In this document: piece by piece, positions 1 through 64,000 of the stretch
Numbering within the stretch: position 1 is the first letter of the stretch
How the letters are laid out: each line of letters starts with the position of its first letter
IMG/VR virus record: IMGVR_UViG_3300025759_000001
From: an uncultured virus (IMG/VR IMGVR_UViG_3300025759_000001)
Lineage: Duplodnaviria; Heunggongvirae; Uroviricota; Caudoviricetes; Crassvirales
Direction: 5' to 3' (one strand)
DNA: 64,000 nt
Translations under genes and position numbers: made by a program
The notes under the pieces: generated by a model
Seen by the model: only the letters and a program-made list of their open reading frames with translations
What the model was told of the DNA's origin: nothing
The model's database searches: none

Positions 1-1335
1 CTCCATACCTCCTTCATCTTGCACTGCGCTCTGGAAGTTTACAGTATCTTGAGGTCCTGTTGATACATAATTCTTATCCATGAAATCTTCTCTCACATCC
101 GGTACAGTGAATTCTTCTGATACTTTCTTTAATCCTAATCCAACTGGCTTCATTTCAGACTTAGTAAACTTAAGTTCCTTACCTGGTCCAAATATTGGGT
201 CAGTAATAGGATTACCAACTGGTTCTTTTGGATCTGTTAAATCACCACCAGTAGCAAATACGTTAGGATCTGCATCTTCTACACTTTTCATAAATCCACC
301 TAAAGCAAGTCTATTCGAGAATATATAGTCTCCGAACTTTACTTCACCTTCTTCAACAGTATTCATTTTACCATTGGACCCTGTTCCCATAGGAACTCCT
401 CCGTAAGGATTCTGCTCGTGTGTACCACCATTCTCTATTGGTATAATTTCTTTTTCTCCATTAAGACCAGCGAATCCACCCATTGCAAGTGTATTCATGA
501 ATCCAAGCTGATCCTCCATTGGTTTGCCAGCTAGTTCACCAGAGACAGGAGCCATCCTTTTAGGCTCATTTGGAATTAATCTAGCAATTGATTCAGCCTC
601 TTCATTTATTGGCTCATCTGTTATAGTTGGCTCAGCTGTTTCAGGTTGGACAGTGGGACCAGGTTTTTCACCCTCTTCAGAAACTTCTGGTGCTTCTTTG
701 CTTACGCCTTGACTATTCAAGTATTCTATATACTCGTCACTTCCTGCTTGAAATGTATCAGTTCTAATTATTTTACTCTCCTTAGGTTGCTTAACAGCTG
801 TCTTATCTTGTACTTTTACATTATGACCTGCCTCTTCAGGTGAAATCTTTTTAATTACATTTTTATTTCCAGGGGCTTTGGGCCCAAAAGCTTTATTAAA
901 CTTAGTAATATATTGTTGTACACTAGCATTCTTTCCAGGTACGACAAATCCTGATGGATTAGACAAGTACTTCTTTGCACCACCTTTACCTAGGAAATGA
1001 GTAAGAGCTGCAATCTCATGAAGATCCATGTCTAAATTAAACTTAGACTTTAATTCTTGCGCATATCCACTATAACTAGGGTATCCAGGTAATGTACCGT
1101 CTATGGCCATATCCATAATCTTCTCTTGAAGCTCGGGTCTATTTATAAATTCACGTATAGTTACACCCTTTAGTATAGGAGTATTTTTTATATATCTATA
1201 TAAGAAGTGATATCTACCGGCAGCAGAGCTAGTTGGATTACTTAAGTACTTTCCACCACTAGACTCCACATGAGCAATAGCACGTTTAAATGCCTCTCTA
1301 TCAAATCCTTTATCTTTATCTTTCTTGTCTGACAT
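1..1335 (-). CDS. Virion cargo/ejection protein (crAss cargo-protein-1-like) with N-terminal lysozyme/transglycosylase-like domain; runs off the window edge
   Basis: Not in the ORF track; translated by hand from ATG at 1335 (overlaps the upstream TAA). MSDKKDKDKGFDREAFKRAIAHVESSGG...SSAAGRYHFL...AALTHFLGKGGA is lysozyme-like. NGGTHEQNPYGGVPMG...VEEGE resembles the crAss protein downstream of the muzzle gene. AxGG motifs recur. Confidence 0.7.
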   Translation of the reverse strand, partial: MSDKKDKDKGFDREAFKRAIAHVESSGGKYLSNPTSSAAGRYHFLYRYIKNTPILKGVTIREFINRPELQEKIMDMAIDGTLPGYPSYSGYAQELKSKFNLDMDLHEIAALTHFLGKGGAKKYLSNPSGFVVPGKNASVQQYITKFNKAFGPKAPGNKNVIKKISPEEAGHNVKVQDKTAVKQPKESKIIRTDTFQAGSDEYIEYLNSQGVSKEAPEVSEEGEKPGPTVQPETAEPTITDEPINEEAESIARLIPNEPKRMAPVSGELAGKPMEDQLGFMNTLAMGGFAGLNGEKEIIPIENGGTHEQNPYGGVPMGTGSNGKMNTVEEGEVKFGDYIFSNRLALGGFMKSVEDADPNVFATGGDLTDPKEPVGNPITDPIFGPGKELKFTKSEMKPVGLGLKKVSEEFTVPDVREDFMDKNYVSTGPQDTVNFQSAVQDEGGME

Positions 1336-2018
1336 TATTTCCAGGGTTTAATAGCCTGATGCTTTATTGTGAATCTGAATCCAGATTGACTGGTTCCTAA
1401 TTGTATTGTTCTATATCCTTTCCAGAATAGATAGTTAACTTCTATGCATTGAGAGTATTTAAATGACAAATCACCTAGAACCTCATACCAAATGAATCCG
1501 GTACCTAGTATAGATGTTTCAATTGAGATCTCATCTCCTTGATTAACTTGCCACTTGTCTTGATTAGGGTCTATTGGGATGTATTTCAATCCTGCAATAG
1601 ATTCCCACTTACCATCTTGTGGTATCCAATTATCATTATAAGTATATAACTCGTCTATTATGGTCTCAATTATAATTATATTATTGTTTCCGTCCGTTTT
1701 AAAAGGAAGCATAGTTGGTTTAAGTAGACTTTTTAAGTTCCAAACAGAATTTCTTAAGTGCCATTTGTAAGCAATTAGAAAGGTTTCTTCATCTTCTGAC
1801 CCATTAAGAATTAAATACGATGAGTAATCAGGCATGAAACCATTATATGTTCCATCATTAAATCTTGAGTCATCCATCCATATCCAGAAAGGTGACTTCT
1901 TACCGTACCCCTTGAATAACCAGGCTATTGGGAACATTAACCACTCAGTTAATAAGCCTAATGCTCCAGAAAAAAAGAACCCAACAAACCAATTTATACA
2001 CGCTTTAATCTTTCTCAT
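1335..2018 (-). CDS. Hypothetical membrane-anchored protein
   Basis: Track ORF 1335..2054; likelier start MRKIKAC at 2018, directly after a TATATTTG element. N-terminal hydrophobic helix, Trp-rich. Confidence 0.6.
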   Translation of the reverse strand: MRKIKACINWFVGFFFSGALGLLTEWLMFPIAWLFKGYGKKSPFWIWMDDSRFNDGTYNGFMPDYSSYLILNGSEDEETFLIAYKWHLRNSVWNLKSLLKPTMLPFKTDGNNNIIIIETIIDELYTYNDNWIPQDGKWESIAGLKYIPIDPNQDKWQVNQGDEISIETSILGTGFIWYEVLGDLSFKYSQCIEVNYLFWKGYRTIQLGTSQSGFRFTIKHQAIKPWK

Positions 2019-2073
2019 AGTTACAAATATATTAAAAACAACACCTAATTCCAATATTGACTATCACACAAAG

Positions 2074-5000
2074 TTAATACTCTGTGTAATGAATAGTCAT
2101 GTCATGCAAGACCATACTGTTGCCTGAGGTGTTATCAAATGTAAATTCAATAAAACTCCAAGGGTTTCTTATTCTATCTCTTGATCCAGCATTTCTTGGC
2201 AAGTTAACCTTCCAAGATCTGAATTTCTTAAACATGTTGTCTCTAAGAGCAAGTGCTATTTCACCACTATCCTGATAGTCATTGTACACTCTTACTTTAG
2301 TAAGGCCAGTATTAGGTTGGTCAGATCCAGCACTATTAATCATTTCCATCTTATAAGAAGCATTATTAAACACAACGTCTCTTTCTCCTTGTGGAGAAAC
2401 ATTAAATTCTATTGTAGAAGGATAATGTACACCATAAAAGTGATTCTTAGAGCCTTGGAAGTGCTCCCATATTTGTGTATTAGCAGGATTTGATGTAATC
2501 ATTCGAGCCCCCTTATTTATATACCAGGCTGGAATATAATCATAATAGCTTACAAAACTGCCAGTAGCTTCGTTGTATGCTATTGTAAAGCTTCCTGTTG
2601 ACATTTTCATAGAAAAGTAAACATCATTATTTACACTATTGTATCCTGTTGCAACTCCAAAAGAGTTTACAGCATTGTCTAACACAAGGTCATTGTATAT
2701 CATTGAGTTGTTGAACTCAGCATGAAACCCTTCTTGATCAGATAAGCCTTTAATTTGTCCATTAAACTGTATGATCCCTTTATTAAGGATATCTATGTAA
2801 TAGAATCCTGTTTGTGTAGCAACTACGCCCCATTTATTTAAACATCCGGATTTAGTTGTTACATATTGATAATCATGAAGTATACCACCAACACCAAGCT
2901 CTATCGCAACTCCATCAGCTCCTGAGGTTTGAACTCTAGGGTTTACTGATATATGCGCAACACCTGAATCCTGTAAACAATATATCTCATCATTTGCATT
3001 TACTACGGCGTTTATTGGGCCATATTGACCATCTAGGTCCATAGTTTCATTTTGTAAGAAATCTGTCCAAGAATCTACACTCTCTCCAGGTATTTTTTCT
3101 TTTGACGCCATTAGTCTTGTGTCAAACTCCTGTATCTTTTTAGATTTAAATCCAGTCTCTGAACTCTTAACTAATGAAGGTTGCTGAGAATAAACTCTGT
3201 TATAGCTTTGATACTCTTCGTATCTAGGCTGGTATCTGTTATCCCATTCTGAAAGAGATAAATCATTTCTATTTCTTAAATCTATACTAGATTCTAATTT
3301 AACTGACACTATTTCACATACTCTATTGTAAGCTTGTGATGTCTCTTCAGTATCTTGCTTAGCTATTTTTGTAAATGTAAACGTGTTAACAAAGGTATCT
3401 CCAGGAGATTGAATTAATATAGAATCAGTGGCTATTGGCGTGTAAGTGCCAATACCAATATACGAACTAATAGATTTAGCTTCAAATGTCATACCTCCAT
3501 ATATAGATCCTATATATATTGTATTGTTATCTTTAGCGAATTCAGCCACAAGTATACCATTTGTTTCTGCTATACCTGATGCAGAATGCATGTCTTCAAT
3601 TGGAGTTCTATTTTCTAAATCATATGTATTATCATCAGGACCTTCCATGAATGTAACGCATTTAGCTCCTTCTGATGTAATACCTAATATTTGAATTGCA
3701 TTATCACCACCATTATCTTTAGCGTTATCACTATCTCTAAAATCATCAATTAAATGACTCTTAAGATGATTAGAATACCTTATGTTTGTATCACCATTAT
3801 ATGTAGTAAAGTCTGACCCTTTCTCTGTTACTTCTGGAGTTCCATATAGTTCATATCTACGAGTACCAGTTGCTACACTAAAATCTCCTTTAAACTGCCT
3901 GTACATCTGATGTGTTGCTACATTATGATCGTCATTGGTTGGACCAAAAAATGCCTTATCACTAAGGTATCCAGCATTGCCTTTTATTGTGTTAATTGTA
4001 ACGCCAGGTGAATCGGATGTGAATCCATTTATAAATTTAGCTTCTTGACCATGTACACCACTAGTTGGATTAGTTTCTGTTGACCAATTAGCTGAATAAT
4101 CTTCTTCCATTAGTCCTACAATCTCTAATTCATAAGAAGAGTCAATGCTAATGTCAGTAAATAATATTTCAGGAGAAAACATCTGAAGCAGTCTATTGTG
4201 CTGGAATGTTTGCGCACGCCAATCACTTGAGGCTGCGCCTTTAAATCCTTCTCTATCTCTACCTCTTCCTAAGTCACTAAAAGTAGAATCATTACTATCC
4301 TTCCAAGCTGTCTCATGATAATCTTTACATTTAACAAAAGGAACATTAGTTTGAAAAGTTCTAATAACACTAGGCATTTTATCTGTCTCTGAAGTATTTA
4401 CATCAGTTTTTCTTTCAGAACGATTTGTATGCTTAGTAGTGTGCTGAATATTAGCAACCATTGGGTTTATAATACCTTGAGTAAGTATTGTTTTATCAGT
4501 AATAGTTCTATCAGCCCTTAATACTTTATATCCAGTAGGTATATCGTCCGGAGTATCAAAATTAGATGAAGTATTTAGCCAAACATAGAAGTCAGCTTTT
4601 AAAGTTACTCTAAGCTTATTGTAATTTCCTGATAGATTTCCATCAGGTATTTTAAGATCACACATCCAACTAGGCTCACTCTTTTGGCCACGTCTATTGT
4701 ATAATTGAATTCCTATTCTATATATCTCTCTATCTTTTAAGAATTGCTTATCAAGCGCCTCTGAATCAGTTAAAGTAGATTGATCAACTTCAACTTTAAA
4801 GTACTTTCCTTCTGCGCCTAATGTAGTTCCATCAGATTGATACTTGTAATCATCATAGTCCCTATTAATAGAATCATGTCTTTCTCGAACTAATGTATAA
4901 TCAATAGAAGGTCCATTTATTGGAAGTATATTTCCACTAAGATTATTAGATGTATTTAAGTATATATTTTCCCATACAGACATGTGACCAAATGAATTAT

Positions 5001-6153
5001 GACCATAACATCTTGTGTCAAGTTCAAAATCAAATGTATTTTCTTTAATGTTTATTGGGTATAATCTATTATCTTTAGTAGCTATGTGTTTTGGTATAAT
5101 AGGATCTGATCCTAAAAACACGAATGCAGCTAACGAAATACTTGATACCCGTGAACCATCATCATAATATGTGAAGGTTGAGAAATTATCTATTTCCTTG
5201 TCCGCAATAAGCGAAGCCTCAGGCTCTTCATTATAAGAAGTGTATTTAATAGCGTATATTCTAATATGTGTGAATGTCTGGTCAATGTCCGGCACATTTA
5301 CAATCACTGCTCTACCAACATTCTCGTTAACATCACCACCCCCAAGTCCAATACCCTTGTCAAGAGACACTAATTCAGACAATGGAGATATAGTAGTCTG
5401 TGATCCATTTAAAATATATAATCCATACGCGTATTGAACCATTCCAGCAGTGTGACCACCACCAGATACTACAGAATCAACAACGGCTTGAGATAAGTCA
5501 AATGTAGATACTGTATCAATTGCAGTAGACGGCACATCTATTAAATTTTTAGAGTCACCAACAGCTATACTTTGACGTATATTCATTGTTCTTAATTGAT
5601 TCTTACCATCTACAAAGTATATTTTTTGTATGATTGAATTCTCGTAGTTATACTCTACCTGAACTAGGTTTGTCTTATTAAGACCTAGGTCATTCATGTA
5701 AAGCAACTCTAAGTCAAACAATCCAGAGTTTACATTAGTTAACTCCCAGAAGCAATCAAAGCCAGAGCTATCAGTTGTTACAATGATAGCTGAATCTCTT
5801 AATTCTTTTACTCCTATGATCACTTGTGTGCCAGAAGTTTCTACCGGTCCTGCGGCGCCATAGAAATTAGCCTCTAAATCACAACGTGGTATAACAGAGG
5901 TGTTAGTTTTGTAAGCTAAACTCTTAGCAGTTGTTCCAACAGTATAATCAATACTAGTATCCGTAATATTGAACACTGGAGTAGGAATAGCAAAGACCTG
6001 AGAATTCCCATGCTCATTCGTTACAGAGAAAGAACTTTGTTGATCAGTAGCTAGTATTCTTATGTTTTTAGCATCAAAGTATTTGTCAGATTGCTTGCTT
6101 TTAGCAAGATCCTTTGACATTCCTTTGTAGCCAAGTAGTTGTTGTTTAATCAT
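2074..6153 (-). CDS. Tail muzzle / tail stabilization protein (P22 gp10-like, crAss family)
   Basis: 1359 aa; N-terminal GMSKDLAKSKQSDKYFDAKNIRI, C-terminal RDRIRNPW; follows the tail tubular/ring gene as in crAss-like phages. Confidence 0.85.
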   Translation of the reverse strand: MIKQQLLGYKGMSKDLAKSKQSDKYFDAKNIRILATDQQSSFSVTNEHGNSQVFAIPTPVFNITDTSIDYTVGTTAKSLAYKTNTSVIPRCDLEANFYGAAGPVETSGTQVIIGVKELRDSAIIVTTDSSGFDCFWELTNVNSGLFDLELLYMNDLGLNKTNLVQVEYNYENSIIQKIYFVDGKNQLRTMNIRQSIAVGDSKNLIDVPSTAIDTVSTFDLSQAVVDSVVSGGGHTAGMVQYAYGLYILNGSQTTISPLSELVSLDKGIGLGGGDVNENVGRAVIVNVPDIDQTFTHIRIYAIKYTSYNEEPEASLIADKEIDNFSTFTYYDDGSRVSSISLAAFVFLGSDPIIPKHIATKDNRLYPINIKENTFDFELDTRCYGHNSFGHMSVWENIYLNTSNNLSGNILPINGPSIDYTLVRERHDSINRDYDDYKYQSDGTTLGAEGKYFKVEVDQSTLTDSEALDKQFLKDREIYRIGIQLYNRRGQKSEPSWMCDLKIPDGNLSGNYNKLRVTLKADFYVWLNTSSNFDTPDDIPTGYKVLRADRTITDKTILTQGIINPMVANIQHTTKHTNRSERKTDVNTSETDKMPSVIRTFQTNVPFVKCKDYHETAWKDSNDSTFSDLGRGRDREGFKGAASSDWRAQTFQHNRLLQMFSPEILFTDISIDSSYELEIVGLMEEDYSANWSTETNPTSGVHGQEAKFINGFTSDSPGVTINTIKGNAGYLSDKAFFGPTNDDHNVATHQMYRQFKGDFSVATGTRRYELYGTPEVTEKGSDFTTYNGDTNIRYSNHLKSHLIDDFRDSDNAKDNGGDNAIQILGITSEGAKCVTFMEGPDDNTYDLENRTPIEDMHSASGIAETNGILVAEFAKDNNTIYIGSIYGGMTFEAKSISSYIGIGTYTPIATDSILIQSPGDTFVNTFTFTKIAKQDTEETSQAYNRVCEIVSVKLESSIDLRNRNDLSLSEWDNRYQPRYEEYQSYNRVYSQQPSLVKSSETGFKSKKIQEFDTRLMASKEKIPGESVDSWTDFLQNETMDLDGQYGPINAVVNANDEIYCLQDSGVAHISVNPRVQTSGADGVAIELGVGGILHDYQYVTTKSGCLNKWGVVATQTGFYYIDILNKGIIQFNGQIKGLSDQEGFHAEFNNSMIYNDLVLDNAVNSFGVATGYNSVNNDVYFSMKMSTGSFTIAYNEATGSFVSYYDYIPAWYINKGARMITSNPANTQIWEHFQGSKNHFYGVHYPSTIEFNVSPQGERDVVFNNASYKMEMINSAGSDQPNTGLTKVRVYNDYQDSGEIALALRDNMFKKFRSWKVNLPRNAGSRDRIRNPWSFIEFTFDNTSGNSMVLHDMTIHYTEY

Positions 6154-6156
6154 GTC

Positions 6157-6876
6157 TTAGTGTATACGTAAGTGTTCTTGTGCACCTAAAAATGCAAATC
6201 TATCTTGAAATTGAGTTCTTGATGGTATTAGCTGAGTGATCTGATTAACTATTGTTTCCATCTCATCATCAGAAGGTAGTTTCAAATTAGTATCAGCTTG
6301 CGCAACATTAGCTAAATAGTCTACTTCAGCTTTGTTTAGTTTTCTATCAGAGATTTGTTCCATGTCATTAAGGATGTCAAACCATCTATATTTTATATAA
6401 CTTTCAATACACCTAAGTAACACTGCATTATCTAGAACCAAAGGGTAGCATTCCTCATCCATTGCTATGGCCTTATAAACTATTACAGCTGTACCAGTCT
6501 CAAAGTTAGCGAATATCTTACTATTGTTCATTGTGTATGTTTGACCACCATTAGTTCCTGATGTTGCATCATTATATGAATCATAGTGGTTGTGTAGTGT
6601 GTCAGTTCCAGTCCTTAATGGGATAAGATCACTAGTATCAGTATCTTGTCTATACACTGCTTCTACCTTCATTATATCAATAGGAAGAGTTCCTTTGAAA
6701 TTTGATATCTCAACAGCTTCTTGCTTAGAGATAAATAGAGCAGGAGTTTCTAGTATGCGCATTACTTCAATAGCATTGTCAACAATGAATTCCCAGCTTA
6801 AGTCTTTTAAGACAGGATTTCTCATTAGCCTATCAGCTATCATTTTAATACTTACTAATCTTCCGGTGTTTGCCAT
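6157..6876 (-). CDS. Tail tubular / ring protein (crAss family)
   Basis: 239 aa between IHF-like gene and muzzle; YKAIAMDEECYPLV motif; conserved crAss gene order. Confidence 0.75.
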   Translation of the reverse strand: MANTGRLVSIKMIADRLMRNPVLKDLSWEFIVDNAIEVMRILETPALFISKQEAVEISNFKGTLPIDIMKVEAVYRQDTDTSDLIPLRTGTDTLHNHYDSYNDATSGTNGGQTYTMNNSKIFANFETGTAVIVYKAIAMDEECYPLVLDNAVLLRCIESYIKYRWFDILNDMEQISDRKLNKAEVDYLANVAQADTNLKLPSDDEMETIVNQITQLIPSRTQFQDRFAFLGAQEHLRIH

Positions 6877-6882
6877 TGTGTG

Positions 6883-7392
6883 TTATTTTAAGAATGCATC
6901 AATACGACCTTGGAATATAGACTTAGAGAGATCCCTCTTCATAGTTCTATTAAACCTCATCTTATATACGCTTTTGTTTTTATATATTGCTTTAGATCTT
7001 AAGTACACTATTCTGAACATATGCCCATCAGTGTGCTCGTTGGTAAATTTAATCTTTATTCTTTTTTCTCTTGCCTTAGGATTGTCAGCCCAGAGTTTTC
7101 TTGTTTCTTTCCAGTTAGTTGGTAAGTGGTTGATTATAGATCCATCTTCATCTATTTTAACCTCAGTCTTTACCTTCCGCAGTTCTATTTTTCCTAATCC
7201 AGAAGGTATAATACATCCAGCTCCTTTATGTGACAACCTATCTCTAGTGTGCTCATTGAACTCTCTTATGATTTGACCATAAACAAGTCTAGATACATTT
7301 GTTCTATACTTTTTTTTATAGTATCTATAATAGTCATTTGTGCCGTAATCAGCTTTAACTATATGACTCCTATTGTCCTTTTCTTTCGCCAT
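6883..7392 (-). CDS. IHF/HU-like DNA-binding protein (crAss tail-module IHF)
   Basis: Basic protein with IPSGLGKIELRK and NWKETRKLW; likely start MAKEK at 7392 (track start 7449). Confidence 0.7.
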   Translation of the reverse strand: MAKEKDNRSHIVKADYGTNDYYRYYKKKYRTNVSRLVYGQIIREFNEHTRDRLSHKGAGCIIPSGLGKIELRKVKTEVKIDEDGSIINHLPTNWKETRKLWADNPKAREKRIKIKFTNEHTDGHMFRIVYLRSKAIYKNKSVYKMRFNRTMKRDLSKSIFQGRIDAFLK

Positions 7393-8050
7393 CTGCATCA
7401 TTAGTACTATCATCAGGAATATTAAATGTTCTTGACAAATCTTGTACAACTATTTTAACCAGATCATCTACCATGGATAGTTCAACTGGATACTCTCTTT
7501 CCCATACTTCACAATCCTCATCTGCTGCACCACATTCTAATAGAGCGGCATTACCAGGCTTCTCAAAGATATCAGCTATCTTAATTTCAGTCATAAGATT
7601 TAGCTTATCTGACCCTGATACTAAATAGAAGTTATTATCATAGTCAATTGTACCATATATCATAGAGGCAGTGAATTGATTGTTTCCAATAAAAGGTATT
7701 CTCTCTAATGGAATGATATTAACATGTATTGCTGAGCTATCATATTTTCTAACAGTTAGTGGGCCTTCTTTTCCTTTAATCTTAATACTTGGAGGTAAAG
7801 ATACAGTTGTTCTTACTATTCTTCCAAAGCATGGCATGTCTGCTACCTTAGAAACAACCTCTAGGCTTAAGCAAAGCTCTTGTTTAGTCTCTATCGGCAT
7901 AGCCCAGGGCTTAGCATCAAATCTTTGCTTGAGTAGCATTGCGCGCTTGCTATCAATCAAGAAGCTAACAAACTCTTCTGTGATATCCATATCATCAGAG
8001 TTAACTTTTAGTTTCTCAAAGACTGTGTATATTAATTCTTTCTTAGTCAT
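7370..8050 (-). CDS. Tail ring protein (crAss family)
   Basis: 226 aa; position upstream of the IHF-like gene; RAMLLKQ, QELCLSLE and EYPVE motifs. Confidence 0.65.
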   Translation of the reverse strand: MTKKELIYTVFEKLKVNSDDMDITEEFVSFLIDSKRAMLLKQRFDAKPWAMPIETKQELCLSLEVVSKVADMPCFGRIVRTTVSLPPSIKIKGKEGPLTVRKYDSSAIHVNIIPLERIPFIGNNQFTASMIYGTIDYDNNFYLVSGSDKLNLMTEIKIADIFEKPGNAALLECGAADEDCEVWEREYPVELSMVDDLVKIVVQDLSRTFNIPDDSTNDADGERKGQ

Positions 8051-8357
8051 TCTTGTATGTGTTTCTTATTTGACTTAATAATTTGTCTCCTTCTTCGTCA
8101 TAATGAAATCTAACTATTATACCATTTGGTGCTAAGAATTCATTATCCTTCATAAGGATCCAGTGTGTATTGTTTTTTACCAAAAATTCAATTGAGTCTT
8201 CTATGGCTTCTTTTCTAGTAAATATGACTTCAATAATTCTATTTACCAATATTCCTTCTGCGCATTCGTACATCCAGTCTTCTAACCACAAAAGCCTCTC
8301 AGTGTTTGAGAGGCTATATGGTAGTGTTATTGAGCCAATTATGATATGTTCATTCAT
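8043..8357 (-). CDS. Hypothetical protein
   Basis: 104-aa ORF tightly packed between its neighbours. Confidence 0.55.
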   Translation of the reverse strand: MNEHIIIGSITLPYSLSNTERLLWLEDWMYECAEGILVNRIIEVIFTRKEAIEDSIEFLVKNNTHWILMKDNEFLAPNGIIVRFHYDEEGDKLLSQIRNTYKND

Positions 8358-8362
8358 TGTTT

Positions 8363-9367
8363 CTACTTCATTTTCATAGGTAATGGAATTGGCATTGTAC
8401 CTTTATCAAGAACTACTCCACATCCAATAATGGGCTTTTTGTAATTCCTTCCGTAAGCCATTGCATAGGCTTCTCTGTCTACTCCACATCCTACTTGCAT
8501 TCCAAATATCAAGAAGTTCATGCCTGCTATAAACTCAACATAAAATTGAGAGTGCAAGTGTCCTTGTACTTGTGACTGCAATTCATTTTTTATTCTTGTT
8601 CTTGCAGTTCCGCCTTCACCGTGATTAAAGTTTATATTAAACAATTCAATGTTCTCTACAAAATCCCAACCTGGCGTATTAAGAACATCACTATATGCTC
8701 TTACCCATTTTCTAGATAGACCTGCAGTTGTAGCTTTTCTATAAGCCATTCTATCATGGTTGCCTATTATAACAGTAGCTTTTGGAAAGATAGCATGCCA
8801 ATCAGATATTCTATCAATTGCTCTATCAAGCTCCTCACCAGCCGCATAGCCATCTGGATCTTGCTCATGATAACTGGAATAGTGATTATCAATCACATCT
8901 CCTATAAAGATTACTGTTCCGCAATCGTATTTTTCTTGTTGCTCTCTACAAAAGAACAAATATTCATCTAAACAAAATGGCTCATGTAAGTCACCTATAA
9001 TTAGAATATTATCTATATTACCTTTCTTATAAGGTTTTAGTCTTGAAATGTCTCTACTTGAGTATGCATTTCCAGGTTTAATTTGTTGTGGTTCACTGTC
9101 CACTACTTTCATTCCTAATTTACTCGCCATCTCTTGCAGTTGTCTTTTCATATCACTGTCTGAGGATGTGCTTTTAGCTACTTTAACCATGGCCTTTACT
9201 CCGCGTCTTTTAAGCTGTTTTTTTACGCTCTTTATATCATTAAGCTTAAATAAGTTGAAGCCTCCGTATTCAGCATCTAAAGCGTCTGCAATCCTTTGAT
9301 TACCACATTTTAAATAACCTTGTCTTCTCCCTAAAAATTCTTTAATTTTACTGATGTTTGAACTCAT
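8363..9367 (-). CDS. Calcineurin-like metallophosphoesterase with basic N-terminal extension
   Basis: Motifs GDLHEP, GDVID, GNHD, NHGEG, GHLH. Confidence 0.85.
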   Translation of the reverse strand: MSSNISKIKEFLGRRQGYLKCGNQRIADALDAEYGGFNLFKLNDIKSVKKQLKRRGVKAMVKVAKSTSSDSDMKRQLQEMASKLGMKVVDSEPQQIKPGNAYSSRDISRLKPYKKGNIDNILIIGDLHEPFCLDEYLFFCREQQEKYDCGTVIFIGDVIDNHYSSYHEQDPDGYAAGEELDRAIDRISDWHAIFPKATVIIGNHDRMAYRKATTAGLSRKWVRAYSDVLNTPGWDFVENIELFNINFNHGEGGTARTRIKNELQSQVQGHLHSQFYVEFIAGMNFLIFGMQVGCGVDREAYAMAYGRNYKKPIIGCGVVLDKGTMPIPLPMKMK

Positions 9368-9452
9368 ATAAAAATATATTGTTTTTGTAAATATACGATT
9401 TTATATTATACAAGTCAAGTTTTTATATCATTATCTTCTGATATACATTTCA

Positions 9453-10199
9453 TTAACTAGTAAAACCTTCCGACCCAACATCCGATACTGCAAAGTCAAA
9501 GGTAAGTGATTGTACAGTTTTGATTGAAACATCTGGAACATACGTAAGAAGTCCAGCATCAATTTCTGCAACAGTTACTTCTTGATTTACAATAACATTA
9601 GTTCCATTAAATTTTAATGTTCCATTTGCAGGAAGAGTAAGTATTTTTACCTTATAAGGTGCATCTCCTTCTGGATCAACATACGCTGGTGTAGTTTCTG
9701 TTGTAAAGTTAGCTGATGTAAACGTGTAAAACTCACCATTTGTTAAGTTTATGATATTGTCCCCAACATCACTAGGAGGTAAATTAATTTCAGATGTCAC
9801 GGCGAAAGTTACAATACCATCAGTTATGACTCCATAAGTTTCAGATCCATCATCAGCTATATTGAATGTCATATCTGAATCAGAATATCCAGCAGTCTCA
9901 GCAACAGCAATATCGTAAGTAAGATTACCCGCTGTTATATCCGCTAAAGTTATCTCATCATTAACATTAACAGCAACAGCACTTAGTTCTAATGACCCTA
10001 AGGTAGGAAGAGCAGTAATTTTAACTGTAAATACATCATCTCCCTCTGGGTCAGAATAAACAGGAACTGTCTCTGTCGTGAAATTAGCTGGAGTAAACAC
10101 ATGTGTGCCCACTGCAAAAACTATATTAATTGTAATATCACCCACCTCGGTTGGAGGCAGGTTGATAGAGCTAACATTTGTTACATTAAATTTTGCCAT
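9453..10199 (-). CDS. Structural protein with two cadherin/Ig-like repeats
   Basis: Two internal repeats NLPPxxVGD...FTxANFTTETxPxYxDPEGD...VKIxxLP. Confidence 0.7.
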   Translation of the reverse strand: MAKFNVTNVSSINLPPTEVGDITINIVFAVGTHVFTPANFTTETVPVYSDPEGDDVFTVKITALPTLGSLELSAVAVNVNDEITLADITAGNLTYDIAVAETAGYSDSDMTFNIADDGSETYGVITDGIVTFAVTSEINLPPSDVGDNIINLTNGEFYTFTSANFTTETTPAYVDPEGDAPYKVKILTLPANGTLKFNGTNVIVNQEVTVAEIDAGLLTYVPDVSIKTVQSLTFDFAVSDVGSEGFTS

Positions 10200-10243
10200 G
10201 TATTAAGGCTTAGTGCCTGTATTTGTTATTGTGAATATTGCCA

Positions 10244-11206
10244 TTATTGTACCCAGATTAAAGAGCCTTCATCTCGTGCTGAAAATCCAAACACATCAGA
10301 ACTAATAGTATCTTGATTTGGTCCTTCGTGCGTGAATAAGCTAGCATTCAATTGTTCTCTAGTTATAATATCTAACTCTGATATAGCTATTCCATTTAGT
10401 TTAAATACACCTACATTTGTAGATGATATATCATCTATTCTAATAGCATCAATAAGATCCGCTTCTGGATCATTATATGGAGCCGTTAGTCCGGAAGTAA
10501 ACATAGCTAAGGTAAGTATAGTTACCTCTCTATTGTCAGAGTAAATTGTGTTATCACCTATTGTAGCAGGCTGATTACTTGCAACAATAACCTCAATTGC
10601 CATTTGTACCGTATTAGATTGTAAAGGATTTTGGTTGTCATCATACACGGCATAGTTAAAGTTAGTGCTATAACCAAGAGTTGAATTTCTTGTATAAACT
10701 AAACTTCCTATTGATTCTTTTGGTATAACTTGATTAGTAGTAACATCTATTGAGTTGTAAGTTAACGTACCATTAGCTGGTAGTGTTTTAATAACTACAT
10801 CTCCAATGCCATCTCCATCAGCATCAGAAAATGAATTAGTAAAATCACCTATAACAAATACACTATAAGTGTTATCATCGGCACCAACAGTAACTGATCC
10901 TACTGTTATTGTAGGAGCAGTATTGTTACTAGTATCTGGTATAGATACATCTGGATTATCCTCTGGGAAGAATCCTGATCCAACAGCATTATGAACATTG
11001 ACACAGATATCTGGATCCATTTGTTGCAATAAGCTAACAAGTCTATCTAACTTCTGTAATGTATCATAATCCCCAGCATAACAAGCATACTTATAAATCA
11101 TTTTTAATAGGCTGATATTTTCTATGCTTCCTGTTCCGTAATACTTAAACCTTTTATCAGTTCTAGCAACAGATGACAAGAATACGTTTGCATTGTTTGG
11201 CGTCAT
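10244..11206 (-). CDS. Tail-hub-like N-terminal domain fused to two cadherin/Ig-like repeats
   Basis: Helical N-terminal ~80 aa, then repeats FSDADGD and YNDPEAD like those in 9453..10199; likely start MTPNN at 11206 (track start 11227). Confidence 0.55.
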   Translation of the reverse strand: MTPNNANVFLSSVARTDKRFKYYGTGSIENISLLKMIYKYACYAGDYDTLQKLDRLVSLLQQMDPDICVNVHNAVGSGFFPEDNPDVSIPDTSNNTAPTITVGSVTVGADDNTYSVFVIGDFTNSFSDADGDGIGDVVIKTLPANGTLTYNSIDVTTNQVIPKESIGSLVYTRNSTLGYSTNFNYAVYDDNQNPLQSNTVQMAIEVIVASNQPATIGDNTIYSDNREVTILTLAMFTSGLTAPYNDPEADLIDAIRIDDISSTNVGVFKLNGIAISELDIITREQLNASLFTHEGPNQDTISSDVFGFSARDEGSLIWVQ

Positions 11207-11208
11207 GT

Positions 11209-11781
11209 TTATGATGTTAAAATACAATCAATCACTCCAACTGAAACTATACTGCCGGCAGATGATACCACTGGGTCAATATTGTCACAAGAATCACATG
11301 ATGTTGATGTATATAGATTTATTCTTTGTAAGTATGTTATTGCGTCTTGGAATCTTCCAAGTATTAAAGCCTGTCTCATTGCTTCAACATATAGGTCTAA
11401 TAGCAATGCGTTCTGAAAGTTTGTATTACAACTTAAGCATGATAAGTCTACGTTAGCTAGTAATGTTGCCATAACGGCATAGTATTTAGCCAATGGAGCA
11501 GTAGCTACTATAACAGCTAATGGATCATCACTTGTGATTTCTGCAATATAAATACCCTCAAAAGTACTAACACCTACGTCAGCAGCTGTAATAGTAAATG
11601 TCTCTGTATTTGTTGCTCCCGCTAATAGAGAGCTTAAGTCCACGCCAGTAGTTGGACTCTTATATGTTGCCTCTGTCCATAGAGTGACCCCTGTGAATAG
11701 TTGACCAGCACCAACTTCTAAATCAACATCAATTGTTAATTTGTCATTAGATACTATAAATGTTTTAACTGTTATTGCCAT
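11209..11781 (-). CDS. Putative tail hub protein (crAss family)
   Basis: 190 aa; beta-rich N-terminus then CLSC...FQNALLL helical part; follows the auxiliary capsid gene. Confidence 0.55.
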   Translation of the reverse strand: MAITVKTFIVSNDKLTIDVDLEVGAGQLFTGVTLWTEATYKSPTTGVDLSSLLAGATNTETFTITAADVGVSTFEGIYIAEITSDDPLAVIVATAPLAKYYAVMATLLANVDLSCLSCNTNFQNALLLDLYVEAMRQALILGRFQDAITYLQRINLYTSTSCDSCDNIDPVVSSAGSIVSVGVIDCILTS

Positions 11782-11794
11782 TTTATTTTGAAGT

Positions 11795-11834
11795 AAAAAA
11801 AAAGAGGTAAAGAGATTAACTCCTTACCCCTCTT
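11795..11834 (-). terminator. Rho-independent terminator after the capsid operon
   Basis: Minus strand AAGAGGGGTAAGGAG-TTAAT-CTCTTTACCTCTT followed by a T-run. Confidence 0.7.
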
Positions 11835-11857
11835 GGTTATTAAATTTATTTTGATTC

Positions 11858-12826
11858 TTAGATTACTGCTAGAGCATCTAAAGTACCAGCTCCTAATGCT
11901 GTATTCAATTCTGCAATAAGCAAATTGATTGCTGCATTTCCAGCTAAATTTGTAAAAGGCATAGCAATAGTAATTTGTTTATTACTTTTCTTCGCTTCGT
12001 CTCTTCCTTCATCATAGTAAGCTAACTCGATAAGATTGTAAGTTCCCGCAGGATTAATCTCGTAAGAGTTCTCTAAGTTATGTGGATATCCTGCCTCGCG
12101 GTAGAAATCATTTCTTTCACCTTTCAAGTACCACTCCATAGAAGCTACTGTTTTACCAGAACCAATTCCTTGAGTTGAAGATACAACTGTTTTGGTTGGT
12201 AATACTGTTGACTTCATATCTGCTGAAAAATCAATATTTACTCTTTCTTTCTTACCTACTACGTAGTTTAAGATTTGATCTTTTTCAGTGATAACTAAAG
12301 CAGCAGTAGTTGTTGATCCAGTTTTAGTGAATGCGAAAGAAGGGTTTGATGTTGCAGTTGCTCCAACTTCACGAGAGAAATTACGATTCAATGAAGTAAT
12401 AAGTCCGTCTACGACAGCTTCTTGATCATCTCCTGTAACTACTTTGTAAAAAGCTTTCTTTACATACTCATCTTCCGGAGAATAAGAACCAAATCCTTTG
12501 ATTACTATTTCTACCGTTACTAATTCACCTACCGTTGGTGCAGCTAATGCACTAAATGTTACAGATCCTAAAATTGGAGCCGTATAAGCAACAGATTTTG
12601 CATATACTAAATTACTTGCTTTAATACTGTCAGAAGCAACTAGGTTACCAGCCGCATTAAGATTAAATATTTTAACAGGTTCTCCAGCAGCAGCTACTGT
12701 TCCGTCAGCTGATAAGCAGGCTAAATCTCCTACTGTACCACCCTTTAAGGCTGTAATTGTTGCGTGTCCAGGAAAGTCTAATCCTGGATAAAATTGTCTA
12801 ACTTGGTTTTGACCAGCTAATCCCAT
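11858..12826 (-). CDS. Auxiliary capsid (decoration) protein, crAss family
   Basis: N-terminal QNQVRQFY and GSGKTVASMEWYLKGERNDFYR motifs; three genes downstream of the MCP. Confidence 0.7.
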   Translation of the reverse strand: MGLAGQNQVRQFYPGLDFPGHATITALKGGTVGDLACLSADGTVAAAGEPVKIFNLNAAGNLVASDSIKASNLVYAKSVAYTAPILGSVTFSALAAPTVGELVTVEIVIKGFGSYSPEDEYVKKAFYKVVTGDDQEAVVDGLITSLNRNFSREVGATATSNPSFAFTKTGSTTTAALVITEKDQILNYVVGKKERVNIDFSADMKSTVLPTKTVVSSTQGIGSGKTVASMEWYLKGERNDFYREAGYPHNLENSYEINPAGTYNLIELAYYDEGRDEAKKSNKQITIAMPFTNLAGNAAINLLIAELNTALGAGTLDALAVI

Positions 12827-12846
12827 AATGTTTAATTGTTTTTAAT

Positions 12847-13587
12847 TTATACTCTATTATTTGTTTCTATTCTAGCTTTAAGCGTGTTTTCTCTATAATC
12901 TCTTACAGCTAATTCTACCGCTCTGTTAACTATCTCTCTGTGAAGATACGAATTTAATTCCGAACCTGCAACTGCTGTGAGACCATTTATTGTTAAACCT
13001 AATCCTCCAACTTGTGTATCAGTAGTTAAATCACTGACTATGATTGGATTAGGGTACTTAACATATCTTAAATTATATTGACTTAATAATTCAGATGATA
13101 CTAATTCTACTACTTTTGAGCTTCCTACCTTTGAAATATCAAGTCTAAACACTTTATTAGCATTAGGCTTTCTAAATGGATTTTTATAACTTACCATGAA
13201 CTCATCATGAGTAATAGGCTTAACTGTTATAATTTTTCCATTCAAGCACGAATCTGTACTTGAAATTGTAGCAGTCTCTGCAATGATAAACATAATATCA
13301 CTTGGTACTATAAAGAACTTTGAGTCTGCAACTAATCCTTTTGATGTAGTAGCAAGATCAACTGATTTGCTATCTATTACAAGTTCATTTAGAGCTCGTC
13401 TGTTTCTTTCTGTATCTTCGAAACTTTGCCTAGAATTATTATTACCGCTATATAACCCCTTAACTAACTCTTCTTGAGATGTGGTTAAGTACACCGATCT
13501 TTCATAATTGTCAAGACCTGGTGCACCTTCCCCTAGTATGTTGTTATATCCTAAATCAAATTCTGAGATAAACTCTGGTGTTGTCAT
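12847..13587 (-). CDS. Tail ring protein (crAss family)
   Basis: FDLGYNNI...APGLDNYERSVYLT and LHREIVNRAVELA motifs; position in the capsid module. Confidence 0.75.
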   Translation of the reverse strand: MTTPEFISEFDLGYNNILGEGAPGLDNYERSVYLTTSQEELVKGLYSGNNNSRQSFEDTERNRRALNELVIDSKSVDLATTSKGLVADSKFFIVPSDIMFIIAETATISSTDSCLNGKIITVKPITHDEFMVSYKNPFRKPNANKVFRLDISKVGSSKVVELVSSELLSQYNLRYVKYPNPIIVSDLTTDTQVGGLGLTINGLTAVAGSELNSYLHREIVNRAVELAVRDYRENTLKARIETNNRV

Positions 13588-13594
13588 TTAGTTG

Positions 13595-14497
13595 TTACTC
13601 TTTAGTATTCTTTAATTTTGCTTCTAAAGTCAACCTCATCTCTTGTCCTAATGGACTTGATAAATACGCTGATGCCACTTCTAACGTTGGCGTATCACCC
13701 TCTGAGATTGGCTCTCCATCTTTAGTATAAAACTTTTTGTCTTTATTATCAATTACATTGTACTCATGACACTCTTCTAAAAGAACCTTAGTTCCAATGT
13801 ATTTGTCATTTGTAATTGCCACAAACAAGTTAGCGTCTTTTTCAATCATCTTTGCAGCTTCTATCTGCAAGAAGTCAATCTTTTGACTTTTACTAGTATA
13901 TCTACCTAGGTTTCTTAAAATATATCTTAACACTGGCTTGTTGTTCTTAAATTCAACATACTTTTCGAATGCTAATACTTTATTTCCAACTGCAGCTTTA
14001 TCTTTTAAAGTTTGCTCACCTTCTGCAACTAATACAAATCTGTATGTAGCTTTGTTTCTGATTTCATCTAATCCACCAGCAACTAGAGGGCTAATCTTTA
14101 AAACTTTATATTTAATATAATCATATGGATCAGATAAGTCTAATACTAAATCCTGCTTACCTAAATAAATAGGAAAAATTCCATTACCCTTTCCTCCTTC
14201 TTTCCAGAATTCAGAATATATTGATAGATTCTCTCCGCCTAAGGCAAATTCTAATCCATTTTTCTCTTTATCGGTTAAGATGTTTTTCATCTTTTTATTA
14301 TCTAATGTTGGAGCAGGAATTGCTATTTCTGTTCCGTTAAATAATCCACCGTACCCAACATGCTTTGGGTCTTTAATATTAGCATTTGTCTTTAACAAAT
14401 ACTTAACAGTTACTGTTTCGTTCTTTAAAAAATCTGTCATTGGAACTTCGTCCTTAACAACATTCTCTGATACCTTTACTTTTGCTTTTACAGCCAT
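13595..14497 (-). CDS. Conserved crAss capsid-module protein (gene immediately after MCP)
   Basis: LDLSDPYDYIKYKVL motif; gene order. Confidence 0.7.
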   Translation of the reverse strand: MAVKAKVKVSENVVKDEVPMTDFLKNETVTVKYLLKTNANIKDPKHVGYGGLFNGTEIAIPAPTLDNKKMKNILTDKEKNGLEFALGGENLSIYSEFWKEGGKGNGIFPIYLGKQDLVLDLSDPYDYIKYKVLKISPLVAGGLDEIRNKATYRFVLVAEGEQTLKDKAAVGNKVLAFEKYVEFKNNKPVLRYILRNLGRYTSKSQKIDFLQIEAAKMIEKDANLFVAITNDKYIGTKVLLEECHEYNVIDNKDKKFYTKDGEPISEGDTPTLEVASAYLSSPLGQEMRLTLEAKLKNTKE

Positions 14498-14596
14498 GTT
14501 TTCCTAATTTTTAATATAAATAATTCTTCCTTTTGCCTCCTTATGACATTGTGGATTTGGTAAAGCCCAATATTCCACTAAAGCTTTTAGGATTAA

Positions 14597-14618
14597 TCCC
14601 CTACCCGAGAGTAGGGGA
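14597..14618 (-). terminator. Stem-loop after the MCP gene (terminator/attenuator or stabiliser)
   Basis: TCCCCTAC/GTAGGGGA 8-bp inverted repeat; weak T-tail. Confidence 0.5.
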
Positions 14619-14631
14619 ACACCTATTTTTA

Positions 14632-16131
14632 TTATGCTAATACGTATGGTATAAGCTGAGCAGTACGAGTTGGGTCATAAACCACAACACCTAACTGACA
14701 GAATTTAGTAATAGTACCTGCATCCTCTAAAGTTCCCATGTTACCGTTGTTTACAGCACCAGTGAAAGGATTTCTGAAGCCCCATTGGTAGCCTCTGATT
14801 TCTTCTTTACCTTTTACCTTAACACATTGGATGTTTGGCTCTTCTGGAGTACCGATGTAAAATATATCGAATCTATAAGATTCAGCTACACCATTACTTC
14901 CTGGGATACGTATAGTGTTACGTACTTTGTCATCGTAGAAATCATCTACTTCTAACTTAACAGTTACACCATTTGGCGCCATGTATTCTGTGAACTGGAA
15001 TCCTGCACTCATTGCGTTACTATGTAACTCAGAGTTAGTACTCTTGATAGTTGACGGATTAGTTCCCGGTGTAGACATATGAGCAGCCCATCCTGAAGTT
15101 GTCTGTAAGACAGCTTTGTGGAATTCAGCAGCACCTCTTTCACCAGTACGTAAGATAAACACACGTTGATCAAATCCTAATTTACCTTCAGACAATCCAA
15201 AAAGGATTTCTTCTAACATCTCGATAGAGAAGTCATTATAGTAGTAAGTATTTGATTGCTCCATTTGTTCTCGGATACCAGATCCAATTTTGATAGATCT
15301 TCCAGATACATCTTTGTTGTGGTATTCACCATCAGCAGTTCTGTTAGACTTACCATAAAGCAAGTATTTGTTTTTGTACATTGAGAATTCTTGCTCAACC
15401 AACCAGTCTTCGTAAAGAGCTAATGTTGGGAAAACTTTCTTTTCTCCAGACTTAGTAAGTACAGGAATACCCATAGCTACTTTTTTACCTGTTGCATCAC
15501 CTGGTAATTTGTGGTCGATACGAATAGTAGTAAGCTCACCTCTCATTGAAACTGGAGTTACTCTACGAACACCACCAACTTCTCTAGAAAGTCCTTTTCC
15601 AACTGGAGCGAACTCTTCGTTGAATCTTTTACCTGATACTAATTCTTCACCTGGAATACCATCTCTGCTTGATCCTGCAGTCTCACATGTGTAGACATAA
15701 AGACTACCTTCTGCTTGACCATCATCAATCACACGGATTGGATATACCTCATTTTTCTCACCAACGATGATTTCTCCTTTGAAGAACCATTGCTCAGGGA
15801 ATGCCAACTCAAAAGTTGTTCCACCTTCACCAATGTTTGAATCACCACTTGTTACAGTTGCACCTTTATAGCGTGCCTCGAATAATGGGATATTTCTACG
15901 AGAACTACCTATAAGTTCCCAATAGAATTCATTATCGTTTTCTACATACTTTGTCTCAAACATGTTCAGCATATTCTCCAAAGACTTACCTCTGTGAATT
16001 GCCAAAAGTTTGATCATTGCGTCGTTAATCTTTTGAGGAGATGCTTTCCAAATAGCACCTAAAGTGTTTTCTGGATTAATCATTCCTGCAAAAGCCTTTG
16101 CGTCAGTTACCTGAAATCTACCTAATTGCAT
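14632..16131 (-). CDS. Major capsid protein (crAss-type HK97 fold)
   Basis: 499 aa; FYWELIGSSRRNIPL, IKIGSGIREQME, TGERGAAEFHKA, SAGFQFTEYMAPNG, AESYRFDIF motifs typical of crAss-like MCPs. Confidence 0.92.
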   Translation of the reverse strand: MQLGRFQVTDAKAFAGMINPENTLGAIWKASPQKINDAMIKLLAIHRGKSLENMLNMFETKYVENDNEFYWELIGSSRRNIPLFEARYKGATVTSGDSNIGEGGTTFELAFPEQWFFKGEIIVGEKNEVYPIRVIDDGQAEGSLYVYTCETAGSSRDGIPGEELVSGKRFNEEFAPVGKGLSREVGGVRRVTPVSMRGELTTIRIDHKLPGDATGKKVAMGIPVLTKSGEKKVFPTLALYEDWLVEQEFSMYKNKYLLYGKSNRTADGEYHNKDVSGRSIKIGSGIREQMEQSNTYYYNDFSIEMLEEILFGLSEGKLGFDQRVFILRTGERGAAEFHKAVLQTTSGWAAHMSTPGTNPSTIKSTNSELHSNAMSAGFQFTEYMAPNGVTVKLEVDDFYDDKVRNTIRIPGSNGVAESYRFDIFYIGTPEEPNIQCVKVKGKEEIRGYQWGFRNPFTGAVNNGNMGTLEDAGTITKFCQLGVVVYDPTRTAQLIPYVLA

Positions 16132-16157
16132 TTATTAATTGTTTAAAAAAGTTGTTA

Positions 16158-17252
16158 CTATTCTATTTGTAAATCTTTAAGATCAGCTAATGTAAAAGTT
16201 CCATTGTCATCTGGCATATCAGTATTGATACGTCCATTTTCAGTGAAATCAGCTCCTCTTAAGAGAGATTCAATATTTTTAGAGATGTCTGTTTCTTTAG
16301 CATTACCAAATACTGAGAAATCAGTTAATCCCTTTGTTATAAAGAATATTGCTTCTAACTTAATTCTGGATCCGATAGGATCTTCCTTTTGAGATTTTAT
16401 AAAAGCATTTTCTTTATTCCCTAAGTCAGTAGTCATTTGTTTATATAACTCATCTTTCTGTTCTTGTGTGAGTTTAATTCCTGGGACTACCTCTTCAGTT
16501 TTTTCAAGATGAGATTTGATATCATTTATTGAGTCATTCTCGTCATCTTTAGCTGATTGAATTGCATCAGCTATTTTCTTTTCTTCTATTCCAATGATAC
16601 TAGTAAGTGCTAATTTAGCATCCTCTACATCACTGCCTGCATCAATACTTCTCTGAGCCATAATTTCAGCCCTTTCTTTATTGTAACCTCTGCTTAAGAA
16701 ATCTTGAGCAATAACTCCTTTACGGAATTCTAGGTTTGCATCTGAAGAGATATACTCTTCTGAAACAGATTTAAGCTTCGAAACAACATTAAGTTGCTTT
16801 GAAACTGCACTGGCATCTAGGCCAGCTTCTGAAGCTTCTTTGATTGTTCTCTGTGTGTCAGTCAATCTAGAATCTACTTCTTTTTGAATTGCAGAATTAA
16901 GATCATCTAAGGTCTTAATTTCTGATGTATCTTCAAGTCCAGGTAAAACTCCGCTAGTTTTGAATTGGGTAGCTAGGTTTGAATAAAGCTGTTCAGTATC
17001 ATTCGGTTTAGGAGAGGAAGAATTGCTTCCGTCATCATTACCGGGTGTTTTACCTCCCTGAACTTGTTTGTCTTTTCCCGCAGCTACGCTCTCTTGGCTT
17101 ACGCCATCACTATTGGGTTTAATTTTTTCTTCTTTAGTTCCACCGGCATTGCCTAGGTTCTCTAAATCTTTGTCACTTGCTTTGAACGTTTCGAATAGTC
17201 CGTCTGTACCATTCTCGTCAAAAGCAAGATCATCTAATGTTAATCCTTCCAT
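16158..17252 (-). CDS. Acidic conserved protein upstream of MCP (putative scaffold)
   Basis: 364 aa, D/E-rich disordered N-terminus, coiled-coil body; conserved crAss position. Confidence 0.65.
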   Translation of the reverse strand: MEGLTLDDLAFDENGTDGLFETFKASDKDLENLGNAGGTKEEKIKPNSDGVSQESVAAGKDKQVQGGKTPGNDDGSNSSSPKPNDTEQLYSNLATQFKTSGVLPGLEDTSEIKTLDDLNSAIQKEVDSRLTDTQRTIKEASEAGLDASAVSKQLNVVSKLKSVSEEYISSDANLEFRKGVIAQDFLSRGYNKERAEIMAQRSIDAGSDVEDAKLALTSIIGIEEKKIADAIQSAKDDENDSINDIKSHLEKTEEVVPGIKLTQEQKDELYKQMTTDLGNKENAFIKSQKEDPIGSRIKLEAIFFITKGLTDFSVFGNAKETDISKNIESLLRGADFTENGRINTDMPDDNGTFTLADLKDLQIE

Positions 17253-17282
17253 GTTTTATATATAATATATTCTCCTTGCATA

Positions 17283-17330
17283 CGAAAATACGGAATGAAA
17301 TCACTATATTCTAGTACGCATTATAGCTAA
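17283..17330 (-). promoter_or_regulatory. Bipartite late promoter candidate for the scaffold-MCP operon
   Basis: TTAGCTATAATG, then 28 nt, then TATTTTCG on the minus strand; same architecture at three other sites. Confidence 0.55.
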
Positions 17331-17337
17331 AATGTAA

Positions 17338-17964
17338 CTATTTAAATATAGTAAAAGACTTTTTAAAGCCAACATACTTGTTTCCTTGCGTATCTATACC
17401 TCCTGACCATATATCTCCACCTTGTCCTTGAAATCCTAAATCAAGCTTTAGCGCTGGCGTACCAGATCCTATTGGTGGTAATACTGCCTCTAATCCAAGT
17501 AGAACAGTCATCTTAGGTCTTATATGCATTACCTCTGGTGTATACGTAAATTCCTTATCTTTTATATTGTAATCAATCTTATATGCTAATAGAGTTCCTC
17601 TAGTCTTAGCATATAGGTCAACCTTAATAGTATCATTGTCAATTGCAATCTCATTATACTCTTTAATTCTAATAGACTCTAAGAATAGATTCTTAGCAGT
17701 TAAATCATCATTGTCTTCAATAGCTCTCTCATAAGCTTCCTTATACGAGTTATCAACTACTATTTCTTTCTTTCCAGGCAAGTACACTTTAACCTCTTTT
17801 ATAACCTCAACAGTATCTATTTGTACTAATCCTGAGGTTCCTGAGGAACCTGGAATAGTAATTGTAATAGGATCTGGAATAACTTCAGGCCTAGTATGTA
17901 GGTAGATCATTACTCCTGAAAACACTAAAAGTATTAGTATTGTGTAGTTCTTGATTTTATCCAT
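17338..17964 (-). CDS. Membrane-anchored protein, possible spanin-like lysis accessory
   Basis: N-terminal TM helix, DTVEVIKEVKVY, amphipathic beta C-terminus ending in aromatic residues. Confidence 0.45.
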   Translation of the reverse strand: MDKIKNYTILILLVFSGVMIYLHTRPEVIPDPITITIPGSSGTSGLVQIDTVEVIKEVKVYLPGKKEIVVDNSYKEAYERAIEDNDDLTAKNLFLESIRIKEYNEIAIDNDTIKVDLYAKTRGTLLAYKIDYNIKDKEFTYTPEVMHIRPKMTVLLGLEAVLPPIGSGTPALKLDLGFQGQGGDIWSGGIDTQGNKYVGFKKSFTIFK

Positions 17965-19832
17965 TATAATTTTAAATTTGCTTGCTCTGCATTATCACTT
18001 GCTTTCTTACCGTAAGCTAATGATTCATCTTTTTCTGCTGTCGTCCAAACTGTACTTCCACCTCCAGAAGAAAGATTGCTAACTACAGTAGTTCCTACAC
18101 TGTTATCTGTCAATACTCCGTTACCATCTATTGTGAAGCCACCTGCTGTACAAGAAGCTGCTAATTCTAATCTTGCACCTATAATGTGCAATTGGTCATC
18201 TTCAATGTCTGTTTTGTTTGTTAACAAAATATTACCTGTACAATCTCTTAAAGATAAACCCTTCCCATTTGCATTGAGTGTTATCTGTGGATCGTCTGGA
18301 GCAATAAAGCTACAGTTATCAAACAGTGTTCCTGCACCTGTACTCTTTTGTATTATTCCTGCACTGTTATTAATAATGCAATCTTTAATCCTTCCTTCTA
18401 CTTCTGTAAAGCCACCAAGACCTGTTGTTCCTAGTATACAGTTACTAATTCTAGACAGCCCATTAAGAGCCCCTGTCAAGATTAAATTCATGAAAGCAGA
18501 TTGATCTGTACTAGCTCCAGCTAACACCAATACATTTGAGCTACCTGTGCCTCCATGTATCATTGTTTTATCTAAATTGTGAGCTGCAGTTGCTGTAAAG
18601 AATCCTAGCATTTCAATTCCATGTAAACCATTATTAAGTTCAATTGCTAAAGCATCTGATAAATTGTTTACTGGGAATCCTTGAGTTCCTTTTGGGAATT
18701 CAGTTCCTGTTATTGTTGAAGTTGAATCTAGAAATACAAATCCATTTGTAAATAAAGTTCTGTTTAGATTTTTTGAATCTAACATCTCTTCATTAATGGT
18801 TGCACCTGCTGATTCATTTGTCAACTTACCAACACCTCTTAAGGTTATTGCACCTGCTGTTATGGTATTTGTTAACTTTACCTGCCCTGATATTAAATCT
18901 ACACTGACAGCTTCTGTTCCTGCCTTGTTAGTTAGTTCTATACCACCACTATAGTTTCTCATTATCAATCCAGATCCAGTTCCATTAAAATCAATTGTAG
19001 GGGTTTCTTCTCCTGCAAGTCCACTATAGCAATCAATTATATTTGTATTTCCTGATCCGTCAAGAGTTAAAGTTCCACCCAATATAGATTTCTCAATAAG
19101 TCCTGAAACTATTGATACGTCTAACAACTTACAGTGAGAAATAGTAGTAGATCCATCCATAGAACCCTGTAGTGTACAGTTACTAAAGGCAGAGTCAGCT
19201 ACATTGGCTCCAGGATTTACTGTCATAGTGCTAGATTCTTCGTGCTCTCCATGAATGTCAAAGTGGCTCATATCATCTCCAGTATCAAAAGTAATATCTC
19301 CAATAACATGAATACTCGTAATACCTCTAAACCCTGCTATCAACAATGCATCTGTAGTATTATTCACAGGTGCTTGTGCAGTTCCTTTTGGAAATGTTGT
19401 ACCAGTAATGCCAGAAGTGACATCAATTGTTACAGCTCCATTAAAAGATGAGTACTCAATTGCTGAATTAGATATAAGACCTGCAGCATTTGCAGACCTT
19501 ACTGATACTTGATTTACATTAACGTTGTCACCAACATTAGAGTTTGCACCAACCAAATTAACAGCATATTGTCCATCTTCAAAAGTTATAGTATAACCAT
19601 TTATTATTTCAAGTACTCTCGCATACACAATACCACCAAGTAATACTTCAGTGTTATGTGAGTGTGTATCTATAAATGCCATTCCCTCAATATCATCTTC
19701 TAGATCTTTTAGCTCCAGTCTAAATGAATTAAGATTCAGTTCTCTAACCTCAACAGGAACAGACTGTAATAAAGTCATGTCAGCTCTTGGTACGCTTATA
19801 ATTTTGTTAGCCCAATCTATTGTGGTAGCCAT
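17964..19832 (-). CDS. Structural protein with duplicated beta-helix-like region (tail spike/fibre)
   Basis: Internal duplication GTTFPKGTAQAPVNNTTDAL / GTEFPKGTQGFPVNNLSDAL. Confidence 0.55.
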   Translation of the reverse strand: MATTIDWANKIISVPRADMTLLQSVPVEVRELNLNSFRLELKDLEDDIEGMAFIDTHSHNTEVLLGGIVYARVLEIINGYTITFEDGQYAVNLVGANSNVGDNVNVNQVSVRSANAAGLISNSAIEYSSFNGAVTIDVTSGITGTTFPKGTAQAPVNNTTDALLIAGFRGITSIHVIGDITFDTGDDMSHFDIHGEHEESSTMTVNPGANVADSAFSNCTLQGSMDGSTTISHCKLLDVSIVSGLIEKSILGGTLTLDGSGNTNIIDCYSGLAGEETPTIDFNGTGSGLIMRNYSGGIELTNKAGTEAVSVDLISGQVKLTNTITAGAITLRGVGKLTNESAGATINEEMLDSKNLNRTLFTNGFVFLDSTSTITGTEFPKGTQGFPVNNLSDALAIELNNGLHGIEMLGFFTATAAHNLDKTMIHGGTGSSNVLVLAGASTDQSAFMNLILTGALNGLSRISNCILGTTGLGGFTEVEGRIKDCIINNSAGIIQKSTGAGTLFDNCSFIAPDDPQITLNANGKGLSLRDCTGNILLTNKTDIEDDQLHIIGARLELAASCTAGGFTIDGNGVLTDNSVGTTVVSNLSSGGGSTVWTTAEKDESLAYGKKASDNAEQANLKL

Positions 19833-19841
19833 ATATCTTTA

Positions 19842-21638
19842 TTATTCGTCACTCAAAAGAGTGATAGTTAAGTCTAAACCTGTATCCTTATTTATTGTTC
19901 CAACAATAGCCCCAGTCTTATAGTAAGGAGATGCAGAAGATTTTCTAACATTCCCTCCAATTGGTTGATTTGTTGCAAATGTCTTAGACCCTTGAACTAC
20001 ACCTAACACATCTGTTAGTGCACTAATAAGAACATAAGTTGATGTTATAGCTCCTGTTGCTGGAGTAGTGGGAGAACCAGCTACTGTATAATCATAAGTG
20101 TTTGTTGTAACATTTGAAACTGTATGTATTCCATAATATTCACTTTGATCAACTGACCTTATTACTACTTTATCTCCATTTGCTAATCCATGAGCAGTGT
20201 GAGTTACTGTTGCTACAGTACCAACTCTTGCTATTGTTACAGACGCTTGAAAGAACAAAGGACCTCCAGCTGCTACTGGAAAGAATACTCTTGCATCTTG
20301 TATCACTGCACCTTCTGTGTCTTGTACTGTTATTTTATATGTTACTGCTCCTGCCACAACATTAACTACTGCTCCTGCTGATCTTATTGATGGTACTGAT
20401 GCACCTGCTGTTACATTTATAGTTAAAGTTCCTGAAGCTACGTTTACGTATATTGCTTCATTTCCTGTTGAGGTTGCAGTAACTGGTGATGCTGCTACTC
20501 CAGCTACATATCCAGACAATTGATTGTCCCAATCTAATGATCCTCCACCAATGCTGGTTATTTCTACAGCATGATTAGATCCGTCTGATACAAAGCTATT
20601 TCCTGTTACTAACAACATGTTGTCAGCAAGTAAAGAAGTTGTAGCTGTACTATTTGTAAAAGTAGAGCTAGTTATAGATGAGCCTGATTGAGTAACTAAG
20701 TTGCATCTTCTAAAAACAGTCCCTACAACTGTTGTGTTAGAAAGAAAACTAAAGTCTAACATGTCGTTAAAAGTGCAGTCAGTTATTTCTACTGTGGCAT
20801 TATCAGTTACTGTAAACAAACCTCTAGTAGTAGCTCCCAGTGCAGATATTTGAATACCTGTCCACTTTACTGTTGACCCTGCGTTTAGTACTTCATATTC
20901 TGTAAATCCTGCAGCACAATGAATATTATCTTCTAAAACTATACTTTGATTACTATCCTCAAAGTAAGCTAATGATGCAACTGTTCCAATTTGAAATAAA
21001 CCTTTATGTGAAAAACCACCTGCAGATACTTCAAACAATCCCCATTTATTAGCTACTAAATCATTTTGAGTTGCTGCTCCTAGAAAAGTTCCTGGGTTAG
21101 CAATTTCTCCATCATCTACTATTATACTTCTTCCATATCTTGAATAATCAATAGCGAATGGATTACCTTTACTTACTGATGAAGTCATAAAAGTTCTTGA
21201 GCCAAAAGTGCTGGTAACTGACGTTGGACTTCCTTGTGTTAAATCCGGAGTGCTTGTTGGATCTACTGCAGAACTATACCACCCTCCTTTTGGAAGAGTG
21301 TCTCTACCATAAATAGTAAATTGGTTATAATTGGCAGATGAGTTTCCTATACATATTCTCATACCATCATTAACAAATGTATCTACCGTTGGCATTGCTC
21401 CGTGATAAGTCCATGAAAAAACAGCAGCACCTGCTGGTATTGTAACTGTATTTGACGGATGAGCTATCGACACATTACCTCCAGTACGTGTTTGTGACGT
21501 TGCACAATTTGTACCAGCAATGTAGTTGTCTGGATCGTTATCAGTAATCCTACCTTCTAACGCACCCGTAAGCTCTACATGAGATCCTGTCATGAGGTTT
21601 ATTGTTGCTAAGTCTGTTGTATATGTAGGTACTGCCAT
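19842..21638 (-). CDS. Structural protein (tail appendage)
   Basis: 598 aa, T/S/G-rich, beta-helix-like centre, TVTHTAHGLANGDKV repeat-type motif. Confidence 0.55.
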   Translation of the reverse strand: MAVPTYTTDLATINLMTGSHVELTGALEGRITDNDPDNYIAGTNCATSQTRTGGNVSIAHPSNTVTIPAGAAVFSWTYHGAMPTVDTFVNDGMRICIGNSSANYNQFTIYGRDTLPKGGWYSSAVDPTSTPDLTQGSPTSVTSTFGSRTFMTSSVSKGNPFAIDYSRYGRSIIVDDGEIANPGTFLGAATQNDLVANKWGLFEVSAGGFSHKGLFQIGTVASLAYFEDSNQSIVLEDNIHCAAGFTEYEVLNAGSTVKWTGIQISALGATTRGLFTVTDNATVEITDCTFNDMLDFSFLSNTTVVGTVFRRCNLVTQSGSSITSSTFTNSTATTSLLADNMLLVTGNSFVSDGSNHAVEITSIGGGSLDWDNQLSGYVAGVAASPVTATSTGNEAIYVNVASGTLTINVTAGASVPSIRSAGAVVNVVAGAVTYKITVQDTEGAVIQDARVFFPVAAGGPLFFQASVTIARVGTVATVTHTAHGLANGDKVVIRSVDQSEYYGIHTVSNVTTNTYDYTVAGSPTTPATGAITSTYVLISALTDVLGVVQGSKTFATNQPIGGNVRKSSASPYYKTGAIVGTINKDTGLDLTITLLSDE

Positions 21639-21658
21639 TCTATCCTATTTTTTAGTTA

Positions 21659-21684
21659 TACCGCCCCAAACGAATGGGACGGTA
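21659..21684 (-). terminator. Stem-loop / probable terminator
   Basis: TACCGTCCCA-TTCGTT-TGGGGCGGTA inverted repeat just after the 21705 stop; no clear T-run. Confidence 0.5.
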
Positions 21685-21704
21685 TGATTGTTTATTTATT
21701 ACTA

Positions 21705-23417
21705 TTAAAAGTCATCAATACGACCAACAGTAGAGGCACCACCACCTGATCCAACCGCTGCAGTTGTTTCAAATGTCTTAATCTCAACACCTGGATTAGC
21801 GTTTCTTACTCTAGTAAATAATGTTCTTGGAGCATTATATACATAAGTAACACTTTCAGTTGTTCCAGTTGCTACTCTATCAATATAGGTAACGAATCCG
21901 TTACCACCAATTGCCAAACCTGCACCTACACCAGAAAAATCTAATGCTGTGAAGTTTATCGTATCATCTGTAATAGAAGTAGTTGTAATACTTGTATAAG
22001 CTATTCTTCTATAACTTCCATTAACTTGCTCTACACGAACAGTACCTCCTGGTCTTGGAGTGTCTGAAGTTATTGTTTCATCAAAAACTATTGACGTTAC
22101 TGATGCTCCAACTTCTGCATTGGTTATAGACAATTGAGTTAAATCAAAGTCTCCTCCTGAGTTATTAGATGTTATAACATAATCTCCTGCAACAGTATTA
22201 TTTACAGAGTAACTAATGTTGTTTGGAGGAGTTCTGTTAGTTCCAGTTAAATCTTCAAGAAGATCATTCTGAGTTAAATCATCTGAACCAATACCAACAC
22301 CATAAGCTGCTGGATTAATAGCAGTACCAGTAGATGTTCCTACAAATGTAGCTGGTACAAGTCTAGGTGTTATGGTAACATTCATTGTTGCTGTTGCAGT
22401 CGAAACTCCTGTTATCACTTGACCATCTGTTGGAACAACACCCGAAAGTAATTGAATCCACATTTGAGTACCTGCTGTTACAGAATCAATTGCCAACAAT
22501 TGTCCAGTACCACCCGTCCATGATAAAGCTTCTGGCTCTACAAATGTTCCAGTTGGACTGTCTATTTCAATCTGGTGAGTAATACCTCTAAAGATATCAC
22601 CATCAAGACCATATATAGTTTCTGCTGAACCTTCACGTTGAATCCATTTACCTCTTTCATAGAAGTTATTCTTAGTTCTTGAACCAAGTTCCCAATCAGA
22701 GTAGTAAAATTCATTTACAGTATTACCATCAGCATCAATTGCAGAATAACCTTCTTTGTCATTTACAATATCAGTCCAAGTAGCAATAGTACCTTCTGCA
22801 GTCTGGTTGTTCCCATCCGTGTTGGCAGTAAGTGCTAATGTGTTGTTACCTCTGTTTGTTCCACCACCAATAGAGAATTCTGTATAAGCTGTTCCTAATA
22901 CTCTCTGAGTACCAATTAACCTACGTCCATCTATATCAGCACCACCTGTTCTTACTTTAACTAAGAATCTGTGAGTTGTAGAAGATAATGCATCTGATAC
23001 AGCAGCTTTCATTTTAACCTCATTCCAGAAATCATTAACTAATCTTGCTCCATCTTGTAGTACTTGAATACTAGATGAGTTACCAAACGTCTGAATACCA
23101 TCATAGATAGTATTACCCGCGTCTTGAGTTAATGATCCATCGTAGATGTACTCTACTGATGCGTCATCTAAATTACATCCGTTTAATAACGTGATGTTTG
23201 TATCTGCACCACCCCTATCGGACGGTGTTTTGTTGATGATGGATAATTCATCATCTCCGGAATCTTGCTCTTGATCAGCAAAATCTCCCAAAGCTCTGTG
23301 GAGCTCAATTGTTGTGGCGTATGAAGGGGAGGCTCCAGCGTGTGTATCGCCAATATAGCGAACATCCAGTGCTCCTCCGTTCCTTGTAATACTCCAATCT
23401 AATGCTACGAATGCCAT
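21705..23417 (-). CDS. Structural protein
   Basis: 570 aa, T/G/D-rich beta protein in the fibre cluster. Confidence 0.55.
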   Translation of the reverse strand: MAFVALDWSITRNGGALDVRYIGDTHAGASPSYATTIELHRALGDFADQEQDSGDDELSIINKTPSDRGGADTNITLLNGCNLDDASVEYIYDGSLTQDAGNTIYDGIQTFGNSSSIQVLQDGARLVNDFWNEVKMKAAVSDALSSTTHRFLVKVRTGGADIDGRRLIGTQRVLGTAYTEFSIGGGTNRGNNTLALTANTDGNNQTAEGTIATWTDIVNDKEGYSAIDADGNTVNEFYYSDWELGSRTKNNFYERGKWIQREGSAETIYGLDGDIFRGITHQIEIDSPTGTFVEPEALSWTGGTGQLLAIDSVTAGTQMWIQLLSGVVPTDGQVITGVSTATATMNVTITPRLVPATFVGTSTGTAINPAAYGVGIGSDDLTQNDLLEDLTGTNRTPPNNISYSVNNTVAGDYVITSNNSGGDFDLTQLSITNAEVGASVTSIVFDETITSDTPRPGGTVRVEQVNGSYRRIAYTSITTTSITDDTINFTALDFSGVGAGLAIGGNGFVTYIDRVATGTTESVTYVYNAPRTLFTRVRNANPGVEIKTFETTAAVGSGGGASTVGRIDDF

Positions 23418-23468
23418 AATTGTTTCTTTGTTTAATTAATTATTTATATATATATATCTAAAGTACAA

Positions 23469-24365
23469 CTATATGTACGTCAAACTAAATCTATTTGTCC
23501 AATCTGTTTCTAGATCAGTCAATCCTGTTGCGTAAGCAACAACTCCGTCAGTACATCTTTTAATTGTAATAACTGAGTTTAATAAGTATCCACTATAAAC
23601 AGTGGTAACTTCTACATCACTTCTGTAACTTGTTACAGAATTAGGTATTAAATAACCAGCATCATTTGTTAATGCTGATATATTATCAGAAGGTTGTAAA
23701 TAAACTTCATCATTAAACAGCTGAGAGATATCATCTCCTGGTTGTAATGCAGTATTAGCCAATATGCCTTGTGCATTAGTAGCGTAATCACTATCACTGA
23801 AATCAGTTATATCAATCTTAAGATGAGTATGTCCAATCTCAGACTTGCTTGATAATGCATTTGTTACAGCAGTACTGACAGGTTTGTTTAGGTCAGATGT
23901 ATTATCTACATTTCCTAATCCAACATCATTTTTGTCTACCTGATGTGGATTTGCTATATTGTTTATATGGCCATTAATTAAAGCTGTATTTGCAGCTATT
24001 AGGTCATCATATATTTCTAATTGTTGGTCAACAAGCTCTCTACTATGCTTCCACGCTCCTGCGGTATATATGTACCATCCTGATGGATAATAAGTCCCTC
24101 CTAATGATCCAGGAAGCCATTGAGTACCCTGGCTATATAAAACAAAAGCAATTGATTCTTCATCAACTCCTGATGGTAAGTCTGAATAAAAGTCAACAAC
24201 AAGATTTGCTCCAGAAAGAGCGTTAGAATTTATTAATTTAGGAACGCCATTTACGTCGTAAATATATATTTTCTTAGTATCTACCGCAACATATATTGAA
24301 CCAGGTATTGACCTACCGTCTTTCTCCTCATCTTTTCCGGTAAATTGATTTTGCGTTAATTTCAT
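23469..24365 (-). CDS. Tail-fibre-like protein
   Basis: HINNIANPHQVDKNDVGLGNVDNTSDLNKPVSTA and GHTHLKIDITDF fibre motifs. Confidence 0.7.
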   Translation of the reverse strand: MKLTQNQFTGKDEEKDGRSIPGSIYVAVDTKKIYIYDVNGVPKLINSNALSGANLVVDFYSDLPSGVDEESIAFVLYSQGTQWLPGSLGGTYYPSGWYIYTAGAWKHSRELVDQQLEIYDDLIAANTALINGHINNIANPHQVDKNDVGLGNVDNTSDLNKPVSTAVTNALSSKSEIGHTHLKIDITDFSDSDYATNAQGILANTALQPGDDISQLFNDEVYLQPSDNISALTNDAGYLIPNSVTSYRSDVEVTTVYSGYLLNSVITIKRCTDGVVAYATGLTDLETDWTNRFSLTYI

Positions 24366-24366
24366 T

Positions 24367-24840
24367 TTATACTATCTCAAAATGAGGCATATCATCTAAA
24401 TTTTGATCAAATATTATAATTCCATCAGAATCCCAATTTCCTCCCCATCTAACTTTATGTGTTATTTCTCCTTTATTAAATAATTCTTGTGAACATGAAT
24501 CTATTAAGCCAGCTATGTAGCTTAAATGCATACCATCATAAGATATTTTCTTTCTTGTAGCCTTATCAGCATGATATACGTATATATCTATTGCTTGTGA
24601 AGGTTGATAATTATGTTTACCCTTCTTAATTATCCCATCTACATTTGTAATAGTACTTCTGTGTAATTGAACAGTCCTGCCTATTGCATAATAAGCCTGT
24701 TGTTTAGATACATCTCTATGACCCTCAGATACACCAAAGTCAACTTTACTTCTTGATATAACTAGGTTAAATACCTTTTGTATATCAGGATGACAAGTTG
24801 CTAATCTCTTTGCGCTATTTGATCCAAATTTATATCTCAT
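24367..24840 (-). CDS. Endolysin, M15 family L-Ala-D-Glu peptidase
   Basis: SEGHR, GKHN...AIDI, RWGGNW, DMPHFE; likely start MRYKFG at 24840. Confidence 0.88.
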   Translation of the reverse strand: MRYKFGSNSAKRLATCHPDIQKVFNLVISRSKVDFGVSEGHRDVSKQQAYYAIGRTVQLHRSTITNVDGIIKKGKHNYQPSQAIDIYVYHADKATRKKISYDGMHLSYIAGLIDSCSQELFNKGEITHKVRWGGNWDSDGIIIFDQNLDDMPHFEIV

Positions 24841-24844
24841 CTTT

Positions 24845-25396
24845 TTAGTCTTCAAAATCATGTTGAACATCATGGTCAACATTAACAACAGATTCTTCAT
24901 TTTCTTTTATTCCAAGCAGTTTCTTTATTGGGGCAGGAAGCAAAAACGTTATTCTCTTCAGAATATTATTTCCACTAACTGCTTCCATATTTTCAAATAT
25001 GGAATATATCTCAACTAACGTTGCAGTCACTACTGCTAATTCAGTTAAAGTAAGACTTATTCCTTGAATTGAAAATGGATCTAACTTAAGTACCATACTT
25101 TCAAATACAGCAAATACTATGACGCCAACGCCATACTCATATGTCTTGCGCCAAGTATCTCTCATTCCCTTAGAATGAACAGTTTTCCAGAAGTGAGATT
25201 TAAATGGATTAAAACTAAGTTTTTTTTCGTGTAAGCTTTTTCTGATTCCAGTAACCATATCTATAATGATAAGGATACCAAGACCTATTAGCATTGGTTT
25301 TGTATTTAGCAAGACAGTGAGGATTGGGGTTAACGTTAGTAATAATGCTTTTTTCTCTAAAGTCATTTTGCCAAAAAATAAAGATATTGATTTCAT
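24845..25396 (-). CDS. Holin
   Basis: Multiple TM helices, IDMVTG...SKGMR...EIYSIFEN holin signature; adjacent to the endolysin. Confidence 0.8.
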   Translation of the reverse strand: MKSISLFFGKMTLEKKALLLTLTPILTVLLNTKPMLIGLGILIIIDMVTGIRKSLHEKKLSFNPFKSHFWKTVHSKGMRDTWRKTYEYGVGVIVFAVFESMVLKLDPFSIQGISLTLTELAVVTATLVEIYSIFENMEAVSGNNILKRITFLLPAPIKKLLGIKENEESVVNVDHDVQHDFED

Positions 25397-25422
25397 TGTT
25401 TTATTTTAGGACTTGTAATATG

Positions 25423-25470
25423 TAAAAATACAAAACACAAGTCCATTTATTTAATTCACATTATGGCTAT
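25423..25470 (-). promoter_or_regulatory. Bipartite late promoter candidate for the lysis genes
   Basis: TAGCCATAATG, 28 nt, TATTTTTA on the minus strand; a second TATCTTTG lies at 25535-25542. Confidence 0.55.
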
Positions 25471-25552
25471 AATGTAATATTACACTATGGATATACTCTT
25501 ATTTCAATAATGGATGAAAGTAATCCTGTTTATACAAAGATAGGTATATTAT

Positions 25553-26347
25553 TTAACTCTTGACTAGTTCAATAACCCAAAAGTCAAGGTCTTCCAAAGC
25601 ACCACCTATTACTGCCCCCATGAGTTCGCTCCCACCGGGTATTATAGTAATTTCTCTTACCCAAACCTCAACGGAGCCTATTACAGTACCGCTGCCTTGT
25701 TGTACTACTTGAGTTCCCGATGAGGACAGAACTCCATAGTTGCTCCCTCCAAATTTTAACGCTACATTACCTAATGCTGTATATGTTACCGGAACAGTAA
25801 CGGTATCTGCTACCGCAAACGCGTGAACGTTATTACTCACATCGGTGGTACAATTAGCTATTGTTAAACCACCTATAGCTAGGCTAGTTGCTGTAAGTGT
25901 TACAGTAATAGTTCTATTACCCGTTGTTGTTAGATTTGTTGTGTACCATACGTTACCGTTAGTGCCTCCGCTTAGTTTAGTCCATGTTGCACCTGATGAA
26001 TCAGACACGGTTACAGTGCCAATGCCGGCCGAGTAGTCATCACTATCAACATTTAATTGTAAAAAAGCTACAACATCTAGCGATGTAATATTGTATACAA
26101 CTGTTTTTGATGTTGTTGTAGTGTAACCAACTACGGTTCTAACGTAAGGGGTTGGGGTTGCTCCATAATTTCTAAAATTTAAAAGATTATTGTTCGTCCC
26201 GTCTACATTTGGATTGTAGTTAGAATCAAAGCTTCCTGCTATAGCGTCAGCAAAACAGGAAACTAAATTCCTGCCTACAGCTGTATCTCCATATAATTCT
26301 GTAGTTACATCGTGAAATGTAAATGTTGTTGTGTCTGGCACTGCCAT
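25553..26347 (-). CDS. Putative fibre-tip adhesin
   Basis: N-terminal MAVPDTTTFTFHDV...NLLNFRNY adaptor-like domain followed by a beta-rich domain; downstream of the S74-chaperone fibre. Confidence 0.55.
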   Translation of the reverse strand: MAVPDTTTFTFHDVTTELYGDTAVGRNLVSCFADAIAGSFDSNYNPNVDGTNNNLLNFRNYGATPTPYVRTVVGYTTTTSKTVVYNITSLDVVAFLQLNVDSDDYSAGIGTVTVSDSSGATWTKLSGGTNGNVWYTTNLTTTGNRTITVTLTATSLAIGGLTIANCTTDVSNNVHAFAVADTVTVPVTYTALGNVALKFGGSNYGVLSSSGTQVVQQGSGTVIGSVEVWVREITIIPGGSELMGAVIGGALEDLDFWVIELVKS

Positions 26348-26607
26348 TATCTTATGTAGCTACGTATTAATATAAATACCATTGGTGCTATTGTAAATAT
26401 AACATCCAATACTGAGAACCTTCCTTTTGGTTGAGTATAGTCACGAACCTCAATGGCTATCGCTAGGATAGTCATTAATATCATTGCATCCCAAAGTCTT
26501 ATTCTTGGAATCATTGTGATTGCATTAGCTATTAGACTTCCATAAAAGAAGTGGTTTAACTTATCGTTTGGTACTAGTTTTGCTAATTTTAATTTTAGTT
26601 CTTTCAT
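26347..26607 (-). CDS. Small membrane protein (VanZ-like motif)
   Basis: DKLNHFFYG...E..D...D pattern with three hydrophobic segments. Confidence 0.5.
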   Translation of the reverse strand: MKELKLKLAKLVPNDKLNHFFYGSLIANAITMIPRIRLWDAMILMTILAIAIEVRDYTQPKGRFSVLDVIFTIAPMVFILIRSYIR

Positions 26608-26616
26608 AATTTTCCA

Positions 26617-29600
26617 TTATTCTAATTTTTCTAACCTTGCTTCTAATTCTGCAATTTTAGCCATTAATAAATCTATGTATGCTACGGACTTCATCCCTTC
26701 ATTATCTGTTCTAACAAACTCAGGGTGATTTACTTCAAGTTCTTGTGCTATTATACCTGTTCTTTTAACTCCTTTTTCAGATTTTAAATCATAGGTCTTA
26801 ACATCCATCTTGATGTGTTGTCCATAATCAAAATCTTGTATATTCTCTTTTAATCTTTCATCAGAATTTAATATAAAGTTTGTAGCTGTAACTGTCGAGC
26901 TTAATGTCATTGCTCCTATTGTGTTTATACTAGCTATGTTTTGAGTTGTTCCGTTAATTGTCCCTGCTTTCCATATCCAACCTCTACCTGCAGTATTGTT
27001 CGTTGTCATATAGGTAGCGAAGTCTCCTGTTACACCACCATGAGTACCTAAATCAGCAGTAGTCGCAAATAATAATCCGTACTGTGGATATAATTGAGGC
27101 CCTCCATACAAGGCTATTCCTCTACCACTACTCATAGATGTTGAGTCTATACCTATTCCATCGGTAGCACTTACGTATGTGCTTGAGTGTATCTCTCCAC
27201 TTACATCTAATTTATGAGTGTTATTAGTATTACCTATTGAAATATTACCACCTTGATTAATATGCATTCTATTAACACCGGATGTATAAAAGTCCATACC
27301 AAAATATCCCGACATATATGTTCCTCTTCCTCCGGAAGTTGCATTAAGTGGCTTATGAATACCCCATCCATAATGATTTAGATATCTAGTAACTGAATCA
27401 TTACCCACGTTTGCGAATTCATCTGTAACTAAATAACCTATACCTTTACCTTCATTAAGAGTAGTACCCGCTTCTGTTATTTGAATAAATTTCTCAGACC
27501 TTAATACGTCAGTAAACCTACCCGTTCCATTAACGTCTAGTTTATATGAAGGCGTAGAATCATTAATACCTATATTCCCATTACCTTGAAACGTAATTAA
27601 CTTATCCCTATTTTGGTCTACAATATTTAATTTTATGCTATTATTATCATATTCAAATCCAAATCGCATTGCCCCACCCGTATTGTGTATATCAATAACT
27701 CTATTATTAGAGACTGCTCCATCGACTTCTAATACTAAGCCCGTAACTGATGCTGATACCCCATCAATATGTAGTTTGCCATCGGGGCTCGTTGTTCCGA
27801 TACCTACGTTACCACCATTTGTAATAGCAAGTTTAGTCGTAACCGTCTCAGCACCGTTTTCAGCACTTCCTCCCGAAGCAATTTCAAGATTAGAGCTAGA
27901 AGCACCACCTACTCTTATATGAAAAGGATATGAAGCTGTTCCTGAGCCTGTAGGTCTGTATAATCTAATAGTAGGATTTTGAGCGTTACTAGTAAAGTTA
28001 ATAGCACAATTAGACCATAAGTCATCGGGTCTAATATCTAATTTTGTACTAGGAGTAGTAGTTCCGATACCTACGTTACCGTTTCCTAGTATAGTCATTT
28101 TTACATTAGTTCCAGTTGTATCGACAGAATTTGTAACAAATGCTATATCTCCTTGAGATGCTAATGAAAGAGTAGATGATTCAAATAAATTTATAGCTCC
28201 AACAATAGTGCCGTCATCCACAAAATCTATTTTAGCAGAACCATCTGTATTGCCTGAATCTATTGTTAATAGGCCAGTATTACCTGATGTTCCAAATCCT
28301 TTTATATGTAATTTAGTACTAGGAGCAGTTGTACTTATTCCTACATTTCCGCCGCCCATTGCAATTACTACATCATCAGCTACGTAATTATTTAAACGTA
28401 ATTGTTGACCGTTTGAATCAATCATCATATAGCCATCGTTAATTGCTTTTATTGATGAAAATCCCGAAGCTCTTGATATAGATAATTTTGCGTTTGGACT
28501 AGTTGTTCCTATCCCAACATTACCATCATCTATAATTCTTACAGCATCAGTTACAGTGTTTGTTTGAAAAGTTATATAACTACCTCCACCTACATTTTTT
28601 ATTCTTAACCCTGAAGTAGCGTCTAATCCTATCAAGCCTGTAGGATTTGCATCTGAGTCTCTACGAAAAGTGATAGTACCCGCATTTCCAACCGAACCTA
28701 TAGCTATACTTTCTCTAAACTCACTCTCGCCATTAACTACTAATATTTTAGTTGCATCTGATCCAGCAAATTCACCTAATCTAAATTGAGCTCCAGTTGA
28801 AGGTAGTTGCAGAAAGCCTTCTGGAAGTGAAGTGCTTGATCCAAAAATAACTTTTCCGACTCCAGTAGTTGGATTACTTAAAGTAACACCCATTGATGTA
28901 CTTGTTAACGATTGTGAATAACCCAATACTCCAACGCTATTCCACATGTTTATATTTCCACCTGTCCCAGTTGGTTTTAGTCTTAACCATCTTTTATTGG
29001 TTGAGTCAAAAGCGTTAAGCCTTCCTGTTAAATTAATTTCAGCAAAGCCAGCCTCTCCATTTTTTTGAACAAAGTCACCATCTACTGTAACATCTTTTTT
29101 AAATAGGGTACTAGTGTTAGAAATTCCAGATTCTTCGTAATTATGTAATGATACATTATCTACCCAAACTGTATCTAAACTACCCCCCGTACTCGAGTTA
29201 TCTTTCCAGTAAACAAACTTTATAGTTTGAGAACCTATTCCGTGTATAAAAACACTATCTGATGTCCATGCATTTGTTCCACTATACCTTTTAACTATAA
29301 CATCATTAACTATTACCATTAAGAAATCATAATCCACTTCTGTTGAGGTCTTATAGTCGTACTTTAATAGAGTTGAGAATTGTGTAGTTATCTTAGTCAA
29401 TGTCAGAACCGAAGCTTGTTTGTCTGTTATAGCTCCTGACTTGGCTGAGAATAAATCTCCATTGCCTTCATCAGTAACTCTAGACCATACTACATCGCCT
29501 GAAGTTGTGAAATCTCCTAAGCTTACAGCGAAATTTTCTGACCAAGTTGCTGTTGGTATAGCCTCAGTTACTGTCTCTGACTTTAGAAACGTATGTACTA

Positions 29601-29622
29601 AATATTTATCGAATATGCTCAT
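26617..29622 (-). CDS. Long tail fibre with C-terminal intramolecular chaperone (peptidase S74)
   Basis: Repeated GNVGIGTTxPxxKL units; C-terminal NSDERLKENI...GIIAQELE...VAYIDLL plus coiled coil. Confidence 0.88.
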   Translation of the reverse strand: MSIFDKYLVHTFLKSETVTEAIPTATWSENFAVSLGDFTTSGDVVWSRVTDEGNGDLFSAKSGAITDKQASVLTLTKITTQFSTLLKYDYKTSTEVDYDFLMVIVNDVIVKRYSGTNAWTSDSVFIHGIGSQTIKFVYWKDNSSTGGSLDTVWVDNVSLHNYEESGISNTSTLFKKDVTVDGDFVQKNGEAGFAEINLTGRLNAFDSTNKRWLRLKPTGTGGNINMWNSVGVLGYSQSLTSTSMGVTLSNPTTGVGKVIFGSSTSLPEGFLQLPSTGAQFRLGEFAGSDATKILVVNGESEFRESIAIGSVGNAGTITFRRDSDANPTGLIGLDATSGLRIKNVGGGSYITFQTNTVTDAVRIIDDGNVGIGTTSPNAKLSISRASGFSSIKAINDGYMMIDSNGQQLRLNNYVADDVVIAMGGGNVGISTTAPSTKLHIKGFGTSGNTGLLTIDSGNTDGSAKIDFVDDGTIVGAINLFESSTLSLASQGDIAFVTNSVDTTGTNVKMTILGNGNVGIGTTTPSTKLDIRPDDLWSNCAINFTSNAQNPTIRLYRPTGSGTASYPFHIRVGGASSSNLEIASGGSAENGAETVTTKLAITNGGNVGIGTTSPDGKLHIDGVSASVTGLVLEVDGAVSNNRVIDIHNTGGAMRFGFEYDNNSIKLNIVDQNRDKLITFQGNGNIGINDSTPSYKLDVNGTGRFTDVLRSEKFIQITEAGTTLNEGKGIGYLVTDEFANVGNDSVTRYLNHYGWGIHKPLNATSGGRGTYMSGYFGMDFYTSGVNRMHINQGGNISIGNTNNTHKLDVSGEIHSSTYVSATDGIGIDSTSMSSGRGIALYGGPQLYPQYGLLFATTADLGTHGGVTGDFATYMTTNNTAGRGWIWKAGTINGTTQNIASINTIGAMTLSSTVTATNFILNSDERLKENIQDFDYGQHIKMDVKTYDLKSEKGVKRTGIIAQELEVNHPEFVRTDNEGMKSVAYIDLLMAKIAELEARLEKLE

Positions 29623-29625
29623 ATC

Positions 29626-31587
29626 TTAATAATCTATTACTGTTTGATCCATTTTTCTCATGTCTTCTGTAAAGAACTGAGCACCTAATCTTACTACTTT
29701 TATTTGCCTATTTACGGTATCAAATGCCATTGTAGTAAGCAAGTCTTCACTTCTAGTCCCAGGTTTTCTCTGAGTGGATCCATATTTATTTCTATTTTTA
29801 TTATCTGTAGTACAATTAATAGTTATAATTGTTTGAGTCGTATATCCAGTTAAAGTTCCAACTCCATCTTGATGTACATGTCCACAGAGATATGTAATAA
29901 AATGCCCTGCTCCTCTTGATGTGAAATCAACGTTTACAGTTAAATTTGGCTTATAGGCTGCTTCTCCTGTTGATCCGCTAGTAGGATATGATAAAGCTCC
30001 ACTAGTTGTACCTGTTATCCAAGCCTCCATCATATCTGCAACAGGATTACCAACTACATAATTTGCTTCTGCATCCCAATTTACAATCTTAGGGTCTGTT
30101 AGTTTACAAGTATAATCAACCGTGATATTAGGCTGATCTTCTATTGGATAATGTGTTATAACTATAACAGCGTAATCAGTTGGGGTTGATGCTAATGTAG
30201 CTTCTAACCAATCTAATTGAGCTTGGGACCAAATCCTATGAGTTTTAAATATCCTATACTGTAAAGGATCAATTGGATCTACATCGTCATTATCATCCAT
30301 GTCATACATGTTGATTGTTCTTATTTTGTAAGAAGTCCAATCTTTATAGTAATAACTCTTACCTGCATGCACTCCCCCTATCGCTGCTTCATATGGCTGT
30401 ATAAATCTAGCATAAGATGCCGCGGTAGAACCTGTACTGGCTATAGTTCTATATAGGCCTTCATCATGATTTCCAATGCTTATAAGTACCGGTTTACCTA
30501 TTGTATGATACGGATCCACAAAAGTGTAGTCATCTAACCAAGTGTCAATACAAGTATCCCCCATATTTAATCCTCCATCGATAGTATCAAATTGGTTCAT
30601 TAGGGTTATACCACTATTCATTCTATCTACGTCTCCGTGAATATCTGTCATTATAAACAACTGTAAATTCCTTTGATCATAAGTAAATCTATCCTTAAAG
30701 TAATATGCACTAGAGTCAACTGCCTCCCACATATCGTTATTTCTGTATATTACGTCAGCATATGGTGTAGGGTAAGTTAGTGGTACTGTTGCTGTATTGT
30801 ACTGTATAATGTGTTTCTCATCAGGGTCTATAGGTAACACTGGTCCTGAATATGTTATTGTACTGCCGGTTAAAGTATAATCGACTCCTTCATCTAACAA
30901 TATTAAACCTCCTCCGCTTGTTGTACCAGCATATAATCTATGTGGAAAGCTAGATGAAGGTGTTCCAGATAAAACCCAAGTATTCTCTCCTCCAGCAAAG
31001 TTAATTTCTTCTTCTACTTCTGAACCTATTCCCGCAGTTGTTGCATAAGATGTTGAGTCTAGCGAACCATCACCTTTAACAAATTGAGTTGCAGCTCCAC
31101 CATCAGTTACAAATGCAGTAGCCTGTACATTACCATTAACATCAAGAATTGCTGATGTAAGGTCAAATAACTGAAGATTTCCACCTTCTCTATTTATCCT
31201 TAATATAGCAGCAACACCACTTTCTCTAGCCATTATTTCATTACCATCCATGGATATATTACCTCCATCAGGACCAACTTGAAGTGCGTGATTTGTTGAT
31301 GTTAAAGATACATCATTGCTATTTGTTAATTTAATTTGTGCATTAGCACCACCTGTTAATAAACCTGTGAAAGTATCTGATGAATCTAATAAATAATTAC
31401 CTGCAGGTTGATAGGCTGTAGAAGTAAAAGCATTACTTCCTAATTCTCGTGTACCCACGACACTAGAATCATTAATCATAAGAGCAGTGGCTTCACTTGC
31501 TTGTGTAGAGAGTGTAGAAAGGTTTAATGTTTTAGCTTTCACTAAACCGTCTATTGCTATATCACTTTTAATTTTAATTTCTGCCAT
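29626..31587 (-). CDS. Fibre/appendage protein with C-terminal metallophosphoesterase domain
   Basis: Fibre-like N-terminus (QFVKGDGSLDSTSY); C-terminal TDIHGD, MGDT, GNHDE, THYP, GHVH. Confidence 0.75.
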   Translation of the reverse strand: MAEIKIKSDIAIDGLVKAKTLNLSTLSTQASEATALMINDSSVVGTRELGSNAFTSTAYQPAGNYLLDSSDTFTGLLTGGANAQIKLTNSNDVSLTSTNHALQVGPDGGNISMDGNEIMARESGVAAILRINREGGNLQLFDLTSAILDVNGNVQATAFVTDGGAATQFVKGDGSLDSTSYATTAGIGSEVEEEINFAGGENTWVLSGTPSSSFPHRLYAGTTSGGGLILLDEGVDYTLTGSTITYSGPVLPIDPDEKHIIQYNTATVPLTYPTPYADVIYRNNDMWEAVDSSAYYFKDRFTYDQRNLQLFIMTDIHGDVDRMNSGITLMNQFDTIDGGLNMGDTCIDTWLDDYTFVDPYHTIGKPVLISIGNHDEGLYRTIASTGSTAASYARFIQPYEAAIGGVHAGKSYYYKDWTSYKIRTINMYDMDDNDDVDPIDPLQYRIFKTHRIWSQAQLDWLEATLASTPTDYAVIVITHYPIEDQPNITVDYTCKLTDPKIVNWDAEANYVVGNPVADMMEAWITGTTSGALSYPTSGSTGEAAYKPNLTVNVDFTSRGAGHFITYLCGHVHQDGVGTLTGYTTQTIITINCTTDNKNRNKYGSTQRKPGTRSEDLLTTMAFDTVNRQIKVVRLGAQFFTEDMRKMDQTVIDY

Positions 31588-31596
31588 AACTTGCTT

Positions 31597-33180
31597 TTAC
31601 CCTATTATCACAACTCTATATTCATTTGAAGTTGGTGCTACATTAAACTTAAAGGTTGTTGTATTTGTACTAGTGTTTTCAATCTCACAAACAACTAAAT
31701 CTCCAGTTGAAGCATCAAATACTTGAGACTGGACGTTTATATCTCCGATAGAATGAGTAATTACTATTGAAGTCAAAGCTCCATTCCCAATTAATTGAGT
31801 ATATTTTAATACAGTTGATAAGGTTCCTGTTACTCCTAGCGTGCCTTTAAGTGTTGCTGGTGTAACTGCTCTTACTGTATCTGTACCCGTATTAACTTCA
31901 GTTTGAGTTGCTAACTCTATAATCCCTTTTGCTGTTGTGGATGCGTCAACTATTGTTGGTATGTTTTTATTAACTATTGTCCATCCGGCCAATGTTGAAG
32001 CTCCATCAACTTCTGCAACAACTACATCTCCTACTTGCACGTTTTCTGCAAAGAATGCTCCGTCTGCAGTTACAGTATATGTATCTCCGACTAAAACACC
32101 TATTCCAGACTCTAGATCAGGAGTATTTGTTGCTGCGTTATATTCACCCTGGTATGTCATTCCACCAACAACTTGAGAATCTACATAAGCTTTTACTGAT
32201 TGTTGTGTTGGGACTTTAGTTGCCGAATCACTAACCATTGTGTCTTCGTCAATAACAAAATTCATCGCTGCAGTTGTAGTGTCTGAATTCATTACAGCAC
32301 CTGCTGCATTTACGTTAGTAGCGTCAGTTACATCTGCCAAAGGCTCAATACCGTCAAGTTTTGTTTTATCTTCTGCAGACATTGCTCCATCAGTAGAAGT
32401 TGTTGCTTTATTTACTTGAAGTTCCTGTGCAGCTAAATTTAACGTTTCCTGAGTCGTAGTATCTGCATTAAGAGTTACATCTCCGGTATTGGATCCAGTA
32501 CTAGTTCCTGTTATTGCGTCTAATTTTATTTTATCAGCAGTAGATAATACACCCGCATTAGTTTGTGTACCAACAGCTATTGTATCATCAGTACCATCAC
32601 TTGACAAAACAGTAACTACATCACCAACCTGAGTAACAGTTATATCTGTATCTACATTTACATTAGCACCTGCTGTTATGCCGTCTAATTTAGTCTTATC
32701 AGCAGAAGTCATAACACCTGCTAAAGTTGTCGTTGCCGCATCTAAGGTTGCGTCTGTACCAGTACTTGATGTCACCGGAACAGTTGTTGTTGTTCTTGTT
32801 CCCTGAGCTATATTTGTATCTACATTTACTTCTGCACCAGTAGCTATTCCATCTAACTTTGTTTTGTCTGCTGCTGTCATTACACCCGCAACAGTTATAG
32901 TGGCTGCTCCTATAATCCCGTCTGTACCAGTACTACTTACAACAGTTACTGTTGTACCGTTTGCTGTTGTGGTTAAATTAGTGCCTCCACTTCCTTGAGA
33001 GGTAAGATCAACCCACGCTGCACCTATACCATCCCAGATATATATATTACCGTCTGCTGTGTTGTAGTATATTTGACCTGCAACTGGTGTTGAAGGTGCT
33101 GTTGCTAAGTTTTGAACTACTGCATTCAGTATTTGGTTCTTACTTAGATCAAGATTGCTTAAATACTTAATTTCTGCCAT
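31597..33180 (-). CDS. Fibre protein with DKxKLDGI repeats
   Basis: Four xGxxxxxDKxKLDxI repeats, KVPTQQSVKAYVD, ASTTAKGIIELAT. Confidence 0.75.
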   Translation of the reverse strand: MAEIKYLSNLDLSKNQILNAVVQNLATAPSTPVAGQIYYNTADGNIYIWDGIGAAWVDLTSQGSGGTNLTTTANGTTVTVVSSTGTDGIIGAATITVAGVMTAADKTKLDGIATGAEVNVDTNIAQGTRTTTTVPVTSSTGTDATLDAATTTLAGVMTSADKTKLDGITAGANVNVDTDITVTQVGDVVTVLSSDGTDDTIAVGTQTNAGVLSTADKIKLDAITGTSTGSNTGDVTLNADTTTQETLNLAAQELQVNKATTSTDGAMSAEDKTKLDGIEPLADVTDATNVNAAGAVMNSDTTTAAMNFVIDEDTMVSDSATKVPTQQSVKAYVDSQVVGGMTYQGEYNAATNTPDLESGIGVLVGDTYTVTADGAFFAENVQVGDVVVAEVDGASTLAGWTIVNKNIPTIVDASTTAKGIIELATQTEVNTGTDTVRAVTPATLKGTLGVTGTLSTVLKYTQLIGNGALTSIVITHSIGDINVQSQVFDASTGDLVVCEIENTSTNTTTFKFNVAPTSNEYRVVIIG

Positions 33181-33192
33181 GTTTTATTGTTT

Positions 33193-34284
33193 TTAATTTA
33201 GGTATGCTTTCCCTGAGAAAGCACTATTGAATGTTAATATTAAATTGTTTAAATCTGTATAATTTATTTGTCCTACTACTACCGTATTTCCTGAATCAAC
33301 AACAGTAACACTTGGGTATTTGTTAAGGTTGTGGTTTATGTTCCAAACTGTTATTGGTAATCCTTGATCAAATATGAATGTTGTTGGGCCAGTAAGACCA
33401 GATATATCTGATACATCTAGTTGTCTATTTTCCCATCTTGAATTAGTTGTGCTCCACATTATAGCGTCTTTATCTGCTTCAGCAGATATTTCAACATCAT
33501 GTAATTCACCAATATGATAACCTAAAGATGTTGCTCTAATCAATAGAGTCCCTACTGTTGCGTGTGCTCTAACTACTATTGCTATTGGTATGTCTTGATT
33601 TGGTGCAACTGGTTGTATTTTAGTTAAGTCTCCTGCTACTGTTGGTGAAGCATACAATAAATCACCATCAATCCATGTCTCTCCTTCTGCTGTTCCGTCT
33701 GTTGGAATACCTCTAACATTTCCAATAATAGTTACAAATCCAAACTCACCTGTTAAAATAGATTCTGTTGCTATACCAATTACAGTCTTTTCTTCAATAG
33801 AATTATCTGCAATAAATTTATTTATAGTAACTCTTCCTGATGCTCCTACTGCTCCTGTAACATAGACAACATCTCCATCAGATATGTCAACATCAGCTTT
33901 AACTTTAAGTAACTGTTCCTGACCAACTTGTAGTACAACATTTCCTCCACCCATTCCTAGGTCTAAAGTTCCATCTTCTAAATTCCAAGCCAACTCACCC
34001 TCTGCAGGATTAGCAATTTTTGTTAAATCAAAAGTAACTGAATCTGTATTATCTAAAATCTTATTTGAAACAGTTTGAACTGCCTCAATGCCAATTAATT
34101 GTTCTTCTATTGCTGCTGGATCATATACAGCTTTAGACATACCATTAATATCACTAAGAATTTCTGAAGGCAATCTAAATTTAACTATACCAGTTACATC
34201 TATTGTTACTAAGTTACCACTCGCATTATCCAATGCAAGAGTAAGATCCCCTAATACAGCTACGTCTTGATTAAATATGTTCAT
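33193..34284 (-). CDS. Fibre/decoration protein
   Basis: ISDGDVVYVTG...IGIATE cement-like domain; C-terminal WNINHNLNKYPSVTVVD...FSGKAYLN. Confidence 0.6.
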   Translation of the reverse strand: MNIFNQDVAVLGDLTLALDNASGNLVTIDVTGIVKFRLPSEILSDINGMSKAVYDPAAIEEQLIGIEAVQTVSNKILDNTDSVTFDLTKIANPAEGELAWNLEDGTLDLGMGGGNVVLQVGQEQLLKVKADVDISDGDVVYVTGAVGASGRVTINKFIADNSIEEKTVIGIATESILTGEFGFVTIIGNVRGIPTDGTAEGETWIDGDLLYASPTVAGDLTKIQPVAPNQDIPIAIVVRAHATVGTLLIRATSLGYHIGELHDVEISAEADKDAIMWSTTNSRWENRQLDVSDISGLTGPTTFIFDQGLPITVWNINHNLNKYPSVTVVDSGNTVVVGQINYTDLNNLILTFNSAFSGKAYLN

Positions 34285-34287
34285 TAA

Positions 34288-35664
34288 TTATAATGTTATT
34301 ATTTCGTATGTTAAATAAATATCTACTGTTCCGTCTCCTACTGCAATTGAATCTGTTCCAGAAGCGTTAATAGCAGTATTTTCTATTAGATTATAACCTC
34401 CATCAGTCACAGGGCTTTCTATTGTTGTTGATGTTTGTGATAAAAAAAGGTCGCCAGTACCAATAGTATCAAAAGATGTTATAAATATAGCATTCTCATC
34501 AAACGCAACAGTACCAAAGTTAATCCTACCTATTACATACAATATCTTAATTACTGTTCCTACTCCTCCTGCTGGTATTAATTCTACTGGTGTTGTGCCT
34601 AGTGTATTAATTTGAGACGCTGTTAAAGTTACTTTAATTTTATTAATGTTAGATTTAGACTCATACCACTCTCTTGTTATCAATACTCTTCCTGTAACTT
34701 CTGAATCAATTAAAGCTGTTGTTAAACTGTCTCCAATTACTTGTCCATTAAACTTAACCGTAAAACCATCTTTTCTTGTATTAGATGTCCATCTTGCGGA
34801 TGGCGTAAATGTTGTTCCAATACCAACTTGAAACATAGGTCTATCAGAAGCACTGCCTCCTCCTGTCCATAAGGTGTTGGATGTCCCGACAACAACAGAA
34901 CCATTAGAATTATTTGTTACAGCCAAACCTAAACCTACACCACCAAAAGCCGCGTTCATAGTGACGTTGTGTCCAATAGCTGTTAAAAAACTATTTACAT
35001 TTGAAGGAACTGTAGTGTTGTATGTACCTATACAGGTGTCTCCGTATCCATATCCAGCATTATTATAATTACCAATCATTACTGCATTTGCGTATGCATT
35101 GGTTTGATTAGCACCACCCATTACGATTGTAGCGTATTGAGCATTGTCTTTATTATCTAAACCGAAATTAATTCCCCGAGCAGAATTAGTACCATAAGGT
35201 AATGATGGTATATCTGGTAGCCCTACGGAAGTTCCGTCATATAACATAGCATCCCATGCTTTATCACCTATGTAGTATCTATTAACATTATCACCTGCAG
35301 TTTCTCCTATAAATCTCCATCCTGTATTAAGCCCTTCTGTTACTTCTTCGAATCCAGAAGCTATAATTGAAGGTGAAGCAGATATTACGCCACCTCCATC
35401 TATTGTTATAGTTGTATTATCAATCTTTACTCCTCCGAGTATAGTATCAGTTGCAGTAGGTAATGTATATGATCCTCCGCCTCCAGAGGCGCCTAAATCT
35501 AACCATGTTGCACCGGTCCATCCGTAAAATGTACCTAATCCAGCATGATAGAAAGTTAATCCAGAATCTCCAGCAACAACAGAAGGTAGGGCTATACCAT
35601 TTTCCATTCGAAAATTTTTAGCTTCATTTCTGCTAAGATCTATGTCTGTTCCAAATATATGCAT
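34288..35664 (-). CDS. Fibre protein with trimeric beta-roll-like repeats
   Basis: YTLPTATDTILGGVKID and repeated xIGxxN units. Confidence 0.65.
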   Translation of the reverse strand: MHIFGTDIDLSRNEAKNFRMENGIALPSVVAGDSGLTFYHAGLGTFYGWTGATWLDLGASGGGGSYTLPTATDTILGGVKIDNTTITIDGGGVISASPSIIASGFEEVTEGLNTGWRFIGETAGDNVNRYYIGDKAWDAMLYDGTSVGLPDIPSLPYGTNSARGINFGLDNKDNAQYATIVMGGANQTNAYANAVMIGNYNNAGYGYGDTCIGTYNTTVPSNVNSFLTAIGHNVTMNAAFGGVGLGLAVTNNSNGSVVVGTSNTLWTGGGSASDRPMFQVGIGTTFTPSARWTSNTRKDGFTVKFNGQVIGDSLTTALIDSEVTGRVLITREWYESKSNINKIKVTLTASQINTLGTTPVELIPAGGVGTVIKILYVIGRINFGTVAFDENAIFITSFDTIGTGDLFLSQTSTTIESPVTDGGYNLIENTAINASGTDSIAVGDGTVDIYLTYEIITL

Positions 35665-35665
35665 A

Positions 35666-36355
35666 TTAGTTTAAGTAAGCTGTTCCTGAAAAGGCCACGT
35701 TAAATGTAAGTGTTAAATTGCTTGTGTCTGTAAAAGTTATATCTCCGAATACTGTATTGCCAGATCCATCTTGAACTGTGACTGAAGGATTCTTTCCTAA
35801 TGAGTGTGGAATTACCCATGATGTTGCAGCTATTGCTTGCGTGTGTACGTATGTAGCGTCACCAGGAACAGCATCAACATAAATATGAGTTAATTCATCA
35901 GCAGATACTTGTATGTATTTTAAAGCGTTTCCAACTTTAGTACTTGGAGTATCTGTTAATTCGTCATAAGTTAAAGTTCCTGAAGCACATTTCTCACTAT
36001 CAACTTCCCTTGTGTCAGTGAAATTAAATGTATCTATTGTTTCTATTGTAGTATTATTTACAACTGTAACATCGCAACTATCAAAAACTCCAGGATTACC
36101 AGAGTTCTCTATTGAAAATGAAAATATAAGTGTAGTATTAAATGCTACTGTCTGTGGAGAAATAAGTGTAGATTCTACCGCGTTAGAAACATACATTGCA
36201 TTATCGTACGTTCCTGCCAATGTAATAACTATGCTTTCTGAAGCAAGAGCTGTAACTTGATAAGTATAAATAGTTGCACAATCTGTGCTATTTGCACTTA
36301 GTTGAGTGACCTCGTATGTACTGTCACTTCCTATTGTAATATTAAAATCTGCCAT
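35666..36355 (-). CDS. Structural/fibre adaptor protein
   Basis: YDELTDTPS motif; C-terminal WVIPHSLGKNPSVTVQD...FSGTAYLN. Confidence 0.6.
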   Translation of the reverse strand: MADFNITIGSDSTYEVTQLSANSTDCATIYTYQVTALASESIVITLAGTYDNAMYVSNAVESTLISPQTVAFNTTLIFSFSIENSGNPGVFDSCDVTVVNNTTIETIDTFNFTDTREVDSEKCASGTLTYDELTDTPSTKVGNALKYIQVSADELTHIYVDAVPGDATYVHTQAIAATSWVIPHSLGKNPSVTVQDGSGNTVFGDITFTDTSNLTLTFNVAFSGTAYLN

Positions 36356-36367
36356 TTTATCTTTTTT

Positions 36368-37105
36368 TTATCCTACGAATATTCCTGATGTATCAGCTAA
36401 TTCGAATGTGAATCCTTGTAAATCACCATCTGTATCTGTTAAGTCTGGAACATATGTTAGTAATCCTAAATCTACATCTGACATGTCTATTACCTCATTA
36501 ATAGCAACTTCTAATGCTGAAATATATATAGTTCCTAGTGTCGGAACTCCAGTTATCCTTAAAAATAAAGCTGGGTCACCTTCAGGATCATTATACGCTG
36601 GAATAGTACCTGAAGTAAACATCGCGCTAGTAAATGTTAACGTCTCACCATAAGAAATAGTAGCCGAACCTGTTCCAACAGAATCTGGAGGTAGGTTAGC
36701 TATTTGAGCAGCAACAATAATTGTTACACTTCCTGTAAAAGAGCTAAATGTAGAGGAACCATCATCAGATGATGTATAAGTAAAAGATGAACCATACCCA
36801 TCTGTATCTGCAGGGTCAGCTTGATATTCAAGATTACCTGATGTTAATTGAGCTGAAGTTATCACATCATTTGCTATAACCGCAACAGAACTTAGTGTTA
36901 ATGTGCCAACTGCTGGTAACGTAAGTATCTTAATACTCTCAAGTGAATCTCCATCAGGATCTGAAAATATAGGACTAGCTAGTGTTGTATAGTCAGCTAG
37001 CGTAAATGGGTATAATTCATTATACGCTATGCTTATAGCTACAACTCCTGGTTTATTAGGAGGCTGATTAGCCTCCGCAGCTATTGCTAATGTTATTATT
37101 CCCAT
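36368..37105 (-). CDS. Structural protein with two cadherin/Ig-like repeats (paralog of 9453..10199)
   Basis: FSDPDGD and YNDPEGD repeats; directly after the portal. Confidence 0.7.
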   Translation of the reverse strand: MGIITLAIAAEANQPPNKPGVVAISIAYNELYPFTLADYTTLASPIFSDPDGDSLESIKILTLPAVGTLTLSSVAVIANDVITSAQLTSGNLEYQADPADTDGYGSSFTYTSSDDGSSTFSSFTGSVTIIVAAQIANLPPDSVGTGSATISYGETLTFTSAMFTSGTIPAYNDPEGDPALFLRITGVPTLGTIYISALEVAINEVIDMSDVDLGLLTYVPDLTDTDGDLQGFTFELADTSGIFVG

Positions 37106-39525
37106 TATTTAGATGTTGAAGGAGCAGGTTTATTTGCTACCTTATTCTTAATTGCTATTTCTTTATCTTTACGAGCCATCTGATCTCTATGCTTAGTCAT
37201 GTCGTTAGATAATCCTTTCTCTTTGATCCCTAACTCAGCTTTAAATTTCTCATAGTCTGCATCATCAGTATTGTTGCCCTCTGGCATATCTATACCAGCT
37301 TCCTCATTATCAATTTTGATACGATCTGTCTCAGCTTTTAACTCAGCAATATATCTTTTAGTCTCGTCTTCTTTATCAAACTCATAAGCAGCTCTTTCTT
37401 CATCTCTTTGCTCTTTAGCAGCTTGTTGCTCCATTAAAGCCTGAGCTTGTTTTTGTTCAGCTTCACCTTGAGCAGCTTGATTCTCTTTCATAGCTTTCTC
37501 ATCTTTCTCAATCATTCGTTGAACTTCACGTAATGAAGGTGAGTTGTACATTTTCATAGCAGCAGAGAATGTAATCATTTGGTTTTGTAAACCTAATTGA
37601 ATCATTCCATCTAATTTTTGTTGAATCTGGTTAATACCATCTTCATTAGATACTGCAAGACCATATTCTTCTTCAGCAAACTCATCACCATCAATCTCCA
37701 TGATCTGTCTAGTCATGTCGTCACCAATGTAAGAGAATTTTAATTCCTGACCCTTTAAAGCTATCTTAGCGGTTTCAATAAGTATTTGAAAACATCTCTT
37801 CTTGCAATAATCATGCAAAGTAAATAACTCTTCTGTGATGTGATTAGATTGAGACACCGCTCTCTCTATTCCACCCATAGTCTCTCTGTTCTCAGTTTGA
37901 CCAAGTCTTTGTCTTGAAACTCCAGTAATCTCGTCCATCTTAGCAGAAGCAAACTCCATCATCTCCATATGGACCTGAATGAAATCACCTATTCTTTGTT
38001 CAAGAACCTTACCAGTTGTATTTCCTACTGACCCAGCAAGTTTACCTTTTGCCATACCTTTCTGTCCTTCTTTGAAACTATCTACAACAGAAATACCTGA
38101 CTTACGTGCAAAGTATAACCATTTAGTAACATTCCAGCCAGTTGGTACTTTGGCTAAATCTAATTCAACAATAGACCCTAAGTATTTAGATAATGTTTCA
38201 TTCACCCTATACCATGATATATCAAACAGGTATTGGAATGGTTTGGCTCTATCTATCATAGATACTGCCTCTTGTTCGTTTGTATTATAAATCTGTCCAA
38301 CTATTCCACATGAATTGAATGAAGGCTCATTGATTTTATTATATTGTATTTCTCTAGGTTGGATCTTAACATAAGTATCTTTACCTACTTTAGCGCCTTT
38401 CCACCATTGTGTTACCCAGAATTTTTCTGAAGTCTCACCTTTATCTTTATCTAAAATATAATCCTCAGCTCTAAATTTAATCTGAGTTTTACCTAAGTCA
38501 TCAAAGTAAGTTACTTTTTGTATTTGCTTCATGGACTTCCAGAACATTCTAAGAACTCTAATATTTCCCGCGCCGTCTGTATAAGTGTTTCTTCCTTGAG
38601 ATCCACTTCCAGCGAATATTCCAGATGACTCTATGAAAGAATTTATTGTTTCCCTTTCATATATTTCCCATCCTTCTTTATCGTCAATTGCTAAATTTTC
38701 ACCATCTAAGTCTGTACCATCACCCCTGAATTCTCCGTTGTCTAACTTCTTAACGTCTTTTTCCTTAAGGTCTGCATAGAATGTATCTTGTATCTTTCCG
38801 GGGCTCCAGAAGTCATCTATTACAATAACATCAGCATCTTCTATCATATTAGAATAGCCAGATCTTAACGTATGTACTTTGAGTGGATTTAATTTTTCAA
38901 ATGTAACCTTTCCATTTACAATGTCAAACATGTAAATTTCCTCACCCATAATAAGTGCATCTTTAAAGCCTTGTTGAAATTTAATTTTCATTTCAAGCTT
39001 CTCAATATAACTACGCATTAAAAGATTAGCTCTCTTCTCGCGTAGATCCTGGTAGTCAAAGTTTATGTAATCACCATATGCCTGAAGTTCTTTATCCAAT
39101 TCTTCGTCAGATAGGTCAGATCCAATGAACTCTTTAATCTTTGCTTGGATTAAAGCCATCTTATCTGTTTTAATCTTAGATATAGTGTCTGGATTAGTTA
39201 TTTGAACTGTCCAATCAAACTTACGTCTTTTTTCCTCACCTACAAGTACATTTACTCGTGGTGCTACGATTGGGTAATGCTGTATGGCATCTGGAACAAA
39301 GTGTTGCTCTAAACCACCTGGGTTAAGAACTAACTTCATATCGCGTAAATCTACCTTACCATTGTATAGGTCTAGGTTTATTTTTTTGTTTTTAAATTTT
39401 CTACGTATAATAGTATTATTTAAGTGACTATTATGGTCTGCCCAGTCTAGGTGGGATTGTCTCCATTTTGGCCCCTTTTGCTTAAAGGACAATTTCTGTC
39501 TTGGAAAACTTTTATCTGTTGACAT
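37105..39525 (-). CDS. Portal protein
   Basis: 806 aa; FPRQKLSFKQK, IQHYPIVAPRVNVLVGEE, GVSRQRLG, ERAVSQSNHITE; directly downstream of TerL. Confidence 0.92.
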   Translation of the reverse strand: MSTDKSFPRQKLSFKQKGPKWRQSHLDWADHNSHLNNTIIRRKFKNKKINLDLYNGKVDLRDMKLVLNPGGLEQHFVPDAIQHYPIVAPRVNVLVGEEKRRKFDWTVQITNPDTISKIKTDKMALIQAKIKEFIGSDLSDEELDKELQAYGDYINFDYQDLREKRANLLMRSYIEKLEMKIKFQQGFKDALIMGEEIYMFDIVNGKVTFEKLNPLKVHTLRSGYSNMIEDADVIVIDDFWSPGKIQDTFYADLKEKDVKKLDNGEFRGDGTDLDGENLAIDDKEGWEIYERETINSFIESSGIFAGSGSQGRNTYTDGAGNIRVLRMFWKSMKQIQKVTYFDDLGKTQIKFRAEDYILDKDKGETSEKFWVTQWWKGAKVGKDTYVKIQPREIQYNKINEPSFNSCGIVGQIYNTNEQEAVSMIDRAKPFQYLFDISWYRVNETLSKYLGSIVELDLAKVPTGWNVTKWLYFARKSGISVVDSFKEGQKGMAKGKLAGSVGNTTGKVLEQRIGDFIQVHMEMMEFASAKMDEITGVSRQRLGQTENRETMGGIERAVSQSNHITEELFTLHDYCKKRCFQILIETAKIALKGQELKFSYIGDDMTRQIMEIDGDEFAEEEYGLAVSNEDGINQIQQKLDGMIQLGLQNQMITFSAAMKMYNSPSLREVQRMIEKDEKAMKENQAAQGEAEQKQAQALMEQQAAKEQRDEERAAYEFDKEDETKRYIAELKAETDRIKIDNEEAGIDMPEGNNTDDADYEKFKAELGIKEKGLSNDMTKHRDQMARKDKEIAIKNKVANKPAPSTSK

Positions 39526-39539
39526 ATTTCATATTTTTG

Positions 39540-39586
39540 TAAAAATAGTTCATTTTACTTTAATTATCATGCTATTATTATAGCTA
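39540..39586 (-). promoter_or_regulatory. Bipartite late promoter candidate for the portal operon
   Basis: TAGCTATAATA (overlapping the TerL stop), 28 nt, TATTTTTA. Confidence 0.55.
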
Positions 39587-41932
39587 TATTGTACTGTTCT
39601 TTTCCCAACCTGCTTTTTCCATTGCTTTATTCCAGTTATCATCCAAAAATGGATCATCATGAAAATGGTTAATTGGGTCTTCTATTTTGTTATCTTCAAA
39701 CTTATCTATATACCTCTTTCTATCTTCTCTAAGAATCATAACCATATCCATGGCTGAGACTCTATCTGTATTGATGTCAGGATTCCATGCTATACACTCT
39801 TTAATGTATCCTATACTTCTTATTCTTCGTAGATTAGGCACGCTAATAAGGTCATTATCACCAGTTTCTTCATTAAAAACCTCAAGTTCGTACTGGGATA
39901 ACATCCATTGTCTTTGTAATGTTTTTCCAAGTTTGATGACTTCAGCAGTTGTTCTAGTACCTTTAGATCTATTTCCATATAGTGTTGTTTTGACTATTTC
40001 CATATCTCTTAATATCTCTGGGCTGTCTGCTAGTAAATGCAGAGCACTCTTATTGGAAAAGTAAGTAAATAATCCTTTGAGGTTGTTTTCGTAATTAGCC
40101 TGAGCATTATAGAATTGAGTTAACCTCAAGCATTGCTCATAAAATGTATCAGCTAATACTGGTCTACCTGTATATTCAGCAACTATCTTATCAGTCCATA
40201 AATCAAATACAAATACACTAGCAAGAGATCCACCAATAGTATAATCATTATCAATAGGGTCAATCCCAGCAATGTATCTGTTACCAAACACTCTGCCATC
40301 TCTATCTTTCTCTGGCATTGAGAATATCTCTACTGCTCCATCAGATGTAGCTCCTTTTACTTTATATGGAAACTCTCTAATTGGTATAAGATCCTGACTT
40401 AGTTCCCACTTAATTAATCCTTTCTCGTCATAGGTTAAATTACCAACCCAATGCTCATCAACGAATCCTTGTAATCTAGGAAGTATATCTTCTAAGTAAT
40501 CTCTTAAATCTGCAACAGGAAATGCTGTACCCTGTGTACGCATAATAGCTTCTTGTGGAGTAATAGGTTCCTCAGCTTTCTTCTGTACAATTGCATTAGG
40601 ATCACTTGAGCCATACTTTACAATTGCTCTAGCTTTATTGATCTCAATCATAGCGCCTATTACATCACTATTTCCATTCTTGTCATACTTACCCGTGTAG
40701 TTTAAATATGTTCCGAAGAAGAATGCACATTCACCTTTACCAAATGCATTTCTATCAAACACATTAGGCATTGAGTATATATTATGTCCTACTGAATTAT
40801 AGAAGATTTCTTCTAATCCTTCGAATGCTCCACCTTCAACACCACCGGTACCACCTGCCATCATAAATCCAAATGCATATCCAGATTCTTCTACTGATGG
40901 TCTAGCAATTCCCCAAGCTGTAAGGAAGTCATCAAATTTACCTGCTTCTTCCCAGAGTACTAATGCACCCCTTTTACCCCTTGCTTTCTGTGGATCATTC
41001 TTAAGTGTAACACCAATCACTTCATTTAAGACTCCTACTTCAGTACCAGTCTTTGTATCTTTGCGCCCCATCCTCCAGTGCATGTCATTTAGGGAATCCT
41101 TTAATGAGCGTATACGAGGAAATGGAGTATGAGAGGCGCAGAAATCAATAGTTCCAATAAACTTATTAAGTATACCATCCTTTGTTAAATACTCTTTCTC
41201 ATTTGCTATCGCGAATGATTTAACTTTTTTCTTTGCTTTAGTTGTATCACCAAGTATAAAATTCTTAGCCATCATATTAGATGCCTTTACTGAATATCCA
41301 CAACCCCTTCTTTTAAGGTTAGCTCCATGCATACCATGAGCTCTTGCAATCTCTACGTAATGATAGAACCAGTAATCTGCATCATACACATATGGAAATG
41401 CTTCCACCCTGTCACTTTGCTTTGTACCATCAATAACTTCTGCTCTTAATAAAGGCGCGTAGTTTAATTGAAAGTAATAATTACCTGGTATCCATTCACC
41501 ATCACTATGTCTTATATAACCTTCTCTACAACGTCTAGCTTCTTCGGCCCAGAACTTATAATACTCTGAGTTAGGATTCTGATTAGGAAACAGCTTAGTA
41601 TAAGTACCATGCTTCTCAAAAAATATAGCTGCAGGCCTAAAGTAATCCATATCCTCTAGGATATGTGGATTAGTAAGCTCAACTGCTATTCTTCCTTTAG
41701 GATCAAGAACTCTAGTCTTCATCTTAGGATCATCAGACTGTAATGGCAAGAGAGGGTTCTCCCATCTTTCTAGATCAATAAGTCTAGGTCTCTTTGGATC
41801 AGCTAAGTTTTGAATAAACTGAATTGCATCTATATCAGCTAAGAGGTCAGTTCTTTCTTCCCTCTTCATTCCGATCAATAACTCTTCAGTTAGTTCTGTT
41901 TGTAGTTCGTTAAATTCCCTCATTAGTATCAA
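39584..41932 (-). CDS. terL: Terminase large subunit
   Basis: LKRRGCGYS Walker A, LVLWEEAG Walker B, GGTGG, YIAGIDP nuclease motif, NTDRVSA; uninterrupted. Confidence 0.93.
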   Translation of the reverse strand: MILMREFNELQTELTEELLIGMKREERTDLLADIDAIQFIQNLADPKRPRLIDLERWENPLLPLQSDDPKMKTRVLDPKGRIAVELTNPHILEDMDYFRPAAIFFEKHGTYTKLFPNQNPNSEYYKFWAEEARRCREGYIRHSDGEWIPGNYYFQLNYAPLLRAEVIDGTKQSDRVEAFPYVYDADYWFYHYVEIARAHGMHGANLKRRGCGYSVKASNMMAKNFILGDTTKAKKKVKSFAIANEKEYLTKDGILNKFIGTIDFCASHTPFPRIRSLKDSLNDMHWRMGRKDTKTGTEVGVLNEVIGVTLKNDPQKARGKRGALVLWEEAGKFDDFLTAWGIARPSVEESGYAFGFMMAGGTGGVEGGAFEGLEEIFYNSVGHNIYSMPNVFDRNAFGKGECAFFFGTYLNYTGKYDKNGNSDVIGAMIEINKARAIVKYGSSDPNAIVQKKAEEPITPQEAIMRTQGTAFPVADLRDYLEDILPRLQGFVDEHWVGNLTYDEKGLIKWELSQDLIPIREFPYKVKGATSDGAVEIFSMPEKDRDGRVFGNRYIAGIDPIDNDYTIGGSLASVFVFDLWTDKIVAEYTGRPVLADTFYEQCLRLTQFYNAQANYENNLKGLFTYFSNKSALHLLADSPEILRDMEIVKTTLYGNRSKGTRTTAEVIKLGKTLQRQWMLSQYELEVFNEETGDNDLISVPNLRRIRSIGYIKECIAWNPDINTDRVSAMDMVMILREDRKRYIDKFEDNKIEDPINHFHDDPFLDDNWNKAMEKAGWEKNSTI

Positions 41933-42485
41933 ACATTCCTACAATCTTATTTCCAGACTGAGCTTTTAATTCTTTTTCTTTTATAATTTCTTTTTCTATA
42001 TCATTCAAAGCCTTAATAAGCTTTGGTATCTTCTCAACAGCACTAGTAATTTTTGTTATGTCATGAATAGGCTTCTGTGTTCTAGGATCACGCTCATTGA
42101 TATCAATAGCATCTAAAAATCCTGATATCTTTTCAATAACTCCGCGTGTGCTTTCTAATAACTTAGTACTGGTTGTCTCAGACAATCTCTTGTAATAAGC
42201 AATAGCTTCATCAATGTAAGATGGCTTTATCCAGTTCTCACCTAGATCTATATCTAAGCAAATCGAATCATGTCTCTCATCCTCATCAAGTATGTACATA
42301 TAGTTGGATCTTTCATCTGACATATAATACACATAAGACAGCTCTAAGGTTGCCTGAAATTTATCTTTAGACTTGTCGTTATCCCAAATCTCTCTAAATG
42401 GTTTAATCATAAGCGCTTGTGGCGCAAATGTAACCTGGTTGTTTACAATTTCAAATACATTCATTTCCTCTCTCTCTTTATACAT
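41910..42485 (-). CDS. Conserved protein overlapping TerL start (terminase small subunit candidate)
   Basis: Helical 191 aa (alternative start 42464), IWDNDKSKDK motif, position. Confidence 0.5.
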   Translation of the reverse strand: MYKEREEMNVFEIVNNQVTFAPQALMIKPFREIWDNDKSKDKFQATLELSYVYYMSDERSNYMYILDEDERHDSICLDIDLGENWIKPSYIDEAIAYYKRLSETTSTKLLESTRGVIEKISGFLDAIDINERDPRTQKPIHDITKITSAVEKIPKLIKALNDIEKEIIKEKELKAQSGNKIVGMFDTNEGI

Positions 42486-42583
42486 TGAGGTAACTAAGAA
42501 TTAACTCAATTACCTCTGTCCCATGGAATTTATGAGACCCTATGCAACCTTTACACCTTCACGCAATATTATGTAAATATATG

Positions 42584-42612
42584 AAAAAAAAGCCCTACTG
42601 TCAAGTAGAGCT
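42584..42612 (-). terminator. Rho-independent terminator
   Basis: AGCTCTAC-TTGACA-GTAGGGCT followed by a T-run. Confidence 0.7.
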
Positions 42613-42631
42613 ATCATCATCTTTTGTGATG

Positions 42632-42823
42632 TTATTTATTTTTCTTACTTCCAAAGAGGCTTTTCTCTACCTTTACCTCTGTTTTTTTTACCTTCTGAGG
42701 AACAATAACTATTGTATTTAATGAGTTAAAAAATTTCTCACCTTTTACAATTGCGCTTCTTACAACTATATCTTGAGGAAGTTCCTTTAAGATATCTAAT
42801 ACTTCTTTTACCTTGTCTTTCAT
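42632..42823 (-). CDS. Hypothetical basic protein
   Basis: 63-aa ORF coupled to the upstream gene. Confidence 0.5.
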   Translation of the reverse strand: MKDKVKEVLDILKELPQDIVVRSAIVKGEKFFNSLNTIVIVPQKVKKTEVKVEKSLFGSKKNK

Positions 42824-43383
42824 GTTTGCTTGTTTGAATTTATTATGTAATCTATGTCTCTCTCTGAGACTTTTATGTAATCTATATTGTTTATATTAAC
42901 TATTGGCATATCATAAGTGTAATTAGCTTTTACCCTATCCCTCATGTCTTCATCAACTCTTTTCTTGAAGTTCTCAATATTAATTTTAACCTCCATTCCT
43001 TTTTCAATTTGCTGACATTGTGGCCCTATTGCCATTACTTTTTGAGCAACTGAGAAGTCTTGTTCCAAATCTGTACTACCTTCAGCACCAAAAGATGCTG
43101 TCGGTAAGTATAGACCTGACTCGTTGGTTAGTTTGTTTCTTCTAGCTGTTAAAAACATTGTATTGAACATTGGCTCAATCCCAATTGGCAAAGGATGATC
43201 TTTAAGAGAATCTTTATACAATAACTCTTTAACCTCAGCTTCAGCTCCTAAAATTTCAGTAGCATTATCGACTAATCCCTTAGATCCTCTATTAATCTTA
43301 TCACGAGTAGTAAAAAATTCCTTATGTACTGCTTGTGACTCAGCTACTTGTTTTTGTATTTTAACATCCTTCTTAACATTCAT
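42820..43383 (-). CDS. GroES-like co-chaperonin with N-terminal extension
   Basis: IEPMFNTMFL, TNESGLYLP mobile-loop-like motif, KVMAIGP...IEKGMEV, YIKVSERDIDYII. Confidence 0.7.
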   Translation of the reverse strand: MNVKKDVKIQKQVAESQAVHKEFFTTRDKINRGSKGLVDNATEILGAEAEVKELLYKDSLKDHPLPIGIEPMFNTMFLTARRNKLTNESGLYLPTASFGAEGSTDLEQDFSVAQKVMAIGPQCQQIEKGMEVKINIENFKKRVDEDMRDRVKANYTYDMPIVNINNIDYIKVSERDIDYIINSNKQT

Positions 43384-43571
43384 TATTTTACTGGTTTAGA
43401 TATCTTAGCATCGTTTTTTTCACTAGCTGCTTTTAATGCAGTTTCTGCATTCTTATTCTGTTCAACTATTTTTCCTAGTGCATCTAGCTCTCTTAAGATG
43501 ATTGATATTTCCTCTAATGTATAGACTCCCTCTCTAACTGCTTTGTCTATTGCTGTAATAAGTGTTTTCAT
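43383..43571 (-). CDS. Hypothetical protein
   Basis: 62 aa, translationally coupled to the GroES-like gene. Confidence 0.55.
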   Translation of the reverse strand: MKTLITAIDKAVREGVYTLEEISIILRELDALGKIVEQNKNAETALKAASEKNDAKISKPVK

Positions 43572-43622
43572 AAAATTTGTTTTTAATTTATTTGTAAATA
43601 TAATAATTAATTTCTTTAATTC

Positions 43623-43889
43623 CTAATCTTTATTCTTTTTTTTATTTTCTTGTATCCTGTCGTATAGGAAGTAACTAGCATATAGTTTTCCTAATGCAGG
43701 AAATGTAAAGTTTGTTTTAAGCTCTTTAAACTCTTCGCGCGTTAAGTCATCAGGTATATTAAGATTCCTATTTGCAACTCTAACGAATTCAAATTGACTA
43801 TTCTTTATATCCCTAACTTCCTGCACTGTAAGTCCGTATTTCTCAGCTAATTCTTTTAACTTTAAAAGATCTGATTTATTTTCCCTCAT
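43623..43889 (-). CDS. HU/IHF-like small DNA-binding protein
   Basis: LKELAEKYGLTVQEV...SQFEFV...FPALGKLY. Confidence 0.6.
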   Translation of the reverse strand: MRENKSDLLKLKELAEKYGLTVQEVRDIKNSQFEFVRVANRNLNIPDDLTREEFKELKTNFTFPALGKLYASYFLYDRIQENKKKNKD

Positions 43890-44259
43890 CTATTTCAAAA
43901 TTGAATATCAATTTAAACCCATCTTCAGTCATGTTAGGTATCAATACTGGGTTAATAACATTTCCATTCATTATAACCCCCTTCTTTCTTAAAGAAGTTA
44001 ATAGATTGTTAAATACCTTTTGACTCATGCCTCCAAGATCATCTCTTATCTGGTTTCTAGTATCAGTAGCAAAGAGCAGCTTACTTACCAAGTCTTTATT
44101 ATTTACTTCTCTTGACAATTCATACCTGTAATACAATAGAAGCGCAAGTGCATCAATTTCCTTTTGTCTTAACTTATGATAAGGCTTAAGGAATTCTAGC
44201 CAGTATTTAAATATCTCCCTTTTTGAGGTCTTTATTCTTTTTACATTTATATTGTTCAT
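43876..44259 (-). CDS. Winged-helix protein (crAss RepL-like)
   Basis: LRQKEIDALALL...IRDDLGGMSQKVFNNLLTSLRKKGVI. Confidence 0.6.
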   Translation of the reverse strand: MNNINVKRIKTSKREIFKYWLEFLKPYHKLRQKEIDALALLLYYRYELSREVNNKDLVSKLLFATDTRNQIRDDLGGMSQKVFNNLLTSLRKKGVIMNGNVINPVLIPNMTEDGFKLIFNFEIDEGK

Positions 44260-44491
44260 TCATTTCTATTTGTATGCTCAAAGTAACTTCAGGACTGTCA
44301 TCAGTTCCAGAGTACTTCATAGATACAACGTACCTATTTTCTACCTTGTTAATTGCATTTATTACCTTGTATATTCTATCTGCCTTATCCTCCAAATACT
44401 CCATGTCTGTTGAGACATAATCATATTTTAATATTCCATCACTATCCCATTGGTTTAGTTCTATAAGCTCTTTCATGTTATTATTTTTCAT
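44207..44491 (-). CDS. Hypothetical protein
   Basis: 94-aa ORF within the operon. Confidence 0.5.
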   Translation of the reverse strand: MKNNNMKELIELNQWDSDGILKYDYVSTDMEYLEDKADRIYKVINAINKVENRYVVSMKYSGTDDSPEVTLSIQIEMNEQYKCKKNKDLKKGDI

Positions 44492-44849
44492 CTAAAAATT
44501 TCTTTCCATATCTTTCCTCATACATGTCTTCCCATTCAGTAATATGAGTATTATCTAAGTCTGTGTTACCACAATCCACACAGTAAGGCACAATGGCTTT
44601 ATCTTTACTGCTTATTGCTCCATCCTTGGGAAATGAAACTTCTTTAATGTGTAATTTTAAGCATGTCTTACAGTACGTTACTGGGACATTATTGTAATCT
44701 TGTTTTTTAGTTATCATATTTAATAATTTTAAATCATTTATAATGTCAGTATCGTATACTGGAAATGGTGCCATCATATTGGCGTGCTCTCTTCTTTTAA
44801 TTTCTTTGGTTAATTCTTTTTTATCCATAATTATAATTTTATAGCACAT
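44481..44849 (-). CDS. Zn-finger protein conserved in crAss-like phages
   Basis: YNNVPVTYCKTC...YCVDCG...EWEDMY. Confidence 0.65.
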   Translation of the reverse strand: MCYKIIIMDKKELTKEIKRREHANMMAPFPVYDTDIINDLKLLNMITKKQDYNNVPVTYCKTCLKLHIKEVSFPKDGAISSKDKAIVPYCVDCGNTDLDNTHITEWEDMYEERYGKKFLDEK

Positions 44850-46393
44850 CCAGTCGTAAGGATTGTCCCAGCAACTGATGCAGCATTCTCGAGCGCTACT
44901 CTAGTTACTTTCTTAGGATCAATAATACCCATATGCGTCATATTTACATACTTACCATCTTTAGCATCATATCCATTAACTGTTGCATGTATGTTGTTCT
45001 TTATGTTGCTAATAATAACATCGCCACTAACTCCAGCGTTCTCACATATTGTGATTATCGGAGCTTTGCAAGCTTCTTTAAGAAGGTTAATTCCTTTTTG
45101 CTCTGTCTCATGTCTAACATCTTCAATATGATCAATAGCATTAAGCAAAGCAATTCCTCCGCCTGGTACAACACCTTCTTCTAGCGCAGATATCACAGCT
45201 TCTTTTGCATCAATAACTCGATCCATCTTTTCTTTCATTTCTACCTCAGAATTACCTCCAACATAGATTACAGCAATGCCACCAGAAAGTTTTGCTATTC
45301 TATTTTCTAATTGTTTCTTATTGAACTCTGATTTTTCTATTTTGATTTTATCATTTAACTCAGAGACTCTATTTTTGATATCCATCTCTATCCCTTTAGC
45401 TCCAACTATTACAGTACTGTGTTGAGTCACGTTAACTGTATCTGCTTGACCTAAATATGATCCATCAAATTGATCTATGAATTCAGACTTACAAACTATT
45501 GCTCCAGTTTGATATGCCATGTCTTGTAGTATTTCTGCTCTCTGACTACCAAAGCCTGGTGTCTTGACAGCAACAACTTGCACTCCTCCTCGTGTCTTGT
45601 TCATCACCAATGTTGCAAGTGCTTGTCCTTCTATGTCTTCCGCTATTATTAGTAGCGGTCTTCCTGTCTTGGTTACGGCTTCCAGTGTAGGCATAACATC
45701 ATCAACAGCATTTAACTTCCCATCGACCAACATAATATATGGGTCTTTGTAAGTCACTTCCATTGCCTCTGGATTAGTAGAAAAGTAAGGAGAAGTCATT
45801 CCTCTATCGAATTGCATTCCATCAACTACTTCTATGTAAGTATCTTGGCCTTGTCCTTCTTCCACAGAAACTCCACCTTCTTTACCTACTTTCCCAAAGG
45901 CTTCAGCAACTAACTCACCAATGGCTTCATTGTTGTTTGCAGAGATTGTAGCAATTTGTTTAATCATTTCTGAATCTGTATCAACAGGTATAGAAATTGA
46001 ATTGATATATTCAACTGCCTGCTTGACCCCGAAATCTATCCCCTGCTTTAATTCATTAGGATCATATCCAGCCTCTACAAGCTTTAATCCATATTTCATT
46101 ATACACTGCGCTATTACAGTAGCGGTTGTAGTACCATCACCTGATCCTTGTTCTGCTTGCTCAGCAACGTCTTGAATAAGCTGTGCACCCATGCTTTCAA
46201 ACCTGTCAACAAGAGTTATACTCTTAGCAACTGTTACCCCATCTTTAGTTATTATTGGCAGGAAGTCTACTCCTCTATCAATGATAACATTCTTTCCTTT
46301 GGGCCCCAAAGTAATCTTTACTGCATTTGCCAAAGCATCAACACCTTTCTTGATGCTTTGTCTTGCCTCTGTTTCATATTTAATATTCTCCAT
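44831..46393 (-). CDS. groEL: Chaperonin GroEL (phage-encoded)
   Basis: TLGPKGKNV, ITKDGVTVAK, GDGTTTA, GMQFDRG, LLIIAED, RIAKLSGG, VVPGGG, IIDPKKV; lacks the C-terminal GGM tail. Confidence 0.96.
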   Translation of the reverse strand: MENIKYETEARQSIKKGVDALANAVKITLGPKGKNVIIDRGVDFLPIITKDGVTVAKSITLVDRFESMGAQLIQDVAEQAEQGSGDGTTTATVIAQCIMKYGLKLVEAGYDPNELKQGIDFGVKQAVEYINSISIPVDTDSEMIKQIATISANNNEAIGELVAEAFGKVGKEGGVSVEEGQGQDTYIEVVDGMQFDRGMTSPYFSTNPEAMEVTYKDPYIMLVDGKLNAVDDVMPTLEAVTKTGRPLLIIAEDIEGQALATLVMNKTRGGVQVVAVKTPGFGSQRAEILQDMAYQTGAIVCKSEFIDQFDGSYLGQADTVNVTQHSTVIVGAKGIEMDIKNRVSELNDKIKIEKSEFNKKQLENRIAKLSGGIAVIYVGGNSEVEMKEKMDRVIDAKEAVISALEEGVVPGGGIALLNAIDHIEDVRHETEQKGINLLKEACKAPIITICENAGVSGDVIISNIKNNIHATVNGYDAKDGKYVNMTHMGIIDPKKVTRVALENAASVAGTILTTGCAIKL

Positions 46394-46601
46394 CTTGTAT
46401 TCTATCTTCTAGTTCGTTAATTGATGAGACCTTTCCTTTTGAGGTCTCTTCATCGTTAATTTCAATTTTATATCTTCCGGTATTTAAGTTTATTGTTAGT
46501 TCTATTATATCTGTTTCATTAGATATATAGAATATACTATTTCCTCTCTTAATCTTATAAGGCATAAAGCCTAACTCTACTATCTCCTCTGCTGTTACCA
46601 T
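46380..46601 (-). CDS. Hypothetical protein
   Basis: 73-aa ORF overlapping both neighbours. Confidence 0.55.
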   Translation of the reverse strand: MVTAEEIVELGFMPYKIKRGNSIFYISNETDIIELTINLNTGRYKIEINDEETSKGKVSSINELEDRIQDGEY

Positions 46602-46813
46602 TTATCTACTGGGCATTTACAATCCTCACACTTAGTCTTAGCTGTCAATACACAACCACACTTTCTACATCTTCCTAGTTCAGTCTTAAACTCACAAGCT
46701 TGACATATAGCCATTCTGTTAGAGAATAACTTACTTTGTTTCTTAGTGAGTAATCCTAGCTTATCTTTAGCTAAGTTTCCATACCCATTTGCTATGTCAT
46801 CTAACTTAGACAT
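46595..46813 (-). CDS. Small Cys-rich protein
   Basis: RMAICQAC...CRKCGC...KCPVDKW. Confidence 0.7.
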   Translation of the reverse strand: MSKLDDIANGYGNLAKDKLGLLTKKQSKLFSNRMAICQACEFKTELGRCRKCGCVLTAKTKCEDCKCPVDKW

Positions 46814-47045
46814 AATAATCTACTAATTCAAATGAGATCCTCATGTCTTTAACTAAAAATAATGACTCATTTTGTATATCAACAGAATCTACTGCTGTGT
46901 TCCTCTCTAAAAAGAGAACAACCTCATTTAGTGCGTGTGGTTGGATAATAAAAGTAATACTAGTCTCTCCTCTATCCTTTGCATTCCACAATGCCTCTTC
47001 TATCTTGTCTCCGATGTTACTCGTCTGAACTATTCCTACTCTCAT
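46806..47045 (-). CDS. Hypothetical protein
   Basis: 79-aa ORF within the operon. Confidence 0.5.
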   Translation of the reverse strand: MRVGIVQTSNIGDKIEEALWNAKDRGETSITFIIQPHALNEVVLFLERNTAVDSVDIQNESLFLVKDMRISFELVDYYV

Positions 47046-47307
47046 CTAATGTTTCTTTTGTTCCTTGCATTATTGCATTAGCTAATTTGGTTACAGCTGT
47101 TGCAACTTCATCATCCTTAATCACCCCATGATTTAACTTACTTTGCAGTACTTGTTGCAAGAATCTTCTTTGAGTACTACTCAATGAAGAAGCTTTGTGT
47201 GCAATCAATGCATAGTTAGCTAATATTGTCTCATTATCCATGTCTAAGACACGTCTTAGTGATGGTTTGATGCTTAATGATAAGCTTTTTCTTTTATTTT
47301 TCATCAT
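47017..47307 (-). CDS. Hypothetical protein
   Basis: 96 aa; first gene of the GroEL operon; TACTTTTA element 4 nt upstream of the ATG. Confidence 0.55.
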   Translation of the reverse strand: MMKNKRKSLSLSIKPSLRRVLDMDNETILANYALIAHKASSLSSTQRRFLQQVLQSKLNHGVIKDDEVATAVTKLANAIMQGTKETLDESRNSSDE

Positions 47308-47351
47308 TTACTAAAAGTACAAAATATAAATCACACTTCCTAATTAAAACT

Positions 47352-47380
47352 AAAAAATCCCCACATTTCTGTGAGGATCT
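47352..47380 (-). terminator. Rho-independent terminator
   Basis: ATCCTCACA-GAAA-TGTGGGGAT followed by a T-run. Confidence 0.75.
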
Positions 47381-47400
47381 TAATAATAGATTTAAACAAT

Positions 47401-47610
47401 TTATAGCTTGACACCCTTAACGTAGTCAACAATAGCTTTAAAATTCTTAAAAATGAATGCACCAATTAGACCTGCGCCTATATGTGGCCACCCCAATAGC
47501 GCCCATACTCCAACACCACCAGCTAATAGGCCTACGCCATAAAATCCTAGTCCTGTGAAGAAGTTCACTACAACATTAACAACATTTTTAATCTCATTTA
47601 CAATTTCCAT
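47401..47610 (-). CDS. Small Gly-rich membrane protein
   Basis: 69 aa with two hydrophobic GxxxG segments; lies between the structured element and the terminator. Confidence 0.65.
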   Translation of the reverse strand: MEIVNEIKNVVNVVVNFFTGLGFYGVGLLAGGVGVWALLGWPHIGAGLIGAFIFKNFKAIVDYVKGVKL

Positions 47611-47640
47611 AATATATATATATTCTAGTTTTAATTATTA

Positions 47641-47915
47641 GATAGAAAAATCCCTTGGACACGTTGGTATATCGTAACCTGGAGCAGTTTTCTTTACAAT
47701 TTCAATAGAGCAGTGTTACTTGTGCCCAGGACTGATAACATTTGTTAATTCAAAAGGATCCTACTTGTTCCGTATCCAGTCCAACTCTATTATTATATGT
47801 AAAAGGTTTCCAACGAGTTACTATCCTTTGAACCTCAGTTACACGCCTACGCCCTATAATATTCTTAACTTATTAGCTTTAGGCTGATGTAATTCTAACA
47901 CCAGATAGTTTTATT
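47641..47915 (-). ncRNA. Candidate highly structured ncRNA or 5' leader
   Basis: No long ORF; consensus TATGTTTG at 47920-47927 upstream; eight complementary segment pairs, some crossing (see findings). Confidence 0.5.
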
Positions 47916-47959
47916 TATGCAAACATACGATATAAAAACAGTAATTCCAAATATAAGTG

Positions 47960-48142
47960 TCACAAACTTTTGTTATATAAGTCCTCTTTTATTTTCTTTT
48001 CCAAAAGCTTTAATCTATGAACCTCATCTCTATAAGCCATACTTGCTCTACGGGATAGTTCTTTCCACTTAGTTAAGTCACCAGCTTCTTTGGCTTCTTG
48101 CATTTGTTCATTAAAACTTCTCTCAGATTTTTTATTTAGCAT
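47960..48142 (-). CDS. Hypothetical protein
   Basis: 60 aa, helical and charged; TATCTTTA element upstream. Confidence 0.5.
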   Translation of the reverse strand: MLNKKSERSFNEQMQEAKEAGDLTKWKELSRRASMAYRDEVHRLKLLEKKIKEDLYNKSL

Positions 48143-48198
48143 TATTTTTCGTATATTTACTAAAGATACAAAATATAAATGTTAAAAACAATATAAAA

Positions 48199-48435
48199 AT
48201 GGATTTAGATAAAGAATTTAAAAAATTAAATTACGCATTAGATAGTTACGCGTGTAAGCATCATGCTGATTATGAGGAAAATGTAAATGAAGGAAGTGTT
48301 ACTCTTTTGCTATTGGACTCAGGAGAGATGCCAATACTGACCCACAAGGCTGTTTACGGAGAAAACTTTGAATCAGATATTACGGGCTTCAAAAAACAAG
48401 CGATTAAATTTTGTAGCCATGTCAAAGTTTCTTAA
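48199..48435 (+). CDS. Hypothetical protein
   Basis: 78 aa; A-rich leader; TATATTTA at 48152-48159. Confidence 0.55.
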   Translation: MDLDKEFKKLNYALDSYACKHHADYEENVNEGSVTLLLLDSGEMPILTHKAVYGENFESDITGFKKQAIKFCSHVKVS

Positions 48436-48631
48436 AAAGAAAGAATGTAAATTTGATCACACTAAATTTTATAGATTTGTTTACAATGAAATAAGCATAC
48501 TAGTTGAAAAGGAAGTGTTTAAAAAATTTGACTATGAAACAGATAAAGCTCTGATGTTTAGTGGGGGTTCCAAACCTAGTGAGAGTTATAGACTTGAGAT
48601 ATTCGACATAACAAAGCCTACTGAGAAGTAG
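48419..48631 (+). CDS. Hypothetical protein
   Basis: Likely start MSKFLK at 48419; followed by a terminator. Confidence 0.5.
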   Translation: MSKFLKKKECKFDHTKFYRFVYNEISILVEKEVFKKFDYETDKALMFSGGSKPSESYRLEIFDITKPTEK

Positions 48632-48639
48632 GCTTTTTT
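48613..48639 (+). terminator. Terminator between convergent genes (possibly bidirectional)
   Basis: AAAGCCTAC-TGAGAA-GTAGGCTTT plus a T-run. Confidence 0.7.
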
Positions 48640-48654
48640 AAGTTTAATTTCTTT

Positions 48655-48879
48655 CTAGAGATACTTAAAAAAACTGTAAATTGCAATGACTATTTGAGAA
48701 ATTTTTGAATGTGGGAAGAATTCTAAGAAGAATATTACATATAGTGGAAGAATTATGCGAATAATAAACATTAAATACCCAAGAGTCCTTGGAATGAACA
48801 TAATGTTGGTTGGGGTTGTCATTCCAAAGACTACAAAGGCAAATGTGCCTAGAACTTTAGAGAAATTTATTCTTTGCAT
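48655..48879 (-). CDS. Small membrane protein
   Basis: 74 aa, hydrophobic; preceded by the bipartite motif (48883-48929). Confidence 0.55.
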   Translation of the reverse strand: MQRINFSKVLGTFAFVVFGMTTPTNIMFIPRTLGYLMFIIRIILPLYVIFFLEFFPHSKISQIVIAIYSFFKYL

Positions 48880-48959
48880 AGGTAAAGATAACTATAAAAT
48901 AAAATAACTAGCTATGGCATTATAGCTAAAGAAGTTTTTTTGCTGTGGTTTTCCCGTAA

Positions 48960-49175
48960 CTATCCAAAGTTTTCTTTCATTATGTCAGTAAAGGACTGCA
49001 AGTCGTCAATATAGTGATCATAAACTTTAACTTTACCCTTGTGAATTATAAATAAGTTCTTTAACATCACGTCCACAGTGCTACTCCTACCAAACCCACT
49101 GGACTTAATCCACAGTTCTTTTGTACTATTCCAATGGAAGTTATAACTCTCTAGGACTTCTCTATATGTCTTCAT
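48960..49175 (-). CDS. Hypothetical protein
   Basis: 71 aa; TATCTTTA 4 nt upstream of the ATG. Confidence 0.55.
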   Translation of the reverse strand: MKTYREVLESYNFHWNSTKELWIKSSGFGRSSTVDVMLKNLFIIHKGKVKVYDHYIDDLQSFTDIMKENFG

Positions 49176-49865
49176 CAGCTAAAGATACAATTTTTTTTTT
49201 TAATAATTTTTTTTTAAGTTGAAAATATAGTCGTACGCTAGATAAACCACAACTTCACCCCCACTCTTTTTATATTTTGGGTATAGGGGTAGTGATTTTG
49301 TCACACCTAACCCAATTAGTTTCATCAAGCTTATTGCTTGAAGATTCTTATTCTTGTCTAGCTAGTCGTAGCTAAGACTTAATTAACCTACGAGAGGTGA
49401 AGAGTAATGAATGAGTGTGGAGTGAACACCACATAACTAATTGGGTATATTCTATTATCATGACCTAATGATTGATAATAACAACACCATGCGTATTACA
49501 TTCAAACACCCTTGTCCGAGGTGCTATCACATGCCTCATTGAGGATGATGCTAAGTGGACACAACACATGTCATCAGCCCTTTGTGGTACTAGTTAAATG
49601 ATGCATTAACACTCTATGCTAGTAAGGAGTGTTATTTTAAGTTGCATTACCCCACTAGGGACTACGTAAACAATGCAATAAACACTATGGTAGTAGCGGT
49701 GGATTAACAGGTTTATATCGCAAGCATTACAATTGCAGTTCATGAAGGTTATAAGGATATTCTAGAATATCTAAACTTAAGAAATGAAACATTTTTGTAA
49801 AGTGGGTCAGATATAATCCCTGTTAGTCAATTTGGCTTAAATAAATCACTTAAAACAATATAACT

Positions 49866-50081
49866 ATGAAAACAACACTACAAGTAATTCAGATGATATC
49901 ATTAATGTGGATGACACTATTTATGATGATTACTCTCTATGCCGTTAATTGGGGTAGAAGAGAATTTACTAATGATGCTATGCTTGACTCATTGTATTGG
50001 CAAGGCTTATTGCTTGCAATCTTATTAGTTTGCAAGTTTGGTATCTACTTAACTAACAAGTATAAAATTAGCAAGAAATGA
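49866..50081 (+). CDS. Small membrane protein
   Basis: 71 aa, two TM segments; first clear gene of the plus-strand arm. Confidence 0.6.
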   Translation: MKTTLQVIQMISLMWMTLFMMITLYAVNWGRREFTNDAMLDSLYWQGLLLAILLVCKFGIYLTNKYKISKK

Positions 50082-50227
50082 GAGTTAAGATGAAACAAGA
50101 CAAATCACCTGCAAAGAAGACATTCATTGTGGGTGGAATGGTTGTATTTGCTGATTCACAAGAAGAAGCACTTGCAATGATTTCAGGAGTTGAACTAGAC
50201 AAGTACAACAAGCTTAAGAAAGTATAA
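50078..50227 (+). CDS. Small protein (49 aa, not in ORF track)
   Basis: MRVKMKQDKSPAKKTFIVGGMVVFADSQEEALAMISGVELDKYNKLKKV; ATGA overlap with the upstream stop; followed by a hairpin. Confidence 0.55.
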   Translation: MRVKMKQDKSPAKKTFIVGGMVVFADSQEEALAMISGVELDKYNKLKKV

Positions 50228-50441
50228 TTGTTCAGGGGAAGAAATTCTCCTGAATATAAAAACCTAAACTTCACAATAACTCTTATTATACATTGGGAAT
50301 ATATTATTCTCAATCACATCGTGTATACACACAATCTAGACGTAGTCGGGGATTGTATGAGAGATATGCGTAAATTCGGATATGAGAGGGAATGTAGGCC
50401 CTTGACGATGTGATTAAACTTTAACTAAATCATTTGAAATC

Positions 50442-50546
50442 GTGAGAAATCTTTATTACATTAATGGAAATGCAATAGTTGCTCGTTCATTACAGGAAGC
50501 GTTATTAATCAACAAAGAGGCAGAGCAAGTAGCTGTTGCCTCATAA
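50442..50546 (+). CDS. Small protein (34 aa, GTG start), paralog-like to 50078..50227
   Basis: MRNLYYINGNAIVARSLQEALLINKEAEQVAVAS; followed by a hairpin. Confidence 0.45.
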   Translation: MRNLYYINGNAIVARSLQEALLINKEAEQVAVAS

Positions 50547-50687
50547 ACATATAAGCATGATGAAATACTCATGCTTTAAAAAAACCTAAACTTTACTCCA
50601 ACTCTTATTATACTTTGGGAGTAATCAGTTTATTTCTAGGCTTCATGGAGTGCCTTTCTTAAAACTCTTATTAAATCTTTTAAAACT

Positions 50688-51158
50688 ATGAGCAAATCAA
50701 ATGTTCTTTCAAATCAGCCTATTGTAAAAGCTCACCCTGTAACAGGTGCAATTGTTACTTATTTTGATAACTCTAAAGGCGAAACCTTTGGTAAAATTCG
50801 TATTGACCAACGAGCCCCTGTTATCAATAATGGGTTTATGTCATTTGCTAACCGTTCAGCTTTCATCACTTTAGATGAATCAACTGCAAAGGAAATGGAA
50901 ACTATCCTTGAGGAAGACAAAGCTTATCCTATTCCAGGAAAGGTTGTTGTTACTGAATCTTTAACACCATTCTACGAGGGTCAAGAGCCTAAACGTAAAG
51001 GTGCGGAAGGAGAGGTAATTACTCACCTTGGTGCTTCTGTTTATCGTGACACTAACTATGTTTTTGACTTAGATGCCAAAGATACTTTGTTAGCAGGCGA
51101 CAGAGACGGAGTGGAAACACCTGTATCTGAAGAGGCAAACTCTGATGTAGCTGAATAA
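50688..51158 (+). CDS. Single-stranded DNA-binding protein-like (crAss type)
   Basis: Beta-rich 156 aa, GKVVVTESLTPFY...PKRKG motif, acidic C-terminal tail. Confidence 0.6.
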   Translation: MSKSNVLSNQPIVKAHPVTGAIVTYFDNSKGETFGKIRIDQRAPVINNGFMSFANRSAFITLDESTAKEMETILEEDKAYPIPGKVVVTESLTPFYEGQEPKRKGAEGEVITHLGASVYRDTNYVFDLDAKDTLLAGDRDGVETPVSEEANSDVAE

Positions 51159-51176
51159 TATTAGGCTAAACTTATT

Positions 51177-51206
51177 AACCCTGTTCTTAATTGAGCAGGG
51201 TTTCTT
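51177..51206 (+). terminator. Rho-independent terminator
   Basis: AACCCTGTTC-TTAATT-GAGCAGGGTT followed by TCTT. Confidence 0.65.
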
Positions 51207-51370
51207 ATTAACAACAAAAAAAATGGTTTGCAACAAGTTGCAATAAAATAATTATCAATGTAAAAACATTGATTATAAAACCCTAAACTTTACCTCCTCT
51301 CTTTTTATGCACTGCAGAGGTAAATACGAAACTCCCAGCAAGGTTTAAATACGAAAGAAAAAACAATATT

Positions 51371-51670
51371 ATGAACAACAAGAACACATTCGAGGTTGGT
51401 GATAAGGTTACTATACGTCAAGATAGTTATTATTGGGACACTCAGAGTCATACTGATGAGAATGCTCAAGGTAGATTAAGAGTGTTTGTTATAAAGAAGA
51501 TAGAAGGTGAGACATACAGTAGTGGTGATGGTGATAAAGGTGATTACTACATACATGCTCAAGATCCTTATGATGAATACTCTAATCAGTATAGATATGA
51601 AGATTTTGAGCTTTATGAGCCTGTTGTGTTAGTTAAATACGCGAAGAAGACGTTCAAGTTCATGGGATAA
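51371..51670 (+). CDS. Small SH3/KOW-like protein
   Basis: FEVGDKVTIR...YRYEDFELY; C-terminal YAKKTFKFMG. Confidence 0.6.
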   Translation: MNNKNTFEVGDKVTIRQDSYYWDTQSHTDENAQGRLRVFVIKKIEGETYSSGDGDKGDYYIHAQDPYDEYSNQYRYEDFELYEPVVLVKYAKKTFKFMG

Positions 51671-51741
51671 TACAAACACCCACCATTTAACCTCACTTCA
51701 CAAATAAAAACTAAAACTAACCTTATTAAATTATAGCTAAA

Positions 51742-52440
51742 ATGAAACAATCAATACAGGTAGTAATGCTACCAACAGAAGATAAGAGTCATTTACATTT
51801 AAAAGGAAATGGTAAATTATTTACTTATGTAAATAGTGTAAAAGGAACTAATAAGCTAATGGGTAGTCCAAAACTATCAGACCACAGGGTTGCTCAACAT
51901 GTCTACATCACAGTATCACAAGATGTAGAACCTATTAAAGAAGGTGATTGGCATATATTCAATGGTAGTGTGTTAGCTCAAGCTACAAGCAGGCATGGAG
52001 AATTAGGTAATCCATTTAACCGTAGAAAAATCATAGCAACTACTGACCCTAAGCTTACTGTTGAAACAGAGTTAAATGCTTATTACAGAAATGGTATAGG
52101 TGGGGCTAAAAAGATACCACAACTACCACAATCATTCTTAAAAGAATTTGTTGCTAATCCTGAAGGTAAGTGGGAAGTTGAGTATGAATTTAAAAGAGTT
52201 GAATGCCACAATTACAATGGAGAACATCTAGGTAAAGATTGTTCTTGTAAGTCAGGAGATTTTAGAGATGTTTATGAATTAAAACTAAACCAAGACAATA
52301 CTGTTAATATTACTTCTGTAAAAGAGAAGATGTATAATAGAGAAGAGGTTACTATATTATTTAACAAACTTAATAGTGATTTTGAAATATATTCTAATTA
52401 CAAAACAACTTTAGAAGATTGGATTAAAAAAAACTTATAA
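51742..52440 (+). CDS. Hypothetical protein of a Bacteroidota-phage family
   Basis: VVMLPTE, QHVYIT...IKEGDW, RKIIATTD, IPQLPQSFLKEFV motifs. Confidence 0.6.
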   Translation: MKQSIQVVMLPTEDKSHLHLKGNGKLFTYVNSVKGTNKLMGSPKLSDHRVAQHVYITVSQDVEPIKEGDWHIFNGSVLAQATSRHGELGNPFNRRKIIATTDPKLTVETELNAYYRNGIGGAKKIPQLPQSFLKEFVANPEGKWEVEYEFKRVECHNYNGEHLGKDCSCKSGDFRDVYELKLNQDNTVNITSVKEKMYNREEVTILFNKLNSDFEIYSNYKTTLEDWIKKNL

Positions 52441-52467
52441 TAAATAATTAATTAAAACCCAATAACA

Positions 52468-53028
52468 ATGAAAAAAATATTATTAGTATTAGCAATGGTG
52501 GCATTAACATTTGGAATGAATGCACAAGAAAAGTACGGAACTTACAAGTCAGGTACAATATCCGCAAGCGTAACCTTAGATGAAGGTAAAGTGTTTTTAG
52601 ACTTAACAAAAGACGGCAAGTACGGATTAATTTTAAAGCAAAAAGATAGGTTGGCCCTAACTACCTTTCTAAATGACTCAAGAATTAAGTTTATTGAGTG
52701 GTCTGAGAAAGCTGTTGCAAATTCAGTTAAAGACATTCATAAAGACATAGATGAGAAATCTTTTAGAGGTATTTTCAGCTATGGAGGTTGGAAGATTGGA
52801 ACATCAAGCTTAAGAACTATATTTTGGGTAGAAAAAGATGGAACTACAAACTTATACCTTTACGGCTCAGTAATGACTTCCTCTACTAATAGATATATGA
52901 AGTCTGATAGTGCGATGGTCATAATTACAAGCGAAGATGATTTTAATTCTTTGATAAATATTATTAGTGACAAAACAGTAAATGATTTTCTTGAAAAAAA
53001 GAAGACAGCTACTGATGTTTTTGACTAA
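52468..53028 (+). CDS. Secreted/periplasmic protein with signal peptide
   Basis: MKKILLVLAMVALTFGMNA-Q Sec-type signal peptide with Q at +1, a Bacteroidota trait. Confidence 0.7.
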   Translation: MKKILLVLAMVALTFGMNAQEKYGTYKSGTISASVTLDEGKVFLDLTKDGKYGLILKQKDRLALTTFLNDSRIKFIEWSEKAVANSVKDIHKDIDEKSFRGIFSYGGWKIGTSSLRTIFWVEKDGTTNLYLYGSVMTSSTNRYMKSDSAMVIITSEDDFNSLINIISDKTVNDFLEKKKTATDVFD

Positions 53029-53094
53029 AACAAACAATAAACACACCCTGAGTGATTGGGGAGTGTTATAAGGAGAAATACTTATAATAATACA

Positions 53095-53192
53095 TGACAC
53101 AGACATCCTAACTACAAGACGTTGTAGACTTCATACAAGGTATGAATAGCATTGATAAGCCCAGAAGGTGCAATGTTACGGGACCTGTGTTA
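53095..53192 (+). ncRNA. Candidate four-way-junction structured RNA
   Basis: Closing stem TGACACAG/CTGTGTTA enclosing three hairpins. Confidence 0.45.
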
Positions 53193-53215
53193 TATTAAAG
53201 AGTAATTAAAAAAGT

Positions 53216-53350
53216 ATGAATAACAAGAACAACAAAGACAAGTTAAATGAGTCAAGAGATGACTTTAACAACAGAGTAAGTAAACTCAAAGGACTAGGTA
53301 GCACAAAAGGTGTTAACTGGAAAAATAAACGAAGAAATAGACCAATTTAA
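53216..53350 (+). CDS. Small basic protein (44 aa, not in ORF track)
   Basis: MNNKNNKDKLNESRDDFNNRVSKLKGLGSTKGVNWKNKRRNRPI; A-rich leader. Confidence 0.45.
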   Translation: MNNKNNKDKLNESRDDFNNRVSKLKGLGSTKGVNWKNKRRNRPI

Positions 53351-53354
53351 AACT

Positions 53355-53567
53355 ATGAAGAAAATTGAATTCAAATTTCATCCAGGAGATGAATGCTTTA
53401 CTATAAATAATGGTAAAGTAAAAGAAGGATCTATCCACGAGACTAGCATCAAAATGGTTGGAGAAACCGTTGACATTAAATACTCTGTCCAATTAAAAGG
53501 AGAGAAGATTAATAGAACTGAAGATTATGTCTTCAAAACTAAAGACGAACTAATAGCTTCACTATAA
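53355..53567 (+). CDS. Small SH3-like protein
   Basis: Likely start MKKIEFKFHPGD at 53355; C-terminal VFKTKDELIASL. Confidence 0.6.
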   Translation: MKKIEFKFHPGDECFTINNGKVKEGSIHETSIKMVGETVDIKYSVQLKGEKINRTEDYVFKTKDELIASL

Positions 53568-53630
53568 TGAAGAAGCGTGTAAAAGAAAGAAGAGTAAAGG
53601 CATTTTTTTTAATAAAAGAAAAGAGAAGTA

Positions 53631-53975
53631 ATGGGATATTCCTATGAAGGCCATAATAAAGACTGGGATTATGATGAAACACCCAATCCGTGTTCTGAAA
53701 TACTTATGGAAGCTTCCCCTAAATCCATCGAAGATATGGTTCAGAATAGCGCTAAGTATAAGCCGAAAGACGTCGTCCAAATCAGACAAGAATACAGACG
53801 ACCAATAGAAGAAGTAGATATAAATGACTACAAATACATTGTCCATTCAGTAAAGTGGACAGATGATGGAATAAGATACACTTTAGAGAAAATGGGTACA
53901 ATATTAGACCCAACAGTTCCTGAAAGTGTTATTGAAATGATACCTATGTACCAACGTAGATCACTAAACTTATGA
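53631..53975 (+). CDS. Small protein with SH3-like C-terminal domain
   Basis: AKYKPKDVVQIR...; C-terminal YQRRSLNL. Confidence 0.55.
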   Translation: MGYSYEGHNKDWDYDETPNPCSEILMEASPKSIEDMVQNSAKYKPKDVVQIRQEYRRPIEEVDINDYKYIVHSVKWTDDGIRYTLEKMGTILDPTVPESVIEMIPMYQRRSLNL

Positions 53976-54199
53976 ATTATAAAGTAGGTGATCACGTTTG
54001 CATAGCTGGTGGTAGTACATATTATAAAGATCAAGCATTTGATTCATTTAATAAAACCAGAATATTTATTATAGAAGAAATGGATACCGAAGAGTACGTA
54101 TGTAAGTCGACGTCTGACGGATACGTAAATGTATACGAAGATGAAGATCTAGTAAAGATCTTACCAGTACTACACAATAAAAGAAAACTAAAATTTTGA
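53972..54199 (+). CDS. Small SH3/KOW-like protein (paralog of 51371..51670)
   Basis: YKVGDHVCIAGGSTYYKDQ...RIFII...NVYEDEDL; C-terminal HNKRKLKF. Confidence 0.6.
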   Translation: MNYKVGDHVCIAGGSTYYKDQAFDSFNKTRIFIIEEMDTEEYVCKSTSDGYVNVYEDEDLVKILPVLHNKRKLKF

Positions 54200-54205
54200 A
54201 AAACC

Positions 54206-54403
54206 ATGACACAACATTTAGAACAACATTTAGAACAATATGTAGTTGAAACACCAGCAGGTGAAATATTTAAAGTATTTGCAGAAAATGCATATGACGC
54301 AGAAAAACAAGTATTAGAAAAAATCAACTTTAAAAATACACTGGTGCATAGTACTACTACTGCATCATACGAGAAGTTTGATGCACCTGGATATATGCAT
54401 TGA
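54206..54403 (+). CDS. Hypothetical protein
   Basis: 65 aa; VFAENAYDAE motif. Confidence 0.55.
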   Translation: MTQHLEQHLEQYVVETPAGEIFKVFAENAYDAEKQVLEKINFKNTLVHSTTTASYEKFDAPGYMH

Positions 54404-54429
54404 TATATATCTATGTCTTAGAAGTTCTA

Positions 54430-54768
54430 TCAAGGAATGGGAATCATGAAGATATGCGAGGATAATACCGCCTCATGCTTCCCTGTACTCTTCGGAGACA
54501 TATAGAACCGGATGATTCGCTTCATTCCTTGAAGTAATTAAACTCTTTGATTGAAGATAAACAATAAATTGAAAATATTCCTATCGAGTCTTTAAAAGCG
54601 TGCTGGAGTTGACCTAAGCACAGGTAAAACGATTTATAAACTGTATCAGCAGTTGTGTTTATTGTAAATGTGTATGCATCAGATTAATAAACTATATGTC
54701 TGTTGAAAGAAGCAAAAGAAGTAGATACTCTTCTCATACATCCCATAGCTGAATTGGGCAAAGAGTTT
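54430..54768 (+). ncRNA. Candidate structured RNA(s), two domains
   Basis: 10-bp closing stems 54430-39/54523-32 and 54540-49/54759-68; C(TTCG)G tetraloop at 54490-54495. Confidence 0.45.
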
Positions 54769-54876
54769 TTTATTTAAAAATAAATTTATATAGGGATATG
54801 GTAAAACATGAATATAGTGTAATCACAGGCTCAAGTTATACTTGTGATCTGCTTAAAAAAAAAGAAGTATTAATCA

Positions 54877-55431
54877 ATGGTTTCAGAACAGAGCCTAAAA
54901 ACAGAAACAATGAAAAGAAAGGTAAAAATCGTTAGATCTAACGGAGATGTATATAAGGTCGACCCAGAGCATTCAATGCTTCTTCATAAAGGCAAAGACA
55001 AGCTTAAATTCTTACTTAATCAGATAATGGTGGCAACAGGTATAGATGTTACTCAGGACTTAAGAAAGAGAGAGATTGTATATTTAAGAGCAATCTATTA
55101 TAGATTAGCTATTGAATTAACCAGCTATTCATACGCAGTAATATCTAAGATTGTGAATAGAGACCATGCTTCAGTAACACATTCAATGACAAATGTCTGG
55201 GAAGAAATAGAAGATTATAGACCAGATCTTGTTGAAGTATATGAAAAGTTAGTGATAGATATGGATGATGAAGAGTTCATAAATCTAAAAGTGTTAAAGG
55301 TAAAGAATCAACTAAAAGAATTAGAGGAAACCCTTATGAATGTTAAGAGAGAGCTTAGTAAGGAGTATTTTTCAGTACAAGAACAATTAACAAATGTCAA
55401 AAAAGTTGCATACAATGAGATAGTAGAATAA
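54877..55431 (+). CDS. Protein with DnaA C-terminal (domain IV) HTH
   Basis: RKREIVYLRAIYYRLAIELTSYSYAVISKIVNRDHASVTHS matches the DnaA domain IV pattern; coiled-coil C-terminus; no AAA+ domain. Confidence 0.75.
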   Translation: MVSEQSLKTETMKRKVKIVRSNGDVYKVDPEHSMLLHKGKDKLKFLLNQIMVATGIDVTQDLRKREIVYLRAIYYRLAIELTSYSYAVISKIVNRDHASVTHSMTNVWEEIEDYRPDLVEVYEKLVIDMDDEEFINLKVLKVKNQLKELEETLMNVKRELSKEYFSVQEQLTNVKKVAYNEIVE

Positions 55432-55503
55432 GATATATCTTATCACTATAAGTTAATACATGTAACACCTTAAAACATTTCCTATTGATTCAATAGGTGT
55501 AAG

Positions 55504-55578
55504 TTTACGTTCGTCTAGGGGTTAGGACGCTTGCCCTCTTAGAGGCAGGAAACAAGAGTTCGAATCTCTTATGTAAAC
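55504..55578 (+). tRNA. tRNA-like gene with Glu-type body and abnormal anticodon arm (specificity undetermined, possibly pseudo)
   Basis: Acceptor TTTACGT/ATGTAAA, D-arm GTCTAGGGGTTAGGAC, T-arm AAGAG-TTCGAAT-CTCTT; anticodon arm CTTGCC-CTCTTAGA-GGCAGG (8-nt loop). Confidence 0.7.
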
Positions 55579-55940
55579 CTAATTATGCAGATTGGATTTT
55601 CTGTAATTTAGTTGGTTGGTTGGTTGATGAGGTGGAGATGATATCAAAGCCTCATTTTTTTAAGATCTTGATTATACTTTAGTCTAGTGGCTACGACACC
55701 AGCCTGATAAATAATCTATCAGTAACTTAAAAAATTTAGAGTTATTAGAAGCATGGGTTCAAGTACGGTAGCTCGGAGTCTCCGAGTGACCACAATAATG
55801 GGGGCGTTAAATTTCTTTTCCTTATAAAACTTCTATGTAATGTGCTTGATTGTCCCCTCTAAATTTTTAATTATCATATATATAGTGTATATAGTCAACG
55901 AAATTTAAAATATAAATTATAAACAGTAAATAAATAAATT

Positions 55941-56597
55941 ATGAAAAGTACAAACGAATTAAGAAAAGAATTTAGTGAAATTAAACATTTCAAATTTAAA
56001 AGTGTTTTAATATCTATTGCAATAGTTATAGGTCTTATGTTTCTGTTAACATCTTGTGAGGATAAATGTATACAAACAGTTGAGAAGGTTTACAAGAAAA
56101 CAAACACCTTTCAAGACCCAAGCCTATACAGTAGTGCGTCAACATCAGTAATGGATTTAGATGGAGACCACTACACAAGAGAGACTGCTTATATATGGGA
56201 TTATCTAGCTGATAATAAAAGGCATATAATTGCAAGTGGATGCTTAGATGCCGCAGATGAAAGATATACTTGTTTTTGGGCTAAAATTGAAGGAGATTTG
56301 TATCTAGAAGATAATAAGAAGTATAGTACTGTTAACGTAAATTTAGTTGTTACAGGTAGTATTACAGGTGGTGGTACTTTTACAGTAAATGGTCATAATA
56401 CTAAGTTAATTGTTGAAGGCGATGTTTCTGCTGAGTCAACAATAATAGTTAAAAATGGTTGTGAGTTAATAATAGAAGGTGGTAGTCTGAGTACTAATAC
56501 ACCTACTATGAGAGAGGTTCTTGAAGTACCATGTAGCTTAGATTTGACTAAGACATATACAGATGATAAAGGAAAGTTCACTTATAGACTAAAGTAA
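55941..56597 (+). CDS. Putative lipoprotein
   Basis: Hydrophobic segment ending in LLTSC lipobox; beta-helix-like VxGx repeats. Confidence 0.65.
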   Translation: MKSTNELRKEFSEIKHFKFKSVLISIAIVIGLMFLLTSCEDKCIQTVEKVYKKTNTFQDPSLYSSASTSVMDLDGDHYTRETAYIWDYLADNKRHIIASGCLDAADERYTCFWAKIEGDLYLEDNKKYSTVNVNLVVTGSITGGGTFTVNGHNTKLIVEGDVSAESTIIVKNGCELIIEGGSLSTNTPTMREVLEVPCSLDLTKTYTDDKGKFTYRLK

Positions 56598-56600
56598 GTT

Positions 56601-56798
56601 ATGGTAGAAACTAAAAGAGGAGCTCGTAGTTTAAATTTATTCTGCGGGCATATTTTGAACTATAAAGAACAGGAGTACTTAATACGTGCAACAATGGCAG
56701 AATTCGAAAAGCCAAAACACATGAGATGTACAGATCTAGATTTAGTTAAAGAGACTAGAAAGGTTATAAAGTATAACCAAAAATGGTTAATTACATAA
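56601..56798 (+). CDS. Hypothetical protein
   Basis: 65-aa ORF. Confidence 0.45.
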   Translation: MVETKRGARSLNLFCGHILNYKEQEYLIRATMAEFEKPKHMRCTDLDLVKETRKVIKYNQKWLIT

Positions 56799-56874
56799 AT
56801 AATCAACACTTACTTATATCCATCAGACAGTGGTTCGAATCCAATAGGTACCTAATCAGTATAAAATAAATAAT

Positions 56875-57111
56875 ATGGAAATAGAATTAAAAGAAGGACA
56901 GGTATACCAATGTAGAAATGATAATCATAGGATTGTTATAACTTCAATTAGTAAAGATTCGCTTAAATACAGTATATTGTATCCAAATAGAAAATCAGCT
57001 GAACAAGACTGGCAAAATGGTATTCATGTATTTGAGAAAGCTTTACTTACAAGTTATGATTTAAGTACTGAGTTTAATGTTAAACACAATAGAAGAAAAC
57101 TAAGTATATGA
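56875..57111 (+). CDS. Small SH3-like protein
   Basis: LKEGQVYQCR...IVITSI; C-terminal HNRRKLSI. Confidence 0.55.
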   Translation: MEIELKEGQVYQCRNDNHRIVITSISKDSLKYSILYPNRKSAEQDWQNGIHVFEKALLTSYDLSTEFNVKHNRRKLSI

Positions 57112-57247
57112 TAATAATATATATGAAACATACTCTAAATTTCATACATAGTCGTGGAATTGATTTAGAAGTAAAACAAGGTGTAGACGTTAGACAAGAA
57201 GACAAATACATAGTAATAGAAGAATTAAACTTAAAAAAAGAAAACCA

Positions 57248-57484
57248 ATGACAACATTAGATTATTTTTACAAATTATCACCACTTATAATAGCAATATT
57301 AGCTTTTAAGTGGCCAAGAATTACATTAATACTAGTATGCTTACTATTAAAATGGTGGGTAGCAGCCGTAGGAGTTGTAATTGTTTCTGTATTTACTGTT
57401 TTTAGAATAAAAGTAAGGACGATATCAGAAAAAGAATATAAAGAAGAACAAGAGGAAGAAAATAATGATGAACATCTTAACTAA
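57248..57484 (+). CDS. Small membrane protein
   Basis: Hydrophobic N-terminal two thirds, acidic tail. Confidence 0.55.
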   Translation: MTTLDYFYKLSPLIIAILAFKWPRITLILVCLLLKWWVAAVGVVIVSVFTVFRIKVRTISEKEYKEEQEEENNDEHLN

Positions 57485-57716
57485 AAAAGAATTTCACCTA
57501 ACACTTGACTCTAGAATAATGAAGGCTCATGTTATTGTTAGAAATACAATTTATTGGAAATCATCCAATGGAAATAGTATTATGTTAGGACATTTAGATG
57601 TTAATCATCTAAAAAATATAATTGCTAAGATTGACAGGGGTGAGCTTGAAGAAAAAACTCATCAACTATTTGATTTAAAAAATGAATTAAATTATAGAAC
57701 TTTAATAAATGGATAA
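57465..57716 (+). CDS. Hypothetical protein
   Basis: WKSSNG...LDVNHLKNII motif seen in small phage proteins. Confidence 0.55.
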   Translation: MMNILTKKEFHLTLDSRIMKAHVIVRNTIYWKSSNGNSIMLGHLDVNHLKNIIAKIDRGELEEKTHQLFDLKNELNYRTLING

Positions 57717-58128
57717 AGAAAACACAGAAAACACAGAAGACAAGCAAGCCTTTGAGAACTTTAAAGGAGCTTTAACAGTAGGAGAATTTGAAACAATTTT
57801 TCGTATCTGCAAAGAAAGATATGGTAGACTTAGTAAAGTCCTGGAAGGGAGAGAAAAGTTTATCAGCAAGATACTTGAACAAGTTGAACAAACTTCTGAA
57901 CAGGTTGAAAACATACCTGAAGAGAAGCAGAAAGATGCATTAAAAGGCATTACAAAACTAATGAAAGCATTAGGTAAGAAAGGTGATAGAAAGTTATACA
58001 AAGACCTAAAAGAAGATATCTTAGAGTCTAGACATTTAACTGAATTCCTTAACAAATTTAGTGAAAACAGTGAGTCTTATGAGCAATTAGATTTTTCATT
58101 TTTAAAAGAAATAGCAGATGAAGTATAA
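57709..58128 (+). CDS. Hypothetical helical protein
   Basis: 139 aa, overlapping both neighbours. Confidence 0.6.
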   Translation: MDKENTENTEDKQAFENFKGALTVGEFETIFRICKERYGRLSKVLEGREKFISKILEQVEQTSEQVENIPEEKQKDALKGITKLMKALGKKGDRKLYKDLKEDILESRHLTEFLNKFSENSESYEQLDFSFLKEIADEV

Positions 58129-58447
58129 ATTATTGTTAATAGCAGTAGTGCTTTTCACGTCAGGAGGATACTTTATAGGAACCTTGACGAATTCAGATCC
58201 AAATGATACATTAGCAGTGTTAGTGTTGTCTATCATGAACATATTCTTTATAGCAATGATGTTAACATCATTTAGAATGCTTAAGAATATAAAAATAGAT
58301 TCCTATTCTGAAGGAACTAGAGACATGGCTAAAGGTGTTGATAAAGTTTACGGAGAAAAAGGAGTAGAAAAAGTATTAGACGCAGCTAAAGAGATTGCTA
58401 AAGGAGAGGATGTTAAACCTCATGTTCACAATCACTCACATTATTAA
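58118..58447 (+). CDS. Membrane protein with His-rich tail
   Basis: Two TM segments; C-terminal HVHNHSHY. Confidence 0.6.
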   Translation: MKYKLLLIAVVLFTSGGYFIGTLTNSDPNDTLAVLVLSIMNIFFIAMMLTSFRMLKNIKIDSYSEGTRDMAKGVDKVYGEKGVEKVLDAAKEIAKGEDVKPHVHNHSHY

Positions 58448-58705
58448 AATAGTAACCCTGGATGGCGATTCCTTAATATAACTAGATGTGTCACACGACA
58501 AAGTTATAACGCAGATAAGTTGTGGATGGGGTCAAGTGTGACCCAGTGAACTTAATTTAAAACTAAATCAATGATATTACAAGACAAAAAGTTTGTGTTT
58601 TAACTAATTGCGAAAGCAAGTTAATTACACCTGATAAAGGAGTAGAAGTAAATTCGGGAGGAGCAAGAGAGTTCCTCCCATTAATCTAATTAAATAAAGA
58701 AAACA

Positions 58706-59326
58706 ATGTTTGAACTATTCAAAAAAGGAAGTAACAAAGGAAAAGGCTCTACTAAGCCTGTATCTCCAGAAGGTGAGAAAATTAGTAGACCAATTTCACC
58801 TAATGTACAAGGTAGATTAAGACATGCTCTTGAACTACTTGCGTATGTTCTTGAAAATGATGAAAGCAATAACCAACACATCATAGCATTCATAGGAACT
58901 TCTGAAGAGGAGAAAGGTGAACATGGAGTAGACTCTATGGATGCTGCATTTGTAAGAGGTTCTGATGAATCAATAGGTGACATGCTTATGCAAGTATGTA
59001 TGAAAGACGATACATTTGCTAAAGCCACGATAGCAGTAGCTCAAGCAATTCAGTATCACAAGCCAGAGCTTAAGAAATATGCTCAAAGATTGAAGAAAGA
59101 AGTTCAAGAAGGCATGGACAATGGGGAAATATCTCCAACATCAAGTTATGCAGAAAAAGAAAGAAAGTCTAAAGGTAAGAGACGTAGTTCTAGTTTAGAA
59201 GATTTTGGTAAACACATGAAGGGTATTAACATTGATGATCTATCCAAAGCTTCAGATAAAGAAATTGATAATATGATTGAAGGACTACTAGACGCAAGCA
59301 GAGATGGGGAAGAAGACGACGATTAG
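58706..59326 (+). CDS. Hypothetical protein
   Basis: 206 aa; first gene of the replication operon; acidic C-terminus. Confidence 0.6.
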   Translation: MFELFKKGSNKGKGSTKPVSPEGEKISRPISPNVQGRLRHALELLAYVLENDESNNQHIIAFIGTSEEEKGEHGVDSMDAAFVRGSDESIGDMLMQVCMKDDTFAKATIAVAQAIQYHKPELKKYAQRLKKEVQEGMDNGEISPTSSYAEKERKSKGKRRSSSLEDFGKHMKGINIDDLSKASDKEIDNMIEGLLDASRDGEEDDD

Positions 59327-60563
59327 TACAGCAGAGAGTAATAGGATCAAATCCGAAATACAATCTCTTGCAGTACAAATATCTGAATCTAACAATTACC
59401 TCTGTTTGGAATGGAGTACAGGCGTTGGCAAATCTCTTGCATCTATTAGAATAATAGAAGAGATAATAAGTAAGCGTAGAAATTCACAAGGTGTGATTAT
59501 ATGCAAAGAATCAACCCACTTGAAAAATTGGGAAGATGAGTTTGTGAAGCATAAGAAAAAAACAGTTATGAAAAAGGTTTCTATGTTTCTTTATGCTTCT
59601 TTACATAAACACCAGTTTCACTCGACGTATCCAGACTTTATAGTTCTGGACGAATGCCACGCATTAACGGAGAAAAGAGTATCACTTTTGAAGTCCTTAG
59701 TGGGGCCGCTTACAAAGGTGATACTTTTATCCGCTACTATTCCATTAGACAAGAAAGATCTAATTAAGGGTCTTTTAGGAACCGTGTATTATTATAAAAT
59801 TTCCTTGTTAAAAGCAATAGATTTAGGTCTGTTGCCAAAACCAGAGTTAGTTGTTCATAAAATGAGTCTAACACCAACAGGTGTTCATGAATTTCAATTT
59901 AGAAAAGCTAAAGGTAAGATTACGAAACATTGTAATCATAGTGATATGTGGAGTGTGTCTAAACAATATCCCAAACAAGTAGGAATCATTGTTAGGTGTA
60001 ATGAAATTGAATATTATCAGCTTATCACTAAACAGATGGCCTATTACAGTGATCAATCTCAATCAAATAAATCTTATCAAATAAGGCAAGCATGTCGAAA
60101 TAAATTCTTAAATTTGGGAAGCCAAAGGAAAAAGTTTCTTTCGAAGGTAAAAACAGATAAAGCAGCAAGTATTGTTGCTCAATTTAGAGGCTCTCAGAAG
60201 AGGTTTATTTGTTTCACTGGTGCAATAGATCAGTCAGTAAAGTTAGGTGCGCAAAGTGCTGTTAATTCCAAGAATACAAAGGAATTTAACCAAGACTTGA
60301 TAGACTGTTTCAATGATGGTTCATGTACTGAGCTATTTGCTGTTAAGATGCTTAGAGAGAGTGTGAACTTATCAAACATAGAAAAGGGTATTATCGTGCA
60401 ATTAGATAGCACAGTAGGTTCTTTCTTTCAGATGTTTGGAAGATGTTTAAGGCATAAATTTCCTGAAATGCATTTAATTGTTGTCGATAAGACACAAGAT
60501 GAAAAGTATTTTGAGAATGCAATGCAGGATTTTGATGATAAATACGTTAGATATGAAACCTGA
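59304..60563 (+). CDS. SF2 (DExH) helicase
   Basis: STGVGKS, LDECH, LSAT, LRESVNL, QMFGRCLR. Confidence 0.88.
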   Translation: MGKKTTISTAESNRIKSEIQSLAVQISESNNYLCLEWSTGVGKSLASIRIIEEIISKRRNSQGVIICKESTHLKNWEDEFVKHKKKTVMKKVSMFLYASLHKHQFHSTYPDFIVLDECHALTEKRVSLLKSLVGPLTKVILLSATIPLDKKDLIKGLLGTVYYYKISLLKAIDLGLLPKPELVVHKMSLTPTGVHEFQFRKAKGKITKHCNHSDMWSVSKQYPKQVGIIVRCNEIEYYQLITKQMAYYSDQSQSNKSYQIRQACRNKFLNLGSQRKKFLSKVKTDKAASIVAQFRGSQKRFICFTGAIDQSVKLGAQSAVNSKNTKEFNQDLIDCFNDGSCTELFAVKMLRESVNLSNIEKGIIVQLDSTVGSFFQMFGRCLRHKFPEMHLIVVDKTQDEKYFENAMQDFDDKYVRYET

Positions 60564-60789
60564 AGTAGGACAAAAATACATATGCAGACGTGATGTTGAT
60601 GGAAAAGGCGCAGGTGGTGGCTATGAGCCAGGAAGAATATTTACCTGTACTAGCTTTACTCAAGAGGATCATAGATATATACTTTGGCCTGATGATCAGG
60701 CCTATGGGGTATGGGATGATTCAGTAGTACCGTATTATGAAGAAAAATGTGAACGTAAAAAACTGAGATTCAATGACATCAAGATATAA
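60553..60789 (+). CDS. Small SH3-like protein
   Basis: Likely start MKPEVGQKYICR at 60553; ERKKLRF near the C-terminus. Confidence 0.55.
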   Translation: MKPEVGQKYICRRDVDGKGAGGGYEPGRIFTCTSFTQEDHRYILWPDDQAYGVWDDSVVPYYEEKCERKKLRFNDIKI

Positions 60790-61000
60790 GAAAGACAAAA
60801 GGTTTGACAAGGTTGAACTCGAATGGGCAATAAGTCTAATGGAAAAAGAATATGAGAAACCAAACAGAAACACACCAGAGAAGATGGCTAAATTAATAGC
60901 AGAGAACTTTGATGTGGTATGTGATGAATTTCAAATATATTCTTTCTTTGGATTGGTTGAGAATTATGAATTAGAAAGTAAAAAAATAGAGTGTGGATAA
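60773..61000 (+). CDS. Hypothetical protein
   Basis: 75 aa within the replication operon. Confidence 0.55.
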   Translation: MTSRYKKDKRFDKVELEWAISLMEKEYEKPNRNTPEKMAKLIAENFDVVCDEFQIYSFFGLVENYELESKKIECG

Positions 61001-61544
61001 ATTAGTAATACCAATAGCATTACTGAAAGATGTAGGCCTAACAATCAATGAGTATCTAATACTATTCAACCTAGCAAATAAGCACTGTATCTCCGAGGAG
61101 TTCAGTTATACGCTAGATCAATTGGTGGAATTAGAGAAAAAAGGATTTATTAAGCTTACATCCGAAGGTGTGTTTATTAGAGACAAAGCTGAAGTATTAT
61201 TCTCTGTTAAAAGAGATTTATTTGAAGAATGGCTACTAGCCTACCCAACTAACGTTAAAAAGAAGTTTGGTGGTTCGAGAGCATTAAGTCCATCAAAGGT
61301 TGATACCATGTTAGGTAAGAGACTTAAGAAGAAATGGAACAGTATATTCAAAAAGAATATTGAAGCTGAAGAGAAAGCTATCAAAGTACTACAACTACAA
61401 GTTAAACAGATGGAAAAATCTGGAGATCTTGAATATATGGTTGAAGCAACTAGATGGCTCAACGAAGGGTATCACGAGAAGTATTCATACCTTCTTGATC
61501 AAGATACGGGTGCTAACAAGTATGAAGATGAAGATTATTTATAA
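60993..61544 (+). CDS. Replication initiator / helicase-loader-like protein
   Basis: N-terminal wHTH (LTINEYLIL...LEKKGFI), FEEWLLAYP, ATRWLN; directly upstream of DnaB. Confidence 0.6.
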   Translation: MDKLVIPIALLKDVGLTINEYLILFNLANKHCISEEFSYTLDQLVELEKKGFIKLTSEGVFIRDKAEVLFSVKRDLFEEWLLAYPTNVKKKFGGSRALSPSKVDTMLGKRLKKKWNSIFKKNIEAEEKAIKVLQLQVKQMEKSGDLEYMVEATRWLNEGYHEKYSYLLDQDTGANKYEDEDYL

Positions 61545-61556
61545 TAAAGGAGATAT

Positions 61557-62756
61557 ATGTTAGAAAAAAAAGGAGAAGACAAAGTAAAAGGCAGAGTTGC
61601 TGAACTTAAGAAGATTAAAAGTGAGAAAGAGCAAGGCAAAATATTTTGTATTCCCTTCGAAAACTATCCTAAGTTAGCTACATCTGTGCCTGGTATTGTA
61701 CCAGGAATGATTACCATGATTACAGCAGGTTCTGGTGTTGGGAAAACCCAAGTTGCCAAAGCCTTAGCAGTTAGAGAGCCTTTAGAATATGCTCTTAAAC
61801 ATGGTATTAATTTAAAAATATTCTATTTTGCTTTAGAGGAATCTAAGCAAGAATTTATTGATACTATGATATCTAATTTTATCTCATCTAAGTGCAATAT
61901 AAGAGTTGATTTATTAACTCTTCAAGGATTTAGACAGAGTGCATTAGATGATAGTACCATGTTATTGATTGAACAGCACATGGATGAAGTAGAGAGGTTA
62001 CTTGAATCAGTAGAGATTATAGACAGTGTATACAACCCAACAGGGATATATAAGTACTGTCGAGATTACGCAGATAAAAATGGCAAGCATGTATATGAGG
62101 ATAGAGATTTCATTAAGAAGCATAAAGATGGCACAACTAGCACTGAAACAGTGAAGGTGTACTCTCATTATATTCCTAATGATGCCAATCAAGTAAATAT
62201 AGTTGTCGTCGATCATATGAGTTTATTAACACCAGAGAAAAACAAAGATACTGGCAATACAATGACTCAACATCAAACCATGGCTAAGTGGAGTACTGAT
62301 TATGCTTTAAAGCAGATCACTAAACACTGGAATTGGGCTGTTGTCAATGTTATACAACAAGAACAATCAGGAGAAAGAGAACAATTCACTAATAAAGGTG
62401 AAAGTATTCAGAAAAAGACTGAACCCTCACTGGCAGGATTTGCTAATAACAAAGAAATACAGCGTGATGCTAAAGTAATTATAGGTGTGTATTCACCTGA
62501 TAGATATGGATTTGAAGATTATCATGGATATGATATAAGAAGATTTAGAGATACATTCAGAGCAGTAGTTATTCTGAAGAATAGATTTGGACCTCCTAAT
62601 AAATATCATCACTTCTTATTTGATGGTGCAACTAACAGGTTTGTTGAGTTGCCAGCACCTAATGAATCACATGATTTGCTTAAATTTGAAGCAACAGCTG
62701 ATAAATTATTAGGTAGAACTGGCGCGCCTAAACCTAAAAAGAATTTTGGAATATGA
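61557..62756 (+). CDS. DnaB-like replicative helicase
   Basis: AGSGVGKT, YFALEES, VVVDHMSLL, VIQQ, IQRDA, LKNRFG. Confidence 0.9.
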   Translation: MLEKKGEDKVKGRVAELKKIKSEKEQGKIFCIPFENYPKLATSVPGIVPGMITMITAGSGVGKTQVAKALAVREPLEYALKHGINLKIFYFALEESKQEFIDTMISNFISSKCNIRVDLLTLQGFRQSALDDSTMLLIEQHMDEVERLLESVEIIDSVYNPTGIYKYCRDYADKNGKHVYEDRDFIKKHKDGTTSTETVKVYSHYIPNDANQVNIVVVDHMSLLTPEKNKDTGNTMTQHQTMAKWSTDYALKQITKHWNWAVVNVIQQEQSGEREQFTNKGESIQKKTEPSLAGFANNKEIQRDAKVIIGVYSPDRYGFEDYHGYDIRRFRDTFRAVVILKNRFGPPNKYHHFLFDGATNRFVELPAPNESHDLLKFEATADKLLGRTGAPKPKKNFGI

Positions 62757-63007
62757 TAGGTAATAAAAGAGAATCTGAAGATTATGGAAATCCTGAATTT
62801 TTTACATTAGGAGATGACATAGATGATCAAAGAATAAGAAGAGATAGTGTTGTTAAGTATTTTGGCACCACTGATAAAGAGGAAGGATACAAGATAAAAG
62901 TATTAGTGTCTACCGGAGACTCAATATCATTTACAAGTCCAGACAAAGATATTATAAAAAGAACACTTGCCAAATTAGACAAGTTATTTAATGTAAATAA
63001 GATATGA
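62753..63007 (+). CDS. Hypothetical protein
   Basis: 84 aa; ATGA overlap with the DnaB stop. Confidence 0.55.
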   Translation: MIGNKRESEDYGNPEFFTLGDDIDDQRIRRDSVVKYFGTTDKEEGYKIKVLVSTGDSISFTSPDKDIIKRTLAKLDKLFNVNKI

Positions 63008-63225
63008 ATGAAGAGAGAGAATGTGCAGTGATTGATGAACCTCTTGTGAAAAAGGTTTGTGATAGTTGTGGATCAGATGATATTGAACATAGAAGATGGG
63101 TAAATGTAAACACCTTAGAGATTACAGATGCAGGTATAGAGGGTTGTCAAGACAATTGGTGTAACACCTGTCAATGCAACACAGATCATGTATTAGAAGA
63201 AGATTATATAGAAAGAGAAGATTAA
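63004..63225 (+). CDS. Small Zn-ribbon protein
   Basis: CDSCGSDD...WVNVNT...WCNTC. Confidence 0.65.
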   Translation: MNEERECAVIDEPLVKKVCDSCGSDDIEHRRWVNVNTLEITDAGIEGCQDNWCNTCQCNTDHVLEEDYIERED

Positions 63226-64000
63226 TGTTGACAAAAAAAGAAAGTAAAGTACTAACGCTATATAAAAAAGATAGCAAAGGTAAAATTAGATATCTCACAA
63301 TTGAAGCTCTTGATGATGAGGTTATTCAAAAGAGTGGATTGCAAGGAGGAGCAGAAGTAGTTAATATAAGTAAGTGTTCTGGAAAGAATCTTGGAAGATC
63401 CAATGAAACTTTACCAGAAGAACAAGCTGTATTGGTGGCTAAAGCTAAATATACAAAGAAGCTTAAGGAAGGGTATTTTGTAGCAATTACAGACGCTCTA
63501 AAGAGTGTAGTTATATTGCCAATGCTTGCTAAGGTATTTGAAAAAGAGAAAAATAAAGTAATATACCCTTGTTATGCACAGCCTAAATTAGATGGTATGC
63601 GTGGACTAGGAGATTGTGATCAAAATACACTAACATCTAGATCTGGAAATAATATTGAGACATTGGGACACATCACTGATGCTTTTCCTTTATTAACATC
63701 AATTAATGGATTAGTTTTAGATGGTGAGTTGTATGCTCATGGATTAAGTTTCCAAGAGAACATGCGTATTATTAAAAAGGAAAGACCTGAAACTATTAAT
63801 GTAAAGTATCATGTTTATGACTGTATATCTGATAAGCCTTTTGCTGAAAGATATGAGTTAATAAAGAATATATGTCTTAACAATACAATGTTAGAGCTAG
63901 TTGAGACTATCGAAATAGTTGATGAGGATCAATTAATGAAGTATCATTCTGTTAATATAGCAAGAGGTTACGAAGGAACTATTGTACGTTGGGGTGAAGA
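63225..64000 (+). CDS. ATP-dependent DNA ligase (runs off the window edge)
   Basis: Not in the ORF track; MLTKKESKVLTLYKKDSKGKIR...GKNLGRSNET...PMLAK...QPKLDGMR (motif I)...LDGELY...YHVYD...GYEG. Confidence 0.9.
   Translation, partial: MLTKKESKVLTLYKKDSKGKIRYLTIEALDDEVIQKSGLQGGAEVVNISKCSGKNLGRSNETLPEEQAVLVAKAKYTKKLKEGYFVAITDALKSVVILPMLAKVFEKEKNKVIYPCYAQPKLDGMRGLGDCDQNTLTSRSGNNIETLGHITDAFPLLTSINGLVLDGELYAHGLSFQENMRIIKKERPETINVKYHVYDCISDKPFAERYELIKNICLNNTMLELVETIEIVDEDQLMKYHSVNIARGYEGTIVRWGE

Follow-up and report, generated by a model that had tools for sequence, protein, structure and literature searches.

How does a crAss-like phage turn on its genes for portal, capsid and lysis? The question is raised by the window, the whole 64,000-nt stretch of DNA analysed here, which belongs to such a phage. 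A preliminary description had reported a bipartite motif at four sites and proposed it as the operator of a late activator acting with host RNA polymerase. The coordinates it gave are all correct. On the gene (minus) strand the four intergenic sites read TAGC(T/C)ATAAT, then, after a gap of 29, 29, 29 and 28 nt at sites 1 to 4 respectively, TAT(T/C)TT(TA/CG). We refer to the 10-mer as the box and to the downstream half as the -7 element (Table 1). The box of site 2, at 25460, is a one-mismatch copy of the 10-mer, and at site 3 the TAG doubles as the terminase stop codon. Our best reading of the sequence comparisons is that the sites would represent, in this phage, a two-part promoter conserved in a clade of environmental crAss-like phages. 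That the element is a functional, promoter-associated piece of DNA we consider very probable.

Table 1. Putative box promoters of the window, the units they precede and the best candidate for a box-binding protein
Feature	Sequence	Position	Strand	Remarks
Upstream box, site 1	TAGCTATAAT	17320..17329	-	Before the 364-aa gene preceding the major capsid gene; orthologous sites in relatives G002 and G003
-7 element, site 1	TATTTTCG	17283..17290	-	29 nt past the 10-mer
Upstream box, site 2	TAGCCATAAT	25460..25469	-	Before holin-endolysin; centre of an 18-nt near-palindrome
-7 element, site 2	TATTTTTA	25423..25430	-	9-bp inverted repeat on either side (25409-25417, 25436-25444)
Upstream box, site 3	TAGCTATAAT	39577..39586	-	Before the portal gene
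-7 element, site 3	TATTTTTA	39540..39547	-	
Upstream box, site 4	TAGCTATAAT	48919..48928	-	Head of the leftward gene block; kept in G002
-7 element, site 4	TATCTTTA	48883..48890	-	28 nt past the 10-mer, 3 nt before the ATG at 48879
Orphan fifth box	TAGCTATAAT	51730..51739	-	Overlaps the start codon of plus-strand ORF 51742-52440; G002 copy at 59153
Site 1 target unit		14632..17252	-	364-aa gene 16158-17252 and major capsid gene 14632-16131; phrog_11589, E 5.3e-106
Site 2 target unit		24367..25396	-	Holin 24845-25396 (PF05105, E 7.8e-07), endolysin 24367-24900 (phrog_465, E 2.7e-32)
Portal gene, target of site 3		37105..39525	-	phrog_6547, E 7.9e-123
Best candidate binder		43876..44259	-	127-aa predicted winged-helix protein

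Is the pattern more than a chance arrangement? On its own, the 10-mer is of borderline significance. Four exact copies, the orphan fifth box among them, occur in the window where 0.64 are expected, a count reached in one of 100 shuffles; tolerating a single mismatch raises the number to 17, not significantly above the 13.8 expected. A search with GC[CT]ATAA-N27-31-TA..TT returns sites 1 to 4 and no others from the minus strand; its one plus-strand match, at 31583, is unrelated. All of the boxes fall within the intergenic DNA, which amounts to 5,318 of the 64,000 nt. The sequence AGCTATAAA at 47401-47408 resembles the box and has a terminator and TAGTTTTA after it, but was taken as chance because it is not kept in G002, a complete relative that served as the stand-in for a whole genome.

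The pattern is conserved in relatives and is therefore far beyond chance. Wherever portal identity reaches 66% or more, the portal locus keeps the box, the distance and the -7 element (28 of 28 cases), with the spacer scrambled. The combination is kept at none of the 50 loci with portal identity of 48% or less. In relative G003 the element is found before the three orthologous units, whose proteins are 51-66% identical. Over 62 capsid-gene loci (877,007 nt) there are 99 gene-strand occurrences of the two-part pattern as against 16 on the other strand, and a -7 element lies at 30 nt from 42, and at 31 nt from 14, of the 150 unique gene-strand boxes at these loci. No other distance between 5 and 70 nt is shared by more than four boxes, and none of the 75 opposite-strand boxes has a -7 element at 28-31 nt. 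These results support a bipartite, strand-specific, promoter-associated element with fixed spacing, as had been proposed.

The consensus of the box in the clade is tTTAGC(T/C/A)ATAA(t) and that of the -7 element TAttTTtgta. Counted from the last A of the box, TAnnTTTG is reached after 30 nt, less often 31 nt, and after 29 nt at site 4. The spacer carries almost no information, save for weak A-rich positions near -28 and -18. More distant clades retain the box at different and looser distances (32, 44-47 and 55-58 nt), not all of them in helical phase with 30, and in some of these promoters a terminator hairpin lies between box and -7 element. A conserved AGTAAATTTAGT block at crAss001-like portal loci was considered as an upstream promoter block; this reading was dropped because the block occurs once per genome and reads as the last terminase codons.

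The genes served by the element are those named in the preliminary description, and gene matches support the assignment of portal, capsid and holin-endolysin units. The product of the 364-aa gene ahead of the major capsid gene is a homolog of phi14:2 g092 (28% identity) and a putative scaffold, and site 4 precedes the first gene of a leftward block. In relatives the element belongs to the same regulon, as seen in the orthologous units of G003 and in the targets of 77 unique sites: 28 are homologs of 16158-17252, 24 are holin genes and 18 portal genes, the remainder comprising three structural genes (phrog_22884), two homologs of 23469-24365, one unknown membrane ORF and one site with no ORF. 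In all, 75 of the 77 sites precede a homolog of one of the window's late genes for structure or lysis. The label 'late' is derived from gene function and from the class given to the phi14:2 capsid module, which holds g092 and g093 and is described as late in the preprint text (10.1101/2020.03.07.982082). We caution that the element class may not be strictly late, because the phi14:2 counterpart promoter of the site 4 block, P110, is 'middle'.

In sequence, the downstream half corresponds to the -7 element of Bacteroidota, TAnnTTTG. Their sigma-A promoter is defined by -33 TTTG and -7 TAnnTTTG (text of PMC6847099), and the window elements TATTTTCG, TATTTTTA, TATTTTTA and TATCTTTA all conform to the latter. 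They had been called weak, a label that does not hold generally, the full TAnnTTTG being present in most relatives. Both the box promoters and the sigma-A promoter possess the -7 element and weak A-rich positions near -18 and -28; the former lack a -33 TTG and have, in addition, an invariant box at about -53 to -43. This position for the box holds if the -7 element lies at -12 to -5 relative to the presumed start site, as in Flavobacterium. A TTG 17-21 nt upstream of the -7 element is found at nine of the 77 sites, which is background (5 and 11 of 77 in control windows). The promoters of F. johnsoniae likewise show A-rich positions near -28 and -18 and only a faint -33 element, as described in PMC6847099, and because of this faintness the missing TTG is weak evidence for dependence on an activator. 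A sigma-70 reading, in which TATAAT of the box acts as a -10 hexamer, was rejected; in consensus scans none of the five box hexamers has a -35-like hexamer 16-18 nt upstream. The one RNA run found, a freshwater metatranscriptome (5% of sampled words), gave on comparison with 14000-33999 only contigs of a relative, with 1 of 20 pieces at 95-99% identity and the others lower, and no transcript ends.

A comparison can be made with the cultured phage phi14:2. It shares with the window the phage order, a leftward structural block and a -7-type block, TAnnTTTG(TA), and here too the preprint text (10.1101/2020.03.07.982082) infers use of host RNA polymerase. In form, the -7 half in the window equals the -7 block that precedes phi14:2 g070, g075, g108 and g110, reported in that text as middle promoters that were mapped by primer extension and are used by the bacterial RNA polymerase. 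These middle promoters combine a TTG -33-type block with an A-tract and have no TAGCTATAA box. In 100,000 nt of phi14:2, ACGCTATTAAAA occurs exactly twice, upstream of portal gene g093 and of g092, each time 58 nt before TATATTTGTA. This late-gene box, TAAACGCTATTAAAA, resembles that of the window in preceding the portal gene and the g092 homolog, in sharing a GCTAT core and in keeping an equal distance to the -7 element at its two sites; it differs in that the distance is 58 nt rather than 30 nt and in that TTG at -33 is retained. The preprint text does report putative promoters before portal and gp092 homologs, and an 'extended tripartite' middle/late motif in genus VI crAss-like phages (Drobysheva et al., 10.1101/2020.03.07.982082), and makes no mention of the TAAACGCTATTAAAA box. 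The box promoters carry the -10-like TAnnTTTGTA block of the phi14:2 tripartite type and lack its -35-like TTG block. An overlap of the box with the third block of the genus VI motif is conceivable.

The box is conserved, keeps a set spacing to the core element and is specific to late genes, which is the arrangement of an activator-dependent late promoter. Activator-dependent promoters are well known in phages, including the middle promoters of T4 (MotA box and AsiA), the late promoters of P2 and P4 (Ogr/Delta) and the late promoters of Mu (C). In these, too, a conserved element upstream of a host-type core, at constant spacing, stands before late morphogenesis or lysis genes. The present system differs in box sequence, in box position (centre near -48) and in host phylum, and neither MotA nor Ogr nor C showed significant homology. 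We lean, with some reserve, towards the view that the box is read by a phage-encoded activator at late promoters of the host RNA polymerase. The different and looser distances in more distant clades and the orphan box that has no -7 partner count against it. In such a scheme the host sigma-A RNA polymerase would use the -7 element and a phage protein made earlier in infection would bind the box, recruiting or stabilising the polymerase from a fixed position, such that portal, capsid and lysis genes would be switched on late in infection.

Could the host read the box, either through the alpha subunit, in the manner of an UP element, or through a borrowed host factor, with no need of a phage activator? 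The position at about -53 to -43 is UP-element territory, and so far the phage binder is a candidate only. The box centre near -48 would also extend the 10-nt series of -7, -18 and -28 seen in F. johnsoniae (text of PMC6847099). However, an invariant G and C within an A/T-rich box is unlike UP elements and canonical promoters of the same genomes lack the box. To judge from the matches listed, the box is phage-specific with no sign of it in bacterial genomes. In IMG/VR, 133 rows divide into 83 at N30 and 50 at N31, with the excess in crAss-type promoter contexts, as opposed to the 120 bacterial-genome matches listed for the exact 10-mer, where no 30-nt excess is apparent (65 at N30 and 55 at N31) and crAss-like contexts, on phage contigs, account for two of the 65 N30 matches listed. 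We therefore regard reading by host machinery alone as unlikely.

The box might instead be recognised by an RNA polymerase of the phage itself, made in mid-infection and transcribing late genes from there, with the -7 element belonging to a separate host promoter. Phage polymerase subunits acting on late genes have been the subject of speculation (Shkoporov et al., text of PMC8375218), and the rifampicin sensitivity of late genes may be indirect. Yet a strict 30/31-nt link and the weak A-rich positions at -18 and -28 would be unexpected of two independent promoters, and the preprint text on phi14:2 (10.1101/2020.03.07.982082) concludes that the host polymerase transcribes middle and late genes. 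This arrangement seems to us improbable.

The possibility of a function in RNA, either as a processing site or as an antitermination signal of the boxA/nut type, in transcripts that read through the ends of genes, was also considered. The box always lies just past the upstream stop codon, where read-through would transcribe it, in several distant relatives a terminator hairpin follows it directly, and the phi14:2 version, CGCTATTAAAA, is loosely like boxA. Against this, an RNA signal leaves the fixed distance to a DNA promoter element unexplained, and folding exceeds that of shuffled sequences at site 2 alone of five (z -4.47, the others -1.36 to +0.12), on which ground a hairpin reading was rejected. 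Inverted repeats noted in the preliminary description are indeed present at sites 2 and 4 but the palindrome is not conserved in relatives. Nor can the box be described as a dyad operator. Its symmetry is confined to the TAGCTA core, relatives with AGC(A/C)ATAA lose even that, and the variants AGCAATAA and AGCCATAA, like the flanks in relatives, are asymmetric, with no conserved inverted-repeat half-sites. An RNA role is, in our estimate, hardly probable.

The preliminary description did not include the orphan box at 51730-51739, which has no -7 partner. That the box binds a protein with a different function, as a roadblock or insulator between units or as a repressor that also shuts early genes (51730), is very unlikely: boxes do mark unit boundaries and the orphan, kept in G002, lies over the start codon of a rightward gene, but the strand specificity and fixed spacing fit the geometry of activation and the box is clear of the core promoter because it lies 28-29 nt upstream.

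If an activator encoded by the phage is involved, which protein might it be? Three binders had been put forward, of which the predicted winged-helix protein at 43876-44259 is plausible in view of its conservation, model and annotation, and would be the most likely. No other small protein is as well conserved (95% identity in G002, 58% in G003 and 67% in a further relative, G005); it is also the only small one detectable in phi14:2 (g098, 34% identity). Homologs occur in 54 phage records, for the most part under the annotation 'VpsT-like putative transcriptional regulator'. The AF2 model has a pLDDT of 90.7, and the top matches with VIA-align are winged-helix domains with Z 5.5-6.9, values within the range (Z <8) that the tool describes as common; an example is 4pta_D (Z 6.9, rmsd 4.7, 97 aligned). 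Structural resemblance to MotA is weak (6k4y_M, Z 6.4; 1bja, Z 5.5), Foldseek against the PDB gives no match at E <=0.001 and there is no Pfam match. Its assignment as the box binder is tentative and less likely than not.

The other two proposals find no support. The supposed HU-like protein at 43623-43889 has no Pfam match at E up to 1, only 11 homologs and a low-confidence, all-helical AF2 model (pLDDT 64) too poor for structure searching. An IHF-like homolog does occur in the window, at 6883-7449, and is 36% identical to phi14:2 g073. The DnaA-C-like protein at 54877-55431 falls exactly at the Pfam cutoff, and G003, which keeps the box, has no detectable homolog of it. Further candidate regulators are a zinc-ribbon protein at 44481, a Cys-rich protein at 46595 and the protein at 42820.

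The distance differs between clades: 30/31 nt without -33, 44-47 or 55-58 nt, and 58 nt with -33 TTG in phi14:2. It is possible, though doubtful, that an entire Crassvirales branch marks its late genes with a single box (core GC-AT, TTTAGCnATA), read by the 'VpsT-like' protein as a middle-to-late switch from distances specific to each clade. If so, the same activator would have been shifted between proximal and distal contact with the host RNA polymerase.

The motif had been thought undescribed, and our search of the literature on the motif, on VpsT-like regulators in crAss phages and on late promoters, which covered the phi14:2 study as its preprint text only, found no published account. That text (10.1101/2020.03.07.982082) describes middle promoters, and a late-specific signal is absent from it. 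The box could aid the annotation of late operons in metagenomic crAss-like genomes. It is sharply defined, a cis-element open to mutation, with a short list of candidate regulators and a counterpart in cultured phi14:2. Should the activator reading be true, it would represent a rare activator-type promoter architecture in the Bacteroidota, a phylum with promoters unlike those of the E. coli model. The box probably marks the switch of this group of environmental crAss-like phages to late gene expression.

Four two-part elements lie on the gene (minus) strand of the window, each joining a 10-nt box to a -7 element of the TAnnTTTG type, and on re-reading every site coordinate of the preliminary description was right. 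On that strand the pattern occurs at exactly these four sites; the plus strand has one unrelated match, at 31583. For the 10-mer alone enrichment is only borderline, with four exact copies against 0.64 expected (four were reached in 1 of 100 shuffles), and the 17 copies found with one mismatch, against 13.8 expected, are not significant. Every box lies between genes, though box 3 shares its first three bases with the terminase gene, as the stop codon. Of the 64,000 nt, 5,318 are in intergenic stretches of at least 30 nt.

Features of the window and its relatives (L090 is the record of Cellulophaga phage phi14:2; L153 to L166 are loci of wider relatives)
Feature	Position	Strand	Description
Site 1, before 16158-17252 and the capsid gene		minus	TAGCTATAAT-N29-TATTTTCG
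Site 2, before holin-endolysin		minus	TAGCCATAAT-N29-TATTTTTA
Site 3, before portal		minus	TAGCTATAAT-N29-TATTTTTA
Site 4, head of leftward block		minus	TAGCTATAAT-N28-TATCTTTA
Orphan fifth box	51739-51730	minus	exact 10-mer copy, without -7 partner
Candidate binder	44481-44849		zinc-ribbon protein, conserved
Candidate binder	46595-46813		Cys-rich DUF6171 protein, conserved
Candidate binders	42820-43383, 43623-43889		conserved
L160			box 10-mer to -7 element, 30 nt
L153 (= G006)			box 10-mer to -7 element, 32 nt
L162-L164, L166			box 10-mer to -7 element, 44-47 nt
L165			box 10-mer to -7 element, 55 and 58 nt
Identical 15-mer TAAACGCTATTAAAA	L090 36787-36799, 39244-39256	minus	58 nt before TATATTTGTA, upstream of g092 and portal g093

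Is the combination kept in relatives? Portal and capsid loci with 10-kb flanks, drawn from IMG/VR, were compared. Upstream of the portal gene AGC(T/C/A)ATAA, the distance and TAnnTT are kept in all 28 loci with portal identity of at least 66%, the spacer being rewritten even between relatives at 92% identity; the combination occurs in none of 50 loci with identity of 48% or less. With a looser pattern, the 62 capsid loci (877,007 nt) gave 99 gene-strand matches as opposed to 16 on the other strand. The distance from the ATAA end to TA in 86 unique portal and capsid locus sites is 30 nt in 62, 31 nt in 15, 28 nt in four, 29 nt in four and 32 nt in one. Their consensus is ttTAGCTATAAt-N29-TAttTTtgta, with a spacer almost devoid of information apart from a faint preference for A near -28 and -18. 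When distances from 5 to 70 nt were scanned openly for 150 unique gene-strand boxes, the -7 element stood at 30 nt for 42 of them and at 31 nt for 14, and no other distance had more than four; none of 75 opposite-strand boxes had one at 28-31 nt.

Target genes were assigned for 77 unique sites, the counts being favoured by the choice of loci around portal and capsid genes: homologues of 16158-17252, which precedes the capsid gene (28), holin (24), portal (18), phrog_22884 structural proteins (3), homologues of 23469-24365 (2), a membrane ORF of unknown function (1) and no ORF (1). The complete relative G002 (98,436 nt) has four orthologous promoters and the orphan box, and no others; G003, with portal identity of 66%, has the three late ones among them.

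In sequence, the downstream half corresponds to the -7 element of Bacteroidota. The part of Baez et al. (PMC6847099) used here places that element at T-12 to G-5 and the transcription start 4-5 nt beyond it. On that numbering the box would lie at about -53 to -43. The same part describes a faint -33 element in F. johnsoniae and A/T-rich motifs near -18 and -28. TTG at -33 is not above background in the box promoters (9/77, versus 5/77 and 11/77 in control windows), and in Bacteroidota its absence argues only weakly for dependence on an activator. No sigma-70-type -35 partner was found for the TATAAT hexamers of the box. The -7 block TAnnTTTGTA also lies upstream of phi14:2 g070, g075, g108 and g110, whose middle promoters, in the accessible part of the phi14:2 transcription study (10.1101/2020.03.07.982082), are mapped by primer extension and used by bacterial RNA polymerase. 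Two rival readings take the box as a promoter for a phage polymerase or as an RNA signal.

A further rival is that the box is an element read by the host. IMG/VR was scanned for exact matches to TTAGCTATAA-N30/31-TAnnTTTG, and among the 133 listed, 83 have N30 and 50 N31; the N30 surplus falls in promoter contexts of crAss type, whereas the N31 matches look like chance, in coding DNA. Applied to prokaryotes at one genome per species, the scan listed 120 matches, 65 N30 versus 55 N31, among which two N30 matches, the only such, are crAss-like contigs binned into MAGs. The matches listed thus give no sign of a host signal, which is not proof of absence.

The last rival is a boundary or repressor site. 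The orphan box is inverted and overlaps the ATG of the plus-strand (rightward) ORF 51742-52440. It is kept in G002 (59153), where the ORF downstream has no detectable homology, and could be an early-gene shut-off site.

A protein that binds the box and contacts RNA polymerase would fit best, since a phage-specific box is strictly and strand-specifically tied to a host-type core. Promoters of T4 MotA, P2 Ogr and Mu C follow the same logic. One candidate, 43876-44259, is prominent among the small proteins that every box-bearing genome conserves: its identity is 95% in G002, 58% in G003 and 67% in G005, and no other of them is detectable in phi14:2 (g098, 34%). Its predicted model is confident (pLDDT 90.7), and winged-helix domains head its structural matches, with Z of 5.5-6.9, a range that may be common according to the tool. 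Homologues in 54 phage records are mostly named 'VpsT-like putative transcriptional regulator'. Two other candidate binders were proposed earlier: no support was found for calling 43623 'HU-like', and the DnaA-C-like protein has no detectable homologue in G003. The box was also considered as a dyad and this was rejected; TAGCTA alone is symmetric, the variants AGCAATAA and AGCCATAA asymmetric.

At site 4 (48879), and at 56304 in G002, the leftward block opens with a gene that begins 3 nt past the -7 element, which would make the transcript leaderless unless the true start codon is further in; phi14:2 g110 is arranged likewise, at 4 nt. In the holin-endolysin promoter the -7 element lies between the arms of a 9-bp inverted repeat (GGACTTGTG ... 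CACAAGTCC, gene strand; window 25409-25444). A 96-nt region there folds much more stably than its shuffled versions (z -4.47), and the repeat could add control of lysis timing, as an operator or a 5'-leader hairpin. The box-like AGCTATAAA at 47401-47408 has a terminator hairpin after it (47354-47381) and TAGTTTTA 48 nt away; distant relatives have a similar, distal layout, but this one is not kept in G002.

The window is from a crAss-like phage, order Crassvirales, and DNA matches to its capsid region are distant and to crAss-like phages only. Genes for GroEL-like, terminase, portal, tail-fibre, holin, endolysin, major capsid and crAss ring proteins occupy the minus strand between 48879 and position 1, the plus-strand replication block starts near 49866, and the standard code leaves the late genes open. 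Cultured phi14:2 has the same layout, with identities of 47% for capsid and 41% for portal proteins. Between two tail ring-protein genes a 188-residue ORF (6883-7449), which matched no Pfam family, is homologous to phi14:2 g073 ('IHF subunit', 36% identity). The anticodon loop of a tRNA gene (55504-55579; Rfam tRNA, 40.7 bits) is enlarged; ARAGORN reads a four-base anticodon, ctta, and the gene could specify a suppressor-type tRNA, a kind known in crAss-like phages. Long non-coding stretches at or near the divergence of the two gene blocks (48880-49865, 47611-47959 and 48143-48654) hold several -7-type elements and terminator-like hairpins, and no Rfam families were found in them. Highly transcribed intergenic RNAs are described from the phi14:2 early region in the accessible part of 10.1101/2020.03.07.982082.

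Beyond the clade the box persists and its distance to the -7 element changes, a terminator hairpin lying between the two in three of the wider relatives' promoters. In phi14:2 ACGCTATTAAAA has exactly two copies in 100,000 nt, each 58 nt before TATATTTGTA, in the g092 and portal g093 promoters, and these two promoters keep TTG at the -33 position. Such variable distances do not fit one rigid geometry. The part of the preprint (10.1101/2020.03.07.982082) available here classes the phi14:2 capsid module, including g092 and g093, as late, and describes neither a late-specific motif nor the 15-mer; the block headed by site 4 is 'middle' in phi14:2. The box may partly overlap the 'tripartite' motif of that paper, whose logos and supplements lie outside the literature searched. 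Within that literature the preliminary claim holds that the box has no description. We rate the arrangement as a putative activator-type phage late promoter, a type not described there for Crassvirales or Bacteroidota hosts.

Follow-up and report, generated by a model that had tools for sequence, protein, structure and literature searches.

The minus strand of a phage genome segment of 64,000 nucleotides (hereafter the window, by which we mean the whole stretch of DNA that was analysed) carries what is predicted to be an intricately folded noncoding RNA of about 300 bases with its own promoter. We regard it as almost beyond doubt that the region is a real gene for a structured RNA, and its assignment to a putative new family of RNAs of complex fold, present in marine crAss-like phages, is well supported by the comparisons described below. 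The joint claim that we favor, namely that this would be a new structured ncRNA gene of marine crAss-like phages, independently transcribed and acting in trans through its fold, appears to us somewhat probable. The region had drawn attention in a sequence-only reading as a promoter-driven element dense in crossing base pairs; judged from alignments, the finding is real on grounds other than those first offered, and it is the homologs that carry the case.

The source of the window is a crAss-like phage (Crassvirales), the major head protein of which shares 51% identity with the crAss001 protein and 47% with its counterpart in Cellulophaga phage phi14:2 (Steigviridae). The region of interest, 47641 to 47930, is flanked by 2 minus-strand ORFs, one of 60 aa (47960 to 48142) and one of 69 aa (47401 to 47610), which are separate, complete genes. 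Downstream of the RNA, the same strand encodes the terminase, portal and head proteins. All features described below, unless stated otherwise, are on the minus strand.

Single-sequence evidence

All 8 of the complementary segment pairs that had been proposed from the window sequence are present, and in 2 of them, those at 47657 and 47884, one plus-strand A-C mismatch each becomes a G-U pair on the minus strand. It had also been expected that the density of pairing would exceed that of shuffled controls. We observed a minimum free energy of -59.1 kcal/mol for the minus strand, where dinucleotide-shuffled sequences gave -61.0 ± 5.2 kcal/mol (z +0.37). Of 100 such sequences, 56 folded as well as the minus strand of the window, and for the plus strand the corresponding value was z +0.95. 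The shuffled-control test having failed, the argument from the single sequence fails with it. The GC content of the region (0.32–0.36) was higher than that of the AT-rich spacers, as had been claimed of the flanks in general, but it did not exceed that of the neighboring ORF (0.39). Nor is the promoter pattern rare by itself, since the window contains 7 matches to it, where 4.0 ± 2.0 would be expected.

Homologs and their distribution

We collected homologs by 4 routes: through the neighboring GroEL-like gene, by exact-pattern scans of viral contigs, by a scan of metagenome contigs, which returned 24 stretches including one GC-rich false match (L047), and through the conserved downstream protein described below. 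These yielded 28 distinct copies from viral and metagenome contigs, mostly from marine samples and several of them on contigs of 90–110 kb. One complete genome of 98,436 bp with terminal repeats has a single copy. A covariance model of 264 positions (R1), built from a trimmed alignment of 24 input sequences, recovered 24/24 of these with scores of 214–311 bits, and matched the window at 47650 to 47905 with 235.4 bits (E 1.4e-64).

The core of the RNA, from 47644 to 47909, was 94.0% identical to its counterparts in L004 and L002, which are 81%-identical relatives of the window, as compared with nucleotide identities of 70–81% for 6 flanking genes. This non-coding stretch is thus the most constrained sequence nearby, a comparison which argues for selection acting on the predicted RNA itself.

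Searches elsewhere with R1 found no copy in the distant GroEL-carrying phage loci L006 through L013, in the whole genomes of crAss001 and phi14:2, or in 151 Flavobacteriaceae genomes; the last set gave a single partial match of 25 bits, which we judged to be due to chance, the part held in common being a 16-nt loop segment alone. A pattern scan of genome contigs gave 15 stretches, none of which scored with R1, and in 3 loci with distant homologs of the 96-aa downstream protein (L086, L088 and L089) the RNA was not detected upstream, the best score with filters off being 9.9 bits. A blastn search with 47000 to 48500 gave no match among cultured phages, and the nearest record to the window, a 30-kb fragment, had no match to the RNA region. 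Among the sequences searched, the predicted RNA was therefore found to be restricted to one marine crAss-like phage lineage.

Covariation and the predicted fold

When applied to 24 sequences, RNAalifold yielded a model of 52 pairs, of which 19 showed compensatory changes. We extended this model with a 3' hairpin domain and 2 long-range helices found in a search for further covarying segments, and scored the final model on a 27-sequence MAFFT alignment that had not been fitted to the structure. In this final model, the 13 helices together contain 78 pairs, and 95.3% of cells form standard pairs, as compared with 36.9–47.7% when partners were slid by 1–3 columns. Changes on both sides were observed in 41 pairs, against 6–14 in the slid controls and 23.8 ± 2.5 in shuffled ones, none of 500 of which reached 41; the observed values of paired-cell fraction and double changes were likewise attained in 0/500 shuffles. 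Results were similar with 24 sequences and with a model-fitted alignment, and a 28th sequence (L093) contributed further compensatory haplotypes in P8, P9 and P10. It should be noted that the 27–28 sequences represent few clades, so that counts of double-changed cells overstate the number of independent events, many of them being inherited.

The same alignment bears on the strand. Four G-U pairs were conserved, namely 151-233 and 159-200 (each in 27/27 copies), 91-131 (26/27) and 49-74 (25/27). As these would be A-C on the opposite strand, the strand of the RNA is the minus strand; the orientation proposed earlier is thus borne out, both by these pairs and by the conserved promoter.

The comparisons showed a predicted fold that consists of a 5' domain (P2–P5), a central domain (P7–P10), the internal loops of which do not vary, and a hairpin domain at the 3' end, with 2 long-range helices, P0 and PK1, linking them. 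The structured core of about 270 nt, which runs from the 5' strand of P0 to the 3' strand of PK1, would fold into at least 13 helices, P0 joining the 5' leader to the loop of P6 and PK1 joining the loop of P5 to the 3' tail. We describe these elements in turn.

The 5' strand of P0, ACUAUCU (47903 to 47909), pairs over a long range with GGAUAGU (47820 to 47826), and this helix crosses P1 and P6. Among the homologs, P0 occurs in 4 complementary haplotypes, ACUAUCU/RGAUAGU, RUUAUUAC/GUAAUAAY, GAUUACUY/GAGUAAUU and AUUGUUGC/GCAACAAU, with double changes in 7 of its 8 pairs. The second long-range helix, PK1, is a pseudoknot formed between AGAA in the P5 loop (47862 to 47865) and UUCU in the 3' tail (47644 to 47647). 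It occurs in 5 complementary haplotypes (ACGCA/UGCGU, ACACA/UGUGU, ACAGGAG/CUCCUGU, ACAGAAG/UUUCUGU and AGAA/UUCU) and has double changes in 4–5 of 7 pairs, its register in the window clade being ambiguous by one base. Taken jointly, P0 and PK1 were 86.4% paired, as compared with 29–56% for slid partners, and 12 of their 15 pairs were double-changed, as compared with 1–4.

Domain A, the 5' domain (47839 to 47892), contains P2 (47889–47892 with 47839–47842), in which 4/4 pairs were double-changed, P3 (47880–47884 with 47845–47849) and P4 (47875–47877 with 47851–47853), which form a common P3/P4 helix with 3/7 double changes, and P5 (47870–47872 with 47857–47859), with 2/3; its loop holds the 5' strand of PK1. 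The helices of this domain were paired in 98.8–99.5% of cells.

Domain B, the central domain (47694 to 47802), comprises P7 through P10 and inner helices, and holds the sequence GGAACAAGUA, which is unchanged in 28/28 copies. Double changes were found in one pair of P7 (47798–47802 with 47694–47698), 7/8 pairs of P8 (47784–47791 with 47704–47711), 3/9 pairs of the P9 helix (47776–47782 with 47729–47735) and one pair of the P10 hairpin (47751–47753 with 47742–47744). The inner helices of this domain are formed by 47772–47773 with 47738–47739 and by 47769–47771 with 47756–47758. In the 3' domain (47652 to 47683), P11, which pairs UCC (47681–47683) with GGG (47652–47654), closes the P12 hairpin (47673–47679 with 47657–47663). 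This 3' hairpin folds in every homolog despite differing stem sequences, and 9 of 12 pairs were double-changed.

Two elements of the model showed no covariation. P6 (47803 to 47836), in which GAGGUU (47831–47836) pairs with AACCUU (47803–47808), encloses the 3' strand of P0 and a loop of variable length; it is nearly invariant (98.1% paired) and has zero double changes, so that covariation speaks neither for nor against it. Together, P6 and P0 would make an H-type pseudoknot. The other is P1, the 5' strand of which, GGUG (47899 to 47902), has either a nested partner, ACU (47686–47688), or an alternative partner, CACU (47712–47715), to form a helix P1' that crosses P7 and P8. The nested form was 96.3% paired and was broken in L016, L049 and L084; P1', which was read at slide +2, its columns lying two off, was 100% paired (27/27). 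Neither has a double change, and either of the 2 partners may be the one that pairs. We also considered a kissing dimer formed through the palindromic loop AAUU, an idea that is weakened by L081 and L085, in which AAUUAA reads AAAUAA.

These results can be set against the 8 helices proposed from the window alone. Three of them were conserved with compensatory changes: AATAGAG/CTCTATT, which corresponds to P8, GGACTG/CAGTCC, which corresponds to P9, and GCCTA/TAGGC, which corresponds to P3. The other 5 (47662/47810, 47674/47838, 47749/47823, 47657/47722 and 47884/47898) were unsupported, having together 59.7% paired cells and 7 double-changed pairs, as compared with 3–6 in slid controls. Similarly, long-range pairs that form pseudoknots do exist, as had been suggested, but they are P0 and PK1 and not the crossing pairs originally put forward.

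Downstream of the core is a further conserved motif, GUUGUU, which in the window lies at 47578 to 47583, inside the 69-aa ORF. It was found within 120 nt downstream in 25/27 homologs; it is absent from L015, and the sequence of L045 ends early. Its spacing is fixed, the motif being at +21 to +23 and the T run at +74 to +78 in most copies. It is conceivable that GUUGUU pairs with GAACAA in domain B, neither of which is ever seen to vary; the motif presumably belongs to the RNA.

Promoter, terminator and coding potential

The promoter-like sequence TATGTTTG noted earlier at 47920 to 47927 was confirmed as a -7 box, and TTTG, a -33-like element, lies 20 nt upstream of it (47948 to 47951). Among the homologs, the -7 box is TAnnTTTG in 26/28 and TAnnTTTA in 2/28, and the -33-like element is TTTG (18 copies) or TTAG (10 copies) in 28/28. 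The spacer between the 2 elements is exactly 20 nt in 28/28, and its sequence varies. The arrangement TTTG-20 nt-TAnnTTTG agrees with the Bacteroidetes sigma-A promoter consensus. Host RNA polymerase would transcribe the minus strand from this Bacteroidetes-type promoter, and transcription may start a few bases past the -7 box, at about 47912–47916.

An intrinsic terminator, with a stem of 12 pairs and a T run behind it, is located at 47354 to 47381. It is the sole terminator-like site within 47000 to 48400, is conserved in L002, L004 and L033, and ends a unit composed of the RNA and the 69-aa ORF, both ORF and terminator being downstream of the RNA in the order originally claimed. Outside the window clade, 20/22 copies have their own intrinsic terminator, with the T run located 67–142 nt after PK1; the remaining 2 are L015, which has a weaker hairpin, and L045, the sequence of which is cut off. 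These direct terminators have energies of -8.6 to -15.3 kcal/mol (-7.8 in L084) and 6–10 T residues. From these boundaries, we estimate that the transcript would be about 390 nt in most phages, tail and terminator included, and that of the window about 570 nt, with the ORF included. In most phages, then, the RNA would stop at its own terminator and so be made as a discrete molecule.

The region was said to be free of any long ORF, and in the window the longest open stretches are indeed 39 aa in the sense direction and 69 aa, stop to stop, in the antisense direction. None of the 6 reading frames is open in all copies; the open stretch through the core is at most 20 aa in L034 and L040, and at most 23 aa in L037. 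On this ground we rejected a small protein gene, whether sense or antisense. We also rejected a 20-codon sense micro-ORF of the majority clade, the start of which is absent in the window and the residues of which are altered by compensatory changes.

These observations allow us to evaluate the reading that the region is not an RNA gene at all, and is instead a DNA signal, such as an origin of replication or a site for packaging close to the strand switch, a small protein gene, or a product of chance. The element does lie about 250 bp from the point, at about 48.1 kb, where gene orientation and GC skew both flip, the window has the open antisense frame of 69 aa, and the window sequence by itself folds much as its shuffles do. 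Yet the strand-specific G-U pairs, in 25–27 of 27 copies, fit neither DNA hairpins nor an RNA from the other strand, and the 41 compensatory pairs, the lack of any frame open across homologs, and the conservation of both promoter and terminator all argue against it. We consider this reading extremely improbable. The original proposal of a promoter-driven new ncRNA on the minus strand is upheld by the promoter in 28/28 copies, by the covarying fold and by the Rfam searches described below.

The 69-aa ORF as a possible target

The ORF for a 69-aa membrane protein begins 34 nt past the core in the window (core end 47644, ORF start 47610), and the sequence-only reading had suggested that the RNA might control this small protein, in the manner of a 5'-UTR switch or thermometer. 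Consistent with this is the location of the ORF between the RNA and a terminator common to both, an arrangement seen in the window, L001, L002, L004 and L033. It is only in these 5 sequences of the window clade that the ORF comes after the RNA; in 22/27 homologs it does not. Being so limited (5/27), the ORF is not a conserved target of the RNA. Homologs of the ORF, recognizable by the motif TTGLGFYGIGLL, were found upstream of the RNA in 6/17 loci examined for them (L015, L017, L019, L036, L038 and L041); in such phages the 2 are several hundred bases apart and the RNA stops at its own terminator. Moreover, the RNA is equally conserved, at 214–311 bits, in phages without the adjacent ORF, and there is no conserved pairing over the ORF start region. 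An apparent 19-codon remnant of the ORF between RNA and terminator in L084 suggests that the RNA-ORF junction has been rearranged. On this evidence, regulation of the membrane protein is a very unlikely function for the RNA. We propose instead that in the window the RNA is probably co-transcribed with the ORF, the ORF having come to lie between RNA and terminator in this clade, so that the RNA would double as the 5' part of the mRNA for the ORF.

The downstream operon

The operon downstream of the RNA encodes, in order, a protein of about 100–125 aa, a 79-aa protein, a DUF6171 zinc-ribbon protein and the GroEL-like protein. The first of these, characterized by an APSKR...HKGSSLSSTQR motif and located at 47017 to 47307 in the window, follows the RNA at every locus with enough downstream DNA. 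We searched for clues to its nature in the 96-aa form, and found no significant Pfam or PHROG family and nothing credible in a profile search of PDB sequences. An AlphaFold model of this protein has 4 helices (pLDDT 78) and gave no Foldseek match at E ≤ 0.001, and a tblastn search of cultured phages with a 125-aa homolog gave no match.

An alternative is that the RNA serves the late or structural operon as a leader acting in cis; the nascent fold would then set read-through of the terminator, either in the manner of a riboswitch or by processive antitermination. Promoter, RNA and terminator head a same-strand block of about 47 kb that includes the GroEL-like gene, terminase, portal, major head protein and tail genes, a layout that fits an antitermination RNA too; the same operon, with the APSKR...HKGSSLSSTQR protein first, comes after the RNA wherever enough DNA is available, which allows either a cis or a partner relationship; and the conserved GUUGUU is held at a fixed distance between RNA and terminator. 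The layout also appears similar to those of HK022 put and of the '6S' leader of lambda PR'-tR', where a strong promoter, together with a short RNA that ends at a terminator, precedes a long block of late genes; no likeness in sequence or structure to either would be expected. In the lambda and HK022 systems, the late block is read by host RNA polymerase. Several features do not fit well with a leader. The terminator stem is outside the fold, from which it is separated by about 45–70 poorly conserved bases, unlike typical riboswitch expression platforms, and the terminators are strong. A separate promoter-like motif is present after the terminator and ahead of the next operon (in the window this is ATATTTTGTACTTTTAGTAAA, 47307 to 47327, which recurs a single time, in front of the 60-aa ORF). 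An entire ORF separates the RNA from the terminator in the window clade. As for the analogies, the fold is far larger than known antitermination RNAs, being several times the size of PR'-tR' and put and, unlike these, pseudoknotted, and no Q-like protein was identified. We therefore regard a cis-acting leader as the foremost competing explanation, although an unlikely one.

Comparison with known RNAs

Rfam 15 (4227 models) includes tmRNA, RNase P, 6S, SRP, riboswitches, GOLLD, ROOL, HEARO, IMES, Flavo-1 and pRNA. At gathering thresholds, its covariance models gave 0 matches in the whole window. In E-value mode, the segment 47300 to 48250 gave 4 matches, all with E ≥ 2.6 and far below gathering, and 10 weak matches came from 7 homolog loci; no match of either set lay on the element. 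ARAGORN found no tmRNA in the window. The earlier statement that the region has no tmRNA, RNase P or group I intron signature thus agrees with these searches. A tmRNA was rejected on the ARAGORN result and also because the 5' end pairs internally, in P0, and not with the 3' end. At the level of Rfam entries and literature abstracts, we found no structured RNA described for crAss-like phages.

Group I introns are common in phages, crAss-like phages included, and they are of similar size to this RNA, with several domains and crossing long-range helices. The RNA differs from them in having its own promoter, directly upstream in 28/28, and its own terminator (20/22), in interrupting no gene, and in matching no Rfam intron model; we have rejected an intron on these grounds. 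Guide or partner RNAs, such as reverse transcriptase ncRNAs, TnpB/IscB omega RNAs and CRISPR tracrRNAs, were rejected as well, the neighbors being small ORFs without such domains; no genes for partner enzymes (reverse transcriptase or nuclease) were found among 27 window proteins scanned. Passages of PMC9226505 deal with reverse transcriptases and have no bearing on this RNA.

GOLLD and ROOL are large, ornate non-coding RNAs of more than 500 nt that are often borne by phages or prophages. Ornate RNAs such as these are the subject of a 2025 cryo-EM paper (PMC12286853). The RNA described here resembles GOLLD and ROOL in that it is a large, intricate, phage-carried RNA, found by covariation, with its own transcription unit and apparently no regulated neighbor gene. 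It is unlike them in its smaller size (a core of about 270 nt and an estimated 390 nt in all), in its occurrence in one marine Crassvirales lineage, and in the lack of any Rfam match to either. A likeness may also be drawn to phi29 pRNA and to stable phage RNAs without a clear role, such as the T4 species 1 and 2 RNAs, which are likewise discrete structured phage RNAs other than tRNAs; like these, it lies beside morphogenesis genes. In contrast to phi29 pRNA, it belongs to a different phage family and has a different fold, it has no match in Rfam, which holds the pRNA family, and there is no evidence for a link to packaging.

Possible functions and significance

Few RNAs of bacteria and phages that exceed about 200 nt are known to have folds of such complexity. 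Most such RNAs have turned out to be ribozymes or the cores of ribonucleoprotein machines. In the reading that we favor, the RNA, a discrete and independently transcribed molecule, would act in trans during infection through its three-dimensional fold, either as a protein-binding scaffold or decoy or as a catalytic RNA. We identified no binding partner, ligand or catalytic motif. A more specific proposal, that this is a new class of ornate phage RNA and that the pseudoknotted fold has a biochemical activity of its own, as a ribozyme or as a binder of host RNA polymerase, of a defence factor or of a translation factor, and thereby aids takeover of the Bacteroidetes host, is tentative, and we think it rather doubtful.

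We know of no cultured phage with this RNA, which is represented by 28 distinct sequences from one marine lineage. The RNA is nonetheless a defined molecule that can be synthesized, with testable helices in P0, PK1 and P8, and the covariance model can be used for annotating marine viromes. Crass-like phages are abundant and their gene regulation is poorly understood. If the RNA acts on RNA polymerase, it would constitute an RNA-only switch for late transcription in the Crassvirales.

Genes 3' of the RNA and a possible variant RNA

A gene that lies 3' of the structured RNA in every locus with sufficient downstream sequence encodes, in the window, a 96-aa protein (positions 47017-47307, minus strand), which carries the invariant motif PS..(16)..AL..HK.S.L..QR. 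Searches of Pfam and PHROG with this protein returned no significant family, and its AlphaFold model, which consists of four helices (pLDDT 78), had no match in a Foldseek structural search at an E of 0.001 or better. We observed three distant homologs of the protein, in the loci L086, L088 and L089, and the RNA was not detectable in these loci. In L089, where the homolog has 33% identity, positions 2095-2253 (plus strand) matched the covariance model of the RNA at 8.4 bits, in the syntenic position 5' of the protein gene. This match is similar to the 5' domain of the RNA (domain A, P2-P5) and is without the central domain B (P7-P10); it may represent a divergent and smaller variant of the RNA, or it may be a chance match. 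A full-length GroEL-like chaperonin gene is also located at 44831-46393 on the minus strand (PHROG 5725, E 5.9e-155), and a gene of this kind is kept 3' of the RNA in related phages.

Promoter-like motif, strand switch and tRNA call

The 21-nt sequence ATATTTTGTAYNTTTAGTAAA is present in exactly 2 copies in the window vs 0.09 expected, both on the minus strand (47307-47327 and 48156-48176). Each copy is positioned directly 5' of an ORF, and the two ORFs flank the RNA gene. The motif is probably a second promoter type, different from the TAnnTTTG promoter of the RNA itself. GC skew and gene orientation change together at about 48100-48200, with the minimum of cumulative GC skew near 48.1 kb; this switch point lies about 250 bp 5' of the RNA promoter and could mark a region of divergent promoters or an origin of replication. 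Elsewhere in the window, ARAGORN called a 76-nt tRNA with the four-base anticodon 'ctta' at 55504-55579 (plus strand), and an Rfam scan of the window at gathering thresholds gave no tRNA at this location. The call could correspond to a suppressor-type tRNA, an odd tRNA or a false call.

Conserved GUUGUU and the 69-aa ORF

Among 27 homologs, 25 have a conserved GUUGUU on the 3' side of the RNA, at 21-86 nt from its tail and with a spacing that is constant in most copies; in the window (47578-47583, minus strand), as in the clade to which it belongs, it is located within the 69-aa membrane ORF. In the related locus L084, where the element occupies 1960-2223, a 19-codon ORF (MNKIAKYIES...) is found about 28-87 nt 3' of the element end. 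Its product is similar to the N-terminal residues (MNKIIDYIKS...) of the 69-aa membrane protein in L004, a member of the window clade. The short ORF may be a remnant that reflects gain or loss of the 69-aa gene at the 3' side of the RNA.

Follow-up and report, generated by a model that had tools for sequence, protein, structure and literature searches.

A repeated motif opening the rightward arm of a Steigviridae-like crassvirus as a candidate early promoter

The rightward early arm in the 64-kb window (the whole stretch of DNA that was analysed, from a Steigviridae-like crassvirus) opens with four copies of one 47-nt repeat family, all on the plus strand, and these copies are very likely early promoters. 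On sequence grounds this reading is well supported by their position and orientation, by their persistence as islands between swapped cassettes, and by a downstream structured RNA with compensatory changes, and on balance the enzyme reading them is probably the RNA polymerase that is injected with the virion. Crassviruses rank with the most abundant known phages and, to our knowledge, all of them carry such a giant injected polymerase; we know of no described recognition sequence for this two-barrel enzyme. A literature search found no paper describing such a crassvirus early promoter, and the word "promoter" does not occur in a 2023 review of the order. As the same signal occurs in the model phage phi14:2, the motif is a testable candidate for the promoter of the polymerase that crassviruses inject.

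The repeat and its place at the arm junction

The two-block pattern, when up to three mismatches are allowed, has four matches in the 64 kb against 0.28 expected from 100 dinucleotide shuffles, none of which reached four, and a position matrix run over both strands of the window found no further copy. The sequence, the pattern count and the shuffles thus confirm the four same-strand copies of the preliminary description (Table 1), and the two blocks that it recognized, AACTTYAC and CTCTTWTTAT, stand 5 nt apart in each of them. The spacer is 4, 5 or 6 nt long in relatives, such as 6 nt in copy 3 of the loci L001, L002 and L085. The consensus of 27 distinct ungapped instances from metagenome relatives reads AACC-nn-AAC-TTyAc-N4-6-CTCTTwTTAT-N5-G, and its information content is high from AACC (about 34 nt 5' of the invariant G) to about 7 nt 3' of the G and then falls to background, which makes the motif longer (about 42-47 nt) than the 38 nt first proposed. 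Behind every copy (4/4) comes a gene or structured RNA, and the ORF lies 60-590 nt away. All four are retained in order in three of nine related IMG/VR loci, and in a complete 98.4-kb relative the four motif copies are the only good matches. Six loci (L004-L009) that encode distant relatives of the 156-aa early protein show neither the motif nor any other obvious repeat in the corresponding position. The copies had been described as lying outside credible genes; they do lie between the ORFs that we take as genes, but two listed ORFs, 50228-50413 (+) and 50068-50313 (-), overlap copy 2.

The four copies span 2.1 kb directly after the switch from leftward to rightward genes, where the leftward late arm (encoding TerL, portal, MCP and GroEL) meets the rightward early arm, and their placement at the early-arm start is confirmed by synteny with phage phi14:2. 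The virion polymerase gene lies beyond the start of the window. Blastn of 48900-52500 found nothing similar among 50,697 phage records, and the sequencing runs containing the stretch are labelled as freshwater, estuarine or marine. The divergent spacer that adjoins copy 1 contains two T-runs, and similar T-runs are present 40-70 nt 5' of the element in other phage lineages and in bacterial islands. Assemblies break in this spacer, two of them ending no more than 45 nt 5' of copy 1. A physical genome end 5' of copy 1 was considered on the basis of these contig ends and rejected as weakly supported, since the breaks fall on T/A runs, which read mapping skips as well.

Table 1. Features around the arm junction and the first early genes (positions in the window)
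Feature	Position	Strand	Basis or remark
Divergent spacer, two T-runs and conserved stretch adjoining copy 1	49186..49238	.	sequence; alignment with relatives
Motif copy 1 (class P1), first rightward early-arm signal	49239..49285	+	candidate start G 49279 (predicted)
ORF-free leader or non-coding RNA	49279..49865	+	no ORF of at least 60 aa
Conserved structured RNA element	49572..49631	+	alignment A1, 7 lineages
First cassette, 71-aa and 49-aa ORFs	49866..50227	+	ORF list
Hairpin closing unit 1, adjoining copy 2	50229..50256	+	fold -16.0 kcal/mol, z -6.1
Motif copy 2	50255..50301	+	candidate start G 50295 (predicted)
34-aa ORF, GTG start	50442..50546	+	read from sequence
Hairpin closing unit 2, adjoining copy 3	50553..50576	+	fold -8.9 kcal/mol, z -4.0
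Motif copy 3	50577..50623	+	candidate start G 50617 (predicted)
156-aa early protein, function unassigned	50688..51158	+	88-90% identity in relatives
Canonical terminator 3' of 156-aa gene	51177..51202	+	fold -16.1 kcal/mol, z -6.0
Two more hairpins, 51228-51243 and 51254-51273 (the latter abuts copy 4)	51228..51273	+	RNA fold
Motif copy 4	51274..51320	+	candidate start G 51314 (predicted); then 99-aa ORF 51371-51670

Transcription units, structured RNA and variable cassettes

We propose one short transcription unit per copy at the beginning of the rightward early arm. The signal would consist of an AACC box, an AACTTyAC box and, 4-6 nt further on, a CTCTTwTTAT box, with a putative start at the invariant G, 6 nt past the last box; a stem-loop would form the 5' end of the transcripts, and a hairpin would close the unit before them. 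Folding of copy-1 and P1 transcripts from the predicted start places the first Gs in a stem in all eight cases, and these 5' stems differ by lineage (GGGG/CCCC, GGGC/GCCC and, in the bacterial islands described below, CGGG/CCCG); the stems of the transcripts from copies 2-4 were judged by eye only. A start at the G is favoured, as a host -7 box would move it 5-7 nt downstream and into the stem.

The hairpins previously noticed directly before copies 2-4 are real according to folds and z-scores (Table 1 for copies 2 and 3; -11.0 kcal/mol and z -2.5 for copy 4), and the stretch 5' of copy 1 has no fold (z +1.4). At the place of the hairpin 51254-51273, different hairpins are found in L087, L091 and L133, and at copy 2 the hairpins of relatives are different ones, 0-20 nt away from the motif. 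Since these structures differ in sequence, in length and in how far they stand from the motif, and copy 1 has no hairpin, they more probably terminate the preceding unit than belong to the promoter. The hairpins before copies 2 and 3 have no U-run 3' of them, so that read-through is conceivable, and structured RNA exists in the region (see below), both of which would suit a motif acting as RNA, as a processing site or leader element within a single long early transcript initiated at copy 1 alone. We regard this as highly improbable, since copy 1 and the single-copy P1 elements of other phages open the arm with all upstream genes pointing leftward, no internal pairing of the motif was seen by eye, and the motif is conserved as sequence, lacking the compensatory changes of a real RNA element.

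Compensatory changes are found further downstream, in the leader that would follow copy 1. Its structured element comprises two hairpins, 49572-49576/49599-49603 with an invariant 22-nt loop and 49610-49615/49626-49631. In alignment A1, 98.9% of cells are paired and both sides have changed in 6 of 13 pairs; the score was reached by none of 500 shuffles, and slid controls pair at no more than 48%. One pair alternates between U-A and U-G, which keeps the pairing on the plus strand only. An Rfam scan of 48000-53000 with E up to 1 returned no match. Only two contigs from RNA libraries mapped on 48000-53000, both behind copy 1 (49347-49497 and 49588-49738); both are single 151-nt pieces of depth 2 from one RNA library, for which DNA carry-over is possible and which cannot show starts. 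Together with the structured element, they may be counted as evidence for plus-strand transcription and hence for the promoter reading. The length of the leader varies by strain, being about 190 nt in L002, and a DNA variant skips 49636-49853.

Gene content between the copies varies among relatives. The DNA of the first cassette has no alignment to L001 or L002, the latter of which carries an 81-aa ORF there, and copy 2 is a 42-nt island with 95% identity to both loci and with unalignable flanks. A strain variant substitutes 50303-50437, beginning directly 3' of copy 2. The 34-aa ORF, which has no Pfam family, corresponds to an ORF of equal length in L002 (3250-3354), and the DNA is 88% identical over 50423-50547. 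The leader of the 156-aa gene contains a conserved AGGCU-N8-GUGCCU hairpin (by eye), and no IMG/VR relatives were found for the 232-aa protein. A stem-loop and a putative promoter thus stand at the borders of variable small-gene modules whose breakpoints lie at the motif. According to the accessible text of Arbiol et al. 2010 (PMC2839356), the PeSL cassettes of T4-type phages, which combine a stem-loop terminator with a strong early promoter, similarly flank small non-essential genes and bound genome differences; they are sigma-70-like and number dozens per genome, whereas the crassvirus window has four copies that are not sigma-70-like. The signal was probably multiplied to four copies in the lineage of the window, with recombination between copies shuffling small gene cassettes. 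Such a cassette structure would explain the shuffling of the first early genes in these phages.

Orthologs in other phages and in integrase islands

A search for the motif in the early regions of related genomes, which the preliminary description had suggested, succeeded for phi14:2 and six other crass-like lineages, but not for crAss001 and four other crass-like records, in which the element is absent at up to three mismatches (0/5). In phi14:2 (NC_021806) the ortholog lies at about 97996-98047, 5' of g111, the first rightward gene, so that the predicted start would fall at about 98,029-98,034, and the first 9 kb of the phi14:2 record contain no repeat, the early arm starting at about 98 kb there. 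This element (P1, the counterpart of copy 1) is located at the strand switch in 7/7 lineages and is single-copy in 7/7. As the search pattern demanded a C-rich block and TTGGG, the conservation of these letters is partly built in. Copy 1 is probably the ancestral element, of which phi14:2 and other aquatic crass-like phages have one per genome where the two arms meet. The right-end early region of crAss001 has repeats of its own by tRNA-like pieces, within the gap beside the TROVE gene; a partial likeness to the CTCTT block in crAss001 has the opposite arrangement and was taken as chance.

The presence of the element in phi14:2 connects it to experimental data. In the phi14:2 preprint, which names GEO GSE133609 for its infection RNA-seq with and without rifampicin, transcription of the rightward early class with rifampicin present is ascribed to gp66, the effect of rifampicin on early transcription is described as moderate, a common motif upstream of early transcripts was undetected, and gp66 is reported to show barely any transcription of double-stranded DNA in vitro. 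A single P1 per genome is compatible with the missing common motif of the preprint and leaves the other early starts of phi14:2 unexplained. Since the element occurs in phi14:2 and its host Cellulophaga baltica can be cultured with it, the question of what the polymerase recognizes becomes a simple experiment.

Of 301 genomes from one Bacteroidota family, three have small integrase islands in which the same element precedes the AAA_24-DUF3871 module, standing about 35 nt 5' of its first ORF. The three islands encode integrase, AAA_24 and DUF3871 (G203), integrase, AAA_25, AAA_24 and DUF3871 (G531), and HTH_17, DUF5906, AAA_24 and DUF3871 (G637); a phage-satellite-like island would be expected to combine, within about 10 kb between host genes, an integrase, an excisionase-like HTH protein and a primase/helicase-type replication module. 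A promoter that is silent until the phage polymerase arrives would suit such islands, and their possession of the element hints at a new way of infection sensing by mobile elements. We tentatively suggest, as a possible though not a probable scenario, that the element is the promoter of the injected two-barrel polymerase and was copied by the islands to stand before their replication module, so that the helper's polymerase activates the satellite within moments of infection, without repressor or anti-repressor, and that the stem-loop at the G may act as DNA, in the fashion of N4, opening the template for an enzyme with a preference for single-stranded DNA.

Satellites often carry the packaging site of their helper, and the islands might therefore also be expected to share a DNA site that is not read by a polymerase, such as a signal for packaging or for the genome terminus, a site of replication, or an operator bound by a phage regulator. 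The position of P1 at the arm junction, the two assemblies that end close to copy 1, and the occurrence of the element in phages and islands that otherwise have almost no protein homology (one weak match among eight island proteins searched against the phage loci) may point in the same direction. We nevertheless consider such a site improbable: four copies in the same orientation, each before a gene and three behind a hairpin, misfit packaging or an origin, the contig ends fall on long T/A runs where assemblers break, the distance to the first ORF in the islands is promoter-like, and no dyad symmetry of the motif was seen by eye.

Fit to host promoters and to known phage systems

Promoters of the Bacteroidetes primary sigma factor have TTG near -33 and TAnnTTTG near -7 (5-7 nt before the start), and early promoters for the host RNA polymerase are usually the best fits to the consensus. 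The preliminary description gave the host enzyme as an alternative on account of a -7-like end of copy 3. A perfect TAnnTTTG is indeed present at that place in four other lineages, out of eight phage P1 lineages, its last letter being the invariant G, and the AT-rich stretch of the element ends in TTTG or TTG as in host promoters and phi14:2 middle promoters; in the window, however, none of the four copies is exact, copies 1-3 being one mismatch off and in a shifted register. The -7 boxes are poor in copy 4, phi14:2 and L280. No TTG corresponding to -33 (about 17-21 nt 5' of the -7 box) is found in the four window copies, the eight phage P1 elements or the three island P1 elements, and the best conserved letters of the motif lie outside the -7 position. 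TTG and TAnnTTTG boxes do stand 5' of late genes in the window, at 9395 and 42581, and upstream of the phi14:2 middle genes g070, g075, g108 and g110, all of which fit the host consensus far better than the copies. Corroboration of this consensus here comes only from these four phi14:2 regions and from a statement, in the available part of the phi14:2 preprint, that middle promoters resemble -35/-10 elements. With regard to sigma-70, the pattern TTGACA-16..18-TATAAT (at least 9/12) has 32 sites in 48500-56000 versus 34.8 expected; none on the plus strand starts inside the four copies, and the one 11/12 site that overlaps copy 2 is on the opposite strand only.

Strong early promoters for the host polymerase with its primary sigma factor, in which a -7 box precedes the Gs and the upstream part is an enhancer or factor site, appear unlikely to us on these data. 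Besides the exact boxes in half of the phage lineages, this explanation would draw on the moderate rifampicin effect in phi14:2, on the A-rich runs 5' of copies 2-4 and on the chromosomal islands, whose possession of the element would also be expected of a host promoter. Against it stand the missing -33 TTG, the poor or misplaced -7 boxes and the position of the conserved letters, and a host-type start would cut the stem-loops that begin at the G. In addition, matches to the core pattern in cellular genomes (at least 120) are single and scattered over taxa, and among the matches listed only 1 of 120 scores at least 20 on the matrix, inside an ORF. As for the virion polymerase, which the preliminary description had already proposed, the misfit of the copies to sigma-70 and Bacteroidetes sigma-A geometry and the phi14:2 ortholog at the head of a rifampicin-resistant early arm make it the better-supported option, and the position and conservation of the copies argue for promoters.

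Promoters of a virion polymerase would have parallels in two known phage systems. In Thermus phage P23-45, according to the portion of the source available (10.1101/2022.12.01.518664), a conserved motif before the first-expressed genes is assigned to the virion two-barrel RNA polymerase, which is fused to the tape measure protein, and is common to relatives carrying the enzyme; these pre-early promoters are AT-rich. There, 14 starts per genome were mapped by ONT-cappable-seq and ChIP-seq, whereas the starts in the crassvirus window are predicted, and the two are likened by description, not by motif sequence. Coliphage N4 (PMC4496689) has three early promoters whose conserved part, from -17 to +1, is an inverted repeat with a GC-rich heptamer in its middle, at -11. 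The crassvirus element differs in being conserved over 34 nt 5' of the G with no inverted repeat seen by eye, its stem-loop lying downstream and starting at the invariant G, and the N4 virion polymerase is T7-like and not, as in crassviruses according to the phi14:2 preprint, a two-barrel RNA polymerase. N4 likewise has a few clustered phage-specific promoters, unlike those of its host, at the end that enters first, and a virion polymerase preferring single strands (PMC4496689, same text); clustering at the early arm is observed for the crassvirus copies, and their enzyme would probably be of this injected kind. In N4 and in the crassvirus alike, a short stem-loop adjoins the conserved letters.

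Early motif in the window and in crass-like phages

The window is a crass-like phage, in which genes for head, portal, terminase, chaperonin and muzzle proteins were recognized (see table) together with a cargo-protein domain at the start of the window, and the head proteins of crAss001, cr106_1 and phi14:2 (all Steigviridae) share 47-52% identity with that of the window. Gene order is the same in phi14:2, a culturable crass-like phage (NC_021806), where rightward genes likewise begin at a strand switch that comes after GroEL and a handful of small leftward genes; in the window the switch lies at ~49200 and is followed by replication genes on the + strand. The chaperonin at the equivalent place in phi14:2 is g105.

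Features located in the window and in bacterial genomes
Feature	Location	Strand	Basis or surroundings
Motif copy 1	49239-49285	+	invariant G 49279
Motif copy 2	50255-50301	+	invariant G 50295
Motif copy 3	50577-50623	+	invariant G 50617
Motif copy 4	51274-51320	+	invariant G 51314
Two-hairpin RNA element	49572-49631	+	covariation, 7 lineages
Portal	37105-39525	-	PHROG/PDB searches
Large terminase	39584-41932	-	PHROG/PDB searches
Major head protein	14632-16131	-	PHROG/PDB searches
GroEL-type chaperonin	44831-46393	-	PHROG/PDB searches
Muzzle protein, like crAss001 gp44	2074-6153	-	PHROG/PDB searches
G203 island	L308 6162-16704		integrase nearby; host genes flank ~10-kb unit
G531 island	L324		integrase and AAA_25 protein nearby
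G637 island	L323		divergently oriented HTH_17 gene and DUF5906 protein nearby

The preliminary description reported a 38-nt motif repeated four times. All four sequences were found where it had placed them, and the two-block pattern occurs at 4 sites against 0.28 expected (none of 100 shuffles reached 4); the repetition thus stands, whereas the length does not, as a repeat finder extends the copies to 47 nt. A position matrix detected no further copies in the window. The search in related genomes that had been proposed found the four copies kept in order in three of nine IMG/VR loci, on contigs whose early protein is 88-90% identical. Matches to the pattern at ≤1 mismatch in a complete 98.4-kb relative comprise only three of the four copies; copy 3, which has a 6-nt spacer there, is detected by the position matrix only. 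Of the 31 loci that IMG/VR yielded in a scan for the exact core, only six, all from the three relative contigs, match at full length, and a metagenome scan added at least 12 further contigs with real copies. Together, 27 distinct ungapped instances give the consensus aAACC.aAACTT.Ac..c.aCTCTT.TTAT..tttGgg.ata, in which the G 6 nt after TTAT (the proposed start site) is invariant and information content reaches background ~7 nt past it. The main blocks are usually 5 nt apart, with exceptions of 6 nt in copy 3 of three relative loci (L001, L002 and L085) and 4 nt in one L084 copy. A distant relative (L005 1897-3242) carries ~19 tandem 69-nt units, apparently within a coding region.

The copy-1 class of the motif (P1) extends to other phages. 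At the phi14:2 strand switch (~97996-98047, upstream of g111, the first rightward gene), an AACC box is followed after 9 nt by the block CCCCCACTCTTTTT and, five bases further on, by TTGGGG, with spacing equal to that of copy 1. Scanning IMG/VR with the C-rich block plus TTGGG returned 15 loci, comprising phi14:2, the three relatives above, six additional crass-like contigs (two of ~102 kb) and an unrelated coding sequence present five times. In all seven non-window lineages P1 is single-copy, lies exactly at the leftward-to-rightward ORF switch, with the first rightward ORF starting 30-70 nt downstream, and has T-runs 40-70 nt upstream; the scan pattern itself imposed part of the conservation, but not the position, the spacing, the AACC box or the T-runs. 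At ≤3 mismatches P1 was found in none of five records (crAss001 and four other crass-like phages).

Two further observations concern the early arm. At 55504-55579 (+) ARAGORN reported a tRNA whose anticodon has four bases (ctta) and to which no amino acid is assigned, possibly a tRNA for suppression or frameshifting; the crAss001 early region contains a comparably unusual one (taat). The 232-aa gene at 51742-52440 (+) shows many variant joints in DNA runs and very uneven summed contig depth (up to 431 vs ~20-40 nearby, run X6), which suggests a repeated or community-wide shared domain.

Candidate polymerases

The motif very probably represents a class of promoters on the + strand, as had been proposed; no such promoter for Crassvirales was described in the literature searched. 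The proposal had also named the virion RNA polymerase as reader, and this is held with less assurance, the injected enzyme being the most likely reader at somewhat better than even odds. The main rival, reading by host RNA polymerase, appears rather unlikely: exact TAnnTTTG ends at the G in four of eight phage lineages, but no copy in any lineage has TTG at the host-type position, the best-kept letters lie elsewhere than in host-type boxes, and no sigma-70-type site coincides with any copy on the + strand. Signals of the host type occur in the window phage itself, where TATATTTACA-like boxes precede late genes at 2031, 9395, 25430, 26401, 39547, 42581 and 43602, two of them with TTG ~20 nt upstream. 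Likewise, phi14:2 middle genes g070, g075, g108 and g110 carry TTG, 17-19 nt and TAnnTTTGTA, and according to the phi14:2 preprint these promoters are transcribed by E. coli holoenzyme. For the rightward early class of phi14:2 the preprint names gp66, the virion enzyme that resists rifampicin, as the polymerase, but it reports that a common early motif was not found, which counts against the virion polymerase as reader.

Divergent from copy 1, a TATATTTTCA box on the - strand (49215-49235) looks like the late genes' -7 boxes of host type and may drive the leftward gene 48960-49175.

Hairpins, cassettes and leaders

The hairpins previously described before copies 2-4 do fold (z -6.1, -4.0 and -2.5), and folding gave none before copy 1 (z +1.4). 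In front of copy 4 there are in addition an extra hairpin and a canonical terminator (51177-51202). The hairpins of the preliminary description most plausibly mark where the units before them end. Copy 2 shares with L001/L002 a 42-nt island of 95% identity whose flanks are unalignable on both sides, L002 has an additional ORF of 158 aa between its copies 2 and 3, and in another relative (L133) a first-class copy stands directly 5' of the homolog of the 156-aa early gene (50688-51158, +). One strain variant in a single DNA run replaces 50303-50437, with its breakpoint directly behind copy 2, and another skips 49636-49853. Such changes in gene content between copies resemble the behaviour described for the promoter-stem-loop cassettes of T4-type phages (PMC2839356).

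Transcripts from the invariant G would begin with a stem: when the first 37-49 nt were folded, the first Gs were paired in 8/8 copy-1/P1 lineages, by short stems that vary by lineage (GGGG/CCCC, GGGGA/UCCCC, GGGC/GCCC). By eye, stems that are not the same in the window as in L002 also stand at the start of units 2 and 3.

Copy 1 is followed by an ORF-free stretch, ~590 nt long in the window and ~190 nt in L002. The window stretch contains a two-hairpin element with an invariant 22-nt loop, for which Rfam gave no match. Across seven lineages 98.9% of cells pair, vs 82.5% in shuffles and ≤48% in slid controls; 6/13 pairs have changed on both sides, and none of 500 shuffles reached the covariation score. 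One pair alternates between U-A and U-G, so that pairing is kept only if the + strand is the RNA. In some lineages a terminator-like U-run follows the second hairpin. The only RNA library containing part of the stretch has two 151-nt contigs on 48000-53000, both in the copy-1 leader, a weak hint of its transcription; the phi14:2 preprint describes long intergenic regions at the beginning of the early arm from which non-coding RNAs are transcribed rightward in abundance.

Other leaders show small features by eye. In that of the 156-aa gene, an AGGCU-N8-GUGCCU hairpin (50640-50660, +) is kept in the window, L001, L002, L071, L076, L085, L087 and L091 while surrounding bases vary, and could be a translational operator. 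A AATACGAA-like short motif occurs twice behind copy 4 (51320-51365, +), a pair present in all lineages having that copy. In crAss001, a 900-nt ORF-free gap beside a TROVE-domain gene (95965-96869; L063 5966-6870) contains fragments resembling tRNAs as well as a ~24-nt repeat in five copies, and could provide the TROVE protein with a Y-RNA-like partner.

Similar elements in bacterial islands

BLAST of 49236-49300 against 401 Bacteroidota genomes gave nine weak matches, one of which (G203) contains the full-length element. In the family of G203, 13 of 301 genomes have matches and three (G203, G531 and G637) have the whole architecture of T-runs, AACC-type box, C-rich block, stem-loop (CGGG/CCCG at the G) and ATG ~35 nt later. 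In all three islands the element heads a 113/114-aa ORF and genes for an AAA_24 and a DUF3871 protein. The island proteins hardly resemble the phage loci, and the islands look like putative satellite-type elements. These ~10-kb islands also hold primase/helicase-type genes, a methylase and homing-endonuclease domains.
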